From: an uncultured Gaiellaceae bacterium
Lineage (GTDB): Bacteria > Actinomycetota > Thermoleophilia > Gaiellales > Gaiellaceae
Direction: 5' to 3'
Assembly: GCA_963806955.1 (NCBI GenBank)
Contig: CAWDZG010000002.1
Location: 528,821 to 592,820, forward strand
Length of the DNA stretch: 64,000 nucleotides
Shown here: positions 1 through 64,000 of the stretch, one piece after another
How the letters are laid out: each line of letters opens with the position of its first letter
Position numbering within the stretch: position 1 is the stretch's first letter
Position numbers and translations under genes: made by a program
Notes under the pieces: model-generated
Databases searched by the model: none
Seen by the model: only the letters and a program-made list of their open reading frames with translations
Told to the model about the DNA's origin: nothing

Positions 1-13
1 GAGCGCTGTTCGC

Positions 14-928
14 ATGAGCGTCCTCGTCCTTTCCGAGCACGACGTCCGCGAGCTCCTGACGATGGAGGAGTGCATCGAGGCGATGGCGAGCGTGCTCGCG
101 CAACTCGGGCGCGGCGAGCTGCACCAGCCGCTGCGTTCGATGACGCGCGCCCCCGACGGCGCCAGCCTGATGGGGCTGATGCCCGCACGGCGCGGCGGCC
201 AGGACGCGGCCTGGTCCCTGAAGGAGATCGTGGTCGTCCCGGACAACCCGACGCGGGGGCTCGACCCCCACCAGGGTGCCGTCCTCCTCCACGACGGCGC
301 GACCGGCGAGCTGCGCGCTGTGCTGAACGCGTCGCCGATCACCGAGATCCGGACCGCCGCCGTCTCGGCCGTCGCGAGCCGAGCCCTTGCACGGCCCGGC
401 GCCGCGGTGGTCGCGGTCCTCGGCGGCGGCATCCAGGCGCGCTCGCACGCTGCCGCGATGCAGGCCGTCTTCCCCGAGGCCGAGCTTCGCACCTGGACCC
501 GCTCCGACGGCACCACACCTGAGGCCGTTCTCGACGGCGCCGACGTCGTCTGCACCTGCACGAGCGCGCGCGAGCCGATCCTCCGCCGCGACTGGCTCGC
601 GACCGGCGCTCACGTGAACGCGGTCGGCTCGAGCATCCCGACGGCCCGCGAGCTCGACACCGACACGATGACCGCAGCGACGATCTTCGTCGACCGCCGC
701 GAGTCGGCGCTGAACGAGGCGGGCGACCTGCTGCTGGCCGGTCTCGGCGAGGCCGCGATCGCGGCCGAGGTCGGCGAGGTGCTGGCCGGCGCACATCCGG
801 GCCGCGCCACCGACGACGAGCTGACCGTGTTCAAGTCGCTCGGACTCGCCGTCGAAGATCTCGCCGCCGCCGAGCTCGTCGTGCGGAAGGCACGCGGCGA
901 GGGCCGGGGCACCGAGGTCGAGTTCTGA
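14..928 (+). CDS. ornithine cyclodeaminase / mu-crystallin family protein
   Basis: 304-aa ORF. The N-terminus LSEHDVRELLTMEECIEAMASVL and the Rossmann stretch VAVLGGGIQARSH are typical of the OCD/mu-crystallin family. Third-position G+C is high, as in other genes here. Confidence 0.85.
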   Translation: MSVLVLSEHDVRELLTMEECIEAMASVLAQLGRGELHQPLRSMTRAPDGASLMGLMPARRGGQDAAWSLKEIVVVPDNPTRGLDPHQGAVLLHDGATGELRAVLNASPITEIRTAAVSAVASRALARPGAAVVAVLGGGIQARSHAAAMQAVFPEAELRTWTRSDGTTPEAVLDGADVVCTCTSAREPILRRDWLATGAHVNAVGSSIPTARELDTDTMTAATIFVDRRESALNEAGDLLLAGLGEAAIAAEVGEVLAGAHPGRATDDELTVFKSLGLAVEDLAAAELVVRKARGEGRGTEVEF

Positions 929-978
929 TCCCACTCGCCGAGATCGAGCGGGCCCGCGCGACCATCGCCGGCGCTGCC

Positions 979-1872
979 GTGCGCACGCCGCTCGTCCGCC
1001 TGCCCGTCGACGGCCCCACCGAGATCTGGCTCAAGCTGGAGAACCTGCAGCCGATCGGCTCGTTCAAGATCCGCGGCGCCGTGAACGCGATCCGGCAGGC
1101 GTCCCCGGCCGAGGTGCGCGGCGGTGTCGTCACTGCGAGCGCCGGCAACATGGCGCAAGGCGTTGCCTGGGCGGCGCGCGAGCTCGGCGTGCCGGCGACG
1201 ATCGTGGCACCTGAGCACGCGCCGCAGACGAAGCTCGACGCGATCGAGCGGCTCGGCGGCACCGTCGTCAAGGTGCCCTACGAGCGCTGGTGGGAGATCA
1301 TGGTCGCCGCCCGCTACGAGGAGGCCGACGGTCTCTTCGTCCACCCCGTCCAGGACGAGCGCGTGATGGCAGGCAACGGCACGATCGGGCTCGAGCTCGC
1401 CGAGGACGCACCGGACGCCGACGCGGTGATCGTCCCCTGGGGCGGCGGCGGGCTCTTCACCGGGATCGCGAGTGCCGTGTCCGCGCTGCTCCCGGACGTG
1501 AAGCTGTACGCGGCCGAGCCGGAGTCCGCCGCGGCCGTCACTGCGGCGCTCGCCGCCGGCGGGCCTGCGGAAGCTGCCTACGCTGCGTCGTTCGTCGACG
1601 GCGCGGGCGCGAGGACCGTGCTCCCGCAGATGTGGGAGCGGGCCCGGCCACTGCTCGCCGGCTCCTGCGTCGTCTCGCTCGACGACACGGCCGCGGCCGT
1701 GCGCCTGCTCGCCGAGCGGGCACGGATCGTTGCGGAGGGGGCCGGCGCGCTCGCGGTGGCAGCGGCGCTCGCCGGCCGGGTGCCCGGGCACAAGCTCGTC
1801 TGCATCGTCTCCGGCGGCAACATCGACGCGTCGCGACTGGCCACCATCCTCGGCGGCGCGACGCCCGACTAG
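979..1872 (+). CDS. PLP-dependent threonine/serine dehydratase (fold type II)
   Basis: Has the PLP-lysine motif LENLQPIGSFKIRGA, plus SAGNMAQG and PWGGGGL. Family-like sequence (IPLAEIERARATIAGAA) continues upstream to about 925, where only a CTG is in frame, so the true start is uncertain. Confidence 0.85.
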   Translation: MRTPLVRLPVDGPTEIWLKLENLQPIGSFKIRGAVNAIRQASPAEVRGGVVTASAGNMAQGVAWAARELGVPATIVAPEHAPQTKLDAIERLGGTVVKVPYERWWEIMVAARYEEADGLFVHPVQDERVMAGNGTIGLELAEDAPDADAVIVPWGGGGLFTGIASAVSALLPDVKLYAAEPESAAAVTAALAAGGPAEAAYAASFVDGAGARTVLPQMWERARPLLAGSCVVSLDDTAAAVRLLAERARIVAEGAGALAVAAALAGRVPGHKLVCIVSGGNIDASRLATILGGATPD

Positions 1873-1875
1873 GCG

Positions 1876-2680
1876 CTACGCGGCTTCGTACAGGTCGAGC
1901 TGGTCCTTCAGCTTGCGGCGGATCCCGGCCAGGATCTGAGACACCCGCGACTCGCTGACGCCGAGCATGCGGCCGATCTCGGCTCCGGGCACCTCCTGCA
2001 CGTGCACGAGCGCAAGGATGTGGCGTTCCCGCTCCGAGAGGCGCCCGATCGCCGAGCGGACGGCGTCGTTGCGGTCGGAGTTCAGGAGCGCCGGCTCGGG
2101 GTGGATTCCTGTCTGCGGAGCCTCGATCGTCTCGCCGAGCTCGACCGGAGCCGAGTCGTCGGTGCCGCCCGCCGGTGCGTTCAGCGAGGCCACGTCCGAG
2201 CGGTCGAGATCCTCCAGCGTCGCGTGCAACTCGGCGAGCGTCGTCCCCAGCTCGGCGGCGAGCTCGAGCTCGGTCGGCACCGTGCCGTTGCGGGCGAAGA
2301 ACGAATCACGAGCCCGCTCGATCCGGCGACCCTCACGGCGAACCGAGCGTGACGCCCAGTCCTGCCGGCGCAGCTCGTCGACGAGTGCGCCGGCGACGCG
2401 CGTCCAGGCGTACTGCTCGAAGCCCGCGCCCTTCGCCGGGTCGAAGCGGTCGATCGCCTCCATCAGGGCGAGCGAGGCCGGCCGAGGCGAGATCGTCGAG
2501 CTCGCAGTGCGCCGGCAGCTCCCGCACCTTCCGGGAGGCGATGTAGCGAACCATCGGGGCGTACGCGAGCACCAGCCGGTCACGGGAGCGAACGTCTCGA
2601 TGCTCCTTCCAGTTGCGCCAGAGACCTTCCGCCTCCGAGGCGGTGAGCCGCTGCGTTGCATTCGTGAGAGTGACCGACAT
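1876..2680 (-). pseudogene. FliA/WhiG-type (group 3) RNA polymerase sigma factor, interrupted by one frameshift near 2475
   Basis: The N-terminal part (MSVTL...VRYIASRKVRELPAHCELDDLASAGL) lies in frame 2333..2680. It continues as ALMEAIDRFDPAKGAGFEQYAWTRVAGALVDELRRQDWASRSVRR...LGVSESRVSQILAGIRRKL in the 1876.. frame. Regions 2, 3 and 4 are recognisable. Confidence 0.7.
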
Positions 2681-2804
2681 GGGTGAAGCCTCCGCAGATA
2701 GGTGAGCAAAGGTGCCGCTACCTCCCTATCGGGTCGACTTTCGCCCGAGCACGATTCCCCCCAGCGGTCTGCCGCCATCCCCGATTCGGGTGACGCGGTC
2801 CCCC

Positions 2805-3449
2805 TCAGGAGGGCCGGACGGTGCCGGCGTAGCGGAACCCGAGCGCCCGGATCGCGCCCGCGTCGACGAGCGCCTGCTCGAGCACCTCGGTCGCGACGCC
2901 GCCGAGGTGGCGGTAGAGATGCGGCGCCCAGATGAACGCGCGCTCCTCGAACCGCTCGTCCAGCTCGCGCCGGAGCGCGACGTAGCCGTGCAAGCCGAGG
3001 TGCGATGACTCCCACTCCTCGCGCACCGCCTCGGCCGACGCGGGCTCCTCGCCCCGGCCGGCGGCCGCGAGCGCGCGACGCTGCCCGTAGAGCCAGTCCA
3101 GCGTGGCCTCGTCGGCGAGGTCCCAGCCGAGCTCGTCGACGACGATCCGGCCGCCGGGCTCGAGCAGGGCGACGATCCGGTCGAGCGCGGCGTCGAGATC
3201 GCGGACGTGGTGGAGCGAGTGCGAGGCGACGACGGAGCCGAACGGCCCGTCCTCCGGGGTGACGTCCTCGAGGCGGATCCGGCGGAAGCGCGCGCCCTGG
3301 GGCGCGTTCGGATCGATCCCGATCGCGTCGTAGCCGGCCGTGGCGAGCGCCGTCGTCAGCTCGCCCTGCCCACAGCCGACGTCGAGCACCCGCAGCGGCG
3401 GGGGCGGCAGGTGCTCGCGGAGGAAGTCGAGGAACGTAGATTGGGACAC
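2805..3449 (-). CDS. class I SAM-dependent methyltransferase
   Basis: Motif I VLDVGCGQGELT and post-I DAIGIDP are present. A GTG start at 3449 (VSQSTFLDFLRE) is preferred over the upstream Arg-rich extension of the ORF. Confidence 0.8.
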   Translation of the reverse strand: MSQSTFLDFLREHLPPPPLRVLDVGCGQGELTTALATAGYDAIGIDPNAPQGARFRRIRLEDVTPEDGPFGSVVASHSLHHVRDLDAALDRIVALLEPGGRIVVDELGWDLADEATLDWLYGQRRALAAAGRGEEPASAEAVREEWESSHLGLHGYVALRRELDERFEERAFIWAPHLYRHLGGVATEVLEQALVDAGAIRALGFRYAGTVRPS

Positions 3450-3450
3450 G

Positions 3451-4473
3451 ATGCTGGAGACTACGGGCCGCGCCGTGAAGGTGAGCCTCGAGGAGGCGCG
3501 GCGGATCGCCGTGCGGGCGCAGGCGCTCGACGGCTCCGCGCACCGGCGTGCTCGAGACCGTGCGCCGGCTCGGCTTTCTCCAGATCGACGTCGTCGCACC
3601 CGTCGAGCGGCCGCAGCACCTCGTCCTCTTCAGCCGGCTCGGCCCCGGCTACGACCGAGCCGAGCTCGCCCGGCTGCTCTGGGAGGAGCGGTCGCTGTTC
3701 GAGTTCGACGCGTTCGTCTACCCGATCGAGGACCTGCCGCTGATCCGCGCTCGGATCCGCGAACTTCCGCCGCTCACGGCACTACAAGAGCGAGCGCTGG
3801 GTCGCGCGAGTTCCTGACCGAGAACGCGGCCTTCCGCCGCTACGTCCTGCGCGAGCTGGAGCGGAACGGGCCGCTGCTCTCGCGCGACTTCGAGGACCGC
3901 GCCAAGGGCGAGAAGCGCGACCACCGCTGGTGGGGCAAGCGGATGGTCGGGCTGATGCTGCTCTCGCTGCACAAATACGGGGAGATCACCGTCGTCGGCC
4001 GCCGCGGCGGCGAGCGGCTCTGGGATCTGACCGCCCGCTGGTGGCCCGAAGACCGAGACGGTGTCGATCCGCGACGCCGAGCGCGATCCGGGCCGAGCAG
4101 CGCTTCGCGAGCCAGGGCGTGCGGCTCGTCAAGGGCCAGTGGGAGGCGCATCCCGCCGCGACCGACGGCCCCGTCCCGGACCGCGCCGTGCTCCTCTCCC
4201 CCTTCGACCGGCTCGTCTACGACCGCGACCGCGCCGAGGCGCTCTGGGACTTCCGCTACCGGCTGGAGATGTTCGTGCCGAAGGCGAAGCGGGAGTACGG
4301 CTACTACGTGCTGCCGCTGCTCGTCGGCGACGCCGTCGTCGGCCGTGCCGAGCCGCGCTTCGACCGGAAGACGGGGACGCTCGAGCTGCTCGGCGCCTGG
4401 GGCGACACCTCCCGCCTCGATGAGGCGCTCGACGACCTCGCCGCCTGGCTGGGCGCCGGTACGATCAGCTCGT
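3451..4473 (+). pseudogene. YcaQ-family (DUF1006) winged-helix DNA glycosylase-like gene, at least five frameshifts and no stop codon
   Basis: Family-like segments are spread over three frames: MLETTGRAVKVSLEEARRIAVRAQALDG; VLETVRRLGFLQIDVVAPVERPQHLVLFSRLG; HYKSERWVA; REFLTENAAFRRYVLRELERNGPLL; FDRLVYDRDRAEALWDFRYRLEMFVPKAKREYGYYVLPLLVGDAVVGR. Shifts fall near 3540, 3775, 3806, 4060-4085. The last frame runs into the next gene with no stop. Confidence 0.6.
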
Positions 4474-5619
4474 ATGGACTTCGAGACGCGAGCGATCCAC
4501 GACGGGCAGGAGCCCGACCCGGCGACCGGCGCGATCATCACGCCGATCTACCAGACGTCGACCTTCGTGCAGGAGGCGGTCGGCGTGCACAAGGGCTACG
4601 ACTACGCGCGCGTCGCCAACCCGACCCGCACGGCGCTGCAGACGGCGCTGGCCTCGCTCGAGAACGCCGAGCACGGGATCGCATTCTCCTCCGGGCTCGG
4701 CGCGACGACGACGCTGATGCACCTCGTCAACCCGGGGGAGAAGGTCGTCCTGATCGCCGACGTGTACGGCGGCGTCTACCGGATGACGTCACAGGTCTAC
4801 GAGCCGAAGGGCTACCTCTTCGACTACGTGCCGGCCGCGGAGTTCGCGCACCTGGCCGACCGGCTCGACGAGCAGGTGCGCATGGTCTGGATCGAGAGCC
4901 CGTCGAACCCGATGCTGAACGTCGTCGACATCCGCGCTGCCGCCGACGCGGCGCACGCGGTCGGCGCGATCCTCGTCGTCGACAACACCTTCGCGAGCCC
5001 GTACCTGCAGAACCCGCTCGACCTCGGCGCGGACGTCGTCCTCCACTCGACCACCAAGTACCTCGGCGGCCACTCCGACGTCGTCGGCGGCTTCGTCGGG
5101 ACGAACGACCCGACGATCGCGGAGCGCCTCTACTTCCTGCAGAAGTCGCTCGGCGCCGTCCCCGGGCCGTTCGACTCCTGGCTCGTCCTGCGCGGGATCA
5201 AGACACTGGCCGTCCGGATGCGGCAGCACTGCGAGAACGCCCGCGCGATCGCCGGCTGGCTCGTCGAGCAGCCGGGCGTCGAGCAGGTGCTCTACCCCGG
5301 CCTCCCCTCCCATCCCGGGCACGAGATCGCCAAGCGGCAGATGCGCGACTTCGGCGGGATGATCTCGTTCCTCGTCGACACCGAGGAGACGGCGGTCGAC
5401 CTCGTCGCGAGGACGAAGCTCTTCCAGCTCGCCGAGTCGCTCGGCGGCGTCGAGAGCATGATCGAGCACCCGGCGCGGATGACCCATGCGTCGACCGCGG
5501 ACGCGCCCTTCGCGGCGCCGCGCAACCTCGTCCGCCTCTCCGTCGGGATCGAGTCGGTGGACGACCTGGTCGCGGACCTCGAGGCGGCGCTCGTCCCCAC
5601 CGCCGCACACGCCAAGTAA
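4474..5619 (+). CDS. Cys/Met-metabolism PLP enzyme (cystathionine gamma-synthase/gamma-lyase family)
   Basis: ATG at 4474. MDFETRAIHDGQ...TPIYQTSTF, the PLP-lysine context HSTTKYLGGHSD and ESLGGVES are hallmarks of the family. Confidence 0.9.
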   Translation: MDFETRAIHDGQEPDPATGAIITPIYQTSTFVQEAVGVHKGYDYARVANPTRTALQTALASLENAEHGIAFSSGLGATTTLMHLVNPGEKVVLIADVYGGVYRMTSQVYEPKGYLFDYVPAAEFAHLADRLDEQVRMVWIESPSNPMLNVVDIRAAADAAHAVGAILVVDNTFASPYLQNPLDLGADVVLHSTTKYLGGHSDVVGGFVGTNDPTIAERLYFLQKSLGAVPGPFDSWLVLRGIKTLAVRMRQHCENARAIAGWLVEQPGVEQVLYPGLPSHPGHEIAKRQMRDFGGMISFLVDTEETAVDLVARTKLFQLAESLGGVESMIEHPARMTHASTADAPFAAPRNLVRLSVGIESVDDLVADLEAALVPTAAHAK

Positions 5620-5668
5620 CAGACTGTTACTTGGACGAGCGCGCGCCGATCGACTTGCTCCACGGGGC

Positions 5669-6475
5669 GTGCCCCGCACGATCGGGGTGTACCTCCTGGA
5701 CACGTCCGAGGGTCTGGCCCTCTTCGACTGCGGCCCGTCCTCGTGCCTGGCGGCGCTCAAAGCGGGGCTCGCCGCGCGCGGCGTCGCGCTCGGCGACGTG
5801 AAGCACCTGCTGCTCTCGCACATCCATCTCGACCACGCCGGCGCCGCCGGAAGCCTCGTCCGCGAGCAGCCGGAGCTGCAGGTGTGGGTCTCCGAGGTCG
5901 GCGCGCCGCACCTCGTCGACCCGTCCCGGCTCGAGCGGAGCGCGCGGCGGCTGTACGGCGAGACGTTCGACGGGCTCTGGGGCGAGCTCGCGCCGGTACC
6001 GGAGGAGAACGTCCGGATCGCCGAGGGCCGCGTCGCCGGGCTCGAGGTCTTCCCCAGTCCCGGCCATGCCTCGCACCACGTCTGCTACTTCGACGGCTCG
6101 ACCCTCTACGCCGGCGACGCCGCCGGCGTTCGCATCCAGCCGAGCCGCGTCGTGTTGCCCCCGACGCCGCCGCCGGACGTCGACGTCGAGGCCTGGTACC
6201 GGACACTCGAGGCAGATCGAGCGCCGCGCTCCCGAAGCGGCTCGCGCTGATCCACTTCGGCGCCGCCGACGACGTCTCCCGCCACCTCGCCGAGCTCCGA
6301 GGGAGCCTGGACACCTGGGCGGGACGCGTCCGAACGGGGAGCGAGCGAGGACGAGTTCGTCGCCGCCGCGAAGGCCGACCTGCCGCCGGAGGAGGCCGAC
6401 GACTACGACCGAGCGATGCCGTTCTGGCAGTCCTACGCGGGGCTGAAGCGCTACTGGGACACCCGTGCGGCGTAG
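5669..6475 (+). pseudogene. MBL-fold metallo-hydrolase, about three single-base frameshifts
   Basis: Carries the HxHxDH motif SHIHLDHAG and SPGHASHH. The reading path is frame 2 to about 6211, QIERRAPE in frame 0, RLALIHFGAADDV in frame 1, then EDEFVAAAKADL...YWDTRAA back in frame 2, ending at TAG 6473-6475. Confidence 0.6.
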
Positions 6476-7706
6476 CGGCGCGCCGCTGCGGGAGCGAGAG
6501 TTCCGCCTCCTCTTCACCGGCCGCACGATCTCGCTCGTCGGTAATGCGATCGCGCCGGTCGCGCTCGCGTTCGCGGTCATCGACCTCACCGGCTCGAAGA
6601 CCGACCTCGGTCTGATCCTCGCCTGCCGCGAGATCCCGCTCGTCCTCTTCCTCCTCGTCGGCGGGATCTTGGCCGACCGGTTGCCGCGGAACAAGGTGAT
6701 GATGAGCGCGAACGTCGTCAGCGGCTTTGCTCAGGCGTGCACGGCGGCACTCCTCATCGCCGGCCATGCTGAGGTCTGGCACCTCGCCGCGCTCGCGGCC
6801 GTCAACGGCGGCGCGTCGGCGTTCTTCTTCCCGGCCTCGGCGGGCGTGATCCCGCAGACCGTGCCGGCGCCGATCCTGCAGCAGGCCAACGCCCTGCTCG
6901 CGCTGGCCATGAACTCGGCGCTGATCGGCGGCGCCGCGCTCGGTGGGTTCCTCGTCGCCGCGGTCGGGCCCGGCTGGGCGATCGCGGTCGACGCAGGCAC
7001 CTACCTGCTCGGCGCGGCCTTCGTGGCGCTGATGCGGGTGCCGGCCGTCGCGCCGGACGAGGCGCCGCGCTTCCTCTCCGACCTCGCCGCCGGTTGGCGG
7101 GAGTTCCGCAGCCGCACCTGGCTCTGGGTGATCGTGCTCCAGTTCTCGCTCCTCTTGATGGTGACGATGGGCGCGTTCAGCGTGCTCGGGCCGGTGATCG
7201 CGGACGACCGCCTGGGCGGCGCGCGCGCCTGGGGGCTGATCCTCACTGCGCAGGGCGCGGGTCTCGTCGCAGGCGGGCTGCTCGGCCTCCGCTTCCGCCC
7301 GCGCCGGATGCTCGTCGCGGCGACGCTCGGCATCCTCCTCATCCCGGCGCCGCTGCTCGCGCTCAGCTTCCCGGTGGGCGTCCTCGCGATCGCGGCAGCC
7401 GCATTCGTGGCCGGAGTCGGGATCGAGGTGTTCGGCCTGCTCTGGCATACGACGATGCAGCAGGAGATCCCGGCCGACAAGCTCTCGCGCGTCTACTCCT
7501 TCGACGCGCTCGGCTCGATCGGGCTCGTCCCGGTCGGGTATGCGCTCGCGGGGCCCGTGGCCGAGGCGATCGGCGTCCGCGCGACCCTCTGGGGCGCGGC
7601 CGCGATCGGGATCGGCGTCACGCTCGCCGTCCTCGCGTCGCGGGACGTGCGCACGCTCGAGCGGCGGGTCACGCCCAGCCGGTCACCAGCCAGCGCCGGC
7701 CCCTGA
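6465..7706 (+). CDS. MFS transporter
   Basis: 413 aa with about 12 hydrophobic segments. The REFRLLFTGRTISLVGNAIAPVALAFAV start is typical of actinobacterial MFS exporters. Confidence 0.8.
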   Translation: MRRSGAPLREREFRLLFTGRTISLVGNAIAPVALAFAVIDLTGSKTDLGLILACREIPLVLFLLVGGILADRLPRNKVMMSANVVSGFAQACTAALLIAGHAEVWHLAALAAVNGGASAFFFPASAGVIPQTVPAPILQQANALLALAMNSALIGGAALGGFLVAAVGPGWAIAVDAGTYLLGAAFVALMRVPAVAPDEAPRFLSDLAAGWREFRSRTWLWVIVLQFSLLLMVTMGAFSVLGPVIADDRLGGARAWGLILTAQGAGLVAGGLLGLRFRPRRMLVAATLGILLIPAPLLALSFPVGVLAIAAAAFVAGVGIEVFGLLWHTTMQQEIPADKLSRVYSFDALGSIGLVPVGYALAGPVAEAIGVRATLWGAAAIGIGVTLAVLASRDVRTLERRVTPSRSPASAGP

Positions 7707-8970
7707 AACGCGCCAGCATCAGCACGAGCCGCACGGCGATCAGGACGACGAGCGCGGCCCAGACGCCGGCGATCCCCCAGTCGAAGACGTAGGCGGCGAG
7801 CGCGACCGCGGCCGAGACGACGAACGCCACCACCATCGAGCCGGCGAGGTACGGACCGTCGCCGGCGCCGATCAGGATCCCGTCGAGGGCGAACACGGCG
7901 CCGTTCAGCGGCTGCATCAGCGCGAACAGGAGCCAGATCGCCCCGGCGCGCTCGAGCACGAGCGCGTCGCTCGTGAAGATCCGCGGCAGCAGCGGCTCGA
8001 GCAGGAGCAGGAGGCCGGCGAACGCGAGGCCCGCGTAGACCGAGAGCCAGATCATCCGTACGCTCGCCGCGTACGCCCGCTCGGTGTCGCCCGCGCCGAG
8101 GCCGCGGCCGACGAGCACCTGGCCGGCGATCGCAATCGAGTCGAGCACGAGCGCGAGGAAGATCCAGAGCTGGAACGCGATCTGGTGCGCGGCGATCGAC
8201 GCGTCGCCGAAGCGGGTCACGATTGCCCCGGCAAGCGTGAACGCGCCCATCAGCGCCGCGGTGCGCACGAAGATGTGGCGGCCGACGGTGACGAGCCTGC
8301 GCATCGACGCGAGGTGCGGCCGGAGCCCCGCTCCGGCGCTGCGGGCGATCAGGACGAGGAACGCGACGCCCATCCCTGCCTGCGAGACGGCGGTCGCCCA
8401 GGCAGAGCCGGCGATGCCCCAGTCGAAGCCGTAGACGAAGAGGACGTCGAGGACCGCGTTGACGGCGTTGCCGGCGATCAGGATCACGAGCGGCGTGCGG
8501 AGGTCGGCGATCCCGCGCAGGTAGCCCTGGCCGCCGAGCGCGATGAAGGCGAAGGGCAACCCGAGCGCGGCGATCCGCATGTAGGTGACGGCGTGGCCGG
8601 CGGCCTCGCCCTCACCGCCCATCAGGTCGACGAGTTGCGGCGCCAGCGCGACAACCGCCGCGGCGAGCGCGATCCCGACCCCGAGCGAGAGCCAGACCGC
8701 CTGTCCGCCGAGCCGGCGCGCCGCGGCCTCCTGTCCCGCGCCCGACGCACGCCCGACCTGCGCAGTGGTGCCGTACTGGAGGAAGTTGAAGATCGCGAAC
8801 AGCGCGGTGAGCACCGTGGCCGCGATCCCGAGCGCGGCCAGCTCCGGCCGGCCGAGGTGGCCGACGATCGCCGTGTCGACGAGGATGTAGAGCGGCTCCG
8901 CGGCGAGCGCGCCCAGGGCGGGGACTGCGAGCCGGAGGATCTCGCCGTCGTACTGGCTGCGGAGCCTCAC
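7669..8970 (-). CDS. MATE family efflux transporter (DinF/NorM-like)
   Basis: 433 aa and polytopic. ILRLAVPALGALAAEPLYILVDTAIVGHLG is the typical MATE N-terminus. A GTGA overlap joins it to the upstream SDR gene. Confidence 0.85.
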   Translation of the reverse strand: MRLRSQYDGEILRLAVPALGALAAEPLYILVDTAIVGHLGRPELAALGIAATVLTALFAIFNFLQYGTTAQVGRASGAGQEAAARRLGGQAVWLSLGVGIALAAAVVALAPQLVDLMGGEGEAAGHAVTYMRIAALGLPFAFIALGGQGYLRGIADLRTPLVILIAGNAVNAVLDVLFVYGFDWGIAGSAWATAVSQAGMGVAFLVLIARSAGAGLRPHLASMRRLVTVGRHIFVRTAALMGAFTLAGAIVTRFGDASIAAHQIAFQLWIFLALVLDSIAIAGQVLVGRGLGAGDTERAYAASVRMIWLSVYAGLAFAGLLLLLEPLLPRIFTSDALVLERAGAIWLLFALMQPLNGAVFALDGILIGAGDGPYLAGSMVVAFVVSAAVALAAYVFDWGIAGVWAALVVLIAVRLVLMLARFRGRRWLVTGWA

Positions 8971-9704
8971 TCGTCGCGCAGGATCCGCGCGCCCGAGGAT
9001 TGCGCGAGCGCGGTGACCACGATCTCGTCGACGTTCACGTTCGCCGGCCGTGTCACCGCGAAGAGGACGCAGTCGGCGACGTCTTCCGGCCGCATCGGCC
9101 CACCCAGGGCGACGTTGTCGTACACACGCCGCGCCTGCTGCTCGTCGCCGCGGAAGCGCACGGTCGAGAAGTCGGTCTCGACAAGCCCGGGCGCGACGTT
9201 CGTGACCCTGAGCGGCCGTCCGAGCACGTCCTCCCGCAGGGCGCGCGTGAACCCGTGCACCGCGAACTTCGAGGTCACGTACAGCGACCCGTTCGGGTAC
9301 GCCCAGATCCCGGCCACCGAGCCCATGTTGACGATGTGCCCGCCGTCGCGCAGGTGCGGGAGCGCGAGCCTCGTCATCCGGATCAGCCCGTGCACGTTCG
9401 TCTCGAGGACGATCTCCTCGTCCTCCTCCGTCGACGCGTCGAAGGGATCGCGTCCGAGTGCCAGGCCGGCGTTGTTGACGAGGATGTCGAGCCCACCGAG
9501 CTGCTCGACCGCGGCGGCGGCGAAGCGCTCGCAGCTGGCGACGTCGGTGACGTCGAGCTCGAGCGCGACGTCGGTCTCGAGCCGGTCGACGCGGCGCGCT
9601 CCGCCTGCGACCCGCACGCCCTCGGCTGCGAGCCCACGCGCGATCGCGGCGCCGATCCCGCTCGACGCGCCGGTGACGATCGCGGTCTTCCCCTCCAGCT
9701 TCAC
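8967..9704 (-). CDS. SDR family oxidoreductase
   Basis: TGASSGIG cofactor motif, NNAG, and the catalytic YVTSK. Confidence 0.85.
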   Translation of the reverse strand: MKLEGKTAIVTGASSGIGAAIARGLAAEGVRVAGGARRVDRLETDVALELDVTDVASCERFAAAAVEQLGGLDILVNNAGLALGRDPFDASTEEDEEIVLETNVHGLIRMTRLALPHLRDGGHIVNMGSVAGIWAYPNGSLYVTSKFAVHGFTRALREDVLGRPLRVTNVAPGLVETDFSTVRFRGDEQQARRVYDNVALGGPMRPEDVADCVLFAVTRPANVNVDEIVVTALAQSSGARILRDE

Positions 9705-10573
9705 CGCGCGAGCTTAATCTCGATCAGCCCCGGCGCGTGCTCGACCTGCAGGGTCGTGTGCTCGAGCTCGAACTCCCGGCGCAGGAGCAGTTCGAGCTCG
9801 CGGCGGATCGCGTGGCAGTCGGCGCCGGGCTCGACGAGCACGTGCGCCGAGAGCGCAGGGAACCCGGAGGTGATCGTCCACAGGTGGAGGTCGTGCACCT
9901 CGACGACACCGTCCGTCTCGGTGATGGCGGCGCTCACCGCGCGCACGTCCATCCCGGCGGGCGCGCCCTCGAGCAGGACGCCAACCGTCTCGCGGAGGAC
10001 GCCGAAGGTACTGCCGATCACGAGCACGCCGATCACGAGGCCGGCGAGCGGGTCCGCGTAGGCCCAGCCGGTCGCGAGCACGACGATGCCCGCGACGACG
10101 ACGCCGACCGAGGCACCCAGGTCGGCGAGCACGTGGAGCTTGGCGGCGCGAACGTTGAGCCCGCTGCCCGCTCCGTGGAGGATGCGCGCGGCGGCGAGAT
10201 TGACCACGAGCCCCGCGGCGCCGGTCGCGAGCACGAGCGCGCCGGTCACCCCGGGCGGCTCGGAGAGCCGGCCGACGGCCTCCCAGACGATCCAGCCGCC
10301 GAGGAAGACGAGCACGACCGCGTTCACGAGCGCGGCGAGCACCTCCGCGCGCCGCCAGCCGAAGCTGCGCTCCGGCGTGGCCGGCCGTTGCGCGATCCAG
10401 GCGGCTCCGAGCGCGAGCCCGAGCGCGAGCGCGTCGGAGAGCATGTGGGCGGCGTCGGCGAGCAGCGCGAGCGACCCGGCCGCGAGCCCTGCGACGACCT
10501 CCACTCCGGCGAAGCCGAGCACGAGTGCCAGCGCAACCGCGAGCGCGCGCTTCTCTCCGCCGTGCGTGTGCAC
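9701..10573 (-). CDS. cation diffusion facilitator (CzcD-like) transporter
   Basis: Six TM segments with LLADAAHMLSDALAL and HVLADLGASVGV motifs, followed by a C-terminal cytoplasmic domain (VHDLHLWTITSG). Confidence 0.85.
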   Translation of the reverse strand: MHTHGGEKRALAVALALVLGFAGVEVVAGLAAGSLALLADAAHMLSDALALGLALGAAWIAQRPATPERSFGWRRAEVLAALVNAVVLVFLGGWIVWEAVGRLSEPPGVTGALVLATGAAGLVVNLAAARILHGAGSGLNVRAAKLHVLADLGASVGVVVAGIVVLATGWAYADPLAGLVIGVLVIGSTFGVLRETVGVLLEGAPAGMDVRAVSAAITETDGVVEVHDLHLWTITSGFPALSAHVLVEPGADCHAIRRELELLLRREFELEHTTLQVEHAPGLIEIKLAR

Positions 10574-10620
10574 CCGCTCACGGTAGCGCGAGCGGTTCTC
10601 GAACCTGTAATGATCGGCTG

Positions 10621-11840
<1,220 letters not shown>

Positions 11841-11844
<4 letters not shown>

Positions 11845-13169
11845 TGAGGAAGCACCGCTTGCTGCTTGTGCTGGCACTACTCGTCGGAGCACTGTCGCTG
11901 CTGGTAGCAGGCTGCGGCGGTGACGACGACGAGAGCGCCGGGGATGGAGGCACGACCGAGGCCGCGGCCACCACCGAGGCGGAGAGCGTCACAGGCTCGA
12001 TCACGATCGCAGGGCTCTGGACCGGCGGCGAGGGCGAGTCCTTCCAGGCCGTGCTCGACGGCTTCAAGGAGCAGTATCCGGACGTGAACGTCACGTATCA
12101 GCCGGCCGGAGAAGACCTGCCGACGATCCTCGCAACCGGAGTCGAGGGCGGGAACCCGCCTGACCTTGCGTCGCTCTCCTCGCCCGGAGTGATCAAGAGC
12201 TTCGTCGACAAGGGCTCGCTGCAGCCGATCGACTTCGCCACCGACGCCCTCGCGGAGAACTACTCCGAGAGCTTCGTCAACCTGACGACGTTCGACGGCA
12301 AGACGTACGGCGTTGTTTTCAAGGGCGCCAACAAATCGACCATCTGGTACAACACGCAGGCGTTCGAGGACGCCGGTGTCGAACCGCCCTCGACCTGGGA
12401 CGACCTGCTGGCGGCGGGCGACACGCTGAAGGCGTCGGGTGTGACGCCGTACTCCGTCGGCGCGGCCGACGGCTGGACGCTCACCGACCTGTTCGAGAAC
12501 GTCTACCTGCGCACCGCGGGCGGCGACAAGTACGACCAGCTCGCGACGCACGAGATCCCGTGGACCGACCAGTCGGTCAAGGACGCGCTCGCGGAGATGG
12601 CGAAGATCTTCCAGTCCGACAACATGGCCGGGGGCACGAGCAGCGCGCTCCAGACCGACTTCCCGACCTCGGTGACCCAGGTCTTCGTCGACCCGCCGAA
12701 GGCGGCGATGGTGATGGAGGGTGACTTCGTCGGCACGTTCATCAACACCGAGACCAACGCGAAGGTCGGCGAGGGCGCGGACGTGTTCACGTTCCCGTCG
12801 ATCAACGACTCGCCGCCGGTCGTCGTCGGCGCCGGCGACAGCATCGTCATGTTCAAGGACAGCCCCGCCGCCCGGGCGATGATCACCTACCTGGCGTCGG
12901 CCGAGGCGGCCGAGCTCTGGGCCGCGCGCGGCGGCTTCTCGTCGCCGAACAAGCAGCTCGACGAGAGCGTGTACCCCGACGACACGACGCGGAAGCTCGC
13001 CTCGGAGCTCGCCCAGGCGGAGACGTTCCGCTTCGACCTCTCCGACCTGCAGCCGCAGGTGCTGAACGAGGCACTGTTCGCCGAGCTCGCGAACTTCGTC
13101 AAGAACCCGTCGGACATCGACGGGACGACGGAGAAGCTCGAGGCGGCGGCGAAGAAGGCGTACCCGTAA
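11841..13169 (+). CDS. sugar ABC transporter substrate-binding lipoprotein (family 1)
   Basis: Signal peptide with lipobox LLVAGCGG, then family-1 solute-binding-like sequence. GGAGG lies at 11829-11833. The start is GTG 11841 or ATG 11844. Confidence 0.85.
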
Positions 13170-13175
13170 GGACCC

Positions 13176-14519
13176 GTGTCGAGCACTGGTAGCTCGACGG
13201 TCACGGCGGCACCTCCGGTGACGGAGGTGCCGCCACCGCCGTCCTCGCGAGGAAGGCATGCGATCACGCTCGGGTTCCTCGCGCCCGCGATCTTCTTCCT
13301 CGGCGTCTGGGTCGTGTACCCGGCCGTCCGGACGCTGATCCGGAGCTTCTTCTCGGACCGCGGCGGCGACTTCGTCTGGTTCGACAACTACGAGACCATG
13401 TTCCGGGACGAGACGATCCAGACGGCGATCAAGAACAACGTCATCTGGGTGCTCGTCGTGCCCGCCGGCGTCACGGCGCTCGGCCTGCTCTTCGCCGTCC
13501 TCACCGAGAAGGTGCCGTGGGCGCCGGCGTTCAAGATCGCCGTCTTCGTGCCGCTCGCCGTCTCGCTGTTCGCGGTCGGCGTGATCTGGCGGATCATGTA
13601 CCAGCAGGACCCCGACCGGGGTGCGATCAACGCCGGCATCGTCGCGGTCCAGGGACTCTTCACCGAGCAGGGGGCGCTGACGACGGCGAAACCCTCGACC
13701 GACGCCCTGGCCGGGTCGCCGCAGGGCGGCCTCCGGCTGGAGAAGACCCTCAAGCCCGGCTCGGTGGCGTTGCTCGGGCTGACCGCGATCAAGGCGACCG
13801 AGCTCCCCTCGGATCCCGAGCAGGCGGCGCAGCCCGAGGCGATGCAGGGCGGGATCACCGGTGTCGTCTGGAGAGACTTCAAGCCCGGCGGCGGAACGCC
13901 GGGCGTGGTCGAGCAGGAGGAGGTCGGCCTCGGCGGGATCAAGATCAGGCTCCGCAGCGCGGACGGAGAGGAGGTCGGCTCGACGACGAGCGAGTCCGAC
14001 GGCAGCTTCGCCTTCGCGGAGCTCGAGGACGGCGACTACCGCGTCGCGATCGCCAAGGAGACCTTCGCCGAGCCTTTCCAGGGGTTCAACTGGCTCGGCG
14101 ACCGCCTGATCACGCCGTCGCTCCTGATCGCGTTCCTCTGGGTGCAGGCGGGCTTCGCGATGGTGATCATCGCGGCCGGCCTCGCAGCGATCCCGCGCGA
14201 CCTGCTCGAGGCCGCCCGCACCGACGGCGGCACCGAGTGGCAGGTGTTCCGGCGCATCACCGTCCCCCAGCTGATGCCGGTGCTGATCGTGGTGCTCGTG
14301 ACGCAGATCATCGGCGTGCTGAAGGTGTTCGACCTCGTCGTCTCGATCGTGCCGTCCTCGGGCCGCGACAGCGCCACCGTGATCGCGGTCGAGATGTACG
14401 AGCGCTCGTTCAGCGGCCAGAACCGCTTCGGCTTCGGTGCCGCGATCTCGACCTTCATGTTCGTGCTCTTCGTCCCGTTCCTCATCCTCAACATCCGCCG
14501 CTTCCGGAGGGAGAACTGA
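13176..14519 (+). CDS. carbohydrate ABC transporter permease with about 165-aa extracytoplasmic insertion
   Basis: MalF/UgpA-type permease with the EAA loop AARTDGGTEWQVFRRITVPQL. A long insert lies between TM3 and TM4 (see finding). Confidence 0.8.
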   Translation: MSSTGSSTVTAAPPVTEVPPPPSSRGRHAITLGFLAPAIFFLGVWVVYPAVRTLIRSFFSDRGGDFVWFDNYETMFRDETIQTAIKNNVIWVLVVPAGVTALGLLFAVLTEKVPWAPAFKIAVFVPLAVSLFAVGVIWRIMYQQDPDRGAINAGIVAVQGLFTEQGALTTAKPSTDALAGSPQGGLRLEKTLKPGSVALLGLTAIKATELPSDPEQAAQPEAMQGGITGVVWRDFKPGGGTPGVVEQEEVGLGGIKIRLRSADGEEVGSTTSESDGSFAFAELEDGDYRVAIAKETFAEPFQGFNWLGDRLITPSLLIAFLWVQAGFAMVIIAAGLAAIPRDLLEAARTDGGTEWQVFRRITVPQLMPVLIVVLVTQIIGVLKVFDLVVSIVPSSGRDSATVIAVEMYERSFSGQNRFGFGAAISTFMFVLFVPFLILNIRRFRREN

Positions 14520-15406
14520 TGGCCGTCGCCGAGGCCCGTGCAGAGCCGGTCGTGATCGAGGAGGGCGTCGCGACGCGTCTGCTCCGCGTGCTCGGCAAGG
14601 CGCCCGTCCACATTGCCCTCGCCGTCATCGGCGTGCTCTGGCTGATGCCGACGATCGGGCTCCTCTTCACGTCGCTGCTCACACCCTCGGACGCGCAGTC
14701 GGCGGGTTGGTGGCAGGTGTTCTCGCAGCCGAGCATCGTGACGTTCGAGAACTACGGCAACATCTTCCGGGACGACGGCATCGTCGGATCGCTCTGGGTG
14801 ACGGCCCAGGTGACGCTCGGCGCGACGATCCTGCCGATCCTCGTCGCTTCGCTGGCCGGCTACGCCTTCGCGTGGCTCGAGTTCCCGGGCCGCGACTGGA
14901 TCTTCCTCGGCGTGATCGCGCTCCTCGTCGTGCCGCTGCAGATGTCGCTGATCCCGATCTTCGAGCTCTACAACAAGACCGGCCTCTACGACACGATCGT
15001 CGGGCTCGTCTTCTTCCACAGCGCCTTCGCCCTGCCCTTCGGCATCTTCCTGCTGCGGAACTTCTTCGCGGGCATACCCCGAGACCTGCTCGAGGCAGCC
15101 CGCATCGACGGCGCGTCCGAGCTCAGGATCTTCGCCCGCGTGATCCTGCCGCTCGGGATCCCGGCGATCGCGGCGCTCGGGATCTTCCAGGTGCTGTTCG
15201 TCTGGAACGACCTGCTCGTCGGGCTCGTCCTGGCGCAGGAGAACAAGCCGATCGCGCCCGAGATCTTCTCCCAGCTGCGCCAGTTCGGCGCGAATCTCGA
15301 GATCATCGCCCCGGCGGCGTTCTTCTCCGCCGTGATCCCGTTGACGATCTTCGCGATGTTCCAGCGGTACTTCGTCGAGGGGCTCCTGGCCGGCTCCGTA
15401 AAGTAG
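14519..15406 (+). CDS. carbohydrate ABC transporter permease (MalG/UgpE type)
   Basis: ATG overlaps the preceding stop (TGATG). EAA loop EAARIDGASELRIFARVILPL. Six TM segments. Confidence 0.85.
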   Translation: MAVAEARAEPVVIEEGVATRLLRVLGKAPVHIALAVIGVLWLMPTIGLLFTSLLTPSDAQSAGWWQVFSQPSIVTFENYGNIFRDDGIVGSLWVTAQVTLGATILPILVASLAGYAFAWLEFPGRDWIFLGVIALLVVPLQMSLIPIFELYNKTGLYDTIVGLVFFHSAFALPFGIFLLRNFFAGIPRDLLEAARIDGASELRIFARVILPLGIPAIAALGIFQVLFVWNDLLVGLVLAQENKPIAPEIFSQLRQFGANLEIIAPAAFFSAVIPLTIFAMFQRYFVEGLLAGSVK

Positions 15407-15410
15407 GTCG

Positions 15411-16515
15411 ATGGCTGAACGTGTCGCGATCGTCGGCTCGGGGCTCGGCGGCCTCGTCGCCTACGCGACCCTGCGCCACGGCGGGCTCGGGCCGTCCGAG
15501 ATCGCAGTGTTCGGGGCCGACCCCGACCCGGTGGCCGCCTGGCGCCCGCGCGCCGCGGCGATCCGCCAGCGCCGGATGCGCTCGGAGAGCGACGGCCACT
15601 GCCTGCCGCGCTCGTTCCCCGGGCTCGCCGTGCGCGAGGCGGCCCGCACGCTCTCCCCCGTCCCGCTCGTGCGCACCGCGTTCGACCGGTACCGGCCCAG
15701 CGTCGACGACTTCCTCGTCCACGTCACCGAGGTGCGCGAGCGCAGCGGCTGGGACTGCGAGCTTCCGGCCCGCCAGGATCGAGCGCGTGCGCGCGGTGGC
15801 GGGCGGGTTCGAGCTCGACGGCCACGGCGTGTTCAGGCACGTGCTGCTCTCGCCGGGCCATCCGGGCCACGCCCTGCCGGAGGCGCTCGCCGGCGATCCA
15901 CGCGTCGTCCACGCCTACGAGCCGCACGACTACGCGGACAGCGTCGCGATCGTCGGCGCCGGCATGGCCGCGGCGACCGAGTGGCTGAACGCGCTCGCCG
16001 CCGGCTCCGACGTGACCTCGGTCCGGCGGCGCGAGCCGGTCCGCCGGCCGCTGAACGTCGACCGGACGCTCTTCTCCAAGCGCGGACTCGCGGGCTTCCA
16101 CGGAACCGCACACGGCGAGCGGGCCGAGCTGCTGCGCCGGCTCTCGCAGCCGTCCTACCCGCCCGGCCGCGCCTGGGACGAGCCGCTCGCGCAGGCCGAA
16201 CGCGAGGGCCGCTTCCGCGTCGAGGCCGAGCTGAACGGGGCGCGCCAGGTGATCTGCGCGACCGGGTTCGAGCGCGGTTTCGCGCACGATCCGCTCCTGC
16301 GCGGGCTGGTGCGCGAGCACGGCCTCGAGACGGTGGAGCGCTGGCTCGTGCTCGCGCCCGACTCGACGGTGCCGTCGCTGACCGACGACACGCGCACGCT
16401 GTCGCTCGCCGGCGCGCCGGCGCAGTGGGCCTATCCCGCGGCGGACACGCTCGTCGGGATGAAGTACGCGGCGCGGCGCTTTCTACGCAGGATCGGACGA
16501 TGTCCTACACGCTGA
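15411..16515 (+). pseudogene. FAD/NAD(P)-binding oxidoreductase (two-dinucleotide-binding-domain flavoprotein), one frameshift near 15757
   Basis: GxGxxG motifs are present twice: VAIVGSGLGGL at the N-terminus and VAIVGAGMAAATEW in the second frame. The two halves lie in frames 15411.. and 14437..16515. Confidence 0.6.
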
Positions 16516-17663
16516 GAGGCCGCATCGAGTCCCGCCTCGCAGCCGCGTTGCTGCCGTTCGCCGCCGCGCTCGCGCTCGCGCCCGTGCTGCACGCGTGGTG
16601 GCCGATCGAGCTCGTCGGCCTGATGGTCGCGGTCGGCGTGGTGCTCGACGCCGCCGTCTATCACCGGCGGCTTCCCTACCAGCCGGCGTGGACCGCGGTG
16701 CCGCTCGGCCTGCTCGAGCTCGGCCTGACGATGGGACTCGTGTTCCTGCTCGACCTCGGCGCGCCGCTCCGGCCCGCACTCGCCTTCTTCGCAGCCGCGT
16801 GGCTGCTCGCGCAGGTGCTCGGCCACGCCGGCCTGCCGCTCCTGCGGCTCAGCTATGCCGAGGACGGCGGCGAGCTCGGCCGCGCAGGAATGGGGCTCAC
16901 TGCACTCGGCGCGGCGGCGGTCCTGCTCGTCGGCGGCACGGCGTGGACGATCCGGCCGCCGACGATCCGGCTCGCGGCCGGGGTGCACGAGGGGCCGCTC
17001 GTGCTCGACAAGCCGCAGCGGCTCGTCGGCGCGCCCGGAGCCGTCGTGCGCGGCGGCATCGTCGTCACCTCCGACGACGTCCACGTCCGCGACGTGACCG
17101 TCTTCGGAGGCGAGTACGGAATCGAGGTGCGCGGCTCCGAGAGCGTCGTGCTCGAACGCGTCCGGATCGGCGGGGCGACGATGGACGGCATCTCCGCCCG
17201 GCGGAGCTCCGTGCGGATCTCCGACTGCCGCATCGACTCGCCGCGCACCGCAGGCGCCCAGGGCATCGACATCTCGTTCGCGCTCACGGTGCCGCCGAGC
17301 ACGGTCGAGCGGTGCCGCGTCACCGGAGGCTCCGAGGGCATCGTCTCGCATCTCGCGACCGTCCTGATCCGGGACAACGACGTGAGCGGCACGAGCCTGC
17401 GCGGGATCGCCGTCACGGAGATGTCGATGGGCGAGGTGGACGACAACCGCGTACGCGACGCAACCGGCGTCGCGATCTTCTGCGGCGACTACTCGCACTG
17501 CACGATCACGGACAACACCGTCAGCGGGACGCGGCCGGACCCGTCGGGCAACCCGACGCGAAACGGCTTCGGGATCATCTCCTACTTCGGCGCGGTCGCT
17601 CGGGTCGGCGGCAACAACACCACCACGGCGGCGTTCATCGACGGCCGCCTCGAGCCCCACTGA
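16500..17663 (+). CDS. membrane-anchored right-handed parallel beta-helix repeat protein (NosD-like)
   Basis: About 5 N-terminal TM segments, then repeated beta-helix turns (VRDVTVFGGEYGIEVRGSESVVLERVRIGG...; IRDNDVSGTSLRGIAVTE...; ITDNTVSG). The ATG overlaps the upstream gene by 16 nt. Confidence 0.65.
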   Translation: MSYTLRGRIESRLAAALLPFAAALALAPVLHAWWPIELVGLMVAVGVVLDAAVYHRRLPYQPAWTAVPLGLLELGLTMGLVFLLDLGAPLRPALAFFAAAWLLAQVLGHAGLPLLRLSYAEDGGELGRAGMGLTALGAAAVLLVGGTAWTIRPPTIRLAAGVHEGPLVLDKPQRLVGAPGAVVRGGIVVTSDDVHVRDVTVFGGEYGIEVRGSESVVLERVRIGGATMDGISARRSSVRISDCRIDSPRTAGAQGIDISFALTVPPSTVERCRVTGGSEGIVSHLATVLIRDNDVSGTSLRGIAVTEMSMGEVDDNRVRDATGVAIFCGDYSHCTITDNTVSGTRPDPSGNPTRNGFGIISYFGAVARVGGNNTTTAAFIDGRLEPH

Positions 17664-17672
17664 GCCCGCTGG

Positions 17673-18899
17673 ATGCCGCCACGCCTGCAGCTGCTCGCCC
17701 GCACGGGACATCCGGACTTCCTCGACCTGCCCTGGGACGTCCCGCTCGAGGAGTGGCAATCGGAGCGCCTCGTCGACGTCGTCCGCGGCATCAGCCGCCA
17801 CGTGGTCCGCTTCGTCAACTACGACGGCTCTCTCTACGCGCTGAAGGAGATCTCCGCCCCACTCGCCCGGCGCGAGTACGCACTGCTGCGGGCGCTCGCC
17901 GCCCAGCAGATGCCGGTGGTCGACGTCGTCGGCGTCGTCACGGAGCGGGACGGTGATCTCGATGCCGTCCTGATCACGCGCCACCTCGACTACTCGCTGC
18001 CGTTCCGGAAGCTCTTCGCCGGGCACGAGCTCCCCGATCTGCGCAACCGGCTGCTCGACGCGGGCGCCGAGCTCCTCGTGCGCCTTCACCTCGCGGGCTT
18101 CTTCTGGGGCGACTGCTCGCTCTCGAACACCCTCTTCCGCCGCGACGCGGGATCGCTGACCGCCTACCTGGTGGACGCCGAGACGGGGGAGCTCCATCCG
18201 CAGCTGAGCGACGGCCAGCGCCGGCACGACCTCGCGATCGCGGAGGAGAACGTGATCGGCGAGCTGCTCGACGTCGAGGCCGAGCTCGACGAGCCACAGC
18301 GGTTCGTGCCCGAGGACACGGCACGCGACCTCGTCGAGCGGTACGAGCGGCTCTGGTCCGAGCTCACCCGGGAGGAGGTCTTCGGCCCGGACGAGCGGTA
18401 TCGGATCGAGGATCGCCTGCACCAGCTGAACGAGCTCGGCTTCGACGTCGAGGAGATCGAGCTCGTCGCGGCGGAAGACGGCTACCGGCTCCGGCTCGAC
18501 CCGCAGGTGGTCGAACCCGGGCACCATCGCCGCCGGCTCTACGGCCTGACCGGCCTCGATGCCCTCGAGAACCAGGCTCGGCGGCTCCTCAACGATCTCG
18601 CCGGCTACCGCGCCGAGCTGGAGCAGACCGAGGGGCAGCTCCCGGAGACGGTCGTCGCGTACCGCTGGCTCGCGGAGGTCTTCGAGCCGACGATCGCAGC
18701 AGTGCCGAAGGAGCTGGGAGCGAAGCGGCAGGCGGCGGAGGTGTTCCACGAGATCCTCGAGCACCGCTGGTATCTCTCGCAGCAGGCCGGCAGCGACATC
18801 GGCATGAAGCGCGCAATCGAGTCCTATCTCGAGAGCGTGCTCCCGAACGAGCCGGACGAGCGGACCGTGCTGGAGCCGCTGGAGGAAGAGAGCGACTAG
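17673..18899 (+). CDS. DUF4032 protein with N-terminal Kdo/RIO-like kinase fold
   Basis: 408 aa. GISRHVVRFVNYDGSLYALKE...LHLAGFFWGDCSLSNTLFRRDAGSLTAYLVDAETGE resembles the lipopolysaccharide-kinase/RIO fold. The C-terminal half matches what I recall of DUF4032. Confidence 0.6.
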   Translation: MPPRLQLLARTGHPDFLDLPWDVPLEEWQSERLVDVVRGISRHVVRFVNYDGSLYALKEISAPLARREYALLRALAAQQMPVVDVVGVVTERDGDLDAVLITRHLDYSLPFRKLFAGHELPDLRNRLLDAGAELLVRLHLAGFFWGDCSLSNTLFRRDAGSLTAYLVDAETGELHPQLSDGQRRHDLAIAEENVIGELLDVEAELDEPQRFVPEDTARDLVERYERLWSELTREEVFGPDERYRIEDRLHQLNELGFDVEEIELVAAEDGYRLRLDPQVVEPGHHRRRLYGLTGLDALENQARRLLNDLAGYRAELEQTEGQLPETVVAYRWLAEVFEPTIAAVPKELGAKRQAAEVFHEILEHRWYLSQQAGSDIGMKRAIESYLESVLPNEPDERTVLEPLEEESD

Positions 18900-20299
18900 A
18901 CGGCGGTGAGGACGAGCCGCCGGCTGCCGGTGCCGGCCGCCGGGACGAACGCCTCCCCGGCCCGTCCGTCCACGAGCGCGCCCGGTCGTTCCCCCCGCCG
19001 GACGGTCACGTCGACGACCTGCCCGCGGTAGCGGACCCCCGTCAGCTCGAGCTCCTCGAGCCCGTCCGGGAGGAGCGGGTGGAAGTGGGCTCCGGCCGGC
19101 GAGAGCCGCATCCCGACGACGGCGGCGAGCACGATCCGGAGGAGGGCGGTCGCGCTCCACGTCTGCCGGGGCTCGGACTCCCAGAGCTCCACCCCGGCGC
19201 CCGCGCGCTCCTGCAACCCGCCGTACGGCAGGCCCGTCTGCGGGTGGTAGAGCTCGACGAACTGCCCGTCGCGGACTGCGTGGCGGGCGAGTGCGCCGAG
19301 CTCGTGCGCGACGAGGTCGGCGCGGCCTGCACGGGCCGCCGCCTCGGCCCAGAAGGCCTGGATCGGCGGCCAGACCGTGCCGCTGTGGCGGCCGACGTGG
19401 CCGTCGCGGGCATAGCGCTCGAAGGGCGGCCAGAGGCAGGGCACGCCCGCCGGCGTCACGTGCTGGGCCTGGAGGACCGCGTCGCGCTGCGGCCCCGACG
19501 CGACCCCGAAGAGAATCGCGAAGGCGTGACCGAACCCCTCCTGCACGTCCGAGTCGCCGAGCGGGTCGACGAGGTAGCGGTACTGGCCTTGCTCCGCCAC
19601 CCAGAAATGGCGCTCGATCGCGGCCCGCAGCGCTTCGGCCCGCGCGCTCCAACCGGCGTCGGGCGGCTCCCCCAGCTCGGCCGCCATCCGCTCGGCGAGC
19701 TCGTAGGCGTGCACGTACGCGCAGTTGGTCGAGAGCGCGTGCATCGGCAGCCCCTCGCCCGGCCGCGCGAGCGCGCCGGGAGTCAGGTCGCGCCAGCCCA
19801 TGATGTTGTGGTGGCCGGCCTCGGCGTACGGATCAGGGTAAGCCGAGATTCCGTCCGCGTAGACGGCGCCGCCACGGAAGAGGCCGAGCTCCTCGCTCAG
19901 CTCGGTCCGCTCGAAGTGGCGCAGCGAGTTGCGAACCGCCTCCAGCGCCAGGCCGAGGAAGTCGCTATCGCCGGTGACGAGGTAGTGCGACCAGGCGCCG
20001 GGGGCCCAGACGACGGCGTCCCAGTACTCGCCGCCGATCCGGAGCTCTCCGTCGCGGCGCTCGAGCACCGCAAGCAGCGTGTTCCGCGCGACATCGGGCC
20101 GAAGCAGCCCGCCGGCGTTCCAGACATTGATCGCCGCGTCGCGTGTCCACGGCGTCGGATAGCCCCCACCCGCGAGGACAACCGGCTCCTTGCGCTCGAG
20201 CACGCCGCCGCGGAAGGGACGCGTGTTCGACTCCAGGTCGGCGAGCGCGAGCACGAATGCGCGGTCGAGCTCGGGCGAGCTCGTGCGCAGCTCGGGCAC
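18896..20299 (-). CDS. (alpha/alpha)6 six-hairpin glycoside hydrolase, GH63/GDE_C-like
   Basis: GGYPTPWTRDAAINVWN and WPPIQAFWAEAAARAG are typical of the GH63 / amylo-1,6-glucosidase-like catalytic fold. GTG start at 20299 sits directly after the GH38 stop codon. Confidence 0.65.
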   Translation of the reverse strand: MPELRTSSPELDRAFVLALADLESNTRPFRGGVLERKEPVVLAGGGYPTPWTRDAAINVWNAGGLLRPDVARNTLLAVLERRDGELRIGGEYWDAVVWAPGAWSHYLVTGDSDFLGLALEAVRNSLRHFERTELSEELGLFRGGAVYADGISAYPDPYAEAGHHNIMGWRDLTPGALARPGEGLPMHALSTNCAYVHAYELAERMAAELGEPPDAGWSARAEALRAAIERHFWVAEQGQYRYLVDPLGDSDVQEGFGHAFAILFGVASGPQRDAVLQAQHVTPAGVPCLWPPFERYARDGHVGRHSGTVWPPIQAFWAEAAARAGRADLVAHELGALARHAVRDGQFVELYHPQTGLPYGGLQERAGAGVELWESEPRQTWSATALLRIVLAAVVGMRLSPAGAHFHPLLPDGLEELELTGVRYRGQVVDVTVRRGERPGALVDGRAGEAFVPAAGTGSRRLVLTAV

Positions 20300-20301
20300 G
20301 G

Positions 20302-22989
20302 TCAGGCTCTGAGCTGCACGGTGCGGATCTCCCAGGGGCCGAGGTCGAGCCGCAGCTCGCCGCGCTCGAGCGCGATCTTCGCCCCGGGCTCGCCGAGCAA
20401 GTTGGCCTCGCGCGCCTCCCCGAAGCGGCCGCGGACGGCCGCGGTGCTCGCTTCCGGCTGCAGGCAGACGAGCCGCAGCTCCACCCACTCCTCCCGCCGC
20501 CGGAGCGCCGAGAGCACGACGCCGCGGCCCTCGACCTCGAGCCCGGCCTGCTCCGCGAGCGCGTCGCCGGTACCTGTGCCCGGCGCGGTCACGAACGGAT
20601 GCTGGTAGCGCTCGGCCCAACCCGCCACGTCGGCGTCCACCCACGAGCCCGCGTGCGGGAAGAGCGCGAAGCCGAAGCTCCACGCACCGCGGCACTGGCC
20701 GGCGGGCATCTCGATCTCGGGGCCGGCCGGGTCGTCGCGAAAGGGGTTGGCGGCGCGGCTGATCAGGCCGGTGGAGCGGAGCACGGTCAGCGCGAGCTCA
20801 CGTTCCTCGACCACCTCGTACTCGGTCACGTGGTCGAGCAGGACGGCCATCCCGCCCGCGTCCACGAACCCGCGCGCCGGGTAGGTCGCGAGCGGCACCT
20901 CACCCCAGCCGCCCTCGGGCACGGGTCCGCGCTCGACGACGCCGAGCTGGCCCTCGGCGAACGAGGACGGCGCGGCGACCGGCAGCGGGACATGGAAGCG
21001 GAGGCGGTGGTCGGCCGCGGGGTTGTCGAACGAGACCCGCACGCGCACGAACGGCTCGCCCTCTCGCAGCTCGAGCCGCGTCGTCACCGGAACGAGTGCG
21101 GTCTCGTCGGCGCGGCTGCCGTTCCCGGACGCCAGGCCGAGCGGCCAGCGGTAGGCGCGGACGACGGTCAGCTCGCCGCGCACGGGACCGGCGGCCGTCA
21201 AGGCGACCGAGACCGACTCGGGCTCGTCCACGAGCTCGTCCGCCGGCGGCGCCGCATAGTTGTACGAGTCGCCACCGTCGCCGCCGTCGACGAGCCGGCC
21301 GATACCGCGCACGTCGCCGAGCCTGAACGTGCCGTCCTCGTCGACCTCGAGCTCGACGAGGCCGTTCGAGAGCGACGCCGGCCCGGTCTGCACTGTGCCG
21401 GCCGCCGACCCGCGCACGGGCCTGACGGAGGTCCAGCCGAGCGGCGGCGCGGGCACGCGGGCAACGACCCGGGCGCGCGGCGAGGCGACAATCTCGATCC
21501 GCCACTCCTCGTCGGGCGCGGCGGCGGTGACGGCGGCGATCTCGTCGCCCAGCGCGACGACGTCGGCAGGCTCCGCTGCATCGGCCACCTCGAGCGTGAC
21601 CTGGCGGCCCGCCACGCTGACGCGGTTCAGCCAGAGGCCGAAGAGCTCACGGCCGTGCAGGCGGCGGGCGACCCAGGCGCCGATCTCCGACCCCGGAATC
21701 GTGTCGTGCGCGAGCAACGGCTCGCGCCGCGAGAGCTCCTGCACGGCGACGAGCCCGCCGTCCGGCAGCTCGAGCGCGAGCTCGTCCCAGTCGGCGGGAA
21801 CCGGCAGCTCGAGCTCGACGAGGTCGGCGCGTGACTCCGGCGAGGGATTGAGCACGGCGAACGCCCCCGCGGGGACGTGCTCAGCGACCGCCGTCGCGGC
21901 GCGGCGCGTCAGCTCGGTGGCGACCTGCTCGGCCTCGGCGTAGCGGACGAGCACCTGCGCCGAGACGGCGTCGACGGAGCAGCCGCAGATCGAGTCGTGC
22001 GCGGAGTTGTCGATCACGAGCCGCCAGGCGAGCTCGAGGAACGCGTCCACGTCTCCCTTCCCGTGCAGCGCCTGCAGCGGCTCGGCGTAGCGCTCCAGTC
22101 CGCGCTCGGCGCGCGCGCAGGCGGCCTTCAGGTCGATCCGAGCCGAGGTCACGCCCATGAGCAGGTTCGCCCGGGCCCCCGAGCGCATCTCGCCCTGCCA
22201 GTGCGGCCGCTCGCCGCGTCCGTTCGGGCGGTCGAGATAGGTGCCGAGCGTGGTGAGCTGGAGCCGCAGCTCCGTCTGGGCGGCGTTCACGCGCTCGATC
22301 TGGTCGGACAGATCCGGCACGGGCAGCTTGTGGTCGGTTCCCACCATCGCGAGCAGGTCGTCGTCGCCGAAGAAGGGGTCGAGCGTGGCCACGAGGTGCT
22401 CCAGCGCCGCCTCGACCCCGTCGCGCTCGTCGAAGACATACGCCGCGGCGCCGTAGCCGCCGACGAGGTACTCGGCCTCGACCTCCGAGCCGTCGGGCGC
22501 GCTCCACCGGAACGTATGCCGGTCGATCGCCGACGGGATCCCGCGCCAGACAACTGCCCGGTCGAGCCCGGCTCGGCGAAGCAGCTGCGGCATCTGGGCG
22601 ACGTGGCCGAACATGTCCGGGAGGTAGCCGATCCGCATCGCGCCGCCGAGCTCCTCCGCACGGCGCAGGCCGAGCTCGAGGTTCCGGACGATCGACTCGC
22701 CCGAGACGAGGAACTCGTCGACGAGGATCTGCCAGGGGCCGACGGCGAGCCGGCCGGACTCGACGAGAGCACGCAGCCGCGCCTCGTTCTCGGGGCGGAT
22801 CTCGAGGTAGTCGTCCACCGTCGCGAGCTGCCCGTCGAGCGTGAAGACGTAGCCCTCGTCCCGCTCCATCAGGTCGAGCAGCTGGTCGACGAGGTCGACG
22901 AGCGCCACCCGGAACCGCTGGAACGGGAAGTACCACTCCCGGTCCCAGTGCGTGTGCGGGACGACGTGGACGAGCCGCGGCTCGCTCAC
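20302..22989 (-). CDS. GH38 alpha-mannosidase
   Basis: 895 aa. The N-terminus VHVVPHTHWDREWYFPF...GYLPDMFGH is the GH38 metal/catalytic signature. Confidence 0.9.
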   Translation of the reverse strand: MSEPRLVHVVPHTHWDREWYFPFQRFRVALVDLVDQLLDLMERDEGYVFTLDGQLATVDDYLEIRPENEARLRALVESGRLAVGPWQILVDEFLVSGESIVRNLELGLRRAEELGGAMRIGYLPDMFGHVAQMPQLLRRAGLDRAVVWRGIPSAIDRHTFRWSAPDGSEVEAEYLVGGYGAAAYVFDERDGVEAALEHLVATLDPFFGDDDLLAMVGTDHKLPVPDLSDQIERVNAAQTELRLQLTTLGTYLDRPNGRGERPHWQGEMRSGARANLLMGVTSARIDLKAACARAERGLERYAEPLQALHGKGDVDAFLELAWRLVIDNSAHDSICGCSVDAVSAQVLVRYAEAEQVATELTRRAATAVAEHVPAGAFAVLNPSPESRADLVELELPVPADWDELALELPDGGLVAVQELSRREPLLAHDTIPGSEIGAWVARRLHGRELFGLWLNRVSVAGRQVTLEVADAAEPADVVALGDEIAAVTAAAPDEEWRIEIVASPRARVVARVPAPPLGWTSVRPVRGSAAGTVQTGPASLSNGLVELEVDEDGTFRLGDVRGIGRLVDGGDGGDSYNYAAPPADELVDEPESVSVALTAAGPVRGELTVVRAYRWPLGLASGNGSRADETALVPVTTRLELREGEPFVRVRVSFDNPAADHRLRFHVPLPVAAPSSFAEGQLGVVERGPVPEGGWGEVPLATYPARGFVDAGGMAVLLDHVTEYEVVEERELALTVLRSTGLISRAANPFRDDPAGPEIEMPAGQCRGAWSFGFALFPHAGSWVDADVAGWAERYQHPFVTAPGTGTGDALAEQAGLEVEGRGVVLSALRRREEWVELRLVCLQPEASTAAVRGRFGEAREANLLGEPGAKIALERGELRLDLGPWEIRTVQLRA

Positions 22990-23026
22990 GCCACCGCCTC
23001 ACCGGTCGCGGTCGGCACGTCGGGTC

Positions 23027-23482
23027 TCAGCCGAGCTCGACGCGATCGATCGTCACCGGCGTGCGCGGCATGTCGCGGCCGTCGCGGTCGACCATCGAGA
23101 TCTTGTCGGCGGTGTCCTGACCGCTCGTCACCTTGCCGAAGACGGTGTGCTTGCCGTCGAGCCAGGGCGCCGCCTCTGTCGTGACGATGAAGAACTGGCT
23201 GCCGTTCGTGTTCGGCCCGGCATTCGCCATCGCGAGGGCGCCGCGCTCGATCTTGTGCTCGTTGAACTCGTCCTCGAACTGATAGCCGGGCCCGCCGGTG
23301 CCGGTGCCCTGCGGACAGCCGGCCTGGATCATGAAGTCGGGGATGACCCGGTGGAAGATCAGGCCGTCGTAGAAGCCCTCGCCCGCGAGCTTGGTGAAGT
23401 TCTCGACGGTCTTCGGTGCCTCGTTCGGAAAGAGCTCGATCTCGATCGGGCCTTCGCTGGTGTGGAGAGTCGCCTGTGTCAT
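23027..23482 (-). CDS. cyclophilin-type peptidyl-prolyl cis-trans isomerase
   Basis: [15 protein letters not shown]...[19 protein letters not shown]...[11 protein letters not shown]. Confidence 0.9.
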
Positions 23483-24616
23483 GCGGTGACCGTAGCCGAC
23501 CCCACGAAGGCACGCGCCGCCTCCAGCCGCTCGGGCACGGTCGGGTGCGAGAAGAGCCAGACGTAGGCGAGCCGCGGCGGCTCGGGGTCGGGAAGGTTCG
23601 CGTCGGAGAGACGGCCGAACGCCGACTCGAACGCGCCGAGATCGCCGGTCAGCCCGACGGCGAAGCGGTCGCAGGCGTACTCCCAGCGGCGTGACAGGGC
23701 CGCCTGCAACGGAGCCGCGACGAGGCCGAGCAGCGAGCCGACCAGCAGCACGAACGCGGCAACCTGCGCATCTGCCGCCCCGGTCGCGCCGATCGCGTCG
23801 AGCACGCCGTCGCCTGAGAGCAGCGCCCAGAGCACGAGCACGAGCGTTGCGCTGGCAGCCATCCCGAGCGCGGTGCCGAGCGCGACGTGCCGGAAGCGCC
23901 GGTGACCGAGCTCGTGCGCGACGACCGTGAGGATCTCGGGCGGCGTCGCCTGCTCGGCCAGCGTGTCGTAGAGGACGACGCGCCGCGTCGCGCCGAGGCC
24001 GGAGACGTAGGCGTTCAACTTCGTCGTCCGCCGGCTCGCGTCGGTGACGAGCACCTCGCGCACCGGGACGCCGGCCTCGGTCGAGAGCCGCAGCACGGCG
24101 TCGCGCAACGTCGCGTCGGCGAGCGGCTCGAAGCGGTTGAAGACCGGCTCGAGCACGACCGGCGCGACGAAGCCGAGCAGGAGCACGAGCAGCGCCGCCC
24201 CCACCGCAGCCACCACGGGCCAGGCCGACGGAAACACCTGCGCCGCCCCGACGAGCCCGGCGAGGCGCCGCGCCGGTGAGCAGGCCGCCGATCGCGCCCG
24301 CCTTCACGCGGTCGAGTGCGAAGGCACCTCCGCTCTGGCGCGAGAAGCCGAACGCGCGCTCGTGCAGGAGCCCGAGCCAGACGGTGAGCGGCAGGCGGAC
24401 GAGCGCGGAGAGGATGACGAGCCCGATCCCCAGCAGGAATGCACCGAGCGCCTCGGGCAGGGACTCGACGACGCCGAGCAGATCCTGCCCGGGCCCCCAG
24501 AAGGCGAGCGCGGCGAGCAGCACGGTGCCGAGCACGACGTCGGCGAGGATGACGAGGTAGCGCGGATCGTGATAGCGGCGCGCCAAGTCGTCGCCGCTCG
24601 TTGCCGGTTCGCGCAC
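23479..24616 (-). pseudogene. M48 (Ste24/HtpX-like) zinc metallopeptidase, one frameshift near 24270
   Basis: HELGH zinc motif ([13 protein letters not shown]) and PLFN-like [12 protein letters not shown]. The N-terminal TM part is in the 24616 frame and the remainder in the 23479..24237 frame. An ATGA overlap joins it to the PPIase gene. Confidence 0.7.
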
Positions 24617-24673
24617 CCGCCCGTTCTACCACGGTTCCCGCAAGGCCGGTGCGCGCGATAGCGTCCGTCGGCG

Positions 24674-25408
24674 ATGCGGAACATGCTCGTCACCGGCGCG
24701 GCCAGCGGGATCGGCCGCGCGATCGCGGAGCGCCTCGAACGCGACGGGCACCGCGTCCTCGCGGTCGACCAGCACCCGGATCCGGACGGGCCGGGTGAGC
24801 CGTTCGCCGCCGACCTCGCCACGCGGGACGGCAACCGAGCCGCAGTCGAGGCCGCGCTCGACCGCTTCGGCGCGCTCGACGCGGTCGTCGCCAACGCCGG
24901 CTTCCAGCACGTCGCCCCGATCGACGAGTTCCCCGAGGAGCGCTGGGACGCACTGCTCGCGGTGCTGCTGACGAGCCCGTTCCTGCTCGCGCGCTACGCG
25001 TGGGAGGAGCTCGGAGCGTCGGGAGACGGGCGCTTCCTCGCCGTCGCCTCCGTGCACGGCCTCGTCGGCTCGCCGCACAAGGCCGGCTACGTGGCGGCGA
25101 AGCACGGCGTGCTCGGGCTGGTGAAGGTGCTCGCGCTCGAGGGCGCCGAGCGCGGGATCTCCGTCTCCGCGCTCTGCCCCGGCTACGTCCGGACACCGAT
25201 CGTGGAGTCTCAGATCGCGGCGCAGGCCGAGGCGACGGGCGTCTCTCCCGAGCGCGTGGTCGACGAGGTCCTGCTGGCACCGCAGGCCGTGAAGCGGATG
25301 CTGGAGCCGGAGGAAGTGGCCGAGACGGCTGCGTTCCTGCTCGGGCCCGGCGGCCGCGCCTTCACGGGCGCTCCGGTCGTGATGGACCTCGGCTGGACGG
25401 CGAGATAG
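24674..25408 (+). CDS. SDR oxidoreductase, 3-hydroxybutyrate dehydrogenase-like
   Basis: TGAASGIGRAIA, NAGFQHVAPI and YVAAKHG catalytic motifs. Confidence 0.8.
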   Translation: MRNMLVTGAASGIGRAIAERLERDGHRVLAVDQHPDPDGPGEPFAADLATRDGNRAAVEAALDRFGALDAVVANAGFQHVAPIDEFPEERWDALLAVLLTSPFLLARYAWEELGASGDGRFLAVASVHGLVGSPHKAGYVAAKHGVLGLVKVLALEGAERGISVSALCPGYVRTPIVESQIAAQAEATGVSPERVVDEVLLAPQAVKRMLEPEEVAETAAFLLGPGGRAFTGAPVVMDLGWTAR

Positions 25409-25428
25409 TTGCTCTGAGCAACTATCTC
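25402..25428. terminator. perfect 13-bp-arm palindrome spanning both stop codons of convergent genes (candidate bidirectional terminator)
   Basis: GAGATAGTTGCTC-T-GAGCAACTATCTC. The TAG of the SDR gene (25406-25408) and the TAG of lysR (complement of 25422-25424) lie inside the two arms. Confidence 0.5.
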
Positions 25429-26315
25429 TCGAGCTCGTCCCGCGACACGGCCGCCAGCAGGCCCTCGACGAGGTCCTCCGGCACGACGGCGTCGCGGCGC
25501 CGGAGAGCGACGATCGGCCGCCGCACCGGCTCGTAACCGTCGATCGTGATCTCCCGCAGCGACCCGGCCGCGAGCTCCCCGCGCACGGCCGTGTACGGCA
25601 GGAACGCGATGCCGAGCCCGTGCTCGACCATCTTCTTCGTCGCGTCGACGTTGTCGAGCTCCATCACGCCGCGAGGGACCACCCCCGCCTCCCGGAAGAA
25701 CGCGCTCGTGAGCACGAAGTAGCTGGACGTACGGTCGAAGAGGATCAGCCGCTCGCCGCCGAGCTCGTGCACGACGATCGAGCGCTCGCCGGCAAAGCGG
25801 TGCTGAGGGTGCACGACGAGCACGATCTCGTCCTCGTACAGCGGCGTGCTCGTCACCGCCGGGTGCGGCAGGTCGCGCACGAGCCCGATCTGCACCTGCT
25901 CGCGGAGGACGAGCTCGAGCACGTCCTCCGAGTGCCCGGTCCGGACGATCAGGTGCACGTTGGGGAAGGTCGTCTGGAAGCGCCGCAGCACGAGCGGCAG
26001 GACGTAGGTCGAGATCGCGGGCGCGGCGCCGACGATCAGCTCGCCGACGCGGCCCTCGCGCCGCTCGCGCAGCAGCTCGCGCCCGGCCGAGAGCGACTGC
26101 ACGGCGCGCTGCGCGTGCGGGCGGAAGGCGCGGCCCTCGGCCGTGAGCCGCATCCCGCGCCCCGTGCGCACGAACAGCTCGACTCCGAGCTCGCGCTCGA
26201 GCTTCTTGATCCGGGTCGTCAGCGCCGGCTGGGTCACGTAGAGCACCTCGGCGGCGGCCGAGACCGAGCGCCGTTCGGCGATCGTCAGGAACGCCTCGAC
26301 CTGGGAGAGCAGCAC
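25422..26315 (-). CDS. LysR family transcriptional regulator
   Basis: N-terminal HTH LLSQVEAFLTIAERRSVSAAAEVLYVTQPALTTRIKKLERELG plus a LysR substrate-binding domain. Divergent from isocitrate lyase. Confidence 0.9.
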   Translation of the reverse strand: MLLSQVEAFLTIAERRSVSAAAEVLYVTQPALTTRIKKLERELGVELFVRTGRGMRLTAEGRAFRPHAQRAVQSLSAGRELLRERREGRVGELIVGAAPAISTYVLPLVLRRFQTTFPNVHLIVRTGHSEDVLELVLREQVQIGLVRDLPHPAVTSTPLYEDEIVLVVHPQHRFAGERSIVVHELGGERLILFDRTSSYFVLTSAFFREAGVVPRGVMELDNVDATKKMVEHGLGIAFLPYTAVRGELAAGSLREITIDGYEPVRRPIVALRRRDAVVPEDLVEGLLAAVSRDELER

Positions 26316-26323
26316 GGCGACAT

Positions 26324-26338
26324 ATTAACGCTGTTTAT
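26324..26338. promoter_or_regulatory. candidate LysR box (T-N11-A, imperfect dyad ATTAAC-N3-GTTTAT)
   Basis: AT-rich dyad in the 52-bp divergent lysR/aceA intergenic region. It fits the generic LysR T-N11-A architecture. Confidence 0.35.
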
Positions 26339-26427
26339 CGGACGGATCCAAACGTTCGATTTGTCGAATGGCCGACAAGTGGGAACAGTGCTGGTACGGC
26401 TTGCTCACCCGACCGGAAGGGACTCAC

Positions 26428-27741
<1,314 letters not shown>

Positions 27742-27756
27742 CGCTTGTCCGCCGCG

Positions 27757-27789
27757 GACGTGTCCCAGGGTCTGTCCCTGGGACACGTC
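27757..27789 (+). terminator. hairpin terminator after aceA
   Basis: Perfect 14-bp stem GACGTGTCCCAGGG / CCCTGGGACACGTC with a 5-nt loop, followed by TAATT. Confidence 0.55.
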
Positions 27790-27819
27790 TAATTCGCCTC
27801 TGTCATCATCGACCGCTCG

Positions 27820-28203
27820 ATGCCAGAGGCGAAACCGATCCGCGTGCTCGTGGTCGACGACCACCAGCTCTTCACGCACGCGCTGACGACCGTCCTCGAG
27901 CAGGACGGCCGCTTCGAGGTCGTCGGCACCGCCGCGACGGGCCGGGAGGCCGTGCGGCTGGCCCGCAGCGCCGAGGCGGACATCGTCCTGATGGACATGT
28001 CCATGCCCGTCCTCGACGGCCCGGCCGCAACCCGCCGGCTCGTCGCGCTCGAGCACGCGCCGAAGGTGATCGCGCTCAGCGGCCACACGGACGGGCTCTC
28101 GCGCGCCGCCGCCATCGAGGCCGGGGCGTCCGCGTTCGTGGCCAAGTCCGAGGCGTTCGACGAGCTCGTCAAGACGATCCTGGCGACCGTGCGTAACGCG
28201 TAG
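27820..28203 (+). CDS. stand-alone response-regulator receiver domain protein
   Basis: 127 aa. VLVVDDH...DIVLMDMSMPVLDG...VIALSGH...KS is the CheY-like phospho-acceptor pattern. There is no output domain. Confidence 0.8.
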   Translation: MPEAKPIRVLVVDDHQLFTHALTTVLEQDGRFEVVGTAATGREAVRLARSAEADIVLMDMSMPVLDGPAATRRLVALEHAPKVIALSGHTDGLSRAAAIEAGASAFVAKSEAFDELVKTILATVRNA

Positions 28204-28223
28204 CGGCTCCCAGGGAACCGAAA

Positions 28224-28257
28224 GTCGGAGGTGACCGTGACCTGGCTCACCTCCGAC
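28224..28257 (+). terminator. hairpin after receiver gene
   Basis: 11-bp perfect stem GTCGGAGGTGA / TCACCTCCGAC with a 12-nt loop, 20 nt after the stop codon. Confidence 0.4.
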
Positions 28258-28403
28258 TCGGAAGACGGCTCTACGTGGAAAGCTGCGGCACGATCCACGG
28301 AACGCGTACTGAGACCCTTATCGGCAGTAGGACCCATCGCTTGAGCGAATAGGACCGGCGGGCATCCCTCGATCGAGTGATCCGCGCGTCCGGCGACGTG
28401 GGA

Positions 28404-28476
28404 TGGGCGGTGACGGGATCGAACCGCCGACCCCCTGCGTGTAAAGCAGGTGCTCTACCAGCTGAGCTAACCGCCC
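28404..28476 (-). tRNA. tRNA-Val (anticodon TAC)
   Basis: Reverse complement GGGCGGTTAGCTCAGCTGGTAGAGCACCTGCTTTACACGCAGGGGGTCGGCGGTTCGATCCCGTCACCGCCCA folds as a cloverleaf with a 7-bp acceptor, GTTCGATC T-loop and anticodon loop TT-TAC-AC. Confidence 0.9.
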
Positions 28477-28569
28477 TCCCGCAGCATGCCAGCACCGATG
28501 AGTTTCCGCGCCCGCCCGGATTGAACCTCTGACGGCGCCCGACGGGGGCGCCCCGGAAAGGAGCGAGAC

Positions 28570-28971
28570 ATGAGCGACGTCACCGTCGCCACGATCGAGG
28601 AGATGGAGCCGGTGGGGGCCGAGGGGTTCGTGCGCCGAGCGCGTGCCACGCTCGGCGTCACCGCGTGGGGCATGCAGGTGCTGACGCTGCCGGCCGAGTG
28701 GGACGGCTATCCGGAGCACAACCACGCCGATGCGTCCGAGCCGGAGCAGGAGGAGGTCTACGTCACGCTCTCCGGGTCGGCGACGCTGATCGCGGGCGAC
28801 GACGAGTTCGCGCTCGAGCCCGGGACGATGGCGCGGGTCGGGCCGGAGCAGCTCCGGCGGATCCTGCCCGGCCCCGCGGGCGTGCGCCTGCTCGCGCTCG
28901 GCGGCACGCCGGGCTCGTTCGCGCCCAGCGAGTGGACCGAGCTCGGCGCGGCCGTGCCGACGACGGCGTAG
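28570..28971 (+). CDS. cupin domain protein
   Basis: 133 aa. The pattern HNHAD...EEVYVTLSGSATL...G...ARVGP is a cupin-like two-motif arrangement. GGAAAGGAG RBS upstream. Confidence 0.65.
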   Translation: MSDVTVATIEEMEPVGAEGFVRRARATLGVTAWGMQVLTLPAEWDGYPEHNHADASEPEQEEVYVTLSGSATLIAGDDEFALEPGTMARVGPEQLRRILPGPAGVRLLALGGTPGSFAPSEWTELGAAVPTTA

Positions 28972-28980
28972 CCTGATCCG

Positions 28981-29967
28981 GTGAGTGAGAACGGCGAGCT
29001 CGGCGCGTTACTCGCCTCCGCGCGGGCCGGCGACGAGCAGGCGTTCGTGGCGGTGACGGGCCCGCACCGGCGGGCCCTTCACCTCCACTGCTACCGCCTG
29101 CTCGGTTCCTTCCACGATGCCGACGACGCGTTGCAGGAGACGCTGCTGCGCGCCTGGCGCGGGCTCGCCGGCTACGAGAACCAGGCATCTGTGAGCGCGT
29201 GGCTCTACCGGATCGCAACGAACGTCTGTCTGCGCGCGCTCGAGCGCCGCGGCCGGGACAGCGGCGCACGCGTGGACGAGCGCCTCCAGCCCTACCCCGA
29301 TCGCCTGCTCGACGACCTGCCCTCACCGGAGGCCGGGCCCGAGGCGGCGGTCGAGGCGCGCGAGAGCGTCGGCCTCGCGTTCATCGCGGCGATGCAGCTG
29401 CTGCCGCCGAAGCAACGTGCGGTGCTGCTGCTGCGCGACGTGCTCGGGTGGTCGGCCCGGGAGGCGGCGAGCGCCCTCGACGACACCGTTGCAGCAGTGA
29501 ACAGCGCCCTTCAGCGGGGGCGAGAGCGCCTGCAGCGAGAGCGCGAGGCAGGCACGCTCGCACGACGTCATGCGCCGGAGAGCGCGGCCACGGAGGCGGC
29601 GCTCGTCCGCCGTTGGATCGACGTCTGGGAGGCGGTCGACGTCGACGGCATGCTCGCTCTGCTGCGAACCGACGCGCTGATGACGATGCCGCCCGACCCG
29701 CGGCGCTACGAAGGGCGAGAGGCGATCGTCGAGTTCCTCGCGACCGTGCTGCTGGGCGACCGCCACGACCGGTTCACCCTCGTTGAGGGCGTCGCGAACC
29801 GCCAGCCCCTCGTGGCGCTGTACACCGACGACGGCTCGGGTGCCGCGCGCATCTGGGCTCTGCTCGTGCTCGCAGTCGACGGCGATGCGATCTCCGGGAT
29901 CACGGGCTTCCACGACCAGCCGGAGCTCTTCGCAGAATTCGAGCCGGCGACACGCCTCGAGCAGTGA
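28981..29967 (+). CDS. ECF sigma factor with fused SnoaL-like C-terminal domain (SigG/ECF41-56-like)
   Basis: Region 2 (DADDALQETLLRAW...WLYRIATNVCL) and region 4 (LPPKQRAVLLLRDVLGWSAREAASAL), followed by an extension of about 130 aa (RRWIDVWEAVDVDGMLALL...). Confidence 0.85.
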   Translation: MSENGELGALLASARAGDEQAFVAVTGPHRRALHLHCYRLLGSFHDADDALQETLLRAWRGLAGYENQASVSAWLYRIATNVCLRALERRGRDSGARVDERLQPYPDRLLDDLPSPEAGPEAAVEARESVGLAFIAAMQLLPPKQRAVLLLRDVLGWSAREAASALDDTVAAVNSALQRGRERLQREREAGTLARRHAPESAATEAALVRRWIDVWEAVDVDGMLALLRTDALMTMPPDPRRYEGREAIVEFLATVLLGDRHDRFTLVEGVANRQPLVALYTDDGSGAARIWALLVLAVDGDAISGITGFHDQPELFAEFEPATRLEQ

Positions 29968-30040
29968 TGCCCCCAACGGGATTCGAACCCGTGCAGCCAC
30001 CTTGAAAGGGTGGTGACCTAGGCCGCTAGTCGATGGGGGC
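29968..30040 (-). tRNA. tRNA-Glu (anticodon TTC)
   Basis: Reverse complement GCCCCCATCGACTAGCGGCCTAGGTCACCACCCTTTCAAGGTGGCTGCACGGGTTCGAATCCCGTTGGGGGCA. Cloverleaf with anticodon loop CT-TTC-AA. Confidence 0.9.
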
Positions 30041-30065
30041 GGCCGAGGCAGGATAGCCTCGCCAC

Positions 30066-31474
30066 ATGAAGGCGCGCTCGCTGCGACCCCCGCTCGCGTC
30101 GCCCTCGTCGTGGTGGCTCGAGGAAGCGCGTGCGCATCGCGACGACCGCGTCTCGCCCGCGCTCGCAGGCTCCCTCGACGCCGACGTCGCGATCGTCGGC
30201 GGCGGCTACACCGGGCTCTGGACTGCGCTCGCGCTGCGCGAGCGCGACCCGTCGCTGCGGATCGCGGTACTGGAGGCGCGCGAGCTTGGCGAGGGTCCGA
30301 GCGGGCGCAACGGCGGCTTCCTGCACGGCTACTGGTCGTCGCTGCCGACGCTCCGCGCCGTCCTCGGCGACGAGGGAGCGCTGCGGGTCGCGCACGCCTC
30401 CGACGCGGTGATCCCGGCGGTACGCGCGCGCTCAGCGAGGACGTGTGGCTGCGCGAGGCTGGGATGCTGAAGGTCGCGGCGACGCACGCTGAGGACGAGT
30501 CCGTCGCGCGCGCGGTCGCCGTCGGCGCGCGAGCTCGGCGTCGCCGGAGGAGGCGGTGCGCGCTCGCGCCCGACGAGGTGGCGGCGCGGATCGCATCGCC
30601 GCGCTTCCGCGGCGGCGTCCTCTACCGCGACGGGGCGACGGTACAACCGGCTCGGCTCGCCCTCGCACTGAAGCGAGCGGCGCTCGCGGCCGGGATCGAG
30701 ATCTTCGAGCGGACGCCCGTCACGAAGGTCGGCCCTGGCCGGCTCGAGACCCCGGAGGGGGTCGTCCACGCGCCCGAGCTCGTGCTCGCGCTCAACGCCT
30801 GGGGCACCGGCTGGCCGCTCGGCGGCCGCCAGACGACATTCGCGAGCGCCGTCGTCCTGACGGAGCCGGTGCCGGAGCTGCTCGCCGAGATCGGCTGGAC
30901 CGGAGGCGAGGCGGTTGTGGACGGGCGCATGTTCCTCCACTACTTCCGCACGACGCCGGACGGCCGCGTGCTGATGGGGAGCGGCTCCGGCCGGCTCGAA
31001 CCGGGCGGCCGCGTGGGGCCAGGCGTGCTCGACGACGTGCCGGCCCAGGCGCGGGCGCACGAAGGGCTCCGCACGCTGCTGCCCGCTCTTTCCGACGTCC
31101 GGATCGATGCACGCTGGAGCGGGCCGATCGACGTCTCCGCCGACCGGCTCCCCCGCTTCGACACCGTCCCCGGCACACGGATCCACTACGGCGCCGGCTA
31201 CTCGGGCAACGGCGTCGGCCCGAGCTGGCTCGGCGGCCAGATCCTCGCCTCGCTCGCGCTCGGGCTGGAGGACGAGTGGACCGCGCTGCCGCTCGTCGGG
31301 CCGCGGAAAGGGCGGCTGCCGCCCGAGCCTCTCCGCTACGCCGGCGGCAGGGTCGTCCGCTGGGGCACGCTCGCGACCGAGCAGGCCGTCGCGGCCGGCA
31401 AGCGCCCGTCGCCGGTTGCCCGGGCAGCCGCGGCGATCCCACGGCTGCTGCGCCTGCCGATCGGCACGCGCTGA
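30066..31474 (+). pseudogene. FAD-dependent oxidoreductase (DAO family), frameshift near 30420 and probably more near 30520-30560
   Basis: DVAIVGGGYTGLWTAL dinucleotide motif in frame 30066.. . The rest (EDVWLREAGMLKVA...GAGYSGNGVGPSWLGG) is in frame 30110..31474. A short Arg-run near 30530 looks like locally scrambled frame. Confidence 0.6.
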
Positions 31475-32013
31475 TGCCGTCCGAGCCATTTGTTATCAGT
31501 ACGTCCGTGAACGAGGACGAGGGTCGCTACGAGGTCGCCGGCATGTCGGAGCCGGCGACGCCAACGCTCGTGACGGAGCCGTCGAGCTCGCTGCTCCCGG
31601 CCGTAGCCGCGGGCATCGTCGCCGCCGTGGTCGGCGGCGTCGTCTGGGCGCTGATCGTCCAGGCGAGCAGCTACGAGGTGGGCATCGTCGCCTGGGGAAT
31701 CGGCTTCGTCGTCGGCACCGCCGTCGTGCTCGCGACCCGCGGCGCAAAGGGGCCGCGGCTCCAGGCAATCGCCGTCGTCCTGGCACTCGTCGGGATCCTG
31801 CTCGGCAAGTACCTCAGCTATGCGCTCGCGGTGCAGGACGAGGCCGAGAAGTTCGGGGAGAGCATCGGCCTGTTCTCCGCCCAGATGCGCTCGTTCTTCC
31901 GCGAGGACGTCGACGCCGTCTTCGGCGCCTTCGACCTGCTCTGGATCGGCCTCGCTGTCTTCACCGCCTGGCGGATCCCGCAGCCGGACACCACCGATCC
32001 GGCCGCGGGCTAG
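31474..32013 (+). CDS. hypothetical membrane protein
   Basis: The ATG overlaps the preceding TGA. About 4 predicted TM segments follow a polar N-terminus. No family recognised. Confidence 0.5.
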   Translation: MPSEPFVISTSVNEDEGRYEVAGMSEPATPTLVTEPSSSLLPAVAAGIVAAVVGGVVWALIVQASSYEVGIVAWGIGFVVGTAVVLATRGAKGPRLQAIAVVLALVGILLGKYLSYALAVQDEAEKFGESIGLFSAQMRSFFREDVDAVFGAFDLLWIGLAVFTAWRIPQPDTTDPAAG

Positions 32014-32020
32014 AGGCGCG

Positions 32021-32488
32021 CTAGATCCGGCAGGTCGCGCGGCCGTTCTTGACCAGGTACTGCTGGTGGTACTCCTCGGCGGGCCAGAACGTCGTCGCGT
32101 CGGCGATCTCCGTCGCGATCGGCTGTCCGAAGCGCACCTGAGCCCGCGCCTTCGACTCGGCAGCCGTCTCCGCCTGCTCGGGCGAGTGGGTGAAGATCGC
32201 CGAGCGGTACTGCGTGCCGACGTCCCAACCCTGGCGGTTCACCTGGGTCGGGTCGTGCAGGCCCCAGAAGCGGTCGACCAGCTCGGCGTACGAGACCTCG
32301 CCGGGGTCGAACGTGACCTCGACCGCCTCGGCGTGGCCGGTCGTGCCGCTGCAGACCTGCTCGTAGCTCGGAGCGTCGGCGTTCCCGCCGGTGTAGCCGA
32401 CCTGGACGTCGGTGACGCCAGGCGTGTTGCGGAAGTCGACCTCGACGCCCCAGAAGCAGCCGGCCGCGAACGTCGCCTTCTCGCTCAT
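32021..32488 (-). CDS. msrA: peptide-methionine (S)-S-oxide reductase
   Basis: GCFWGVE active-site motif, and AEEYHQQYL near the C-terminus. Confidence 0.9.
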
Positions 32489-32880
32489 GTCCGCTCCAGC
32501 TCGAGCGCGCACGAGTTGATGCAGAAGCGCTGCCCGGTCGGGCCGGGGCCGTCGGGGAAGACGTGGCCGAGATGGCCGCCGCACGCGGCGCACATCACCT
32601 CGGTGCGCACCATCCCGTAGCTCGTGTCCGACTCGGTGACGACGCTCTCCAGGTCCTTCGGCTCGACGAAGCTCGGCCAGCCGGAGCCGGAGTCGTACTT
32701 GGCGTCCGAGCGGAAGAGCTCGGCGCCGCAGCCGGCGCAGCGGTACACGCCGGGGTCCTTCGTGTCGACGTACTCGCCGGTGAACGCGCGCTCGGTGCCC
32801 TTGCGCCGGAGAATCTCGTATTGCTCCGGGGCGAGCTCGGCACGCCACTGCTCATCCGTCTTCTGTGTCTTCATCTCCAT
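32485..32880 (-). CDS. msrB: peptide-methionine (R)-S-oxide reductase
   Basis: CxxC pairs ([21 protein letters not shown]) and RFCINS catalytic motif. An ATGA overlap joins it to msrA. Confidence 0.9.
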
Positions 32881-32916
32881 GCCGTCACGGTAGCGCGCCG
32901 GGGCATTACGGCCGGA

Positions 32917-33594
32917 TTAAGCCTGCGGCGACACGAAGGCCGCGATCGCGATGAAGTGAACGGCGGCGGCGAGGACGACGAGCACGTGGAAGATCTCGTG
33001 GTAGCCGAACGTCGCGGGTGCCGGGTTCGGCCGCCTGAACGCGTAGGCAAGCGCACCAAGCGTGTAGAGGGCGCCCCCGACGAAGACGAGCACGGCCGGT
33101 GCGACGCCGAGCTCGAACAGCTCCGGCACTGCCGCGATCCCGACCCAGCCGAGCGCGATGAAGACGATCGCCGTCAGCCACTTCGGCGCGTCCACCCAGG
33201 CGAGGTTGAGCACGAGCCCCGCGGCGGCGCCGGACCAGACGACGATCAGGATCACGTCGCCGAGCGTGCCGTCGAAGGCGAGCAACGCGAACGGCGTGTA
33301 TGTGCCCGCGATCAGGAGCAGGATCGTCGAGTGGTCGAGCCTGCGCATCCAGGTACGCATCCGCGGCGAGCGCCAGTTCACACGGTGGTAGAGCGCGCTG
33401 ACGCCGAACATCGAGGCGAGCGCCACGGCGTAGACCCAGGTCGCGAAGAGCTCGCGGCCGGAGTCCGAGAGGGCGACGAGCACGGTGCCGGCCGCGACCG
33501 CGGCATAGAAGGCGTACTGGTGGAAGACACCGCGCAGACGGGGCTTCTCGAGAACTTCCACCCCGAAAGTGTGCCCTACACTCGCGTTACTCAC
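32917..33594 (-). CDS. hemolysin III / PAQR family membrane protein
   Basis: Seven TM segments. [17 protein letters not shown] and [12 protein letters not shown] motifs. Confidence 0.85.
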
Positions 33595-33597
33595 ACG

Positions 33598-33670
33598 GGG
33601 CCGTTAGCTCAGTTGGTAGAGCAGGGGACTTTTAATCCCAAGGTCGCTGGTTCGATCCCAGCACGGCCCA
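33598..33670 (+). tRNA. tRNA-Lys (anticodon TTT)
   Basis: GGGCCGTTAGCTCAGTTGGTAGAGCAGGGGACTTTTAATCCCAAGGTCGCTGGTTCGATCCCAGCACGGCCCA. Cloverleaf with anticodon loop CT-TTT-AA. Confidence 0.9.
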
Positions 33671-33696
33671 TCCCAGCCGCCGCTTCCGATTGCCGC

Positions 33697-33981
33697 GCCG
33701 AGGCCGGCGCCGACGCCGTCGCGATCTACACCGACGTCTGGACGAGCATGGGCCAGGAGCGCGAGCAGGCGCGCAGGCGCGCCGACCTCGCTCGTTACCG
33801 GGTCGACGCAGACCTGCTCCGTGCCGCCGGCGAGAACGCCATCGTGCTCCACTGCCTGCCCGCGCACGAGGGCGAGGAGATCACGTTCGAGGTGCTGTAC
33901 GGGCCGCGCTCCGCCGTCTGGGATCAGGCGGAGAACCGCCTCCACGCCCAGAAGGCGCTGCTCACTCTCGTCATGGACTGA
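33697..33981 (+). pseudogene. argF: 3-prime fragment of ornithine carbamoyltransferase (last ~95 codons only)
   Basis: [21 protein letters not shown]...[16 protein letters not shown]...[17 protein letters not shown] matches the OTCase C-terminal region, including the HCLP motif. The carbamoyl-phosphate-binding N-terminal two thirds are absent, and the tRNA-Lys gene sits where they would be. Confidence 0.7.
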
Positions 33982-34900
33982 CGTCCGGCGCAGGCAGGGG
34001 CAGGGCGGGCTCGAGGTAGATCTGGAGCTTCAGCGGCACGGCCGCCCGCACCCGCTGCTCCGCGGCGTCGATCGCACGGGCGACCTCCCGCGCCGAGTCG
34101 GTCATGCCGACGGCGATCTTCGCCGCGACGAGCACGTCGTCAGGGCCGAGGTGCAGCGTCCGCAGGCGCACGATCGCGTCGATGCCGTCGCCGACGAGCG
34201 CGGCCTCGATCGCGTCCCGGTGCTCGGGAAGCACGGCCTCGCCGATCAGCATCGAGCGCATCTCCCAGGCGAGAAACACCGCGATCGCGACGAGGAGCAC
34301 GCCGATAGCGCCCGAGCCGACCGCGTCCCAGCGGCCGTCGCCCGTCCCGAGCGTCATCCCGACGCCGAAGAGGCCGAAGACGAGCCCCAGCAGCGCCCCC
34401 GTGTCTTCGAGCAGGATCACCGGGATCTCCGGCGACCGGGACGCCTTGACGAACTGGAAGAGCGAGCGGCGGCCGCGGACGTGGTTCGCCTCCTTGACGG
34501 CGACGCTGAGCGCGTAACCCTCGAAGACCATCGCGAGCAGCAGCACCGTTACGGGCACCCACTGCCAGTCCTCGATTGGGTGCGGGTCGGCGAACTTGTG
34601 CCACGCCTCGTACAGCGCGAACAGCCCGCCGAGCGTGAAGAGCACGATCGAGACGACGAATGCGGCGAGGTAGCGCACCTGGCCGTAGCCGAACTGGTGG
34701 ACGTCCGAGGCCTTCCGGCTCGCCCCCTTGCCACCGAGCAGAAGCAGCCCCTGGTTCGAGCTGTCTGCGACCGAGTGGACGGACTCGGCGAGCATCGAGC
34801 TCGAGCCGGTGAGCAGGAAGCCCACGAACTTTGCGATTGCGATCCCGATATTCGCCGCGAGCGCGGTCAGGATCGCGTTGGTGCCACCCCCTGCTGCCAT
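33971..34900 (-). CDS. cation diffusion facilitator family transporter
   Basis: 309 aa. [18 protein letters not shown] and [12 protein letters not shown] motifs. C-terminal cytoplasmic domain. Confidence 0.85.
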
Positions 34901-34972
34901 GTCACCCCTTCGTCAGGTGGCGCGGAGTCTAGATCCGCACCAGCCGCGACGAGCCGCCTCTATAGTCGGAGC

Positions 34973-35350
34973 ATGTCCCGCGGCCTACCGCTCCTGTTCG
35001 CCGTCGTCGTCCTGGCGCTCGCCGGCTGCGGTGGCAGCTCCTCGTCGAGCGACGGCGGCACGGCCACCCAGGCGGGCGAGCCGAGCGGCGCAGAGCGCGG
35101 CAACCTGCTGCTCGACGCCGAGGCCGCGACCTTCACCCTCTGCATCGAGCTCGGGATCGATCCCTGCGCGAACGAGGCCGACAGCATCGCGGCGACCAAG
35201 TCCTTCATCACGAAGACCAAGGCGATCGCGGCCGACAACGGCCTGTCCGACGCCGCGGTCGAGAGCACGCTCACGGCGGCGGCCGAACAGGTCGGCGAGG
35301 GCTGCGCCGAGTGCCGGCAGCTGCTCGAAGCCGAAGTCGCGGCCGGCTAG
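34973..35350 (+). CDS. hypothetical lipoprotein
   Basis: Signal peptide with lipobox LALAGCGG. 125 aa with four further Cys. No family recognised. Confidence 0.5.
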   Translation: MSRGLPLLFAVVVLALAGCGGSSSSSDGGTATQAGEPSGAERGNLLLDAEAATFTLCIELGIDPCANEADSIAATKSFITKTKAIAADNGLSDAAVESTLTAAAEQVGEGCAECRQLLEAEVAAG

Positions 35351-36721
35351 CTAGCGCTTCTTCCCGGGGTTGAGCAGCCCGGCGGGATCGAACGCCGCCT
35401 TGATCGCGTCGTGCAGCGCCAGCGCGCCCGGCTGCCACTGCCGCGGTAGCTGACCTCCCTTGACGAGCCCGAGGCCGTGCTCGCCGGAGATGCTGCCGCC
35501 GAGGCGCGCGGCCAGTGCGAACAGCTCTTCGGCGGCCGCCTCCGCGCGACCGAGCTCCGCCGGCTCGCCTGGATCGACGAGGAACGTCGAGTGGAGGTTG
35601 CCGTCTCCGGCATGGCCCCAGCTGCAGGCGGGCAGCTCGTGGCGGGCGCCGATCGCGAGCGTCTCCTCGATCGCCTCGCCGAGCCGGTCGAAGGGGACGA
35701 CGATGTCCTCGCTCACCTTGCCGCCGCGCTCGACCTGCACGGCGATCGAGACGCCGTCGCGCCAGCGCCAGAGCGACGCGATCTCCACGGCGCTCTCGGG
35801 CGCCCACACGAGCAGCGCGTCCTCGTCCACCGCCTCGAGCACGTCCGCTCGCAGCCGGGCGACCTCCTCGACGGAGCCGTCGACGTCGACGAGCACCATG
35901 AAACCGCCACGGGCGAGTGGCACCGGGAACGCGTCGGCGGCGCGCCGCACCGTCTCGGCGTCGAGGTACTCGAGCGCCGCCACGGGGATGCCGCTGCCGA
36001 GCACCCGCGCGAGCGCCTCGCAGCCACTCGCCGTGTCCGGATGGAGCGAGACGACGGGGGCGACCGCCTCGGGCGCGGGGACGAGCCGCAGCCAGACCGA
36101 CGTGATCACGCCGAGCGTGCCCTCCGAGCCGACGAGCAGGCTCGCGAGGTCGTAGCCCGCGACGTCCTTCCGGATCGCACCGCCGACGCGAACGAGCTCG
36201 CCCGGTGCGACGACGGCCTCGAGCCCGGTCACCCAGTCGCCGGTGACGCCGTACTTGAAGGCATGCGGCCCGCCGGCGTTCGTGGCGACGTTGCCGCCGA
36301 TCTGCGACTCCTCGGCCGCGCCGGGATCGGGCGGGAAGAGCAGGCCGCTCTCCCGCGCACGGCGGCGCACGTCCAGCGTCGTCACTCCGGCTTCGGCCTC
36401 CATCCGCCAGAGCTCCGGGTCGAGCGAGCGCACCCTCGTGAGGCGCTCCAGCGCGAGCACGACGCCGCCGCCGGGCACCGCGCCGCCGGCGAAACCCGTG
36501 CCGCCGCCGCGGGGCGTGATCTGCACGCCGTGCTCGTAGCACCAGCCGACCACCTCCGCGACCTCGTCTGCGCTGCCGGGCGCGACGACCGCGTCGGCGC
36601 TGCCGCGGAGGCCGCGCGCCTCGGTCGCGTCGGCGAGATAGCGCGGCGGCACGCCACGGAGGACGGCGTCGCCGAACCGGGAGCGGAGGGCGTCCTCGAG
36701 CGCTGCCGGCGCGACGCTCAC
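35351..36721 (-). CDS. FAD-linked oxidase (GlcD / D-lactate dehydrogenase family)
   Basis: PCMH-type FAD-binding region ITPRGGGTGFAGGAV, and C-terminal SGEHGLGLVKG...LLNPGK. The GTG start overlaps the FAH stop (GTGA). It is the lower part of a 1232-aa artefactual fused ORF. Confidence 0.85.
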   Translation of the reverse strand: MSVAPAALEDALRSRFGDAVLRGVPPRYLADATEARGLRGSADAVVAPGSADEVAEVVGWCYEHGVQITPRGGGTGFAGGAVPGGGVVLALERLTRVRSLDPELWRMEAEAGVTTLDVRRRARESGLLFPPDPGAAEESQIGGNVATNAGGPHAFKYGVTGDWVTGLEAVVAPGELVRVGGAIRKDVAGYDLASLLVGSEGTLGVITSVWLRLVPAPEAVAPVVSLHPDTASGCEALARVLGSGIPVAALEYLDAETVRRAADAFPVPLARGGFMVLVDVDGSVEEVARLRADVLEAVDEDALLVWAPESAVEIASLWRWRDGVSIAVQVERGGKVSEDIVVPFDRLGEAIEETLAIGARHELPACSWGHAGDGNLHSTFLVDPGEPAELGRAEAAAEELFALAARLGGSISGEHGLGLVKGGQLPRQWQPGALALHDAIKAAFDPAGLLNPGKKR

Positions 36722-37380
36722 GCGCGGCGCACCGGGTTCGTCAGCGTGCCGACTCCCTCGATCTCGACCGTCACCTCGTCGCCGTCCTCGAGATAGACGG
36801 GTGGTGTGCGCGCGAAGCCGACGCCGGGCGGCGTCCCCGTCAGGATCAGGTCGCCGGCGACCAGCTCGATCCCGTCGCTGATGTAGGCGATCACCTCCGC
36901 GACGGAGAAGATCATGTCGGCGGTGCTCGCGTCCTGCAGCGCCTCGCCGTTCACGAGGCAACGGATGCGCAGCGCCTGCGGGTCGGCGATCCGGTCGGCG
37001 GGCACGAGCTCCGGGCCCACGGGACAGAACGTGTCGAACGACTTCCCCCGTGTCCACTGGCCGTCCGCGAACTGCACGGCGCGCGAGCTGACGTCGTTCG
37101 CGCAGACGTAGCCGGCGACGTGGTCGAGCGCGTCGGCGGCCGCGATGGTGCGGCCGCCCCGGCCGATCACGACGCCGAGCTCGGCCTCGTAGTCGGTCTC
37201 GGCTGCCTGGCGGGGGAGCACGATCGTCGCGCCGTGGCCGACGAGCGCGTTCGGCCACTTCGCGAACAGGAGCGGCGCGGACGGCAGTTCCATCTTCGAC
37301 TCGGCCGCATGGTCGCGGTAGTTCAGGCCGACGCACAGGATCTTGCTCGGACGGTCGATCGGCAGGCCGTTGGCGGCCAC
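36718..37380 (-). CDS. fumarylacetoacetate hydrolase (FAH) family protein
   Basis: ILCVGLNYRDHA, ETDYEAELGVVIG metal-ligand motif and GDLILTGTPPGVG. Confidence 0.9.
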   Translation of the reverse strand: MAANGLPIDRPSKILCVGLNYRDHAAESKMELPSAPLLFAKWPNALVGHGATIVLPRQAAETDYEAELGVVIGRGGRTIAAADALDHVAGYVCANDVSSRAVQFADGQWTRGKSFDTFCPVGPELVPADRIADPQALRIRCLVNGEALQDASTADMIFSVAEVIAYISDGIELVAGDLILTGTPPGVGFARTPPVYLEDGDEVTVEIEGVGTLTNPVRRA

Positions 37381-38785
37381 TCAGTGCTCCTCTCGGACGG
37401 GGGCGGGGGCGAAGACCTTGCCCGGGTTCATGATCCCGCTCGGGTCGAAGACAGCCTTGAGCCGGCGCATCAGCGGCACGAGGTCGCCGTGCTCGAGCTC
37501 GAGCGCGCGCAGCTTGCCGGAGCCGATGCCGTGCTCGCCGGTGCACGTGCCTCCGCGCGCCAGCGCGTCGGCGACGAGGCTGTCGACCAGCTCGTCGGCG
37601 CGCGCGAGCTCGGCGGCGTCGTCGGGATCGACCTGGAGCGAGACGTGGACGTTGCCGTCTCCCGCGTGGCCGAGGATCGCGCCCTCGAGCTCGAGCCGCT
37701 CCAGCTCCCCGCGCGCGAAGGCGACGGCGGCCGCCAGCTCCGAGACCGGGACGCAGGTGTCCGTCGCCCGCTCGCGGCGGCCCGGGGAGACGGCGGCGGC
37801 CGCGTAGGCGGCCTCGTGCCGCACGGCCCAGAGCCGCGCCCGCGCGTCGGGCTCGCGCTCGTCGACGACCGACGTCGCCCCCTCGTCGAGGGCCAGCGCA
37901 CGCACGAGCGCGAGGTCGGCCTCCACGGTCGCCTCGCTCCCCGCGGCCTCGACGAGCAGGCACGGCCCTTCGTCGTAGCCGGTGCCGAAGTGGGTGTTGA
38001 TCGCGGCGATCGACCAGGCGTCGAGCAGCTCGAGCCGGGTCACCGCGGAGCCGGCGGCCACGGCCGCGGCGGCGGTCCGACAGGCCGCCTCGAGGCTGGG
38101 GAAGGTGATGCGCTGCGCGACCACGTGCTCGGGGATGCCGTAGAGGCGCACGGTCACCTCGGTGATCACGGCGAGCGTGCCCTCGGAGCCAACGAGCAGT
38201 GAGGTGAGGTCGTAGCCGGCGGAGGTCTTCGGTGCGCGGCTGCCGGTTCGGATCACGGTGCCGTCCGGGAGCACGGCCTCGAGCGCGAGGACGTTCTCGC
38301 GCATCTTCCCGTACCGGATCGTGGTCGTTCCGGCCGCGTTCGTCGCAGCCATGCCCCCGAGCGTGGCGTCCGCGCCCGGATCGACCGGGAAGAAGAGGCC
38401 GTGCTCTCCGGCCGCCCGCGCCAGCGCGCTGCGCGTGACGCCGGCCTGAACCGTGGCCGTGAGGTCGCGCGGCCGCGACCTCGAGGATCCGGTCCAGCCG
38501 CGAGAGGTCGAGGCTGATCCCGCCGCGCGCCGGAATCACGTGGCCCTCGAGGCTCGAGCCGGCCCCGAACGGCGTCACGGCGACGCCGCGCGCGCTCGCC
38601 AGCGCGAGCACGGCGGACACCTCGCCACTCGACGCGGGATAGACGACGACGTCCGGCAGGCGCGGCCGGTGGAAGCTGATGTCGGCCGAGTGCAGCTCGC
38701 GGTCGGAGTCGCCGGTCGAGACGCGGCCGCCGTCGAGCAGCGCCGCCTCGAGCTCGGCCCGCAGCTCGTCGGTCGCGACGCTCAC
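37381..38785 (-). pseudogene. FAD-linked oxidase (GlcD family), one frameshift near 38460
   Basis: The N-terminus (VSVATDELRAELE...VTPFGAGSSLEGHVIP) is in the 39049 frame. The remainder (GMAATNAAGTTTIRYGKMRENV...TGEHGIGSGK...IMNPGKV) is in frame 37381..38352. Confidence 0.7.
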
Positions 38786-39477
38786 GCGTCCACCTCGGAA
38801 GGCAGGTCGCCCCCGACGCGCTCGACGGCCCAGCGCAGGCTCTCCTGCACCGTGCGCTCGGCGGCCTCGCCGTCGTGGGCCCGGCAGGCCGCGAGGAAGG
38901 TCGCGTAGCGGCCGACCGACTCCCGGAAACGCTGCGGCGACGAGAGCACGATCCGGTTGTAGCGCTCCGACCGGTTGTAGAGCCGCTCGACCTCTGCGAC
39001 GAGGCGCTTGCGGCCGCTCGCGCGGTAGCAGGTGCCATAGAAGTCCCACCTGAGGCCGAGGTACTGGTCGACGTCCTGCTTGCGGGCGGCGTGCCGGAGA
39101 TGGTCGAGCAGCTCACGCATCTCGTCGAGCTCCTCGCGGCCGACGGCAGCGGCGCCGATCCGCGCGGCAAGCCCCTCCAGGCCGAAGCGGGCGGCGTAGA
39201 TCTCCTCGAAGTCCTCGCGCGTGAGCCGGTTCACGACCGCTCTGCCGGTCGGCCCGAGCGCCACGAACCCCTCGCGCTCGAGCTGGCTCAACCCCGCCCG
39301 GACCGGCGTCTGGGAGACGCCGAGCCTGGTGGCGAGCTCGCGCTGCACGAGCGGCACGCCCTCCTCCAGCTGGCCGGAGACGATCAGCTCCCGGAGCGAC
39401 TCCGCGACGCGCTGCTCGATCGACCGACGCTCCCCGAGGGGGCGGATCGGCAGGTCATTTCCGGTCTCACCTTTCAT
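38782..39477 (-). CDS. GntR family transcriptional regulator (FadR/FCD subfamily)
   Basis: HTH LVQRELATRLGVSQTPVRAGLSQLEREGFV plus an all-helical FCD-like C-terminal domain. The internal ATG at 39477 is preferred to 39528, which lies inside the intergenic palindrome. Confidence 0.85.
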   Translation of the reverse strand: MKGETGNDLPIRPLGERRSIEQRVAESLRELIVSGQLEEGVPLVQRELATRLGVSQTPVRAGLSQLEREGFVALGPTGRAVVNRLTREDFEEIYAARFGLEGLAARIGAAAVGREELDEMRELLDHLRHAARKQDVDQYLGLRWDFYGTCYRASGRKRLVAEVERLYNRSERYNRIVLSSPQRFRESVGRYATFLAACRAHDGEAAERTVQESLRWAVERVGGDLPSEVDA

Positions 39478-39516
39478 TTCTCTGCAGTCTCGTTTACGCT
39501 CGCCCCAATGCGCAAC

Positions 39517-39535
39517 ATGAAATTTCAAATTTCAT
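39517..39535. promoter_or_regulatory. 19-bp perfect AT-rich palindrome ATGAAATTTCAAATTTCAT (candidate operator)
   Basis: Lies in the 79-bp divergent region between the GntR-headed operon and the rraA-like/hyu/sox operon. It is the most AT-rich stretch I saw outside the 3-prime tail. Confidence 0.5.
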
Positions 39536-39556
39536 TTCGCGAATCGTAGATACGAG

Positions 39557-40144
39557 ATGTCGGAGCTCCTCTCCACCGCGATCGTGCTCGAGGCCGCCGC
39601 CGGAAGAGCCCGGGCCGTCCAGGGCCTGACCCACCTGACGCTGATGGACGCGATCTGCGCTCCGGCCGCCACGTGCGCGTGCGCGCCCGGCGACAACCTG
39701 GCCGCGCACAGGCTGCTGCTGGAGGCGCCGGAGGGGACGGCGCTCGTCGTCGACGCCGGGCACCGAACCGACACCGGCTACTTCGGCGAGCTGATGGCGA
39801 TGGACGCCGAGGGGCGAGAGCTGCAGGGCCTCGTGATCGACGGCCCGATCCGCGACGGCGGCGCGATCGGCGTGCTCGGCTTCCCGGTCTTCCACGCGGG
39901 CTTCGTCGCGACAGGGCCCGCGAAGCGGGAGGCGCCGTCCGTGGGCGAGCCCGTCAGCGTGGGCGGCGTCGAGGTCGCACCCGGCGACCAGATCGTCGCC
40001 GACAGCGACGCCGTGCTCGTCGTCCCGGCCGCCGACTGGCCGGCGATCGAGGCCGCCGCGCTCGAGCTCCTCGCGCGGGAGGACGAGATCCGCACGCACC
40101 TGCTGCGGGGCGGCCGCCTCGCGGAGATCCTGGAGCTGCCGTGA
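39557..40144 (+). CDS. RraA family protein (putative 4-hydroxy-2-oxoacid aldolase / oxaloacetate decarboxylase)
   Basis: PGDNLAAH...GTALVVDAGHRTDTGYFGELMA...GLVIDGPIRD...GFPVFHAG...GDQIVADSDAVLVVP follows the RraA/aldolase family pattern. Confidence 0.75.
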   Translation: MSELLSTAIVLEAAAGRARAVQGLTHLTLMDAICAPAATCACAPGDNLAAHRLLLEAPEGTALVVDAGHRTDTGYFGELMAMDAEGRELQGLVIDGPIRDGGAIGVLGFPVFHAGFVATGPAKREAPSVGEPVSVGGVEVAPGDQIVADSDAVLVVPAADWPAIEAAALELLAREDEIRTHLLRGGRLAEILELP

Positions 40145-42213
40145 CGGCGCCCGGCGCCGCGCGGGTCGGCGTCGACGTCGGCGGCACGTTCACCGACGTG
40201 ATCCTCCAGGGCGACGACGGGCGCGTGCTGGTGCGCAAGCTCCTCTCCACCCCTCCCCGCTACGACCGGGCGGTGGTCGAGGCCGTCGGCGCCCTGGCGG
40301 AGGCCGACGGCGGCACGGTCACCGAGGTCGTCCACGGCACCACGGTGGCGACGAACGCCGTGCTCGAGCGGCGCGGCAGCCCGACGGCGCTCGTGACGAC
40401 GAAGGGCTTCCGCGACGTGCTCGAGCTGCGGCGGCTGCGGATCCCGCACATGTACGACCTCTTCTGGCGCAAGCCGGCACCGCTCGTCGAGCGCCGCCTC
40501 CGCTTCGAGCTCGACGAGCGCGTGACCGCCGACGGCACCGTCCTGCGCCCGTTCGACGAGGCCGAGTGCCGCGCGCTCGCCGGCCGTCTGCGCGCGACCG
40601 GCGTCGAGTCGATCGCGGTCTGCTTCCTCCACTCGTACCTCCACCCCGGCCACGAAGAGCGCGCGGGCGAGATCCTCGCCGAGGAGCTGCCCGGCGCGAC
40701 GATCTCGCTCTCGAGCGCGATCCTGCGCGAGCAGCGCGAGTACGAGCGCTCCGCCACGACCGTCGTCAACGCGTACGTGCGGCCGCTGATGTCGTCGTAC
40801 GTCGACCGGATCCGCACCGGCCTCGACGAGCTCGGCCTCGACGGGCCGCTGCAGATCATGCAGTCGTCCGGCGGCGTGATGACCTCCGACGACACGAAGC
40901 TGAAGCCCGTCTTCGCGCTCGAGTCCGGCCCGGCCGCGGGAGTGGTCGCCGCCCGCGGCGTCGCCGAGCAGCTCGGGCTCGCAAACGTGATCGCGTTCGA
41001 CATGGGCGGCACGACCGCGAAGGCGTCGCTGATCGAGGACGGCGCGATCTCGCGCGGCCGCGAGTACGAGGTCGGCGGCTCGATGTCCGCGGGCAGCCGG
41101 CTGATCCGCGGTGCGGGCGAGCTGCTGCGGATCCCCACGATCGACATCGCCGAGGTCGGCGCCGGCGGCGGCAGCATCGCGTGGATCGACCCGGCCGGGG
41201 GGCTCCAGGTCGGCCCGCGCAGCGCGGGCGCCGATCCCGGGCCGGCCTGCTACGGACGCGGTGGGATCGAGCCGACGGTGACGGACGCCAATGTCGTGCT
41301 CGGCTTCATCCCCGAGGGCACCGTTGCGGACGGCCAGATCGAGATCGTGCGCGAGCTGGCGGAAGAGGCGGTCCGCCACGTCGCCGGGCCGCTCGGCCTG
41401 ACCATGCTGGAGGCCGCGAGCGGGATCCACCGGATCGCGAACGCGCGGATGGTGCGAGCGCTGCGCTCGGTCTCCTCCGAGAAGGGCCGCGATCCGCGCG
41501 AGTTCGCGCTGATCGCCTACGGCGGCTCCGGCCCGATCCACGCGGGCGGGCTCGCAGAGGACCTCGGCGTGCGCACGATTCTCGTCCCGGCGGTCGCCGG
41601 TCTCTTCAGCGCCGTCGGCCTCCTCTTCGCCAGGCCGGAGTTCCACGAGGTGCGCACCTGTCATCTCGACCTCGACGGAGGCGACCCGGACTCGGTCGCC
41701 GCGCTCCTCGCAGAGATGGAGGCACGGCTCGCACCTGCGCTCGCCGGCCGCGACGACGTCGAGTGGGCCCGCAGCGCCGACCTCCGCTACGGCGGCCAGA
41801 GCTGGGAGATCGAGGTCGAGCTGGCGCCCGGCCCGGTCGATCGCGCCGCTCTCACCGAGCTGCGCGAGCGCTTCGAGCAGGCGCACGAACGGCTCTACGG
41901 CGTGCGCGACCAGCCCGGCTCGCCGGTGGAGATCCGGGCCGTGCGGCTGGCGGCGCTCGGTGCGTCGGCGGCGTCCTCGTCGTTCCGCTTCGACGACGCG
42001 CGCGGCGAGGCCGGCTCGCAGATCAGACGGGTCGACATCGACGGCGACGAGCTCGATGCCCCGATCCGGCGTCGCCGCGACATCGGCGCGGCGCCCGAGC
42101 CCGGGCCGCTCCTCGTCGACGAGTACGACACGACCGTGATCGTCCGGCCCGGCTGGAGCGTCCGCCGCGACGAGGGCACCGGCACGCTGATCCTGGAGCG
42201 GGCCGATGCCTGA
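40141..42213 (+). CDS. hyuA: hydantoinase/oxoprolinase family, A (HyuA-type) subunit, copy 1
   Basis: RVGVDVGGTFTDV, FDMGGTTAK and AEVGAGGGSIAW are ASKHA-fold motifs of Hydantoinase_A. GTGA overlap upstream. Confidence 0.9.
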   Translation: MTAPGAARVGVDVGGTFTDVILQGDDGRVLVRKLLSTPPRYDRAVVEAVGALAEADGGTVTEVVHGTTVATNAVLERRGSPTALVTTKGFRDVLELRRLRIPHMYDLFWRKPAPLVERRLRFELDERVTADGTVLRPFDEAECRALAGRLRATGVESIAVCFLHSYLHPGHEERAGEILAEELPGATISLSSAILREQREYERSATTVVNAYVRPLMSSYVDRIRTGLDELGLDGPLQIMQSSGGVMTSDDTKLKPVFALESGPAAGVVAARGVAEQLGLANVIAFDMGGTTAKASLIEDGAISRGREYEVGGSMSAGSRLIRGAGELLRIPTIDIAEVGAGGGSIAWIDPAGGLQVGPRSAGADPGPACYGRGGIEPTVTDANVVLGFIPEGTVADGQIEIVRELAEEAVRHVAGPLGLTMLEAASGIHRIANARMVRALRSVSSEKGRDPREFALIAYGGSGPIHAGGLAEDLGVRTILVPAVAGLFSAVGLLFARPEFHEVRTCHLDLDGGDPDSVAALLAEMEARLAPALAGRDDVEWARSADLRYGGQSWEIEVELAPGPVDRAALTELRERFEQAHERLYGVRDQPGSPVEIRAVRLAALGASAASSSFRFDDARGEAGSQIRRVDIDGDELDAPIRRRRDIGAAPEPGPLLVDEYDTTVIVRPGWSVRRDEGTGTLILERADA

Positions 42214-43942
42214 GACGACCGCCCGGGTCGATCCCGTCACGCTCCAGATCGCCGGGAACGCGCTCGCCTCCGCGGCGGACGAGATGGCGACGACGATCTT
42301 CCGCACCGCGCACTCGAGCGTCGTCCGTGACGGGATGGACTTCTCCGCGAGCATCTGCGACGCGCTGGGCCGCACGGTCGCCCAGGCCGTGACCGTCCCC
42401 TTCCATCTCGGCTCGATCCCGGTCGCGATGGACGCGCTGCTCGCACGCTACGGCGGCCGGATGCAGCCGGGCGACGTCTTCCTGATGAACGACCCGTTCG
42501 ACGGCGGCATCCACCTGCAGGACCTGTTCGTCTTCAAGCCCGTCCACTTCGAGGGCGAGCTGATCGGCTTCACCTGCACGACCGCCCACCACGGCGACGT
42601 CGGCGGGCGCCTCCCCGGCTCGAGCGCGTGCGACAACACCGAGATCTTCCAGGAGGGGATCCGCCTGCCGTGGCTGCGGCTCTACGCGGCGGGCGAGCCC
42701 GTCGAGGACGTGTTCAAGATCGTCGAGGCGAACGTCCGGATCCCGCGGATGACGTTCGGCGACCTCGGCGCGCAGGTGGCGGCCTGCTCGGTCGCCGAGC
42801 GCGCCCTCGTCGGGCTGGCCGAGCGCCACGGCCGGGAGCAGCTCGCGCTGCTCTGCGACGCGCTGATCGACCACACCGAGCAGCTCGTCCGGCAGGAGAT
42901 CGCCACCTGGCCGGACGGGACTGCCTCGTTCACTGACTATCTCGGCTCCGACGGGATCGACGTCGTCGACGTGCCGATCACCGCGCACGTGACGATCGCG
43001 GGCGACGAGGTCACCGCCGACCTGACCGACTCGGCGCCGATGGTGCGCGGCTCGCTGAACAGCACGCGCTCCTTCGTGCAGGCCTGCGTCTACCAGGCCG
43101 TGCGCGCCGCGCTGACGGTGGAGGTGCCGAACACCTCGGGCGCGTTCCGGCCGATCCACGTGCTGACGAAGCCCGGCACGGTCGCCGAGGTGGTGATGCC
43201 CGGCGCGTCCTCGATGCGCGGCGTCACCGGCTTCCGCGTGCTCGACGCCGTCAACGGCGCGCTCGCGCAGCTGATCCCCGACCGGGTCGCCGCTGCGGGC
43301 GAGGGCGGCAACACGCTCGCGATCTTCGGCGCCGAGCGCCCCGAGGGGGGCCGTTTCGTCTTCTATGAGCTGGTCGTCGGCACGTGGGGCGCGACCCCGG
43401 AGGCCGACGGCAACGACGGCCTGACAAACCCCGCGAGCCTCGCGGCGAACGTCCCCGTCGAGGTCGCCGAGCAGGAGTATCCGATCCTGGTCGAGCGCTA
43501 CGGGCTCGTACCCGACTCGGGGGGCGCCGGCCTCCATCGCGGCGGGCTCGCGGTCGAGCGCGTCTGGCGCTGCCTGACGCCCCGCACCTCGCTGATCGTC
43601 CGCTCCGACCGGGCGAAGCACGCGCCCTACGGTCTGGCCGGCGGCGGGAAGGGTGCGACCTCGAGCAATCTGCTCGTGCATCCGGGCGGGAGCGAGGACG
43701 TGCTGCCGCCGATGTTCTCGACCGAGATCGGCATCGGCGATGTCTATGCGCACCGCACCGCGGGCGGCGGCGGCTGGGGCGATCCGCTCGAGCGCGACGT
43801 GGCCGCGGTCGCCCGCGACGTCGTCGACGAGAAGGTCAGCGTCGAGGCGGCGCTGGAGCTCTACGCCGTCGCGCTCGACGCGGACGGAGTTGTCGACCAC
43901 GAACACACGACGGCTCTGAGAGCCGAGAGGAGGAACGCGTGA
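42206..43942 (+). CDS. hyuB: hydantoinase B/oxoprolinase family, B (HyuB-type) subunit, copy 1
   Basis: 578 aa. DPVTLQIAGNAL...NDPFDGGIHLQD...TAHHGDVGG...GGGGWGDP is typical of Hydantoinase_B. Confidence 0.9.
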   Translation: MPETTARVDPVTLQIAGNALASAADEMATTIFRTAHSSVVRDGMDFSASICDALGRTVAQAVTVPFHLGSIPVAMDALLARYGGRMQPGDVFLMNDPFDGGIHLQDLFVFKPVHFEGELIGFTCTTAHHGDVGGRLPGSSACDNTEIFQEGIRLPWLRLYAAGEPVEDVFKIVEANVRIPRMTFGDLGAQVAACSVAERALVGLAERHGREQLALLCDALIDHTEQLVRQEIATWPDGTASFTDYLGSDGIDVVDVPITAHVTIAGDEVTADLTDSAPMVRGSLNSTRSFVQACVYQAVRAALTVEVPNTSGAFRPIHVLTKPGTVAEVVMPGASSMRGVTGFRVLDAVNGALAQLIPDRVAAAGEGGNTLAIFGAERPEGGRFVFYELVVGTWGATPEADGNDGLTNPASLAANVPVEVAEQEYPILVERYGLVPDSGGAGLHRGGLAVERVWRCLTPRTSLIVRSDRAKHAPYGLAGGGKGATSSNLLVHPGGSEDVLPPMFSTEIGIGDVYAHRTAGGGGWGDPLERDVAAVARDVVDEKVSVEAALELYAVALDADGVVDHEHTTALRAERRNA

Positions 43943-45130
43943 TCACGAAGGCCGACGCGGTCGTGATCGGAGGAGGGATCATCGGCGCGAGCACCGCCCA
44001 CTTCCTGACGGAGCTCGGCTTCGGCGAAGTCGCGCTCGTGGAGAAGTCGACGATCTGCGGCGGCTCGACGCAGTACTCCGCCGCGCACGTGCGCCAGCAC
44101 TATTCGAACGAGGTCGCGATCCGGCTCGCCGTGCGCGGCGCCGAGATGTTCGCGGACGCCGCGGAACGGCTCGGCGGCCCGGCGGGGTTCGTCCAGTGCG
44201 GCTACGCGGTGATCGCGCCGGCCGACCAGGAGCAGGCGATCCGCGACGTCGTCCCGGTACAGCAGTCGTTCGGGGTCCAGACCGAGATCCTGAGCCCGGA
44301 GGAGGTGCAGCACCGCTGGCCGGAGCTGGACGTGGAGGGGATCGCGCTCGGCTGCTTACGAGCGAACGTCCGGGTACGCCGACCCCGTCCTGACGACACA
44401 GTCGCTCGTCGGGTCGGCACAGGCGAAGGGGCTTCACGTCTACGAGGGCTGCACGGCGCTCGACATCACCGTCGCTGGAGGGCGGGTCGCGGCCGTCGTC
44501 ACGGGTGACGGGACGATCGCAACCGGGGTCGTCGTCAACGCGTGCGGGCCCTGGGGTGACAGGATCGGCCGGATGGTCGGGATCGACTATCCGCTCACGT
44601 TCAGCCGCGAGCACGAGGCGATCTTCGACGCGCCCGAGGGCTTCGGGGAGCTCCCGGTCATGTCCGACGCGGCGCAGCAGCTCTACTTCCGCCTTTACGG
44701 CGACGCAAAGGTGCTCGTCGGCCAGGGCTGGCCGAAGCAGAAGGAGCCGGCCGATCCGGAGGACTACGACGACGGCACGGACGCCGAGCACCTCGACTGG
44801 ATGGTGCCGAGGCTGGTGAACCGGCTGCCGTCGCTGCGGCCGACGCTCGGAGCCGAGAACTACGGCGGCACGTTCGTCACGGGCTACTCGGGCGTCTACG
44901 ACATCACCGAGGACTGGTACCCGATCGTCGGCGAGGAGGAGGTCGGCGGCTACTACTCGGCGTTCGGCGGGAGCGGCCACTGCTTCAAGCTCGGCCCGGC
45001 GCTGGGCGAGTCGCTCGCGCACGTGATCGCCGGGCACGAGCCGCCGATCGACATCTCGGGCCTCTCGGGCTCGCGCTTCGCCGAGGGAAAGACATTCGGC
45101 TCGGTCTGGGGGCCCGGGAACCGCGCGTGA
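43939..45130 (+). pseudogene. FAD-dependent oxidoreductase (DAO / SoxB-like), one frameshift near 44350
   Basis: ADAVVIGGGIIGASTAHFL in frame 43384..44508. YERTSGYADPVLTT...GFGGSGHCFKLGPALG in the 44573..45130 frame. Confidence 0.7.
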
Positions 45131-46222
45131 AGATCACGTCCGTCACCGCGACGCCGCTCGCAATCCCGCTCGAGCAGCCGTTCCACTGGCGCTCGGGCGT
45201 GCAGGAGCGCGCACACCTCGTCCTCTTCGCCGTCGAGACCGACGCGGGCGCGACGGGCTACGGCGAGTCGATCTGCGAGGACACGGCGGCGGTCGTCTCG
45301 TACGGGAACCTGATGGCGGCAGCGTTCGTCGGCCGCTCGCCGGGCGACGTCGAGGCGATCCTGGGCGAGCTCTGGCGCGACGGGCGCTGGCGCTTCTATC
45401 CGCACTGGTCGCAGCAGATCGCGAGCGGGATCGAGGTCGCGTGCTGGGATGCGCTCGGCAAGGCGCTCGGCGTGCCGGCGTCGACGTTCCTCGGCGGCCG
45501 CGTCCGGGACGAGGTCGACTTCATGGCCTTCCCGCAGGGCGACACGGCCGAGGAGCTCGCGCGGCATGCGGCCGAGCTTGCGGCCGCCGGCCACCGCGTC
45601 GTCTATCTCAAGGTCGGCCGGCGCCGGGCGCGACGACGAGGAGATCGTCGCGGCGGTGCGGGACGCGATCGGGCCCGAGCCGCTCCTGCGCGTCGACGCG
45701 AACGAGGCCTGGGACGTGCCGACCGCGATCGACGCCATCCGCCGGCTGGCCGAGTACGACCTCGACTGGGTCGAACAGCCGGTCGCGGCGGGGAACGTGA
45801 GCGGGCTCGCCCAGGTGCGGCGCGCGGTCTCGACGAGGATCGCCGCCGACCAGGCCGTCTACACGGCGCACGAGCTGCGCAACGTGCTCGAGAGCGAGGC
45901 GGCCGACGCGATCGTGCTCGGCAGCCACGAGGCCGGCGGGCTCTGGCGCTGGCGCCAGCTCGCCCACCTGGCCGAGGCGCACGGGATCCCGGTCAACCGC
46001 CACGCCTGCGTCGAGAGCTCGATCTCCACCTTCGCGGCGCTGCAGCTGACGGCCTGCGTGCCCAACCTGACGCTCGGCAACCAGGTGATGCACCAGCTGC
46101 TCGCCGGGCAGCTCGTGACCACGCCGCTCGATCTCGGCGGCGGCCGCGTGATGGTTCCCGACGGACCAGGGCTCGGCTTCGACCTCGACCACGACGCGGT
46201 CGAGAGGTACACGGTCCGGTGA
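45127..46222 (+). pseudogene. enolase-superfamily enzyme (mandelate racemase / muconate lactonizing family), one frameshift near 45620
   Basis: N-terminal capping domain (KITSVTATPLAIPLEQPF...) in frame 45127. Barrel domain with metal-ligand contexts RVDANEAWD, LDWVEQP and IAADQ in frame 45449..46222. Confidence 0.7.
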
Positions 46223-47871
46223 TGGATCCGATCACGTTCGAGGTGATCCGGAACGCGCTCGTCGCCGCGACCGACGAGATGGTGCTGGCGCTGAAGCGGA
46301 GCGCCTACTCGACGAACATCAAGACGCGCTCCGACTTCTCCTGCGCCTTCTTCGACGCCGAGCTGCGGGCGGTGGCCCAGGGCTTCACGCAGCCGGTCCA
46401 TCTCGGCTCGATGGTCGAGCAGGTGCCGCGGGCGGTGCGCGACTACGGCCCCGACGAGCTCGGGCCCGGCGACGTGCTGATCACGAACGACCCCTACCCG
46501 AGCGGCGTGCACCTGAACGACGTCTCGCTGATCTCGCCCGTCCACCACGAGGGCGAGCTGCTCGGCTACGTCGCGAACCTCGCCCACCACGTCGACGTCG
46601 GCGGCGGCGCGCCCGCCTCGATCGGCGCCTTCCGGGAGGTCTTCCAGGAGGGCGTGATCATCCCGCCCGTGAAGGTCGTCGAGGGCGGCCGGATCGTCGA
46701 GGACGTGTTCGCGCTGATCCTCGCCCAGATCCGCTCGAAGCACGAGACGGCAGGGGACTTCCGCGCCCAGATCGCGGCGAACACGACCGGGGTCCGGCGC
46801 CTCGGTGCGCTCGCCGACCGCCACGGCCGCGCAACGCTCGTGGCGGCGATGGCGGAGCTGCTCGACTACACCGAACGACGTACGCGATCTGCGATCGCAA
46901 ATCTGCCACACGGTGTTTACGACGCCGTGGGCACGGTCGACACCGACGGCTACACGGACGAGCCCGTCCGGCTGGCGGCGCGGATCGAGATCGGCCCCGA
47001 CGGCGTCGCGTTCGACCTCGCCGGCTCCGACCCGCAGCGGCGGGCACCGGTCAACTCGACGTACGCGCAGACGTTCTCCGCCTGCGCGTACGCGCTCAAG
47101 TGCCTGGTCGACGCCGACCTGCCCGTGAACGACGGCTTCTACCGGCTCGTGTCGCTCGAGGCGCCGCTCGGCAGCGTCACCAACTGCACGTGGCCGAGCC
47201 CGGTCGTGGGCGGCTGGGAGACGCAGACGCGGCTCGTCGACGTGATCTTCCGCGCGCTCCTGCCGGCCTTCCCCGACCGCCTGCCCGCCGGGACGAAGGC
47301 GATGATGTGCCACGCCGGCTTCGGCGGCGTCGACCCGGCGACGAACGCGTACTACTGCTTCCTCGAGACCTTCGGCGGCGGCTACGGCGCCCGGTCGGCG
47401 AGCGACGGCCCGGACGCCGTCCAGGCCCACGGGCAGAACACCGAGAACGCGCCGGTCGAGGAGACCGAGCTGAACTACCCGGTGCGCGTGACGCGCCTCT
47501 CGCTGGTCGACGACTCCGCAGGGCCGGGCCGATTCCGCGGCGGGCTCGGACTGCGGAAGGACTTCCGCTTCGACAGGCCGACCACGTTCACCGTCCTGGC
47601 CGACCGCACGAGTCACGGCCCCGCCGGCGCGTTCGGAGGCGGCGCAGGCGCGCCGGCGGAGTACGTCCTGATCCGCGACGGCGAGGAGCGGCGCCTGCCC
47701 GCGAAGGGGACGGTCGAGCTGCAGGCGGGCGACACGGTCAGCTACCGCACGTGCGGCGGCGGCGGCTACGGGCCGCCGGCGGAGCGCGACCGCGAGCTGG
47801 TCGCGCGCGACGTCCGCGAGGGCAAGGTCAGCCCCGAGCAGGCCCGGGAGGCGTACGCGTGGCAGGGATGA
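46222..47871 (+). CDS. hyuB: hydantoinase B/oxoprolinase family subunit, copy 2
   Basis: MDPITFEVIRNALVAATDEM...NDPYPSGVHLND...LAHHVDVGGG...CGGGGYGPP. An alternative GTG at 46219 gives a GTGA overlap. Confidence 0.9.
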   Translation: MDPITFEVIRNALVAATDEMVLALKRSAYSTNIKTRSDFSCAFFDAELRAVAQGFTQPVHLGSMVEQVPRAVRDYGPDELGPGDVLITNDPYPSGVHLNDVSLISPVHHEGELLGYVANLAHHVDVGGGAPASIGAFREVFQEGVIIPPVKVVEGGRIVEDVFALILAQIRSKHETAGDFRAQIAANTTGVRRLGALADRHGRATLVAAMAELLDYTERRTRSAIANLPHGVYDAVGTVDTDGYTDEPVRLAARIEIGPDGVAFDLAGSDPQRRAPVNSTYAQTFSACAYALKCLVDADLPVNDGFYRLVSLEAPLGSVTNCTWPSPVVGGWETQTRLVDVIFRALLPAFPDRLPAGTKAMMCHAGFGGVDPATNAYYCFLETFGGGYGARSASDGPDAVQAHGQNTENAPVEETELNYPVRVTRLSLVDDSAGPGRFRGGLGLRKDFRFDRPTTFTVLADRTSHGPAGAFGGGAGAPAEYVLIRDGEERRLPAKGTVELQAGDTVSYRTCGGGGYGPPAERDRELVARDVREGKVSPEQAREAYAWQG

Positions 47872-49574
47872 CCGTCGACCCGATCACGTTCGAGGTGCTC
47901 CGGAACGCGCTCGTCGCCGCGACCGACGAGATGGTGCTGGCGCTGAAGCGAAGCGCCTACTCCACGAACATCAAGACGCGCTCGGACTTCTCCTGCGCCT
48001 TCTTCGACGCCGAGCTGCGCCCCGTCGCCCAGGGCTTCACCCAGCCCGTCCACCTCGGCTCGATGGTCGAGCAGGTGCCGAAGGCTGTCCGGACGTACGG
48101 CCCCGAGCGGCTCGGCCCCGGCGACGTGATCGTCACCAACGACCCGCACCCGAGCGGCGTGCACCTGAACGACGTCAGCCTGATCTCACCGGTGCACGAC
48201 GGCGACCTCCTGATCGGCTACGTCGCGAACCTCGCCCACCACGTCGACGTCGGCGGCGGCGCACCCGCGTCGATCGGCGCGTTCCGGGAGGTCTTCCAGG
48301 AGGGCGTGATCATCCCGCCGATCAGGCTCGTCGAGGGTGGCAGGATCGTGCAGGACGTCTTCCGGCTGATCCTGGCGCAGATCCGCTCGAAGCACGAGAC
48401 GGGCGGCGACTTCCGGGCGCAGATCGCCGCGAACGCGACCGGCGTCCGCCGGGTGCAGGCGCTCGTCGCGCGCCACGGGCGCGAGACGGTGCTCGCCGCG
48501 ATGGACGAGCTGCTCGAGTACACCGAGCGGCGAACGCGCTCCGAGCTCGCGAAGCTGCCGCACGGCGTCTGGTCGGCCGAGGGCTCCGTCGACAACGACG
48601 GCTACACCGACGAGCCGGTACGGCTGCGCGTGCGGATCGAGATCGGGCCGGAGGGCGTGATCTTCAGCACCGCCGGCTCCGACCTGCAGCGGCGCGCGCC
48701 CGTCAACTCGACGTGGGCGATGACGTTCTCCGCGTGCGCGTACGCGTTCAAGTGCCTGATCGACCCCGACCTGCCCGTGAACGACGGCTTCTACCGGCTC
48801 GTCCACCTCGACGCGCCCCCCGGCACCGTCACGAACGCCAGCTGGCCGGCCCCTGTCGTCGGCGGCTGGGAGACGCAGACGCGCCTCGTCGACGTGATGT
48901 TCAAGGCGCTGCTGCCGGCCTTCCCCGAGCGGCTGCCCGCGGGGACGAAGGCGATGATGTGCCAGGCCGGCTTCGGCTCGCTCGACGTCGAAGCCGGGAC
49001 GTACACCTGCTTCTACGACACGTTCGCGGGCGGGTACGGCGGCCGCTTCTCGAGCGACGGGCCGGATGCCGTCCAGGCCCACGGCCAGAACACCGAGAAC
49101 GCACCCGTCGAGGAGACGGAGCTGAACTACCCGGTGCGGATCGACCGGCTCTCGCTGGTGGAGGACTCGGACGGGCCCGGCCGCTTCCGCGGCGGGCTCG
49201 GCCTGCGCAAGGACTACCGCTTCGACCTGCACACCACCTTCACGGTGCTCGCCGACCGCGACCGAAGCGGCCCGTGGGGCGTCCTCGGCGGCAGCGACGG
49301 CCGGGTCGCGGAGTACCGGCACATCCGCGACGGCGTCGAGACGCGGCTCGGCTCGAAGTGCACGATCGAGCTCGTGCCCGGCGACGTGATCAGCGTCCGC
49401 ACGTGCGGCGGCGGCGGCTACGGGCCGGCCGCCGAGCGGGAGCCCGAGCGCGTCCTCCGCGACGTGCGCGAGGGCAAGGTCAGCGCCGAGCGCGCCCGGG
49501 AGCACTACCGGGTCGCGATCGACGGGGCCTGCATCGACGAGACCGCGACGGCCGAGCTCCGGGGGAGCGCGTGA
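47868..49574 (+). CDS. hyuB: hydantoinase B/oxoprolinase family subunit, copy 3 (tandem paralog of copy 2)
   Basis: ATGA overlap with copy 2. Long runs are identical to copy 2 (LVAATDEMVLALKRSAYSTNIKTRSDFSCAFFDAELR; YVANLAHHVDVGGGAPASIGAFREVFQEGVIIPP). Confidence 0.9.
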   Translation: MTVDPITFEVLRNALVAATDEMVLALKRSAYSTNIKTRSDFSCAFFDAELRPVAQGFTQPVHLGSMVEQVPKAVRTYGPERLGPGDVIVTNDPHPSGVHLNDVSLISPVHDGDLLIGYVANLAHHVDVGGGAPASIGAFREVFQEGVIIPPIRLVEGGRIVQDVFRLILAQIRSKHETGGDFRAQIAANATGVRRVQALVARHGRETVLAAMDELLEYTERRTRSELAKLPHGVWSAEGSVDNDGYTDEPVRLRVRIEIGPEGVIFSTAGSDLQRRAPVNSTWAMTFSACAYAFKCLIDPDLPVNDGFYRLVHLDAPPGTVTNASWPAPVVGGWETQTRLVDVMFKALLPAFPERLPAGTKAMMCQAGFGSLDVEAGTYTCFYDTFAGGYGGRFSSDGPDAVQAHGQNTENAPVEETELNYPVRIDRLSLVEDSDGPGRFRGGLGLRKDYRFDLHTTFTVLADRDRSGPWGVLGGSDGRVAEYRHIRDGVETRLGSKCTIELVPGDVISVRTCGGGGYGPAAEREPERVLRDVREGKVSAERAREHYRVAIDGACIDETATAELRGSA

Positions 49575-49599
49575 AGCTTGTGACTGATAGACACAAGCT
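49575..49599. repeat. hairpin repeat copy 1: AGCTTGTG-ACTGATAGA-CACAAGCT
   Basis: 8-bp perfect stem and 9-nt loop. The central 23 nt are identical to copy 2, which lies 60 bp downstream. Confidence 0.8.
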
Positions 49600-49634
49600 C
49601 CCTTTCGAGCACGCAACCATGCGGGAAGGAGGGG

Positions 49635-49659
49635 CGCTTGTGACTGATAGACACAAGCG
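49635..49659. repeat. hairpin repeat copy 2: CGCTTGTG-ACTGATAGA-CACAAGCG
   Basis: Same 23-nt core. The outermost pair is C-G instead of A-T, so pairing is preserved. GGAGG at 49628-49632 lies 7 nt upstream of the GTG at 49640 in the left arm. Confidence 0.8.
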
Positions 49660-49668
49660 GTCGTCGGC

Positions 49669-51734
49669 GTGAGCGTCCGCGTCGCGATCGACATCGGCGG
49701 CACGTTCACGGACGCGACGCTGATCGACGAGGAGAGCGGCAGCGTCGCGATCGCGAAGGTGCTGACGACACCCGCCGACCCGTCCGAGGGGTTCATGCAG
49801 GCGGTCGACCGCGCCCTCGCCGAAGGCGGCGTCCAGCCCGGCCAGGTCAGCTTCGTCGTCCACGCGACCACCGTCGCGACGAACGCGATCATCGAGGGCA
49901 AGGTCGCGCGCGGCGGCTTCGTCACCACCGAGGGCTTCCGCGACCTGCTCGAGATCGCGCGCCAGGTCCGCCCCACCCTCTACGACACGCTGTTCGAGAA
50001 GCCGCCGCCGCTCGTGCCGCGCGACCGCGCGACCGAGGTGCGGGAGCGGCTCGGGCCGAAGGGCGAGGTGCTCACGCCGCTCGACGACGACTCGGTTCGC
50101 GCCGCGGCTGCGGTGCTGCGCCGCGAGGAGGTCGAGTCGGTCGCCGTCTGCCTGCTCCACTCCTACGTCAACCCGGCGCACGAGCTCCGGATCGGCGAGA
50201 TCCTGGCCGAGGAGCTCCCGGGCGTGCCGATCTCGCTCTCGGCCGAGGTCGCGCCGGAGTTCCGCGAGTACCTGCGCGCATCGACGACGGTGATCAACGC
50301 CGCGATCCGGCCGGTCGTCGGGCGCTACCTGGAGGGGATCGAGCGGCGCCTCGCGGAGCGCCGGGATCGACGCCAAGCTGCTCGTGATGCAGTCGAGCGG
50401 CGGCGTCTTCAGCTCCGAGGCGGCGGCGCGCAAGCCGGTCTTCATGGTCGAGTCAGGGCCGGCCGCGGGCGTGATCGCCTCGGCCTACCTGGGCGAGACG
50501 CTCGGCCGGCCGGACATCCTCTCCTTCGACATGGGCGGCACGACCGCCAAGGTCGGGCTGATCCAGGGCGGGCAGCCGTCGGTGACCAAGGACTACACCG
50601 TCGGCGGCCATGCCGGCGCCGGGATCGGCGGCATGTCGCTCTCGGGCTACCCGGTGCGGACGCCGGTGGTCGACCTGGTCGAGATCGGCGCCGGCGGCGG
50701 CTCGATCGCCTGGATCGACTCCGGCGGGCTGCTGCGCGTCGGGCCACAGAGCGCGGGCGCCGACCCGGGGCCCGTCTGTTACCGCCGCGGCGGCACCGAG
50801 CCGACCGTCACCGACGCGAACGTCGTGCTCGGCCGGCTCAACCCGGCGTACTTCCTCGGCGGCGAGATGGGCCTCGACGTCGAGGGGGCACGGGCCGCGA
50901 TCGAGGAGCGGCTCGCGACGCCGCTCGGCCTCTCCGTCACCGAGGCGGCGAACGGGGTCGTCGAGATCGCGAACGCGGCGATGGTGAACGCCCTCCACCT
51001 GATCTCCGTCCAGCGCGGCTACGACCCGCGCGACTTCGTCCTGGTCGGCTTCGGCGGCGCCGGGCCCGTGCACGCGAACGCGCTCGCGCGCGACGCCGAG
51101 ATGCCGACGCTCGTGATCCCGCGCAGCCCCGGCATCTTCTCCGCGACCGGCCTGCTCACGACCGACCTGAAGCGCGACGCGGCGATCACGATCATGCGCC
51201 GGCTCGACGAGCTCGACCCCGCCGAGGCGGAGCGGACGTTCGCCGAGCTCGAGGCCGCCGGCCGCGCCGAGCTCGAGCAGGAGGGCCTCTCCGGGGCGGC
51301 GGTCGAGTTCGTCCGCCAGATCGACCTCCGCTACGTCGGCCAGAGCTACGAGCTGACGATCCCGGCCGGCGACGCCCTCGTCGAGCGCTTCCACGTCGAG
51401 CACGACCGGGTCTACGGATTCGCGGCACCGGCCGAGCCGGTCGAGGCGGTGAGCCTCCGCCTGACGAGCATCGGCCGGATCGTGAAGCCGCCGCCGCGGC
51501 CGCTCGAGCGCGGCGGCACAGCCGAGCCGAAGGAGCGGCGGCCCGTCTACTTCGCGGAGGCCGGCGACTACGTCGACTGCCCGATCTACGACCGCTACAC
51601 GCTGCCGGCGGGCGCGGCCCTCTCCGGGCCGGCGGTCGTGGAGGAGTTCGACTCGACCACCGTCGTCCACCCGGGCTTCACGCGTCTCGGTCGACGACCT
51701 CGGCAACCTCGTGATCGAAAGGGAGCAGGGATGA
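49669..51734 (+). pseudogene. hyuA: hydantoinase/oxoprolinase A (HyuA-type) subunit, copy 2, two frameshifts (near 50365 and 51678)
   Basis: VAIDIGGTFTDA in frame 49669. LVMQSSGGV...FDMGGTTAK...EIGAGGGSIAW in frame 50384. The tail SVDDLGNLVIEREQG ends at TGA 51732-51734 in the third frame, overlapping the next ATG. Confidence 0.75.
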
Positions 51735-53631
51735 GCTACGGCATCGTCGTCTCGAAGGACGTCATGGTCGAGATGCGGGACGGGATCCGCCTCGCGACCG
51801 ACGTCTACCGGCCCGCCCGGGACGGCGAGCTCGTCCCGGGGCGCTATCCGACGGTCGTCTGCATGACCCCGTACGACAAGACAGAGCGCCGCTACACCGA
51901 GATCGCCGACTTCTTCGTGCCGCGCGGCTACGCCGTCGTCCTCCAGGACCTGCGCGACCGGCACCGCTCGGAGGGGACGGACGAGTACTTCCACAGCGCG
52001 ACGCCGCACACGGGCGAGGACGGCTACGACACGATCGAGTGGATCGCCGCGCAGCCGTGGTCGAACGGCCGCACCGGCACGGTCGGCAGCTCGTACGCCG
52101 GGATCACCCAGGTCCGCACGGCGCTCGAGAGCCCGCCCCACCTGACCGCGATCTGGCCCGACGTCACGCCGACGAACATCTTCGAGAACCAGACGCGCGA
52201 GGGCGGCGCGATGCAGCTGCACATGTTCTGGGCGCTCTACATCCACGCCGCCGACGCGCAGGGCGTGAAGGACGACTGGCAGAAGCAGCGCGAGGTCTTC
52301 GAGGACCTGAAGAACCTGCGGCAGCTCTTCTGGCGCTCGCCGATCCTCGGCGACGACCTCGCTCTGCGCCACGTGCCGACGCTCGCGCAGACGCTCGACG
52401 ACTACTGCACGCGCGGCGCCTACGACGAGTTCTGGGCCACGAAGGAGAACGACTTCACCCGTTTCTGGGCCGAGCACGCCGACATCCCGGCGACGATGAC
52501 GACCGGCTGGTACGACCCGTTCCCGCACGCCGACAGCGAGTACTTCGCCGCGATGACGGCGAAGAACGAGTCGCCCCAGCGGCTGATCATCGGGCCCTGG
52601 AGCCACGTCGGCATGCGCGGCGACGCGAGCTGGACACTCGACGTCGACTTCGGCCCGACCTCGGTCTGGGGCGTGCAGCGCTACTTCGAGGAGCAGCTCG
52701 CGTTCTTCGAGCGCTGGCTCCCGGACGAGGCGACGGGCCAGCCGGCCGACGAGGCGCCGGTGCAGATCTTCGTGATGGGCGGCGGCAGCGGCCGCAGGAC
52801 GGAGCTCGGCAAGCTCGACCACGGCGGCGGCTGGCGCGACGAGCAGGAGTGGCCGCTCGCGCGCGCCGTCCCGACGACGCTGCATCTCCACTCCGACGGC
52901 GGCCTGCGCGCCGAGGCGCCCGCCGGCCGGCGCGGAGCCGCGCACGTTCACCTACGACCCCGACGACCCGGTGCCGACGATCGGTGGGCTCTTCTGCGCG
53001 GTCGGCGAGCTCCCGTCCGCCGACGGGGAGATCGAGCCGATGTGGGCCCGCCTCCTCAACCCGGCGCTCCTGCTCCGGAACATCATGACCCCGGGGCCCG
53101 CCGACCAGAAGGAGTCGGCCGAGTACTTCACCGCCCGCGAGCCGTACCAGCGGCTCTCCGAGCGGCAGGACGTGCTCGTCTACCAGACCGAGCCGCTCCC
53201 CGAGCCCGTCGAGGTGACGGGCCGGGTCGCCGTCGAGCTCTGGATCGCGTCGAGCGCCGTCGACACCGACTTCACGGCGAAGCTGATCGACGTCTACCCG
53301 CCGAACGAGGACTACCCCGAGGGCTACGACCTCCTCCTCAACGACACGATCGATCCGGACGCGCTACCGCGAGGGCTTCGACCGCGAGGTGCTGCTGGTG
53401 CCCGGCACGCCCTACCGGGTGACGATGCTGCTGCCGCCGACCTCGAACCTCTTCGCCGCGGGCCACCGGATCCGGATCGACGTCTCCTCGTCGAACTTCC
53501 CCCGGCTCGAGCGCAACCCGAACACCGGCGAGCCGATCGGCCGCCACACCCATCACGTCGTCGCGGAGCAGACGGTCTTCGCCGACGCCGAGCGCCCCTC
53601 GCACGTCGTCCTGCCCGTGATCCCGGCCTAG
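51731..53631 (+). pseudogene. CocE/NonD family (S15 X-Pro dipeptidyl-peptidase-like) alpha/beta hydrolase, two frameshifts (near 52935 and 53350)
   Basis: VEMRDGIRLATDVYRP, GYAVVLQDLRD and the nucleophile elbow GTVGSSYAG. The C-terminal beta-sandwich part (LLVPGTPYRVTMLLPPTSNLFAAGHRIRIDVSSSNFPR) is in a third frame. Confidence 0.7.
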
Positions 53632-53869
53632 ATGTCGTTCCTCGTCCCCTGTCCCAACTGCGGCGACCGCGACGTGAACGAGTTCGGCTACCGCGGCGAG
53701 GTGACGACGCGGCCGGTCGGAGCGGCCGACGCTCGCGGAGCTCTCGCGCTACGTCTACTCGCGCCGGAACGTCGCGGGCGTGCAGCGGGAGTGGTGGTGC
53801 CACCGGCACGGCTGCGGTCAGTGGTTCGTCGCCGAGCGCGACACGCAGACGAACGAGTTCGCCGGATGA
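53632..53869 (+). pseudogene. soxD: sarcosine oxidase delta subunit-like, one frameshift near 53712
   Basis: MSFLVPCPNCGDRDVNEFGYRGEVTTRP, then after a shift ERPTLAELSRYVYSRRNVAGVQREWWCHRHGCGQWFVAERDTQTNEF, giving a Cys3His zinc pattern. The TGA overlaps the soxA ATG (ATGA). Confidence 0.65.
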
Positions 53870-56415
53870 GGCTGGAGCGGCAACCGGGCGAGCTGCTCGA
53901 CCGCTCGCGCACGGTCTCCTTCCGCTTCGGCTCGCAGGAGATCCAGGCGTTCGCGGGCGACACGTTCGGCTCGGCCCTCTACGCGTCCGGACGCCGCGTC
54001 TTCTCGCGCAGCTTCAAGTACCACCGGCCGCGCGGGCTCCTCTGCTGCTCGGGCCACTGCGCCAACTGCATGATGACCGTCGACGGCGTCCCCAACGTCC
54101 GCGTTTGCGCCGAGCCCGTGCGCGAGGGCGCGGTCGTCGCCGGCCAGAACGCGCTCGGCTCAATCGACCGCGACCTCCTCTCCGTCGTCGACCGCGCCGG
54201 CGGCCCGTTCACGCCGGTCGGCTTCTACTACCGGACGATGATCCGGCCGCGACGCGCCTGGCCGCTGTACGAGAAGGCGCTGCGCTCGGTCGCCGGGCTC
54301 GGCCGCGTGCCGCCTGACGGCGGGCACCGCCGCTACGACCGGGAGCACCGCCGCGCGCGCGTGCTCGTGATCGGCGGCGGTCGCAGCGGCCGTGAGGCGG
54401 CGCTGACCGCCGCGGCGGAAGGCCCGGGCGTCGTGCTCGTGGACGAAAACCTGAGGCCGCTCGAGCTGCCCGGCGTCGAGGTGGTCGCGCCCGGACGGGC
54501 GCTCGCGATCTACGAGGGTGGCCTCGTGCCCGTCGACGCGGGCACGCTGCTGCTCCGCTACCGGGCCGAGCGGATCGTCGTCGCGACCGGCACCGTCGAG
54601 CAGCCGCTCGTCTTCCCCGGCAACGACCTCGTCGGCGTGCTCCTGCCGGGCGCGGTGCGTCGGCTCGTCGGCGACTGGTCGGTGAAGCCCGGCGAGCGGG
54701 CGGTCGTGATCGGCGGCGAGGGTGCCGTCGAGTCGCTCGTCCTCGCCGGCGTCGAGATCGCGGAGCTCGCCGACCCCGCCTCGGTCCGTTCGATCTCGGC
54801 GCGCGGCAGCAAGGGGCGCCTGCGCGAGGTCGAGCTCGACGGGAAGACGGTCGAGTGCGACCTCGCCGTCGTCTCGGGCGGCCGCCAGCCCGCCTACTCC
54901 CTGCTCGCCCAGGCCGGCGCCCGCGTCGAGTACGACGCGGTGCGCCGGGTCTTCGTCCCCCGCGACCTCCCGGCCGGGATCGACGCCGTCGGCTCGATCA
55001 CCGGCGGCGGCTCGACCGCGGCGCCGAGCTACCGCGGCAAGGACGCGAAGGGACGCTGCTTCGTCTGCGTCTGCGAGGACGTGACCGAGAAGGACGTCGA
55101 GCGCGCGATCCGCGAGGGCTTCGACTCGATCGAGCTCTCGAAGCGGTACACGACCGTGACGATGGGCCCCTGCCAGGGCAAGTACTGCCAGCTCCCGTCG
55201 ATCCGCCTGCACGCCGCCAAGACGGGCGTCGACGAGGCCGCGATCGGGACGACGACGGCGCGGCCGCCGTGGGCGCCCGTCGAGCTCGGCCTGCTCGCGG
55301 GCCGCCACCACGATCCGGTCCGCCGCAGCTCGCTGCACGAGCGGCACGAGCAGGCGGGCGCGAACTTCGTCTGGGCCGGAGCGTGGCAGCGGCCCCACTC
55401 CTACGGCGCCCCCGAGGAGGAGGTCGCCGCAGTGCACGCAGACCTGGGCGTGATCGACGTCTCCACGCTCGGCAAGCTGCTCGTCGAGGGCCCCGGCGCG
55501 GCGCCCTTCCTGGAGCGGCTCTACCCGAACCGCTTCGCCGACCTCGCCGAGGGCCGCGTCCGCTACACGGTGCTCGGCACCGACGGCGGCCGGATCATGG
55601 ACGACGGCACCGTCGCCCGGCTCGGCGCTGACCTCTTCTACGTGACGACGACCTCGACCGGCGCCGACGCCGTGCACGAGTGGTTCGAGTGGTGGAACGC
55701 CGTCTGGGGCTACGACGTCGACGTCGTCAACGTCACCGGCGCGCTCGCCGCGCTCAACCTCGCCGGGCCGCGGGCGCGCGAGGCGCTCGCCGGGCTGACG
55801 GGCGCGGACGTCTCCTCAGAGGCCTTCCGCTACCTCGACGCGAAGCAGATCGAGGTCGCGGGCGTGCGGGCGCTTGCGCTGCGGATCGGCTTCGTCGGCG
55901 AGCTCGGCTACGAGCTCCACTTCGCGAGCCCGGCCGGCGAGCACGTGTGGGACACGCTCGTCGCGGCGGGCGCGCGCCCCTTCGGGCTCGAGCCGCAGCG
56001 CGTGCTCCGGCTGGAGAAGCAGCACGTGATCGTCGGCCAGGACACCGACACGGAGTCGAACCTGCTCGGCGCCGGCATGTCCTGGCTGCCGAAGCTCGAC
56101 AAGGACGACTTCGTCGGCAAGTGGGCGCTCGAGCACATGGGCGGGCGCGACCTCCCCGAGCGCCTCGTCGGCTTCCGGATGGACGTGCTCCCGCTCGAGG
56201 GCGCGCAGGTCGTGCGCGGCGGCCGCCCGGTCGGCCGCGTGACGAGCGCGCGCGCCAGCGCTGCCGCGGGCGGCGTGATCGGCCTCGCCTGGGTGCCGCC
56301 CGACCTCGCGGTCGAGGACGCCGAGCTGCACGTCCAGGTGGACGGGGCGCCGCAGCCCGGACGCGTGCGGCTGAAGCCGTTCTACGACCCGGCGGGCGAG
56401 AGGATGCGCGCATGA
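53866..56415 (+). CDS. soxA: sarcosine oxidase alpha subunit-like (2Fe-2S-like N-terminus, FAD/NAD domain, C-terminal GcvT folate-binding domain)
   Basis: FKYHRPRGLLCCSGHCANCMMTVDG; VLVIGGGRSGREAAL; C-terminal aminomethyltransferase-like region (GVIDVSTLGKLLVEGP...GELGYELH...). No frameshift over 2.5 kb. Confidence 0.85.
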   Translation: MRLERQPGELLDRSRTVSFRFGSQEIQAFAGDTFGSALYASGRRVFSRSFKYHRPRGLLCCSGHCANCMMTVDGVPNVRVCAEPVREGAVVAGQNALGSIDRDLLSVVDRAGGPFTPVGFYYRTMIRPRRAWPLYEKALRSVAGLGRVPPDGGHRRYDREHRRARVLVIGGGRSGREAALTAAAEGPGVVLVDENLRPLELPGVEVVAPGRALAIYEGGLVPVDAGTLLLRYRAERIVVATGTVEQPLVFPGNDLVGVLLPGAVRRLVGDWSVKPGERAVVIGGEGAVESLVLAGVEIAELADPASVRSISARGSKGRLREVELDGKTVECDLAVVSGGRQPAYSLLAQAGARVEYDAVRRVFVPRDLPAGIDAVGSITGGGSTAAPSYRGKDAKGRCFVCVCEDVTEKDVERAIREGFDSIELSKRYTTVTMGPCQGKYCQLPSIRLHAAKTGVDEAAIGTTTARPPWAPVELGLLAGRHHDPVRRSSLHERHEQAGANFVWAGAWQRPHSYGAPEEEVAAVHADLGVIDVSTLGKLLVEGPGAAPFLERLYPNRFADLAEGRVRYTVLGTDGGRIMDDGTVARLGADLFYVTTTSTGADAVHEWFEWWNAVWGYDVDVVNVTGALAALNLAGPRAREALAGLTGADVSSEAFRYLDAKQIEVAGVRALALRIGFVGELGYELHFASPAGEHVWDTLVAAGARPFGLEPQRVLRLEKQHVIVGQDTDTESNLLGAGMSWLPKLDKDDFVGKWALEHMGGRDLPERLVGFRMDVLPLEGAQVVRGGRPVGRVTSARASAAAGGVIGLAWVPPDLAVEDAELHVQVDGAPQPGRVRLKPFYDPAGERMRA

Positions 56416-56816
56416 GCGCGCTCGCGTTCCTGTCCGCGGCCACGGAGGCGACCGGCGTCGTCGAGCTGCGCGGGGACGTGACCTCGTTCGCGGAGGGTCG
56501 GGTCCTGCAGCTGACGCCGCGCCGCGCCGTCGCGCTCTGCGACGACGCGCCCGCGCTCGTCGCCGAGGCCCGCGCCCAGGGCCTGCGCGCCTACGACCTC
56601 ACCGCCGCCTACGCCGAGCTGCGGATCGAGAGCGAGCCGCTGCTCCGCCGCCTGACCGAGGTCGCGGCCGACGCGCCCACGGCCGCGCCGGTCGCGGGCG
56701 ACGTCCCGGCGCTGATCTTCCCGCTCGGCGACGGCGCCTACGACCTCTACGTGCCGCAGGAGCTCGGGCGGTACGTGCGCGAGGTGGTCGACGACCTGCG
56801 GGCGGGGCTCGCGTGA
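56412..56816 (+). CDS. soxG: sarcosine oxidase gamma subunit-like (short)
   Basis: 134 aa. The call rests mainly on position between soxA and soxB with ATGA/GTGA overlaps and a weak family resemblance. It is shorter than the SoxG proteins I recall. Confidence 0.5.
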   Translation: MSALAFLSAATEATGVVELRGDVTSFAEGRVLQLTPRRAVALCDDAPALVAEARAQGLRAYDLTAAYAELRIESEPLLRRLTEVAADAPTAAPVAGDVPALIFPLGDGAYDLYVPQELGRYVREVVDDLRAGLA

Positions 56817-58028
56817 AGGACGTCTTCCGCGTCCGCCGCATGTGGCGCCCGCCCGGCGAGCTCAAGCCGCAGCTACGACGTCGTGATCGTCGGCGGCGGC
56901 TCGCACGGGCTCGCGACGGCGTACAACCTCGCCCGCCGGCACGGGATCACGAACGTCGCCGTGCTCGAGCAGTCGTACATCGGCTCGGGCGCGGCCGGCC
57001 GCAACACGACGATCATCCGCTCGAACTACCGCACGCCCGAGGGCGTCGCCTTCTACCAGCGGAGCGTCGAGCTGTACGAGCGGCTCTCGGCCGAGCTCGA
57101 CCTGAACCTGATGTTCTCGCAGCGCGGCCACCTGACGCTCGCCCACACCGAGCGCTCGCTGGCGACGATGCACGAGCGCGCCGAGGTGAACCGGCTGCTC
57201 GGCGTCGACTCGCGCGTGATCGACGTGGACGAGGTCGCGCGGCTCTGCCCCGAGCTCGACGTCTCGCAGCGCCCGGCCTATCCGGTGCTGGGCGCGCTCT
57301 ACCACCCGCGCGGCGGGATCATCCGCCACGACGCCGTCGTCTGGGGCTACGCGCGCGCCGCCGACCGCGCCGGCGTCGAGATCCATCCCAACACGACCGT
57401 GACGGGGATCGAGCGCGAGGGCGGCCGCGTCACCGGCGTCCGCACGAGCCGCGGCCTCGTCCGGGCGGGCACCGTGATCAGCGCCACCGCGGGCTGGTCG
57501 TCGCTCACGACCGGGCTCGCCGGGATCGAGCTGCCGATCACGACGCACATCCTGCAGGCGTTCGTGACCGAGCCGGTGAAGCCGTTCCTCGACACGATCC
57601 TCGTCTCGGCGCAGCTGCACGTGTACGTCTCGCAGACCGACCGGGGCGAGTTCCTGATCGGCTCCGAGATCGAGCCGTACACGACCTACAAGGGGATCGG
57701 CACGTTCCCGTTCCTCGAGACCTCCGCGCGGCACGCCCTCGCGCTGCTGCCGCAGCTCGAGCGGCTGAAGGTGCTGCGCACGTGGACGGGCCTCTGCGAC
57801 CTCTCGCCCGACTACAGCCCGATCCTCGGCGCGACCGAGCTGGAGGGCTTCCACGTCTCGGCCGGCTGGGGCACGTACGGCTTCAAGGCGGCGCCGATCG
57901 TCGGCGTGACGCTGGCCGAGCTCGTCGCGACCGGCCGCACGCCCGACCTGATCGCGCCCTTCTCGCTCGAGCGGTTCGCGAACGACCGTCCGGTGTCCGA
58001 GCTGGCCGCAGCGGCGGTGTCCCATTAG
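56813..58028 (+). pseudogene. soxB: sarcosine oxidase beta subunit-like FAD oxidoreductase, one frameshift near 56872
   Basis: VKDVFRVRRMWRPPGELKP in frame 56813, then YDVVIVGGGSHGLATAYNLA...GWGTYGFKAAP in frame 56883..58028. Confidence 0.8.
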
Positions 58029-58029
58029 C

Positions 58030-59187
58030 GCGCTCGAGTTCGTCCCCGTCCCGGCCGGCCCGTTCCCGTTCGGCGACGACCCGGCCCGCCTCTACCCGCC
58101 GGAGGAGGACGAGACGCCGCGCCGGGTCGTCCAGGTGGACGGCTTCCGCATCTCGCGCGTCCCCGTCACCGACGAGGACGGCGTGCCGCTGACCTACGTC
58201 TCGCGCGACGACGCCGAGGCGTACTGCGCCGAGCACGGCGTGCGCCTGCCGACCGAGGTCGAGTGGGAGGCGGCGGCCCGCGGCGGCGACGACCGGCTCT
58301 GGCCGTGGGGCGACGAGCCGCCCGACACGACGCGCGCCACCTACGACCGGGGCATCGGCGCGCCCGTCTCCGGCCGGGCTGCATCCCGCGGGCGCCGCGC
58401 CCTGCGGCGCGCTCGACCTGGCCGGGAACGTGTGGGAGTGGACGGCCGACGGCGCCGCGCGCGGCGGCTCGTACCTGAGCGGCCCCGGCGAGCTGCTCTG
58501 CACGGCGCGGCTGCCGGTGCATCCCGCGGCGCGCGACCCCTACGTCGGCTTCCGCGTCGTCGCCGTCGAGCCGACGCCGGAGCTTCGACTGGGTCGAGGT
58601 GCCCGCGGGCGAGTACGTGCTCGGCCGCGACCCGGGCGAGACCCGGCAGCGGCACGTCGACGTCGACGCCTTCGAGCTCGACCCGCACGCCGGTCACGAA
58701 CGCGCAGTACGAGCGCTTCGTCGCCGAGACCGGCGCGGCCGCGCCGCCGCACTGGCCCGCGCCGGGCGATCATCCGGTCGTGTTCGTCGACTGGCACGAC
58801 GCGTCCGCCTTCTGCGCCTGGGCGGGCGGGCGGCTGCCGACCGAGGCCGAGTGGGAGAAGGCGGCCCGCGGCACCGACGGGCGCACCTACCCGTGGGGCG
58901 ACGAGGAGGACGAGGGCCGCGCCGCGGTCGGGGCCGGGCTGAAGCGCGGCACGACGTCGCCGGTCGGCTCCCACCCGGACGGGGCGAGCCCCTACGGCCT
59001 GCTCGACCTGGCCGGGAACGTCTGGGAGTGGACATCCACGGAGTACCCGCCGGGCGAGCGCGTGCTCCGCGGCGGCTCGTTCGCGAGCCCGGGCCTCGCC
59101 TGGGCGCGCTGCACGATGCGCAGTCACAGCCGGCCGGGCCGGCGCCAAGCACACATCGGCTTTCGGGTCGCGAAAGGAGTGGAATGA
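58030..59187 (+). pseudogene. tandem FGE-sulfatase (SUMF1/EgtB-C-like) domain gene, at least three frameshifts and no in-frame start
   Basis: Two copies of the domain: [13 protein letters not shown]...[21 protein letters not shown]...GFRVV and [12 protein letters not shown]...[12 protein letters not shown]...[16 protein letters not shown]...RGGSF...GFRVA. Frames change near 58375, 58578 and 58688. Confidence 0.6.
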
Positions 59188-60320
59188 ACGTCGACGGTGA
59201 CCGCCTGCGTGACCTGACCCTCGAGCTCGTCGAGGTCGCGAGCCCGACCGGCGACACGGTCGACGTGTCGCGGCTGTACGCGCGCCGGCTGGAGGAGCTG
59301 GGGATGGAGGTCGAGCTGCTCGACCAGCGCTTCCCGCAGACGCCGGTCGTCGTCGGCCGGCTCGCGGGCGACCGGCCGGGGCCGACGATCGTCCTCAACG
59401 GCCACCTCGACACCGTGCCGATCCCGCACGCGGAGCCGCGGGTCGAGGGCGAGCGGATCTACGGGCGCGGCTCGGCGGACATGAAGGGCGCGCTCGCCTG
59501 CGCGGCCGAGGCGGCGCGCGTCGTCGCCGGGCGCGGCTCCTTCCCGGGCGAGCTCGTGATCGTCGCGATCGGCCTGCACGAGGCGCCGGGCGGCCGCGGC
59601 GAGGACCTGACCTGGCTGCTGCAGGAGACGGGCTTCAAGGCCGACCTGGGCGTCGTCTGCGAGCTGGGCGGCCCGACGCTGCCGGTCGCCCACCTGGGCT
59701 GCGCGACGTTCGAGCTGACGATCCGGCGCGAGGGGATGGTCACGCACGAGCTGCAGACGCCGGCCGGGACGCCGAACCCGATCCACGTCGCGGCGCGGGT
59801 GATCGAGGCGATCCGCGCGCGCAACGAGGAGCTGGCCACGGTGGAGCACGAGTGGGTCGGCGCCGAGACGTACTTCCTCGGCGAGGCGCACGGCGGCGAC
59901 TTCTACAACCGCCATCCGATCGAGTTCCGCTTCGTCGGCACGCGGCGCTGGGCGCCCGGGAACACGCTCGAGGCCGTCGAGGAGGAGCTCCGCGAGCTGC
60001 TGGCGCCGATCGCGGCCGAGTCGGGCTGCGCGATCGACCTCGACCTGCGCCTCGTGCGCGGCGCCTACCGGATCGACCCCGACGACCGGCTCGTCGTCGC
60101 GCTCCGCGAGGCCTACGAGGAGGTGACCGGCCGCGAGCTGCCGCTCGACGGCGTCAAGGTCGTCGCCGACGGCGCGATCTTCCACGCGGCCGGGATCCCG
60201 ACCGTCTACCACGGCCCGATGGGCACGGGCGCGCACGGCGACGTCGAGTCGATCGAGGTCGCGGAGCTCGTGCGGGCGACGAAGGTCTACCTCGCGCTGC
60301 TGGAGCGACTCTGGGCGTGA
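59184..60320 (+). CDS. M20 family metallohydrolase (ArgE/DapE/carbamoylase-type)
   Basis: NGHLDTVP and GRGSADMKG metal-ligand motifs. ATGA overlap upstream. Confidence 0.85.
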
Positions 60321-61811
60321 GCTACCAGGAACTCGTCGGGGACTTCCGCTGGGAGCTGCCGGAGCGGCTCAACCTCGGCGTCGACGTCTGCGAGCGGCAG
60401 CCGCGCGACCGGACGGCGATCCTCGTCACCGACGGGCGCGAGGTGACGCGGCGGGTCACGTTCGGCGAGCTCTCGGCCGACTCGAACCGGCTCGCGAACG
60501 CGCTGCGGGCGAAGGGGATCGGGCCGGGCGACCGGGTCGGGATCGCGCTGCCGCAGCGGCCCGAGACGGCGGTGGCGCACATCGCGGTCTACAAGCTCGG
60601 CGCGATCGCGGTGCCGCTCTCGACCCGTTTCGGCCCCGACGCGATGGCGGTGCGGCTCGGCGACGCCGACCCGGCTCTCGTGATCGCCGACCGCGAGCTC
60701 GACGGCGTCGCGACGATCGACGTCGACCGCGAGCTGCCGTTCCTGCTGGCCGCTGCCCCCGACCGCTTCGAGCCCGCGGCGACGGCGCCCGACACGCCGG
60801 CGCTGATCGTCTACACCTCGGGCACGACCGGCCCGCCGAAGGGCGCGCTGCACGGGCACCGGATCCTGGCGGGCCACCTGCCCGGCTTCGACCTCTCGCA
60901 CGACTTCTTCCCGCAGCCCGGCGACGTGATCTGGTCGCCGGCCGACTGGGCCTGGATGGGCGGCCTCTTCGACGTGCTCATGCCCGGCCTCTACCACGGC
61001 GTGCCGGTGGTCGCGTTCCAGACGACGAAGTTCGACCCGGAGCGGACGTACGAGCTGGTCGAGCGGCTGCGGATCCGGAACGTCTTCCTGCCCGCGACGG
61101 CGCTGCGGCTGCTCGCGGCCGCGGACGGCCCGCGCCTGTCGCTGCGGACGATCGCGAGCGGCGGCGAGCCGGTCGGCGCCGAGACCGCCGCCTGGTGCGA
61201 GGAGCACCTGGGCGCGCGGCTGAACGAGTTCTACGGCCAGACCGAGGCGAACCTGCTGCTCGGCAACTGCGCCGCCTGGCCGGCGAAGCCCGGCTCGATG
61301 GGGCTCCCCTACCCCGGCCACGACGTGCGGCTCGTCGACGGCGAGGTGACGGTCGGCGTCGAGGGCGACCCGGTCGCGTTCCTCGGCTACTGGCGGAACG
61401 AGGCGGCGACGGCGGAGAAGGTGCGCGACGGCCGCCTGCACACCGGCGACCTGGCCGAGGTCGACGACGAGGGCTACTTCCGCTTCGTCGGCCGCACCGA
61501 CGACCTGATCTCGAGCGCCGGCCACCGGATCGGCCCGGGCGAGATCGAGGAGTGCCTCGTCCGCCACCCGCAGGTCGCGCTCGCGGCGGTGATCGGGATC
61601 CCGGACGAGGTGCGCGGCGAGGCGATCAAGGCGTTCGTCGTCGCCGCGTCGCCGTCGGAGGAGCTGGCGGCGGAGCTGAAGGCGCTCGTGCGGGAGCGGC
61701 TGGCGGCGTACGAGGTGCCGCGCGAGATCGAGTTCGTGGACGGAGCTGCCGCTGACGACGAGCGGGAAGATCCGGCGGAACGAGCTGCGGGCGCGCGAGC
61801 GGCCCGCCTAG
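60317..61811 (+). pseudogene. AMP-dependent synthetase/ligase (acyl-CoA synthetase family), one frameshift near 61745
   Basis: AMP-binding motif IVYTSGTTGPPKG, plus YGQTE, TGD and GRTDD. The conserved tail ELPLTTSGKIRRNELRA is read only after a shift and ends at TAG 61809-61811. Confidence 0.8.
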
Positions 61812-62859
61812 TCGAGCTCAGGACGAGCAGGCGGTCGGCGGCCTCGAGCCGCTTCGCGAGCTGCTCGGATGTCGCCTCGAGGCGATCCCCGCGGTCGCGA
61901 ACGACCCCACCGACTGCCCGAGGACGAGTTCCTCGAGGGGCGGCGACGGCCCCGTGGCCGGTTGATCCGGCGGGGCGGCGCCTGCCTCGACGATAGCGCG
62001 GGCACCTGTCGGCACCCGGCTACGAGCGGGAACCTTCGGGGTCGAGCTAGACGCCGTGACGGGCGTCGTCGTGTTGTTGCGGCGCTGACGCGCTCGCAGG
62101 ACGCGCTTCCACGAACCGGTTTCGGTTTGAGTCGTGACCACCAGCTTCGGAAGCGCGGTGCGGGGCGAGCGCCGCCGCTGTTGTTCATGCGTCTGCGACC
62201 AGGGATAGCATCCGTCGATGCGGAGCCCGAAGCGAGCAGTGACGGGAGAAGCCGTGGTATCGCTATTACGCCGGGTACTCGCGAGCTTTCGTAGAGGACG
62301 CTCTCGGGACGCTCGATCGGCCGAGGGATCGACAGTGCTTGATCCGTGGAACGGGTCGGACGACGACCGCGGTCGCGCACGAGTTGGGCCACCGCGCATC
62401 GGCTTGACGCGAACCCATCACTCGTGCTGGTTGGGAGGGCCAGGCTCCTCGGCAAGGCGGTCGTCGAGAGCCTCGACGCGCTGGCGGAGGACATCCTTGA
62501 CCACCGGGCGTCGGCCGTACCGCTTCTAGCGCCGGAACCCCTCGCGACATGGCTCGACGATTGCTCCGCATGCGCGGCACGCTCGATGAGCACGTCTCCA
62601 GCACGTCCTCGTAGATCACTCGATCTATCGGCCGCTGACCTTAGATGGCACTCTCGAGAAAGCGCATCTCTCGCCGCATTCGTCTACGTTGCCTTGTTCG
62701 ACGCAGTCCGGTCGGTAGTTCGCCCATTCGTCGGTTCCAATCCCACCTGGATCAAGGCTCCAGCACGCGATGACCGCATCATGTAAGCGCCGAAGACCTG
62801 GCTATTGCATTTCGGGACGCCGTGTCGTCGCTCAGTCAGCGTCGCGCGAAGGCGGTTCC

Positions 62860-63610
62860 GATTCCGCCTTTGTAGCTGTCGCATCGTCCGGGATGCTTCC
62901 GCTCGAGATGCGTCTGTGGATGCCGTTGTGACGTCGCCGCCTTACTGCACGCGGATCGTACATCGCTTCGACGCGGCCGGAACTCGCAGTTCTTGGGTAC
63001 GGCGAAGCTGCCTGCGGTCGCTGCGCGCAGCGATGGTCGGCACCCAACTATCGCTTCGGAGACACCAGAGGTCTCGCCGTATGGGGTGCGGCTGCGACGT
63101 CGACCATCGACGCGGTCTCTGGCCACGCCTCAGAGCCTCAGTCGGGTATTACCGAAAGTACTTCACTCAGTACTTCGACAGTCTGTGGACGTCACTAGGC
63201 GAGTGCGTCGTGTGACACGGCCAGGCGGGCCACTAGTTGTCGTAGTTCAGGACTCGTACTACAAGGATATTCACGGCCGATCGACGACGCAGACCGTCAG
63301 CGCGCGAACCTGGCCGAGAGGCCGGCGACTGCCACGCTCCTGGACGCACCTGACAGGCCTTCTCGCCGGCGTCGAGTTCGCGGTCGCGACAGGTCGATCG
63401 CGACAGCCTTGTCGGCGGATGAACGCCTGCGCGGTTCCACCGACCGCCGAAGTGCACGACTCGCTGAGCGCAGCGTCGGGTGGTTCGACAGAGCTCCTTG
63501 CCGCGATTCCGACGGTCGTGGTCGCTCCAGCCATGCAGTACGCGACGTCGACGTCGAGCGCGACGTCCGGCAGGGTTCCGTGGAGCTGCACGAGTCGCGC
63601 GGGACGATGA
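62860..63610 (+). pseudogene. decayed N6/N4 DNA methyltransferase remnant
   Basis: Motif IV context SVDAVVTSPPY (62919-62945). YYRKYFTQYFDSLWTSLGE and VTRPGGPLVVVVQDSYYKDIH (63212-63274) lie in other frames. A motif-I-like VHDSLSAASGGSTELLAA is at 63452-63505. Several frame changes occur within a few hundred bp. Confidence 0.4.
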
Positions 63611-64000
63611 GCGGACTCGACCAGCCGCCGTGGTCACAGCCCGCCCGATCTTCACGTCGGCCGTACGCACTTCCAGGAGTCGCTCGATGAACTCGACGCC
63701 TTTACGCGGCTCAACCGAATTGGCTGACGATGACGCTGGCCTCGTAAATCTTTCGCGACTCGCTGAGGCAGTGGAGCGCGGGCCGATGACGTCGGGAAGC
63801 TGAAGCCGTTCGCGCGAGCCTCGTCCGAAGACGAACGTCGGAGCCCAACGCGCTGCTCGTGTCGTGTGGTTCTGCCGCGCCTCTCCACGAGATCCGCGAG
63901 TCAACGCCAGGACGCCAGCTGCCGGCCGCTTGAGTCGAGCTGGTGCCGCGCGTTGACACGGCCGGTGCGCATCGCTCGACTCCGTCTCATGACGGCGAAC

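Follow-up and report, generated by a model that had tools for sequence, protein, structure and literature searches.

Enzymes of the HyuA/HyuB type are two-subunit proteins encoded by adjacent genes, and they include caprolactamase (CapAB) of Pseudomonas jessenii (PDB 6YRA), other ATP-dependent lactamases and the 5-oxoprolinases. Caprolactamase has the tetrameric architecture A-B-B-A, in which the two B subunits form the core, and hydrolysis is the reaction of those characterised family members that are not carboxylases, namely hydantoinases, 5-oxoprolinases, caprolactamase and other lactamases (PMC8453981). In the hyuABC system of Pseudomonas sp. NS671, ATP-dependent ring opening of the HyuAB type is followed by the action of an M20-family hydrolase encoded by hyuC (PMC8453981). 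A different set of relatives is found in the SoxBDAG family, whose four-subunit members with a folate-binding alpha subunit include the heterotetrameric sarcosine oxidase TSOX of Corynebacterium and Stenotrophomonas (PDB 3AD7, 2GAG) and the N-methylglutamate dehydrogenase MgdABCD of Methyloversatilis universalis, annotated as soxBDAG in SAR11, for which the N-methylglutamate pathway of methylamine use has been described (PMC5023235, PMC3160333).

The window analysed here, a stretch of 64,000 nt from an uncultured Gaiellaceae bacterium (Thermoleophilia, Gaiellales), a soil actinobacterium, carries genes related to both families in one operon. Taken as a whole, the locus is best explained as a cyclic-amide catabolic core with an inserted Mgd-like sox module and with frame breaks that are most likely assembly errors, a reading to which we assign a probability of roughly 0.55. 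The translationally coupled operon would probably be GntR-controlled and serve the catabolism of a cyclic amide that is probably N-alkylated.

Organisation and conservation of the operon

Searches with Pfam and NCBIfam profiles identify 16 genes on the plus strand between 39557 and 61811, in the order given by an initial annotation of this DNA. The searches bear out its gene list, its five Hyu subunits (hyuA1, hyuB1, hyuB2, hyuB3, hyuA2) and the divergent gntR-glcD-FAH-glcD unit. Eight of these genes are not intact open reading frames as given, due to 12 net +1 insertions whose sites are listed with the features:

35351-36760, minus strand: glcD-like FAD-linked oxidase, encoded last in the divergent unit (Pfam FAD_binding_4 and FAD-oxidase_C)
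36718-37380, minus strand: FAH-family hydrolase/decarboxylase (NCBIfam)
37381-38791, minus strand: second glcD-like FAD-linked oxidase (frame break near 38473)
38782-39528, minus strand: GntR/FCD-family regulator, longest open reading frame (Pfam GntR and FCD)
39517-39535, no strand: perfect palindrome, candidate operator, ATGAAATTT-C-AAATTTCAT
39557-40144, plus strand: RraA-like / HMG-CHA aldolase-family gene (Pfam RraA-like, 109 bits)
40141-42213, plus strand: hyuA1, ATP-binding A subunit (Pfam Hydant_A_N and Hydantoinase_A)
42206-43942, plus strand: hyuB1 (Pfam Hydantoinase_B, 541 bits)
43939-45130, plus strand: amine oxidoreductase of the DAO family (one base inserted at 44358)
45127-46222, plus strand: enolase-superfamily enzyme of the MLE subgroup (+1 insertion at 45620)
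46219-47871, plus strand: hyuB2 (Pfam Hydantoinase_B, 580 bits)
47868-49574, plus strand: hyuB3 (Pfam Hydantoinase_B, 558 bits)
49576-49658, plus strand: twin-hairpin element between cistrons, formed by a 23-nt palindrome that occurs twice in identical form (49576-49598 and 49636-49658)
49669-51734, plus strand: hyuA2, domains spread across frames (+1 insertions at 50359 and 51682)
51731-53631, plus strand: alpha/beta hydrolase of the CocE/NonD family (frame breaks by insertion at 52923, net 4 nt, and at 53352)
53632-53869, plus strand: delta subunit, soxD/mgdB-like (one base inserted at 53715)
53866-56415, plus strand: soxA/mgdC-like alpha subunit, 849 aa (Pfam Fer2_4, SO_alpha_A3, GCV_T and GCV_T_C)
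56412-56816, plus strand: soxG/mgdD-like gamma subunit, 134 aa (by position and identity to counterparts)
56813-58028, plus strand: beta subunit, soxB/mgdA-like (one base inserted at 56871)
58033-59187, plus strand: protein with two FGE-sulfatase-like repeats (Pfam FGE-sulfatase in two stretches; start codon uncertain; +1 insertions at 58361, 58575 and 58681)
59184-60320, plus strand: M20 metallohydrolase, DapE/ArgE-like (Pfam)
60317-61811, plus strand: AMP-forming acyl-CoA/acid ligase (Pfam AMP-binding and AMP-binding_C; +1 insertion near 61740)

Eleven junctions are GTGA/ATGA overlaps of 4 nt, as initially described for nearly every junction, and there is additionally one 8-nt overlap, one directly abutting pair (TAGATG) and a gap of about 4 nt between soxB and the putative FGE start codon. 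The largest and only real gap in the operon, 94 nt in length, is located 5' of hyuA2. These features support the earlier view that the genes form a single coupled unit, with ATP-dependent cyclic-amide enzymes of the HyuA/HyuB type as its basis. The operon itself contains no transporter.

The gntR gene, whose start is likely the ATG at 39458, adjoins hyuA1 in 56 of 80 related loci. In the AT-rich region between gntR and the operon lies the 19-nt palindrome. If up to four mismatches are allowed, 41 of 56 related loci have it at the equivalent position (9 are exact), and hardly any further sites occur in 1.43 Mb. It is this conservation beside a GntR/FCD gene that suggests control of the operon by GntR. 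In the divergent unit, the distal glcD-like oxidase scores 330 bits with the NCBIfam glcD model (cutoff 568) and the FAH protein 239 bits with its top model, 2,4-didehydro-3-deoxy-L-rhamnonate hydrolase (cutoff 500), and a tblastn search with the intact orthologue of the related locus L025 recovers the second glcD in two pieces, one HSP at 38791-38474 and another, in a different frame, at 38472-37387.

A comparison of 80 species-level Gaiellales loci, along the lines of the synteny check suggested in the initial annotation, finds the gene order of the core kept in dozens of relatives. The conserved core consists of gntR, the operator-like palindrome, hyuA1B1, a variable slot with the DAO and/or the enolase-superfamily gene, hyuB2-hyuB3-hyuA2, cocE, FGE, M20 and the ligase. 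The DAO gene is frequent in these clusters, and the rraA-like gene is accessory, being present in 9-14 of 56 loci. Judged by eye, accessory genes of the relatives resemble hydrolases, an aminotransferase and dehydrogenases.

The Hyu subunits and the accompanying enzymes

All five Hyu subunits show strong full-length matches in the PDB and, among NCBIfam models, score best with CapA or CapB, at about a quarter to half of the equivalog cutoff (270-563 versus 1000 bits), with values of 516 for hyuA1 and 563 for hyuA2 against CapA and 306 for hyuB1 against CapB. The top PDB match of HyuB1 (275 bits, with caprolactamase B at 256), HyuB3 and HyuA2 (510 bits), the latter a stop-free protein of 687 aa after correction, is a chain named N-methylhydantoinase, which is a fused polypeptide of 1288 aa whereas the subunits of the window are separate. 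Among PDB entries, the hydrolytic N-methylhydantoinase and caprolactamase give both pairs far better scores than acetone and acetophenone carboxylases do. From these similarities we infer that the core encodes two ATP-dependent lactam/hydantoin ring-opening enzymes, the A1B1 pair and A2 together with B2 and B3.

In contrast to the single pair of CapAB, the window contains two pairs and a conserved extra B paralogue. HyuB2 and HyuB3 are 79% identical and their tandem arrangement is found in 71 related loci, with a single copy in 2. As judged by their orthology, which is retained in 56 of 57 loci, the duplication is old and both copies have been kept. With the A-B-B-A architecture of caprolactamase as template, A2, B2 and B3 would probably assemble into an A-B2-B3-A tetramer. 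The twin-hairpin element lies within the gap between hyuB3 and hyuA2; its RNA folds with -44.5 kcal/mol (z = -4.4) and comparable twin hairpins are found at this junction in the related loci L004, L034 and L050.

Known accompanying genes of the caprolactam pathway encode an aminotransferase and a dehydrogenase, whereas the window adds CocE, FGE repeats, M20, a ligase and sox. None of the operon proteins reaches an NCBIfam equivalog cutoff, which supports the initial proposal that the cluster corresponds to no characterised pathway. Every NCBIfam match of the RraA-like protein is below cutoff. The Pfam DAO match is split over two frames and restored by a one-base deletion, and the protein best matches the proline dehydrogenase beta subunit of P. 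horikoshii in the PDB (137 bits), followed by dimethylglycine oxidases. Corrections also join MR_MLE_N and MR_MLE_C, found in separate frames of the enolase-superfamily gene (top PDB match 2pgw, 245 bits), and Peptidase_S15 and PepX_C, spread over three frames of cocE, whose product scores 380 bits with TIGR00976, above its cutoff, and 255 bits with cocaine esterase. The FGE gene, which was corrected with the help of locus L075, encodes a protein that also has PDB matches and falls well under the cutoffs of the NCBIfam SenA and EgtB models, and the top NCBIfam models of the ligase, acetate-CoA ligase and MbcS, are like all others below cutoff.

The combination of HyuAB-type ring opening with an M20-family hydrolase follows the logic of hyuABC, but the M20 protein of the window is DapE/ArgE-like and not carbamoylase-like. 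It scores 113 bits with the NCBIfam ArgE/DapE family (cutoff 218), its PDB matches are all DapE, ArgE or further M20 enzymes that are not carbamoylases (top 49 bits), and the NCBIfam and PDB matches listed include neither an L-carbamoylase nor a beta-alanine synthase nor an allantoate amidohydrolase. This weakens the N-carbamoylsarcosine step of the creatinine route considered in the initial annotation, which pointed to the L-carbamoylases of family M20.

Relationships of the sox module

The four sox genes, arranged in the order D-A-G-B, had been described as heterotetrameric sarcosine oxidase. Their membership in the SoxBDAG family holds, but the name sarcosine oxidase is not secure, since all subunits fall short of the sox subfamily cutoffs of NCBIfam (soxD, TIGR01374, 80.9 versus 116.5 bits; soxA, TIGR01372, 585 versus 1164; soxB, TIGR01373, 474 versus 529) and have their nearest relatives in N-methylglutamate-pathway clusters. 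SoxG has no HMM match in Pfam or NCBIfam and is 33-73% identical to its positional counterparts in related sox modules. Similarity to TSOX is evident in SoxB, which aligns with the beta subunit over its full length (373 bits) including the histidine of the RHD motif, in the folate-binding GCV_T domain at the C-terminus of SoxA (220 bits) and in a Cys/His pattern of SoxD, which presumably binds zinc. SoxA differs in its length of 849 compared to about 965 aa and in an N-terminal half that is only weakly similar.

Among the 80 closest metagenomic relatives of SoxA, at least 46 adjoin one or more genes of the N-methylglutamate pathway (type III glutamine synthetase, the three mgsABC-like genes, which resemble glutamate synthase, or fhs for formate-THF ligase), usually in gmaS-mgsABC-sox-fhs clusters, and hyu genes are found beside none of them. 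In a tree of SoxB, the clade of the window, L025 and L004 nests among homologues linked to this pathway, with the TSOX outgroup on a long separate branch. Judged by this tree and these neighbourhoods, the module derives from the group of N-methylglutamate dehydrogenases (MgdABCD-like) and was inserted between cocE and the FGE gene in this lineage, a likeness that is based on homologues residing beside N-methylglutamate-pathway genes. Unlike in the context of MgdABCD, it is embedded in a hyu operon, and gmaS, mgsABC and fhs are absent from the 64-kb window and all 80 hyu loci.

The module moves as one unit and is joined to its neighbours through TAGATG, ATGA and GTGA junctions. Only 3 of the 60 loci that are informative for sox contain these genes, which are absent from the other 57. 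Two of the three, L025 and L004, carry them at the site of the window, which is thus occupied in three species-level genomes with 81-92% identity, and the copy in L073 resides at another position outside the operon and on a different branch of the SoxB tree. With this distribution, hyu, M20 and sox, grouped together in the initial annotation, are not conserved as one combination, and the link of the module to the core pathway could be incidental.

A putative pathway and its alternatives

In the catabolic reading, HyuAB would open a cyclic amide ring at the cost of ATP, and the resulting N-substituted amino acid would be deacylated or hydrolysed by CocE and M20, the latter acting as a DapE/ArgE-type deacylase. 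In strains carrying sox, the Mgd-like enzyme could transfer the N-methyl group to tetrahydrofolate, leaving a plain amino acid that might be glutamate-like or glycine, and the acid fragment would be activated by the ligase. DAO may serve as secondary-amine oxidoreductase and the enolase-superfamily member as racemase or cycloisomerase.

An unlikely alternative regards the sox module as an unrelated passenger, an N-methylglutamate dehydrogenase for methylamine use placed in a highly expressed operon whose core is not related to N-methyl compounds. Its rarity at this site, the usual context of its relatives and the separate copy in L073 all favour such a view, but the pathway partners are missing nearby, the coupling to cocE and downstream genes is tight, the site is kept in three species, and DAO provides a second secondary-amine oxidoreductase that is common in the cluster. 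We consider it clearly unlikely that the operon instead follows a creatinine-type route from N-methylhydantoin via N-carbamoylsarcosine to sarcosine, with M20 as carbamoylase and sox as true heterotetrameric sarcosine oxidase. The N-methylhydantoinase matches of HyuB1, HyuB3 and HyuA2, the alignment of SoxB with TSOX beta and the folate-binding domain of SoxA would agree with this route, which conflicts with the DapE/ArgE-like character of M20, the low scores and phylogenetic placement of the sox subunits, the 57 relatives that combine hyu and M20 without sox, and the absence of an isochorismatase-type carbamoylsarcosine amidase and a creatinine deaminase among the 16 genes in Pfam searches.

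A biosynthetic function, directed towards a small molecule or a modified amino acid, is very unlikely. The AMP-forming ligase, the FGE/EgtB-like fold, the enolase-superfamily and the M20 enzyme could all be part of it, but according to Pfam none of the 16 genes encodes a carrier protein, an NRPS or PKS, a methyltransferase or an exporter, and the GntR/FCD-type regulator, the divergent glcD-FAH-glcD unit, the hydrolytic nature of the characterised non-carboxylase family members (PMC8453981) and the accessory genes of the relatives point to catabolism. We regard it as even less likely that the operon is decaying, with 12 genuine frameshifts that have turned half of its genes into pseudogenes. 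The breaks are present in the sequence as given and lie outside homopolymers, which is not the classic signature of long-read errors, but all 12 are +1 events, and their removal leaves stop-free reading frames with no other lesions, which share 73-92% identity with L025 over their intact stretches. The breaks are most likely assembly errors since unrelated genes of the window are also affected (a DAO-family gene near 30.4 kb and glcD at 38473), and since the same genes are broken at different, random positions in other long-read 'MFD' MAGs and intact in the short-read MAG L025. The initial annotation did not mention that half of the genes are broken. In soxD, the break causes an artificial fusion with the soxA reading frame, and in the ligase the C-terminus runs on in the next frame, so that 61811, initially given as the end of the operon, is the true stop only once this last break is corrected.

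Architecture and conservation of the operon

The high G+C content of the window (~72%) renders raw lists of open reading frames unreliable, and genes were called by third-position GC framing followed by Pfam searches. All 16 genes named in the initial annotation were recovered by this approach, on the plus strand and in the order it had described. Their tight coupling is reflected in eleven 4-nt overlaps of the GTGA/ATGA type, one overlap of 8 nt and one abutting pair (TAGATG), as the same annotation had largely anticipated, and a gap of ~4 nt precedes the FGE gene, whose start codon is uncertain. The sole real intergenic gap of the operon comprises the 94 nt at 49575-49668, upstream of hyuA2. 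Equally, the divergent gntR-glcD-FAH-glcD unit it had described was found in Pfam, NCBIfam and tblastn searches. The open reading frame at 53287-53631 was considered as soxD and ruled out, since it corresponds to the frame-shifted 3' end of cocE, where the PepX_C domain is encoded; the genuine soxD, likewise affected by a frameshift, begins at 53632. The principal features are:

39557-61811, plus strand: operon of rraA-like, hyuA1, hyuB1, DAO, enolase-superfamily, hyuB2, hyuB3, hyuA2, cocE, soxD, soxA, soxG, soxB, FGE, M20 and ligase genes
39517-39535: perfect 19-nt palindrome ATGAAATTT-C-AAATTTCAT; candidate operator sequence for the GntR protein, ATGAAATTTCAAATTTCAT
49576-49598 and 49636-49658: two identical 23-nt palindromes, GCTTGTGACTGATAGACACAAGC

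A scan with HyuB3, restricted to one genome per species, returned 80 loci of 74-90% identity, nearly all labelled Gaiellaceae, Gaiellales, Thermoleophilia or unclassified Actinomycetota, against which every gene of the window was run by tblastn. The core conserved in these loci consists of gntR, hyuA1, hyuB1, a variable slot, hyuB2, hyuB3, hyuA2, cocE and the FGE, M20 and ligase genes, with the FGE gene found in 41 of 50 loci and the ligase in 30 of 50, a count limited by the length of the flanks. Of 66 loci, 27 have only the DAO gene in the variable slot and 16 only the enolase gene, 12 have the two together and 11 lack both. Whereas these genes define the core, rraA is accessory (9-14 of 56 loci), and sox genes are found in three of 60 informative loci, at the same site as in the window in L004 and L025 and upstream of gntR in L073. 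The hyuB2-hyuB3 tandem is present in 71 loci and a single copy in two. Since the first copy is nearest to B2 of the window and the second nearest to B3 in 56 of 57 loci, the duplication is old and both copies, which in the window share 79% identity, have been kept.

In 25 related loci, the opposite strand just downstream of the core encodes a D-aminoacylase-like amidohydrolase that is fused to, or lies next to, an aminotransferase of class I/II, and 13 loci contain a second CocE-family hydrolase; these accessory genes, all named by eye, are in keeping with a theme of N-acyl or D-amino acids for the cluster at large. In the window, the G+C content falls to 58-69% downstream of the ligase (61812-64000, ~2.2 kb), with no clear coding signature and no Pfam matches on the three largest open reading frames. 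None of the 160 related loci (the 80 hyu loci and the 80 SoxA loci described below) shows similarity to this region, which may be strain-specific or recently acquired DNA. A tblastn search of plasmids gave only matches at ≤45% identity, in haloarchaea. Two Gaiellales-type clusters with 79-85% identity (L063 and L076) have been deposited as 'Asaia bogorensis' and 'Planctomycetota' MAGs, names that are probably the result of binning or labelling errors.

The 19-nt palindrome, itself AT-rich, is located in an AT-rich spacer between gntR and the operon; 41 of 56 related loci contain it at the corresponding position, and it is nearly absent elsewhere. This element is a good operator candidate for the GntR/FCD regulator. 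The start codon of the operon lies only 21 nt 3' of this element, thus leaving a leader that is short or absent. The twin palindromes both reside within the only real gap of the operon and together fold as RNA with -44.5 kcal/mol (z = -4.4). Twin hairpins of this kind, with stems of other sequence, are found at the hyuB3/hyuA2 junction in L004, L034 and L050, single copies occupy other junctions in L018 and L069, and in L025 and L003 hyuB3 and hyuA2 overlap or abut with no gap. The twin hairpin could represent a small intercistronic element, either mobile or regulatory. Scans of the operon with Rfam and for tRNAs gave no matches, and a search for promoter and terminator consensus sequences found no promoter-like site and one terminator-like site, fewer than in shuffled sequences.

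Hyu subunits and associated enzymes

The five Hyu subunits match their Pfam profiles over the full length (E 1e-52 to 1e-174) and show the features of the HyuA/HyuB family, with Hydant_A_N and Hydantoinase_A domains in the A subunits, a full-length Hydantoinase_B domain in the B subunits and adjacent genes. Their top match in the PDB is a fused 'N-methylhydantoinase', with caprolactamase ranking second.

Scores (bits) of Hyu subunits against PDB entries
Subunit; N-methylhydantoinase; caprolactamase; acetophenone carboxylase; acetone carboxylase
HyuB3; 279; 224; 69; 38
HyuB1; 275; 256; 147; 61
HyuA2; 510; 405; 302; 252

Judged from these relationships, the enzymes belong to the hydrolytic branch of the family and not to that of the acetone and acetophenone carboxylases. 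The nearest NCBIfam models are those of the caprolactamase subunits CapA and CapB (NF050156, NF050157), whose equivalog cutoff of 1000 bits is reached by none of the five proteins, with scores of about a quarter to half of this value (HyuA1 516, HyuA2 563, HyuB1 306, HyuB2 284, HyuB3 270). The identities of 45% between A1 and A2 and of 36-38% between B1 and B2/B3 point to two old and distinct Hyu enzymes.

Caprolactamase forms an A-B-B-A tetramer built around a B-B core (PMC8453981). By analogy, the presence of one hyuA2 together with two conserved B paralogues suggests an A2-B2-B3-A2 enzyme. The idea that the extra subunit reflects an acetophenone-carboxylase-like arrangement was rejected in light of the low carboxylase scores and of the NCBIfam pattern, in which ApcA and ApcC match HyuA-type subunits and ApcD alone matches the HyuB type; this fits two HyuA-like and one HyuB-like subunit, the reverse of what is seen in the window. 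To our knowledge, a heterodimeric B core has not been described for the HyuA/HyuB family.

No protein of the operon reaches an NCBIfam equivalog cutoff, and the CocE/NonD hydrolase CocE is the only one to exceed a curated cutoff. Among PDB entries, the DAO protein most resembles Pyrococcus proline dehydrogenase (beta subunit) and dimethylglycine oxidases, enzymes that act on secondary and tertiary amines. The enolase-family member belongs to the MLE subgroup, with 2PGW as top PDB match, an entry of the generic name 'muconate cycloisomerase' for which a literature search found no functional assignment. The M20 protein is DapE/ArgE-like in both NCBIfam and PDB comparisons, with no match of the L-carbamoylase type in the PDB or among the NCBIfam matches listed. 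The tandem organisation of the FGE protein was considered as a frameshift artefact and this explanation was ruled out, as the corrected protein contains two FGE-like repeats. While the fold is thus present twice, family-level scores stay below their cutoffs (SenA 160 vs 420, EgtB 150 vs 360), a DinB domain was not found with Pfam or NCBIfam and, as judged by eye, the paired catalytic cysteines of FGE are presumably not both present.

Sox module and putative pathway

The sox module encodes four subunits in the order D-A-G-B, with SoxD, SoxA and SoxB recognised by HMMs and SoxG, for which there was no HMM match, assigned only by its position and by homology with its counterparts in 80 related modules. 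The NCBIfam cutoffs for sarcosine oxidase subunits (TIGR01372, TIGR01373, TIGR01374) exceed the scores of SoxA (585 < 1164), SoxB (474 < 529) and SoxD (81 < 116.5). SoxB aligns over its full length with the beta subunit of crystallised heterotetrameric sarcosine oxidase (TSOX; 373 bits), where the histidine of its RHD motif is aligned with that of KHD in 3ADA_B, which we take to be the residue carrying covalent FMN. SoxA, which is short (849 aa), contains a folate-binding GCV_T domain (229 bits) and a divergent N-terminal half.

A metagenome scan with SoxA provided the 80 nearest loci, at 64-70% identity, in which soxD-A-G-B occur together wherever the contig reaches far enough, and none of which contains the hyu, cocE, FGE, M20 or ligase genes. 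Recurrent neighbours are instead a type III glutamine synthetase (TIGR03105, 596 bits, above cutoff), a class II amidotransferase, a GXGXG protein, an FMN glutamate-synthase-like protein, a formate-THF ligase (above cutoff), an FchA-like protein, an IclR regulator and an Amt transporter. The N-methylglutamate (NMG) pathway of methylamine use comprises GMAS (glnT), NMG synthase (mgsABC = glxBCD) and NMG dehydrogenase (mgdABCD, annotated as soxBDAG) (PMC5023235, PMC3160333), and the neighbours of metagenomic SoxA correspond to this gene set. On soil metagenome contigs (e.g. L117, L123, L130 and L131), it forms a compact cluster of the apparent order gmaS, mgsABC-like genes, soxD-A-G-B and fhs, in many cases also with an IclR or GntR regulator, an FchA-like gene and an Amt transporter; the cluster resembles an NMG methylamine pathway of wide distribution among high-GC soil bacteria.

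In a neighbour-joining tree of SoxB, calculated with no support values, rooted on the TSOX beta subunit of Corynebacterium and containing 44 metagenomic sequences of which 35 are NMG-linked, the window protein groups with those of L025 and L004 in a clade that lies within the NMG-linked sequences and far from the TSOX outgroup, with the L073 copy on a different branch. In contrast to Mgd systems, where gmaS and mgsABC are co-encoded, the sox module of the window lacks these genes nearby, as homologues of the type III glutamine synthetase, amidotransferase, GXGXG protein, FMN subunit and fhs were found neither in the 64-kb window nor in the 80 hyu loci. The gene neighbourhoods of its nearest relatives suggest N-methylglutamate rather than sarcosine as the physiological substrate. 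In view of these NMG-linked relatives, the nesting in the SoxB tree, the placement of L073 on another branch and the lack of GMAS and NMG synthase nearby, the module is best described as an NMG-dehydrogenase-like SoxBDAG enzyme whose insertion into the hyu operon took place in a single sub-lineage.

These results weaken the creatinine-type route that had been proposed from the combination of hyu, M20 and sox genes. The M20 protein is of the DapE/ArgE type, the sox module is rare and NMG-affiliated, and no isochorismatase-type N-carbamoylsarcosine amidase, carbamoylase-type M20 or creatinine deaminase was found among the 16 genes by Pfam, with the M20 protein judged from the matches listed. Literature searches on clusters of N-methylhydantoin and sarcosine oxidase genes, on 2PGW and on the N-methylhydantoinase structure retrieved no similar cluster. 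Our analysis establishes a GntR-associated coupled operon with a core conserved in many species, which combines enzymes of the hydrolytic lactamase/hydantoinase branch with a lineage-specific N-demethylase module. Within this framework, the two Hyu enzymes would each open a cyclic amide at the expense of ATP, M20 and CocE might hydrolyse or deacylate an N-substituted product, DAO and the enolase-family enzyme might oxidise or epimerise a secondary amine or amino acid, the ligase could activate an acid fragment and, in sox-bearing strains, an N-methyl group would be transferred to tetrahydrofolate. Since the HyuA/HyuB family includes 5-oxoprolinase and the demethylase is NMG-dehydrogenase-like, an intermediate of the N-methyl-oxoproline or N-methyl-glutamate type is a coherent guess, and only a guess. 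A more far-reaching but unlikely reading, with a probability of about 0.15, is that uncultured soil Gaiellaceae break down an N-methylated cyclic amide (e.g. N-methyl-5-oxoproline or an N-methyl-hydantoin-propionate-like compound) by an ATP-dependent route not yet described, where HyuA2-HyuB2-HyuB3, with a heterodimeric B core, would open the ring to yield an N-methyl-glutamate-like product, whose methyl group a co-opted NMG dehydrogenase module would move to tetrahydrofolate.

Members of the Gaiellales, which are Actinomycetota abundant in soil, have hardly been cultured, and conserved operons are therefore among the few clues to what they consume. All parts of the cluster come from well-known families, and uncultured lineages commonly contain gene clusters whose substrate is unknown. 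What raises this one above the ordinary is its conservation in more than 50 species-level genomes with no characterised pathway to match, the conserved set of one A and two B subunits in the caprolactamase/oxoprolinase family, the conserved candidate operator next to the gene of a GntR regulator, whose ligand would identify the substrate of the operon, and the apparent transfer of an NMG-dehydrogenase module from the methylamine pathway to an operon for cyclic amides. ATP-dependent lactamases also matter for nylon-monomer and lactam biocatalysis.

Frame breaks in the assembly

The Pfam domains of DAO, the enolase-family gene, hyuA2 and cocE are spread over two or three reading frames. Mapping of the breaks against L025, a short-read MAG with intact orthologues, and against L074 and L075 for the FGE gene and L050 for the ligase, located 12 insertions in eight of the 16 genes, each causing a net shift of +1:

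Operon, plus strand, insertion sites: 44358, 45620, 50359, 51682, 52923 (4 nt), 53352, 53715, 56871, 58361, 58575, 58681 and ~61740
30057-31260: second, unrelated DAO-family gene, with its FAD-binding N-terminus and Pfam DAO positions 79-353 in different frames, split near 30430

Deletion of the insertions in the operon restores full-length proteins with no internal stops, and the intact stretches of the broken genes are 73-92% identical to L025. The break in soxD leads to its artificial fusion to the soxA reading frame, and the last break causes the raw ligase frame to extend to 61996, beyond the real stop at 61811 that had been assigned initially. Outside the operon, glcD is broken at ~38473. 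Other long-read 'MFD' MAGs likewise show disruptions of these genes, at different, apparently random sites and again mostly by +1 shifts. The clean reading frames after correction, the breaks in unrelated genes and the different sites in other 'MFD' MAGs with none in L025 indicate that these are most likely assembly errors and not pseudogenes, with the reservation that insertions examined at base level reside outside homopolymers (contexts cttAcgag, tcacGcgtc and gatcGatcc). The +1 pattern resembles a systematic basecalling or polishing bias, which would lead to many false pseudogene calls by automatic annotation; if the window were annotated as given, half of the operon genes would be miscalled as pseudogenes or fusions. 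In a separate part of the window (3481-4500), upstream of an intact PLP enzyme of Cys/Met metabolism (4483-5619), the coding-frame signature switches three times within ~1 kb and the pieces show no Pfam matches; this region may be another gene broken by frame errors.

Follow-up and report, generated by a model that had tools for sequence, protein, structure and literature searches.

A probable copy of a dispersed twin-palindrome repeat in the stop/start junction between hyuB3 and hyuA2 of a Gaiellaceae operon

The junction between hyuB3 and hyuA2 raises the question of whether its paired hairpins, GGAGG and short open frame form a device of the hyu operon or came to it from elsewhere. A preliminary description of the locus offered three readings: a translational coupling or attenuation device, a pair of operators, and a small REP/MITE-like insertion. 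Comparison with orthologous junctions and other genomes favors the last, as the twin hairpins are probably one copy of a dispersed ~83-nt 'twin-palindrome' repeat that landed in an overlapping stop/start junction.

Overall organization of the junction

In the window, the whole 64-kb stretch of DNA analysed here, the hyuB2/hyuB3 and hyuA2/peptidase junctions are both ATGA overlaps. The region between hyuB3 and hyuA2 is arranged as follows:

47868–49574, plus strand: hyuB3 (Hydantoinase_B); its ATG start overlaps the hyuB2 stop as ATGA, and its stop is TGA 49572–49574
49569–49574, plus strand: left GCGTGA direct repeat, including the hyuB3 TGA and GTG 49571, the equivalent of the ancestral overlapping start
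49571–49672, plus strand: 33-codon bridging frame, VKLVTDRHKLPFEHATMREGGALVTDRHKRSSA followed by a stop; overlapping the hyuB3 stop with its GTG and the hyuA2 start with its TGA
49575–49672, plus strand: 98 extra nt relative to empty orthologous junctions, i.e. the element and the second GCGTGA
49576–49598, plus strand: core 1, GCTTGTGACTGATAGACACAAGC, with A at position 8 (exact match)
49599–49635, no strand assigned: 37-nt linker, one end pyrimidine-rich and the other purine-rich
49609–49624, minus strand: central linker motif CCGCATGGTTGCGTGC (family consensus CCGCAYGGTTGCGCGG), conserved across the family
49628–49632, plus strand: GGAGG, within the purine-rich linker end
49636–49658, plus strand: core 2, the core 1 sequence 60 nt downstream (exact match)
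49667–49672, plus strand: right GCGTGA copy, including hyuA2 GTG 49669 and TGA 49670–49672
49669 to ~51740, plus strand: hyuA2, start confirmed, end approximate

Much of what had been described here from the letters alone stands. The 94-nt gap between the hyuB3 stop and the hyuA2 start holds two exact 23-nt cores 60 bp apart, the GGAGG is located 7 nt before GTG 49640, and hyuA2 itself lacks a good Shine-Dalgarno site. The element is A+T-rich, with a G+C content of 0.58–0.63 versus ~0.72 nearby. The core occurs twice in the window and nowhere else there; the count is still two with three mismatches allowed, and zero in 100 shuffles.

The hyuA2 start at GTG 49669 is confirmed by Pfam Hydant_A_N, which aligns from residue 4, and by the same start codon in orthologs, whereas its end is only approximate because two +1 indels (near 50359 and 51689) break the gene in the window. 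In the 99.5%-identical contig L135 hyuA2 is intact (687 aa), and the frameshifts of the window are one of the points to be set against the dispersed-repeat reading. The possibility that the element is an assembly artefact had been raised; it is not one, since a separate ENA contig (99.5% identical) has the identical element.

Core structure and predicted folds

The hairpins are real, but the 7-bp stem and 9-nt loop originally drawn for them are better replaced by a 10-bp stem with one A·A mismatch and a GAT triloop. A perfect palindrome is found in the commoner variant of the family, which has T at position 8 (GCTTGTGTCTGATAGACACAAGC). Self-complementarity of each core also allows the two copies to pair with each other; the predicted RNA fold of the twin at minimum energy (−63 kcal/mol, z −4.6) is a single long hairpin, with GGAGG paired to CTCCC. 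Over 30 elements, however, covariation for three-hairpin or long-hairpin folds was no better than in shuffles, and the covariance check that had been proposed gave no support beyond the palindromes themselves. Rfam, searched at a permissive threshold over 49300–49900, returned noise only and no credible match, and a promoter/terminator scan found neither signal; the signature of an intrinsic terminator is absent, as the stems are rich in A+T and lead into no run of T.

Across the family the cores fall into several sequence subtypes, all with perfect 10-bp arms around a 3-nt centre. Their variant arms contain no G-U intermediates, which fits symmetry at the DNA level better than a constraint at the RNA level. 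The variant arms of a phosphomannomutase site, ATAGTTGCT/AGCAACTAT, also turn up elsewhere in the window, at an unrelated position (25405–25425), and are thus dispersed subtypes; the strong 'covariation' at that site can therefore not be taken simply for in-place compensatory evolution. A covariance-model match at 27842–27923 was set aside as a chance palindrome within a response-regulator gene. The window element itself scores 88 bits on the minus strand versus 71 bits on the plus strand with the element model.

Filled and empty hyu junctions

Four orthologous hyu operons, with HyuB3 orthologs of 84–90% identity, lack the element, and in them hyuB3 and hyuA2 overlap by 4 nt (ATGA or GTGA). 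Compared with the window, these empty junctions read GTGA or ATGA followed directly by GCGTCC, and the window thus has an insertion of 98 nt, with GCGTGA repeated on its flanks. Two other lineages, L133 and L134, have a homologous, diverged twin element at the same junction, where its in-frame reading adds a 32-aa tail to HyuB3 that ends at ATGA or GTGA. Filled and empty junctions both occur among lineages that are 85–91% identical, and each of the three filled versions has an open frame that spans the element and stops on the hyuA2 NTGA.

A dispersed family of twin palindromes

Species-representative genomes were scanned with an exact 19-mer, giving 30 loci, 28 of them in eight Gaiellaceae or Actinomycetes genome bins (up to nine loci per bin), and a metagenome scan for the core added a further 93. 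The core or its perfectly palindromic variant occurs at 121 loci besides the window, in Gaiellaceae genomes and soil metagenomes. The 122 sites hold 219 cores, 148 of which match one of the two 23-mers exactly, and clustering of the flanks places them in at least 36 unrelated genomic contexts. This dispersal, together with the four orthologous hyu operons that lack the element, bears out the suggestion of a small REP/MITE-like insertion; by the criterion that the preliminary description had itself set, dispersal of the core refutes a hyu-specific device. The family is confined to Gaiellaceae, which are soil Actinomycetota, and plasmid, phage and viral-contig collections gave no core match. A literature search for the core sequence found no paper, and the repeats are apparently a family undescribed so far, new but of a known kind.

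In the ~83-nt unit, two palindromic cores of 23 bp enclose a 37-nt linker whose central motif is conserved, and pairs of cores 58–62 nt apart predominate. The linker motif stands at a fixed offset at many unrelated sites and was never met outside elements, while the consensus of the core flanks only lengthens the palindrome (GnGA...TCnC) and contains no GTAG. A minimal CRISPR-like array, of two 23-nt repeats and one 37-nt spacer, is barely credible: the lengths lie within the CRISPR range, but no element has more than two cores, the 'spacers' are alike in a conserved motif at their centre and inherited at orthologous sites, copies lie inside genes, and there is no Rfam match. Rfam and tRNA scans of the segments between wider-spaced cores (105–392 bp) yielded nothing. 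The idea of a DNA-uptake sequence was rejected, as half-sites never occur alone.

Elements are found in both orientations relative to transcription; they separate convergent genes or unrelated genes of operons, and some lie in frame within genes. Single cores are in frame within intact genes for an E2 acyltransferase, a phosphomannomutase, a ferrochelatase, a glycerate kinase and an AMP-ligase, where they encode a recurrent peptide, LV[ST][DI][RS]HK, in variable surface loops. Such a distribution makes it very improbable that the two cores are operators for the neighbouring GntR-type regulator, forming a control point inside the operon. The 23-bp dyad symmetry and the two sites 60 bp apart would suit operators; however, the element is dispersed over unrelated genes and also inside coding regions, orthologous hyu clusters lack it, and no promoter-like site lies between or near the copies. 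The contexts are not the promoters of one regulon but a range of unrelated ones, with gene ends and interiors among them.

Since one linker end is pyrimidine-rich and the other purine-rich, either strand has a GGAG-like run ahead of a core, and the run before core 2 is present on both element strands, also in convergent contexts. The family as a whole has the GGAGG, A+T richness and hairpins as intrinsic properties, and they are no adaptation to the hyu operon. An attenuator evolved in hyu, in which hairpin 2 would mask GTG 49640 and the GGAGG and thereby tune hyuA2 translation, could draw on the placing of the GGAGG before that GTG, on the 10-codon mini-ORF that terminates on the hyuA2 start and on the base pairing of both GGAGG and GTG 49640 in the predicted fold. 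It is nonetheless improbable, given the 36 or more unrelated sites, the intrinsic purine run and the four orthologous operons, which work with a plain 4-nt overlap. Distances from core 2 to the downstream start across sites, read by eye, split 5:3:2 by residue modulo 3 and so give no signal of frame preference.

The dispersal, the empty sites, the frame geometry and the conservation of the cores are observed directly; the mobility of the element and its mechanism are inferred. Some observations count against a dispersed repeat of this sort. No transposase-like or other mobilising gene was obvious by eye near the cores (ORFs at 13 loci with atypical flanks, up to 8 kb), and the only small gene bracketed by cores has sub-threshold, weak helix-turn-helix matches (HTH_29 and HTH_17). 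Moreover, there is no constant target-site duplication: flanking repeats, of no fixed length, are GCGTGA in the window and CGTGAGG or GTGAGCT at other sites, and some sites have none.

Between orthologous sites the cores are ~95% identical, the linkers 69% and the flanking DNA 83–88%. That the cores are better conserved than flanking coding DNA also speaks against the dispersed-repeat reading in its selfish form, as neutral selfish DNA explains this no better than would a function for the host or a protein that binds the sequence specifically. The palindromes might be host-functional throughout the genome, as protein-binding sites (for nucleoid-associated, recombinase-like or regulatory candidates) or as mRNA-stabilising or processing hairpins at gene ends; at hyu, the cores would then set the relative stability or expression of hyuB3 versus hyuA2. 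Besides the near-invariant cores between drifting linkers, this gains from the conserved linker motif, from the shared 10-bp arms and 3-nt centre of the several subtypes, from the stop codons of neighbouring genes, which lie within 0–7 nt of cores, and from the long duplex predicted for the twin. We consider it unlikely, because the element is both present and absent among close lineages at the hyu junction, copies lie within the coding sequence of unrelated enzymes and in both orientations, and neither covariation beyond the palindromes nor a terminator-like or promoter-like signal was found.

Bridging frame and translational coupling

The spacing of 60 nt equals 20 codons and puts cores 1 and 2 in a common reading frame. 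In the window orientation, the A-variant core has stops in two frames, and the third is open and reads LVTDRHK. With this spacing and GTGA overlaps 98 nt apart (2 mod 3), a frame that stays open for 33 codons links GTG 49571 to TGA 49670–49672, as had been described. Doubt had been cast on a conserved peptide, and a protein-database search with the bridging peptide indeed found no candidate. Insertion into the ancestral overlap, combined with the single stop-free frame of the element, explains the retained open frame; of the coupling or attenuation reading, the frame joining two GTGA overlaps holds, but no evolved attenuator masking the mini-ORF start is needed.

A like bridge, from GTGA to GTGA or ATGA, spans the cluster 6 junction in two lineages (98 nt in L005 and 101 nt in L029). 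A bridging frame that begins at the upstream stop is no family rule, being absent from an aroE-like site and a cluster 32 site, and this is a further point against the dispersed-repeat reading. Other co-directional sites retain NTGA at the downstream start.

In the lineage of the window, 98 nt would have been inserted exactly into the ancestral NTGA overlap, and since GCGTGA was left on both sides, hyuB3 and hyuA2 retained intact ends. Ribosomes ending hyuB3 could restart at GTG 49571, read the 33 codons through both palindromes, which would melt, stop at TGA 49670–49672 and restart at the hyuA2 GTG. Such a relay would make the insertion tolerable and leave coupling unbroken and, judged from sequence, it would be the most likely consequence of the insertion. 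As the open frame ends on the hyuA2 NTGA in every filled version, stop/restart coupling between hyuB3 and hyuA2 is plausibly kept despite the element, by analogy with mycobacterial MIRUs.

Comparison with known repeat systems

Like the Gaiellaceae element, MIRUs (mycobacterial interspersed repetitive units) are short actinobacterial repeats between operon genes, with tens of copies per genome. They are tandem variable-number direct repeats of ~46–100 bp and are not built of perfect palindromes. The ends of the MIRU internal frame, according to Supply et al. in 1997, reportedly overlap the flanking stop and start, with coupling kept. The window element is similarly placed between co-directional genes at the downstream start codon, as judged against the empty junctions, and an overlapping internal frame of this kind occurs in the window, at cluster 6 in its two lineages and as a fusion in L133/L134, but not at the aroE-like and cluster 32 sites. 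MIRUs are described as entering at the start codon of a gene, and their internal ORF as being coupled at −4 nt (PMC12548453). In described features the Gaiellaceae element departs from MIRUs: it forms no tandem arrays, its linker being unique sequence and no repeat unit, it consists of two 23-bp palindromes around a linker, and it has copies at convergent gene ends and inside genes.

REP, BIME and REPIN elements resemble it as short, conserved, dispersed palindromes at gene ends and within operons, with several sequence subfamilies coexisting in one genome; BIME units, too, are often paired, around a linker with its own conserved motif. The Gaiellaceae cores differ in lacking a GTAG-type 5' tetranucleotide, in the same rather than inverted orientation of the twins (judged by the loop), in not being strictly extragenic, as they lie in frame inside enzyme genes, and in their low copy number, probably tens per genome. 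As for the RAYT genes (HUH tyrosine transposases) that REP repeats flank, no RAYT-like gene was identified by eye in flanks of up to 8 kb from incomplete genomes. To our knowledge, a REP/BIME/REPIN-like family would be the first in Thermoleophilia.

RPEs (Rickettsia palindromic elements) are palindromic repeats found in frame in unrelated intact protein genes, with one preferred frame and a recurrent peptide (PMC10969869), and the in-frame Gaiellaceae cores with their recurrent heptapeptide recall them. RPEs, however, are 100–150 bp long and Rickettsia-specific, whereas the in-gene Gaiellaceae unit is a single 23-bp palindrome and the intergenic form is twin. With MITEs such as Chunjie of Geobacter the element shares its character as a small, non-autonomous-looking insertion that does not break the operon, its presence/absence polymorphism among relatives and a short flanking direct repeat. 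It departs from them in that no parent insertion sequence was found (in incomplete genomes) and no target-site duplication is constant, and in that its 'terminal repeats' are perfect palindromes, nearly invariant while the interior drifts.

Implications

Recognition of the repeat removes a tempting false lead, since the hairpins, the GGAGG and the mini-ORF are no hyu-specific regulator. The junction provides a clear non-mycobacterial case, with filled and empty sites, of a small repeat in a stop/start overlap with an open frame linking the genes, and it is relevant to the tolerance of compact operons for insertions. Sites of this kind will mislead gene callers into wrong annotations, e.g. of 599-aa 'HyuB' proteins. 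The family occurs in abundant, mostly uncultured soil Actinomycetota, where it could serve as a strain-typing marker; it also supplies enzymes with peptide insertions, and the strong conservation of its cores hints at a putative DNA-binding or mobilising protein.

A broader and tentative possibility is that Gaiellaceae possess an undescribed system of perfect 23–27-bp palindromes of several subtypes, each with 10-bp arms about a 3-nt centre and often arranged as twins ~60 nt apart. A sequence-specific protein would hold them near-invariant, and they would tend to enter at stop/start overlaps and the surface loops of proteins, in a translation-preserving frame. In-place inversion of the palindrome centre and arms changing only by paired Watson-Crick substitutions would be its signatures. 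If true, Actinomycetota would possess a partnership of REP-RAYT-like or MIRU-like type, with a mechanism of its own.

Structure of the element between hyuB3 and hyuA2

The gap between hyuB3 and hyuA2 is 94 nt long and holds a small element, in which two identical cores flank a linker of 37 nt:

47868-49574, plus strand: hyuB3, with its TGA stop at 49572-74
49576-49598, plus strand: core 1, GCTTGTGACTGATAGACACAAGC
49609-49624, minus strand: window copy of the conserved linker motif
49628-32: GGAGG, 7 nt 5' of the GTG at 49640
49636-49658, plus strand: core 2, an exact 23-mer match to core 1
49669, plus strand: GTG start of hyuA2

The cores are the only matches to GCTTGTGACTGATAGACACAAGC in the window, even at three mismatches, and shuffles gave 0 in 100. 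The A+T-richness noted in the preliminary description is seen as a drop in local G+C to about 0.6. The hairpin described there stands, with its stem redrawn: each core is a 10-bp inverted repeat with one A·A mismatch and a GAT centre. Self-complementarity within each core also lets the two copies pair with each other. At a predicted -63 kcal/mol (z = -4.6), the optimal RNA fold is a single long hairpin that pairs GGAGG with CTCCC. Scored with a model of the element, the window copy reaches 88 bits when read on the minus strand, against 71 bits for the plus strand.

Filled and empty hyu junctions

HyuB3 orthologs are numerous at 82-90% identity. In four orthologous operons (L124-L127) the element is absent, and the two genes share 4 nt, as ATGA or GTGA. 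Relative to these empty junctions, the window thus carries 98 extra nt with GCGTGA at each side, the left repeat supplying the hyuB3 stop and the right one the hyuA2 start. At two further orthologous loci, L133 (90% identity) and L134 (85%), HyuB is called as a protein of 599 aa, with 32 extra residues. This tail is a homologous twin element whose cores are variants (GTGTTG-GAA/TTC-CAACAC) at a spacing of 60 nt. The element is read in the HyuB frame, which closes with a TGA overlapping the ATG or GTG of hyuA2:

L133, 1805-1943: element-derived HyuB tail
L134, 2089-2227: element-derived HyuB tail

These 599-aa 'hydantoinase B' calls in public annotation are therefore a trap. The distribution of filled and empty junctions in the identity matrix leaves two histories: the element was gained more than once at a hotspot, or it was lost precisely. 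An assembly artefact, raised as a concern earlier, is excluded for the element, because a separate contig (L135) that is 99.5% identical to the window has an identical copy together with an intact 687-aa hyuA2.

In the window itself, comparison with orthologs shows two +1 indels in hyuA2 (near 50359 and 51689), which divide the gene (49669-51740) among three frames, and the MR_MLE and DAO genes upstream (45127-46222 and 43384-45130) appear split too. Given the intact gene in L135, the indels are probably assembly errors and not signs of pseudogenes. The wider region (39673-56415) contains three hyuB and two hyuA paralogs, the DAO oxidoreductase, the MR_MLE racemase, an S15 peptidase and a sarcosine-oxidase-alpha/GCV_T-like protein; from its Pfam matches, it looks like a catabolic island of the N-methylhydantoin or creatinine-to-sarcosine type.

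A dispersed family of twin palindromes

An exact scan for the inner 19-mer of the core, with one genome per species, returned 30 loci. All but two lie in eight Gaiellaceae or Actinomycetes genome bins, with at most nine loci per bin; the remaining two, from unrelated phyla, are at chance level, as about 4 such matches are expected in 596 Gb. These two are L016 1305-1327 (Clostridium aromativorans) and L027 5535-5557 (Promineifilum). The flanking G/C is missing on the 5' side in the former and on both sides in the latter, and neither has a partner core. A metagenome scan allowing A or T at position 8 added 93 contigs, every one from soil-type samples.

The census, which is approximate, comprises 219 cores at 122 sites in 36 unrelated genomic contexts, as counted by clustering of flanking sequence. 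The commonest form is the perfect palindrome GCTTGTGTCTGATAGACACAAGC (93 copies), followed by the variant of the window with A at position 8 (55 copies). No half-sites were found on their own. The prevailing arrangement is two cores in the same orientation, 58-62 nt apart. In linker-oriented elements, a conserved motif, CCGCAYGGTTGCGCGG, follows core 1 by 10-11 nt at many unrelated sites; it never occurs outside elements.

The core is thus dispersed and not unique to hyu clusters, as the search of genomes and metagenomes makes plain. Among the readings first put forward, a small dispersed insertion is borne out by the 36 contexts together with the empty orthologous hyu junctions, and an internal operator pair is not upheld. 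The supposed Shine-Dalgarno site is a real GGAGG, but it is not special to hyuA2. One end of the linker is pyrimidine-rich and the other purine-rich, so that a GGAG-like run lies 5' of a core on either strand throughout the family, including at sites between convergent genes.

Palindrome subtypes and probable DNA-level symmetry

Between orthologous sites, identity is about 95% in the cores, 69% in the linkers and 83-88% in flanking DNA. Among 30 elements, no covariation was detected beyond the palindromes themselves. The cores fall into several subtypes:

Subtype: CTTGTGTCT-NNN-AGACACAAG
Subtype: CTTGTGTTG-NNN-CAACACAAG
Subtype: ATAGTTGCT-NNN-AGCAACTAT
Subtype: CAAGTAACA-NNN-TGTTACTTG

At a site within a phosphomannomutase gene, orthologs vary: some carry the consensus core, some carry nothing, and some have a different palindrome, also perfect and unchanged in length and frame (…GTGTTG-GAA-CAACAC…, …GTGGCT-CAG-AGCCAC… or ATAGTTGCT-GAC-AGCAACTAT). 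By formal count, 7 of 10 pairs are changed on both sides there, with no G-U intermediates.

The variant palindromes are dispersed subtypes, because their arms recur elsewhere. The ATAGTTGCT arms are found again at window 25405-25425, within a perfect palindrome with a 12-bp stem, GAGATAGTTGCT-CTG-AGCAACTATCTC (25402-25428). It lies at the 3' end of a gene on the minus strand, and one arm contains the TAG stop of that gene. Locus L130 has the same arms at its phosphomannomutase site (597-617). This palindrome represents a second subtype of the family, likewise dispersed. The A+T-rich perfect palindrome CCAAGTAACA-GAC-TGTTACTTGG at window 5612-5634 holds the TAA stop of a plus-strand ORF ending at 5619; its arms recur at L042 1520-1542 and L021 1388-1410 with the centre flipped (GAC versus GTC). 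Another locus, L025 (about 2406-2491), has a twin of the CTTAGTTGCT-GAC-AGCAACTAAG subtype with a spacing of about 61 nt, and the twin architecture is therefore common to several subtypes.

The core centre, its A/T asymmetry included, flips in place between orthologs while linker orientation is unchanged, and nearly always agrees in both cores of an element. Taken together, core conservation, the lack of extra covariation, the subtypes and the centre flips argue for symmetry at the DNA level. The likely causes are events mediated by hairpins or cruciforms, a dimeric binding protein, or both; an RNA fold is not indicated.

Genomic contexts and in-gene copies

Elements occur between co-directional genes, between convergent genes, where 0-7 nt separate the flanking stop codons from the cores, now and then between divergent genes, and in frame inside intact genes. 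Linkers are found in both orientations relative to transcription. In-gene copies are single cores, which leave the genes intact. Besides phosphomannomutase, they occur in genes for ferrochelatase, glycerate kinase, an acyl-CoA-dehydrogenase-like protein, an AMP-dependent ligase and an E2 acyltransferase, where each of the two linkers beside the subunit-binding domain has a core. The host enzymes are otherwise complete, and when they are aligned to solved structures, the peptide that the core encodes (LVSDRHK or LVSIRHK) falls in variable surface loops.

At L064 (10097-10271), the two in-frame cores fall in the flexible linkers flanking the peripheral-subunit-binding domain of the 2-oxoacid dehydrogenase E2 protein, and this pair (flank cluster 0, a group sharing flanking sequence) is kept across 14 metagenome contigs. 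L036 (2515-2892, minus strand) has a small ORF (MRFSIAREDARIHALVVG...), about 108 aa long, whose helix-turn-helix matches are weak. It lies between two single cores 390 bp apart, and its C-terminal codons cross one of them (...ERLVSDRHKPP*). It is also present in 10 more loci of flank cluster 1, e.g. L022 5367-5807, and is possibly a core-associated protein.

Proposed translational relay

In the window orientation, two frames of the A-variant core are closed by stops (TGA in one, TGA and TAG in the other), and the third is open (CTT GTG ACT GAT AGA CAC AAG). Both cores lie in the open frame because their spacing is 60 nt, and the frame from GTG 49571 closes at TGA 49670-72, after 33 codons, because the GTGA motifs are 98 nt apart. 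The bridging peptide matched none of the called proteins in a protein-database search. Ancestrally, hyuB3 termination and hyuA2 restart would have taken place at a single GTGA; at present, they would proceed in two steps, with ribosomes translating through the palindromes and presumably melting them.

An open frame across the element, ending on NTGA (a stop overlapping the downstream start), is found in all three filled versions of the junction. The coupling or attenuation device initially suggested finds support only in a weak sense: coupling has probably been retained. The cluster 6 junction has the same bridge in two lineages (98 and 101 nt). Not every site of the family is built this way: a bridge starting at the upstream stop is absent at an aroE-like site and at the cluster 32 site. 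The spacing between core 2 and the next start codon, read by eye and taken modulo 3, divides 5:3:2 among the three residues. Where NTGA recurs at the start of a downstream gene, the best reading is that an ancestral overlap has left it behind, and for the hyu junction this is proven.

Relation to known repeats

A recent review (PMC12548453) describes MIRUs as inserting at start codons and carrying an internal ORF with coupling at -4 nt, and the hyu element matches that description. At this junction it would act as a MIRU does, but no tandem arrays were seen. REP/BIME elements are similar in architecture and conservation, although the present family has no GTAG, its copies are not strictly extragenic and no RAYT was found in the flanks, which extend 8 kb at most. 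RPEs share the in-frame copies but differ in unit size and host. The element thus misses at least one defining feature each of MIRU, REP and RPE. Rfam holds no family matching it, a literature search for the core sequence found no paper containing it, and collections of plasmids, phages and viral contigs gave no match.

The element is a small dispersed palindromic repeat, and in that respect an ordinary kind of thing. The family is apparently new to description and comes from an understudied lineage, and its hyu junction provides a clean filled/empty demonstration for a palindromic repeat.
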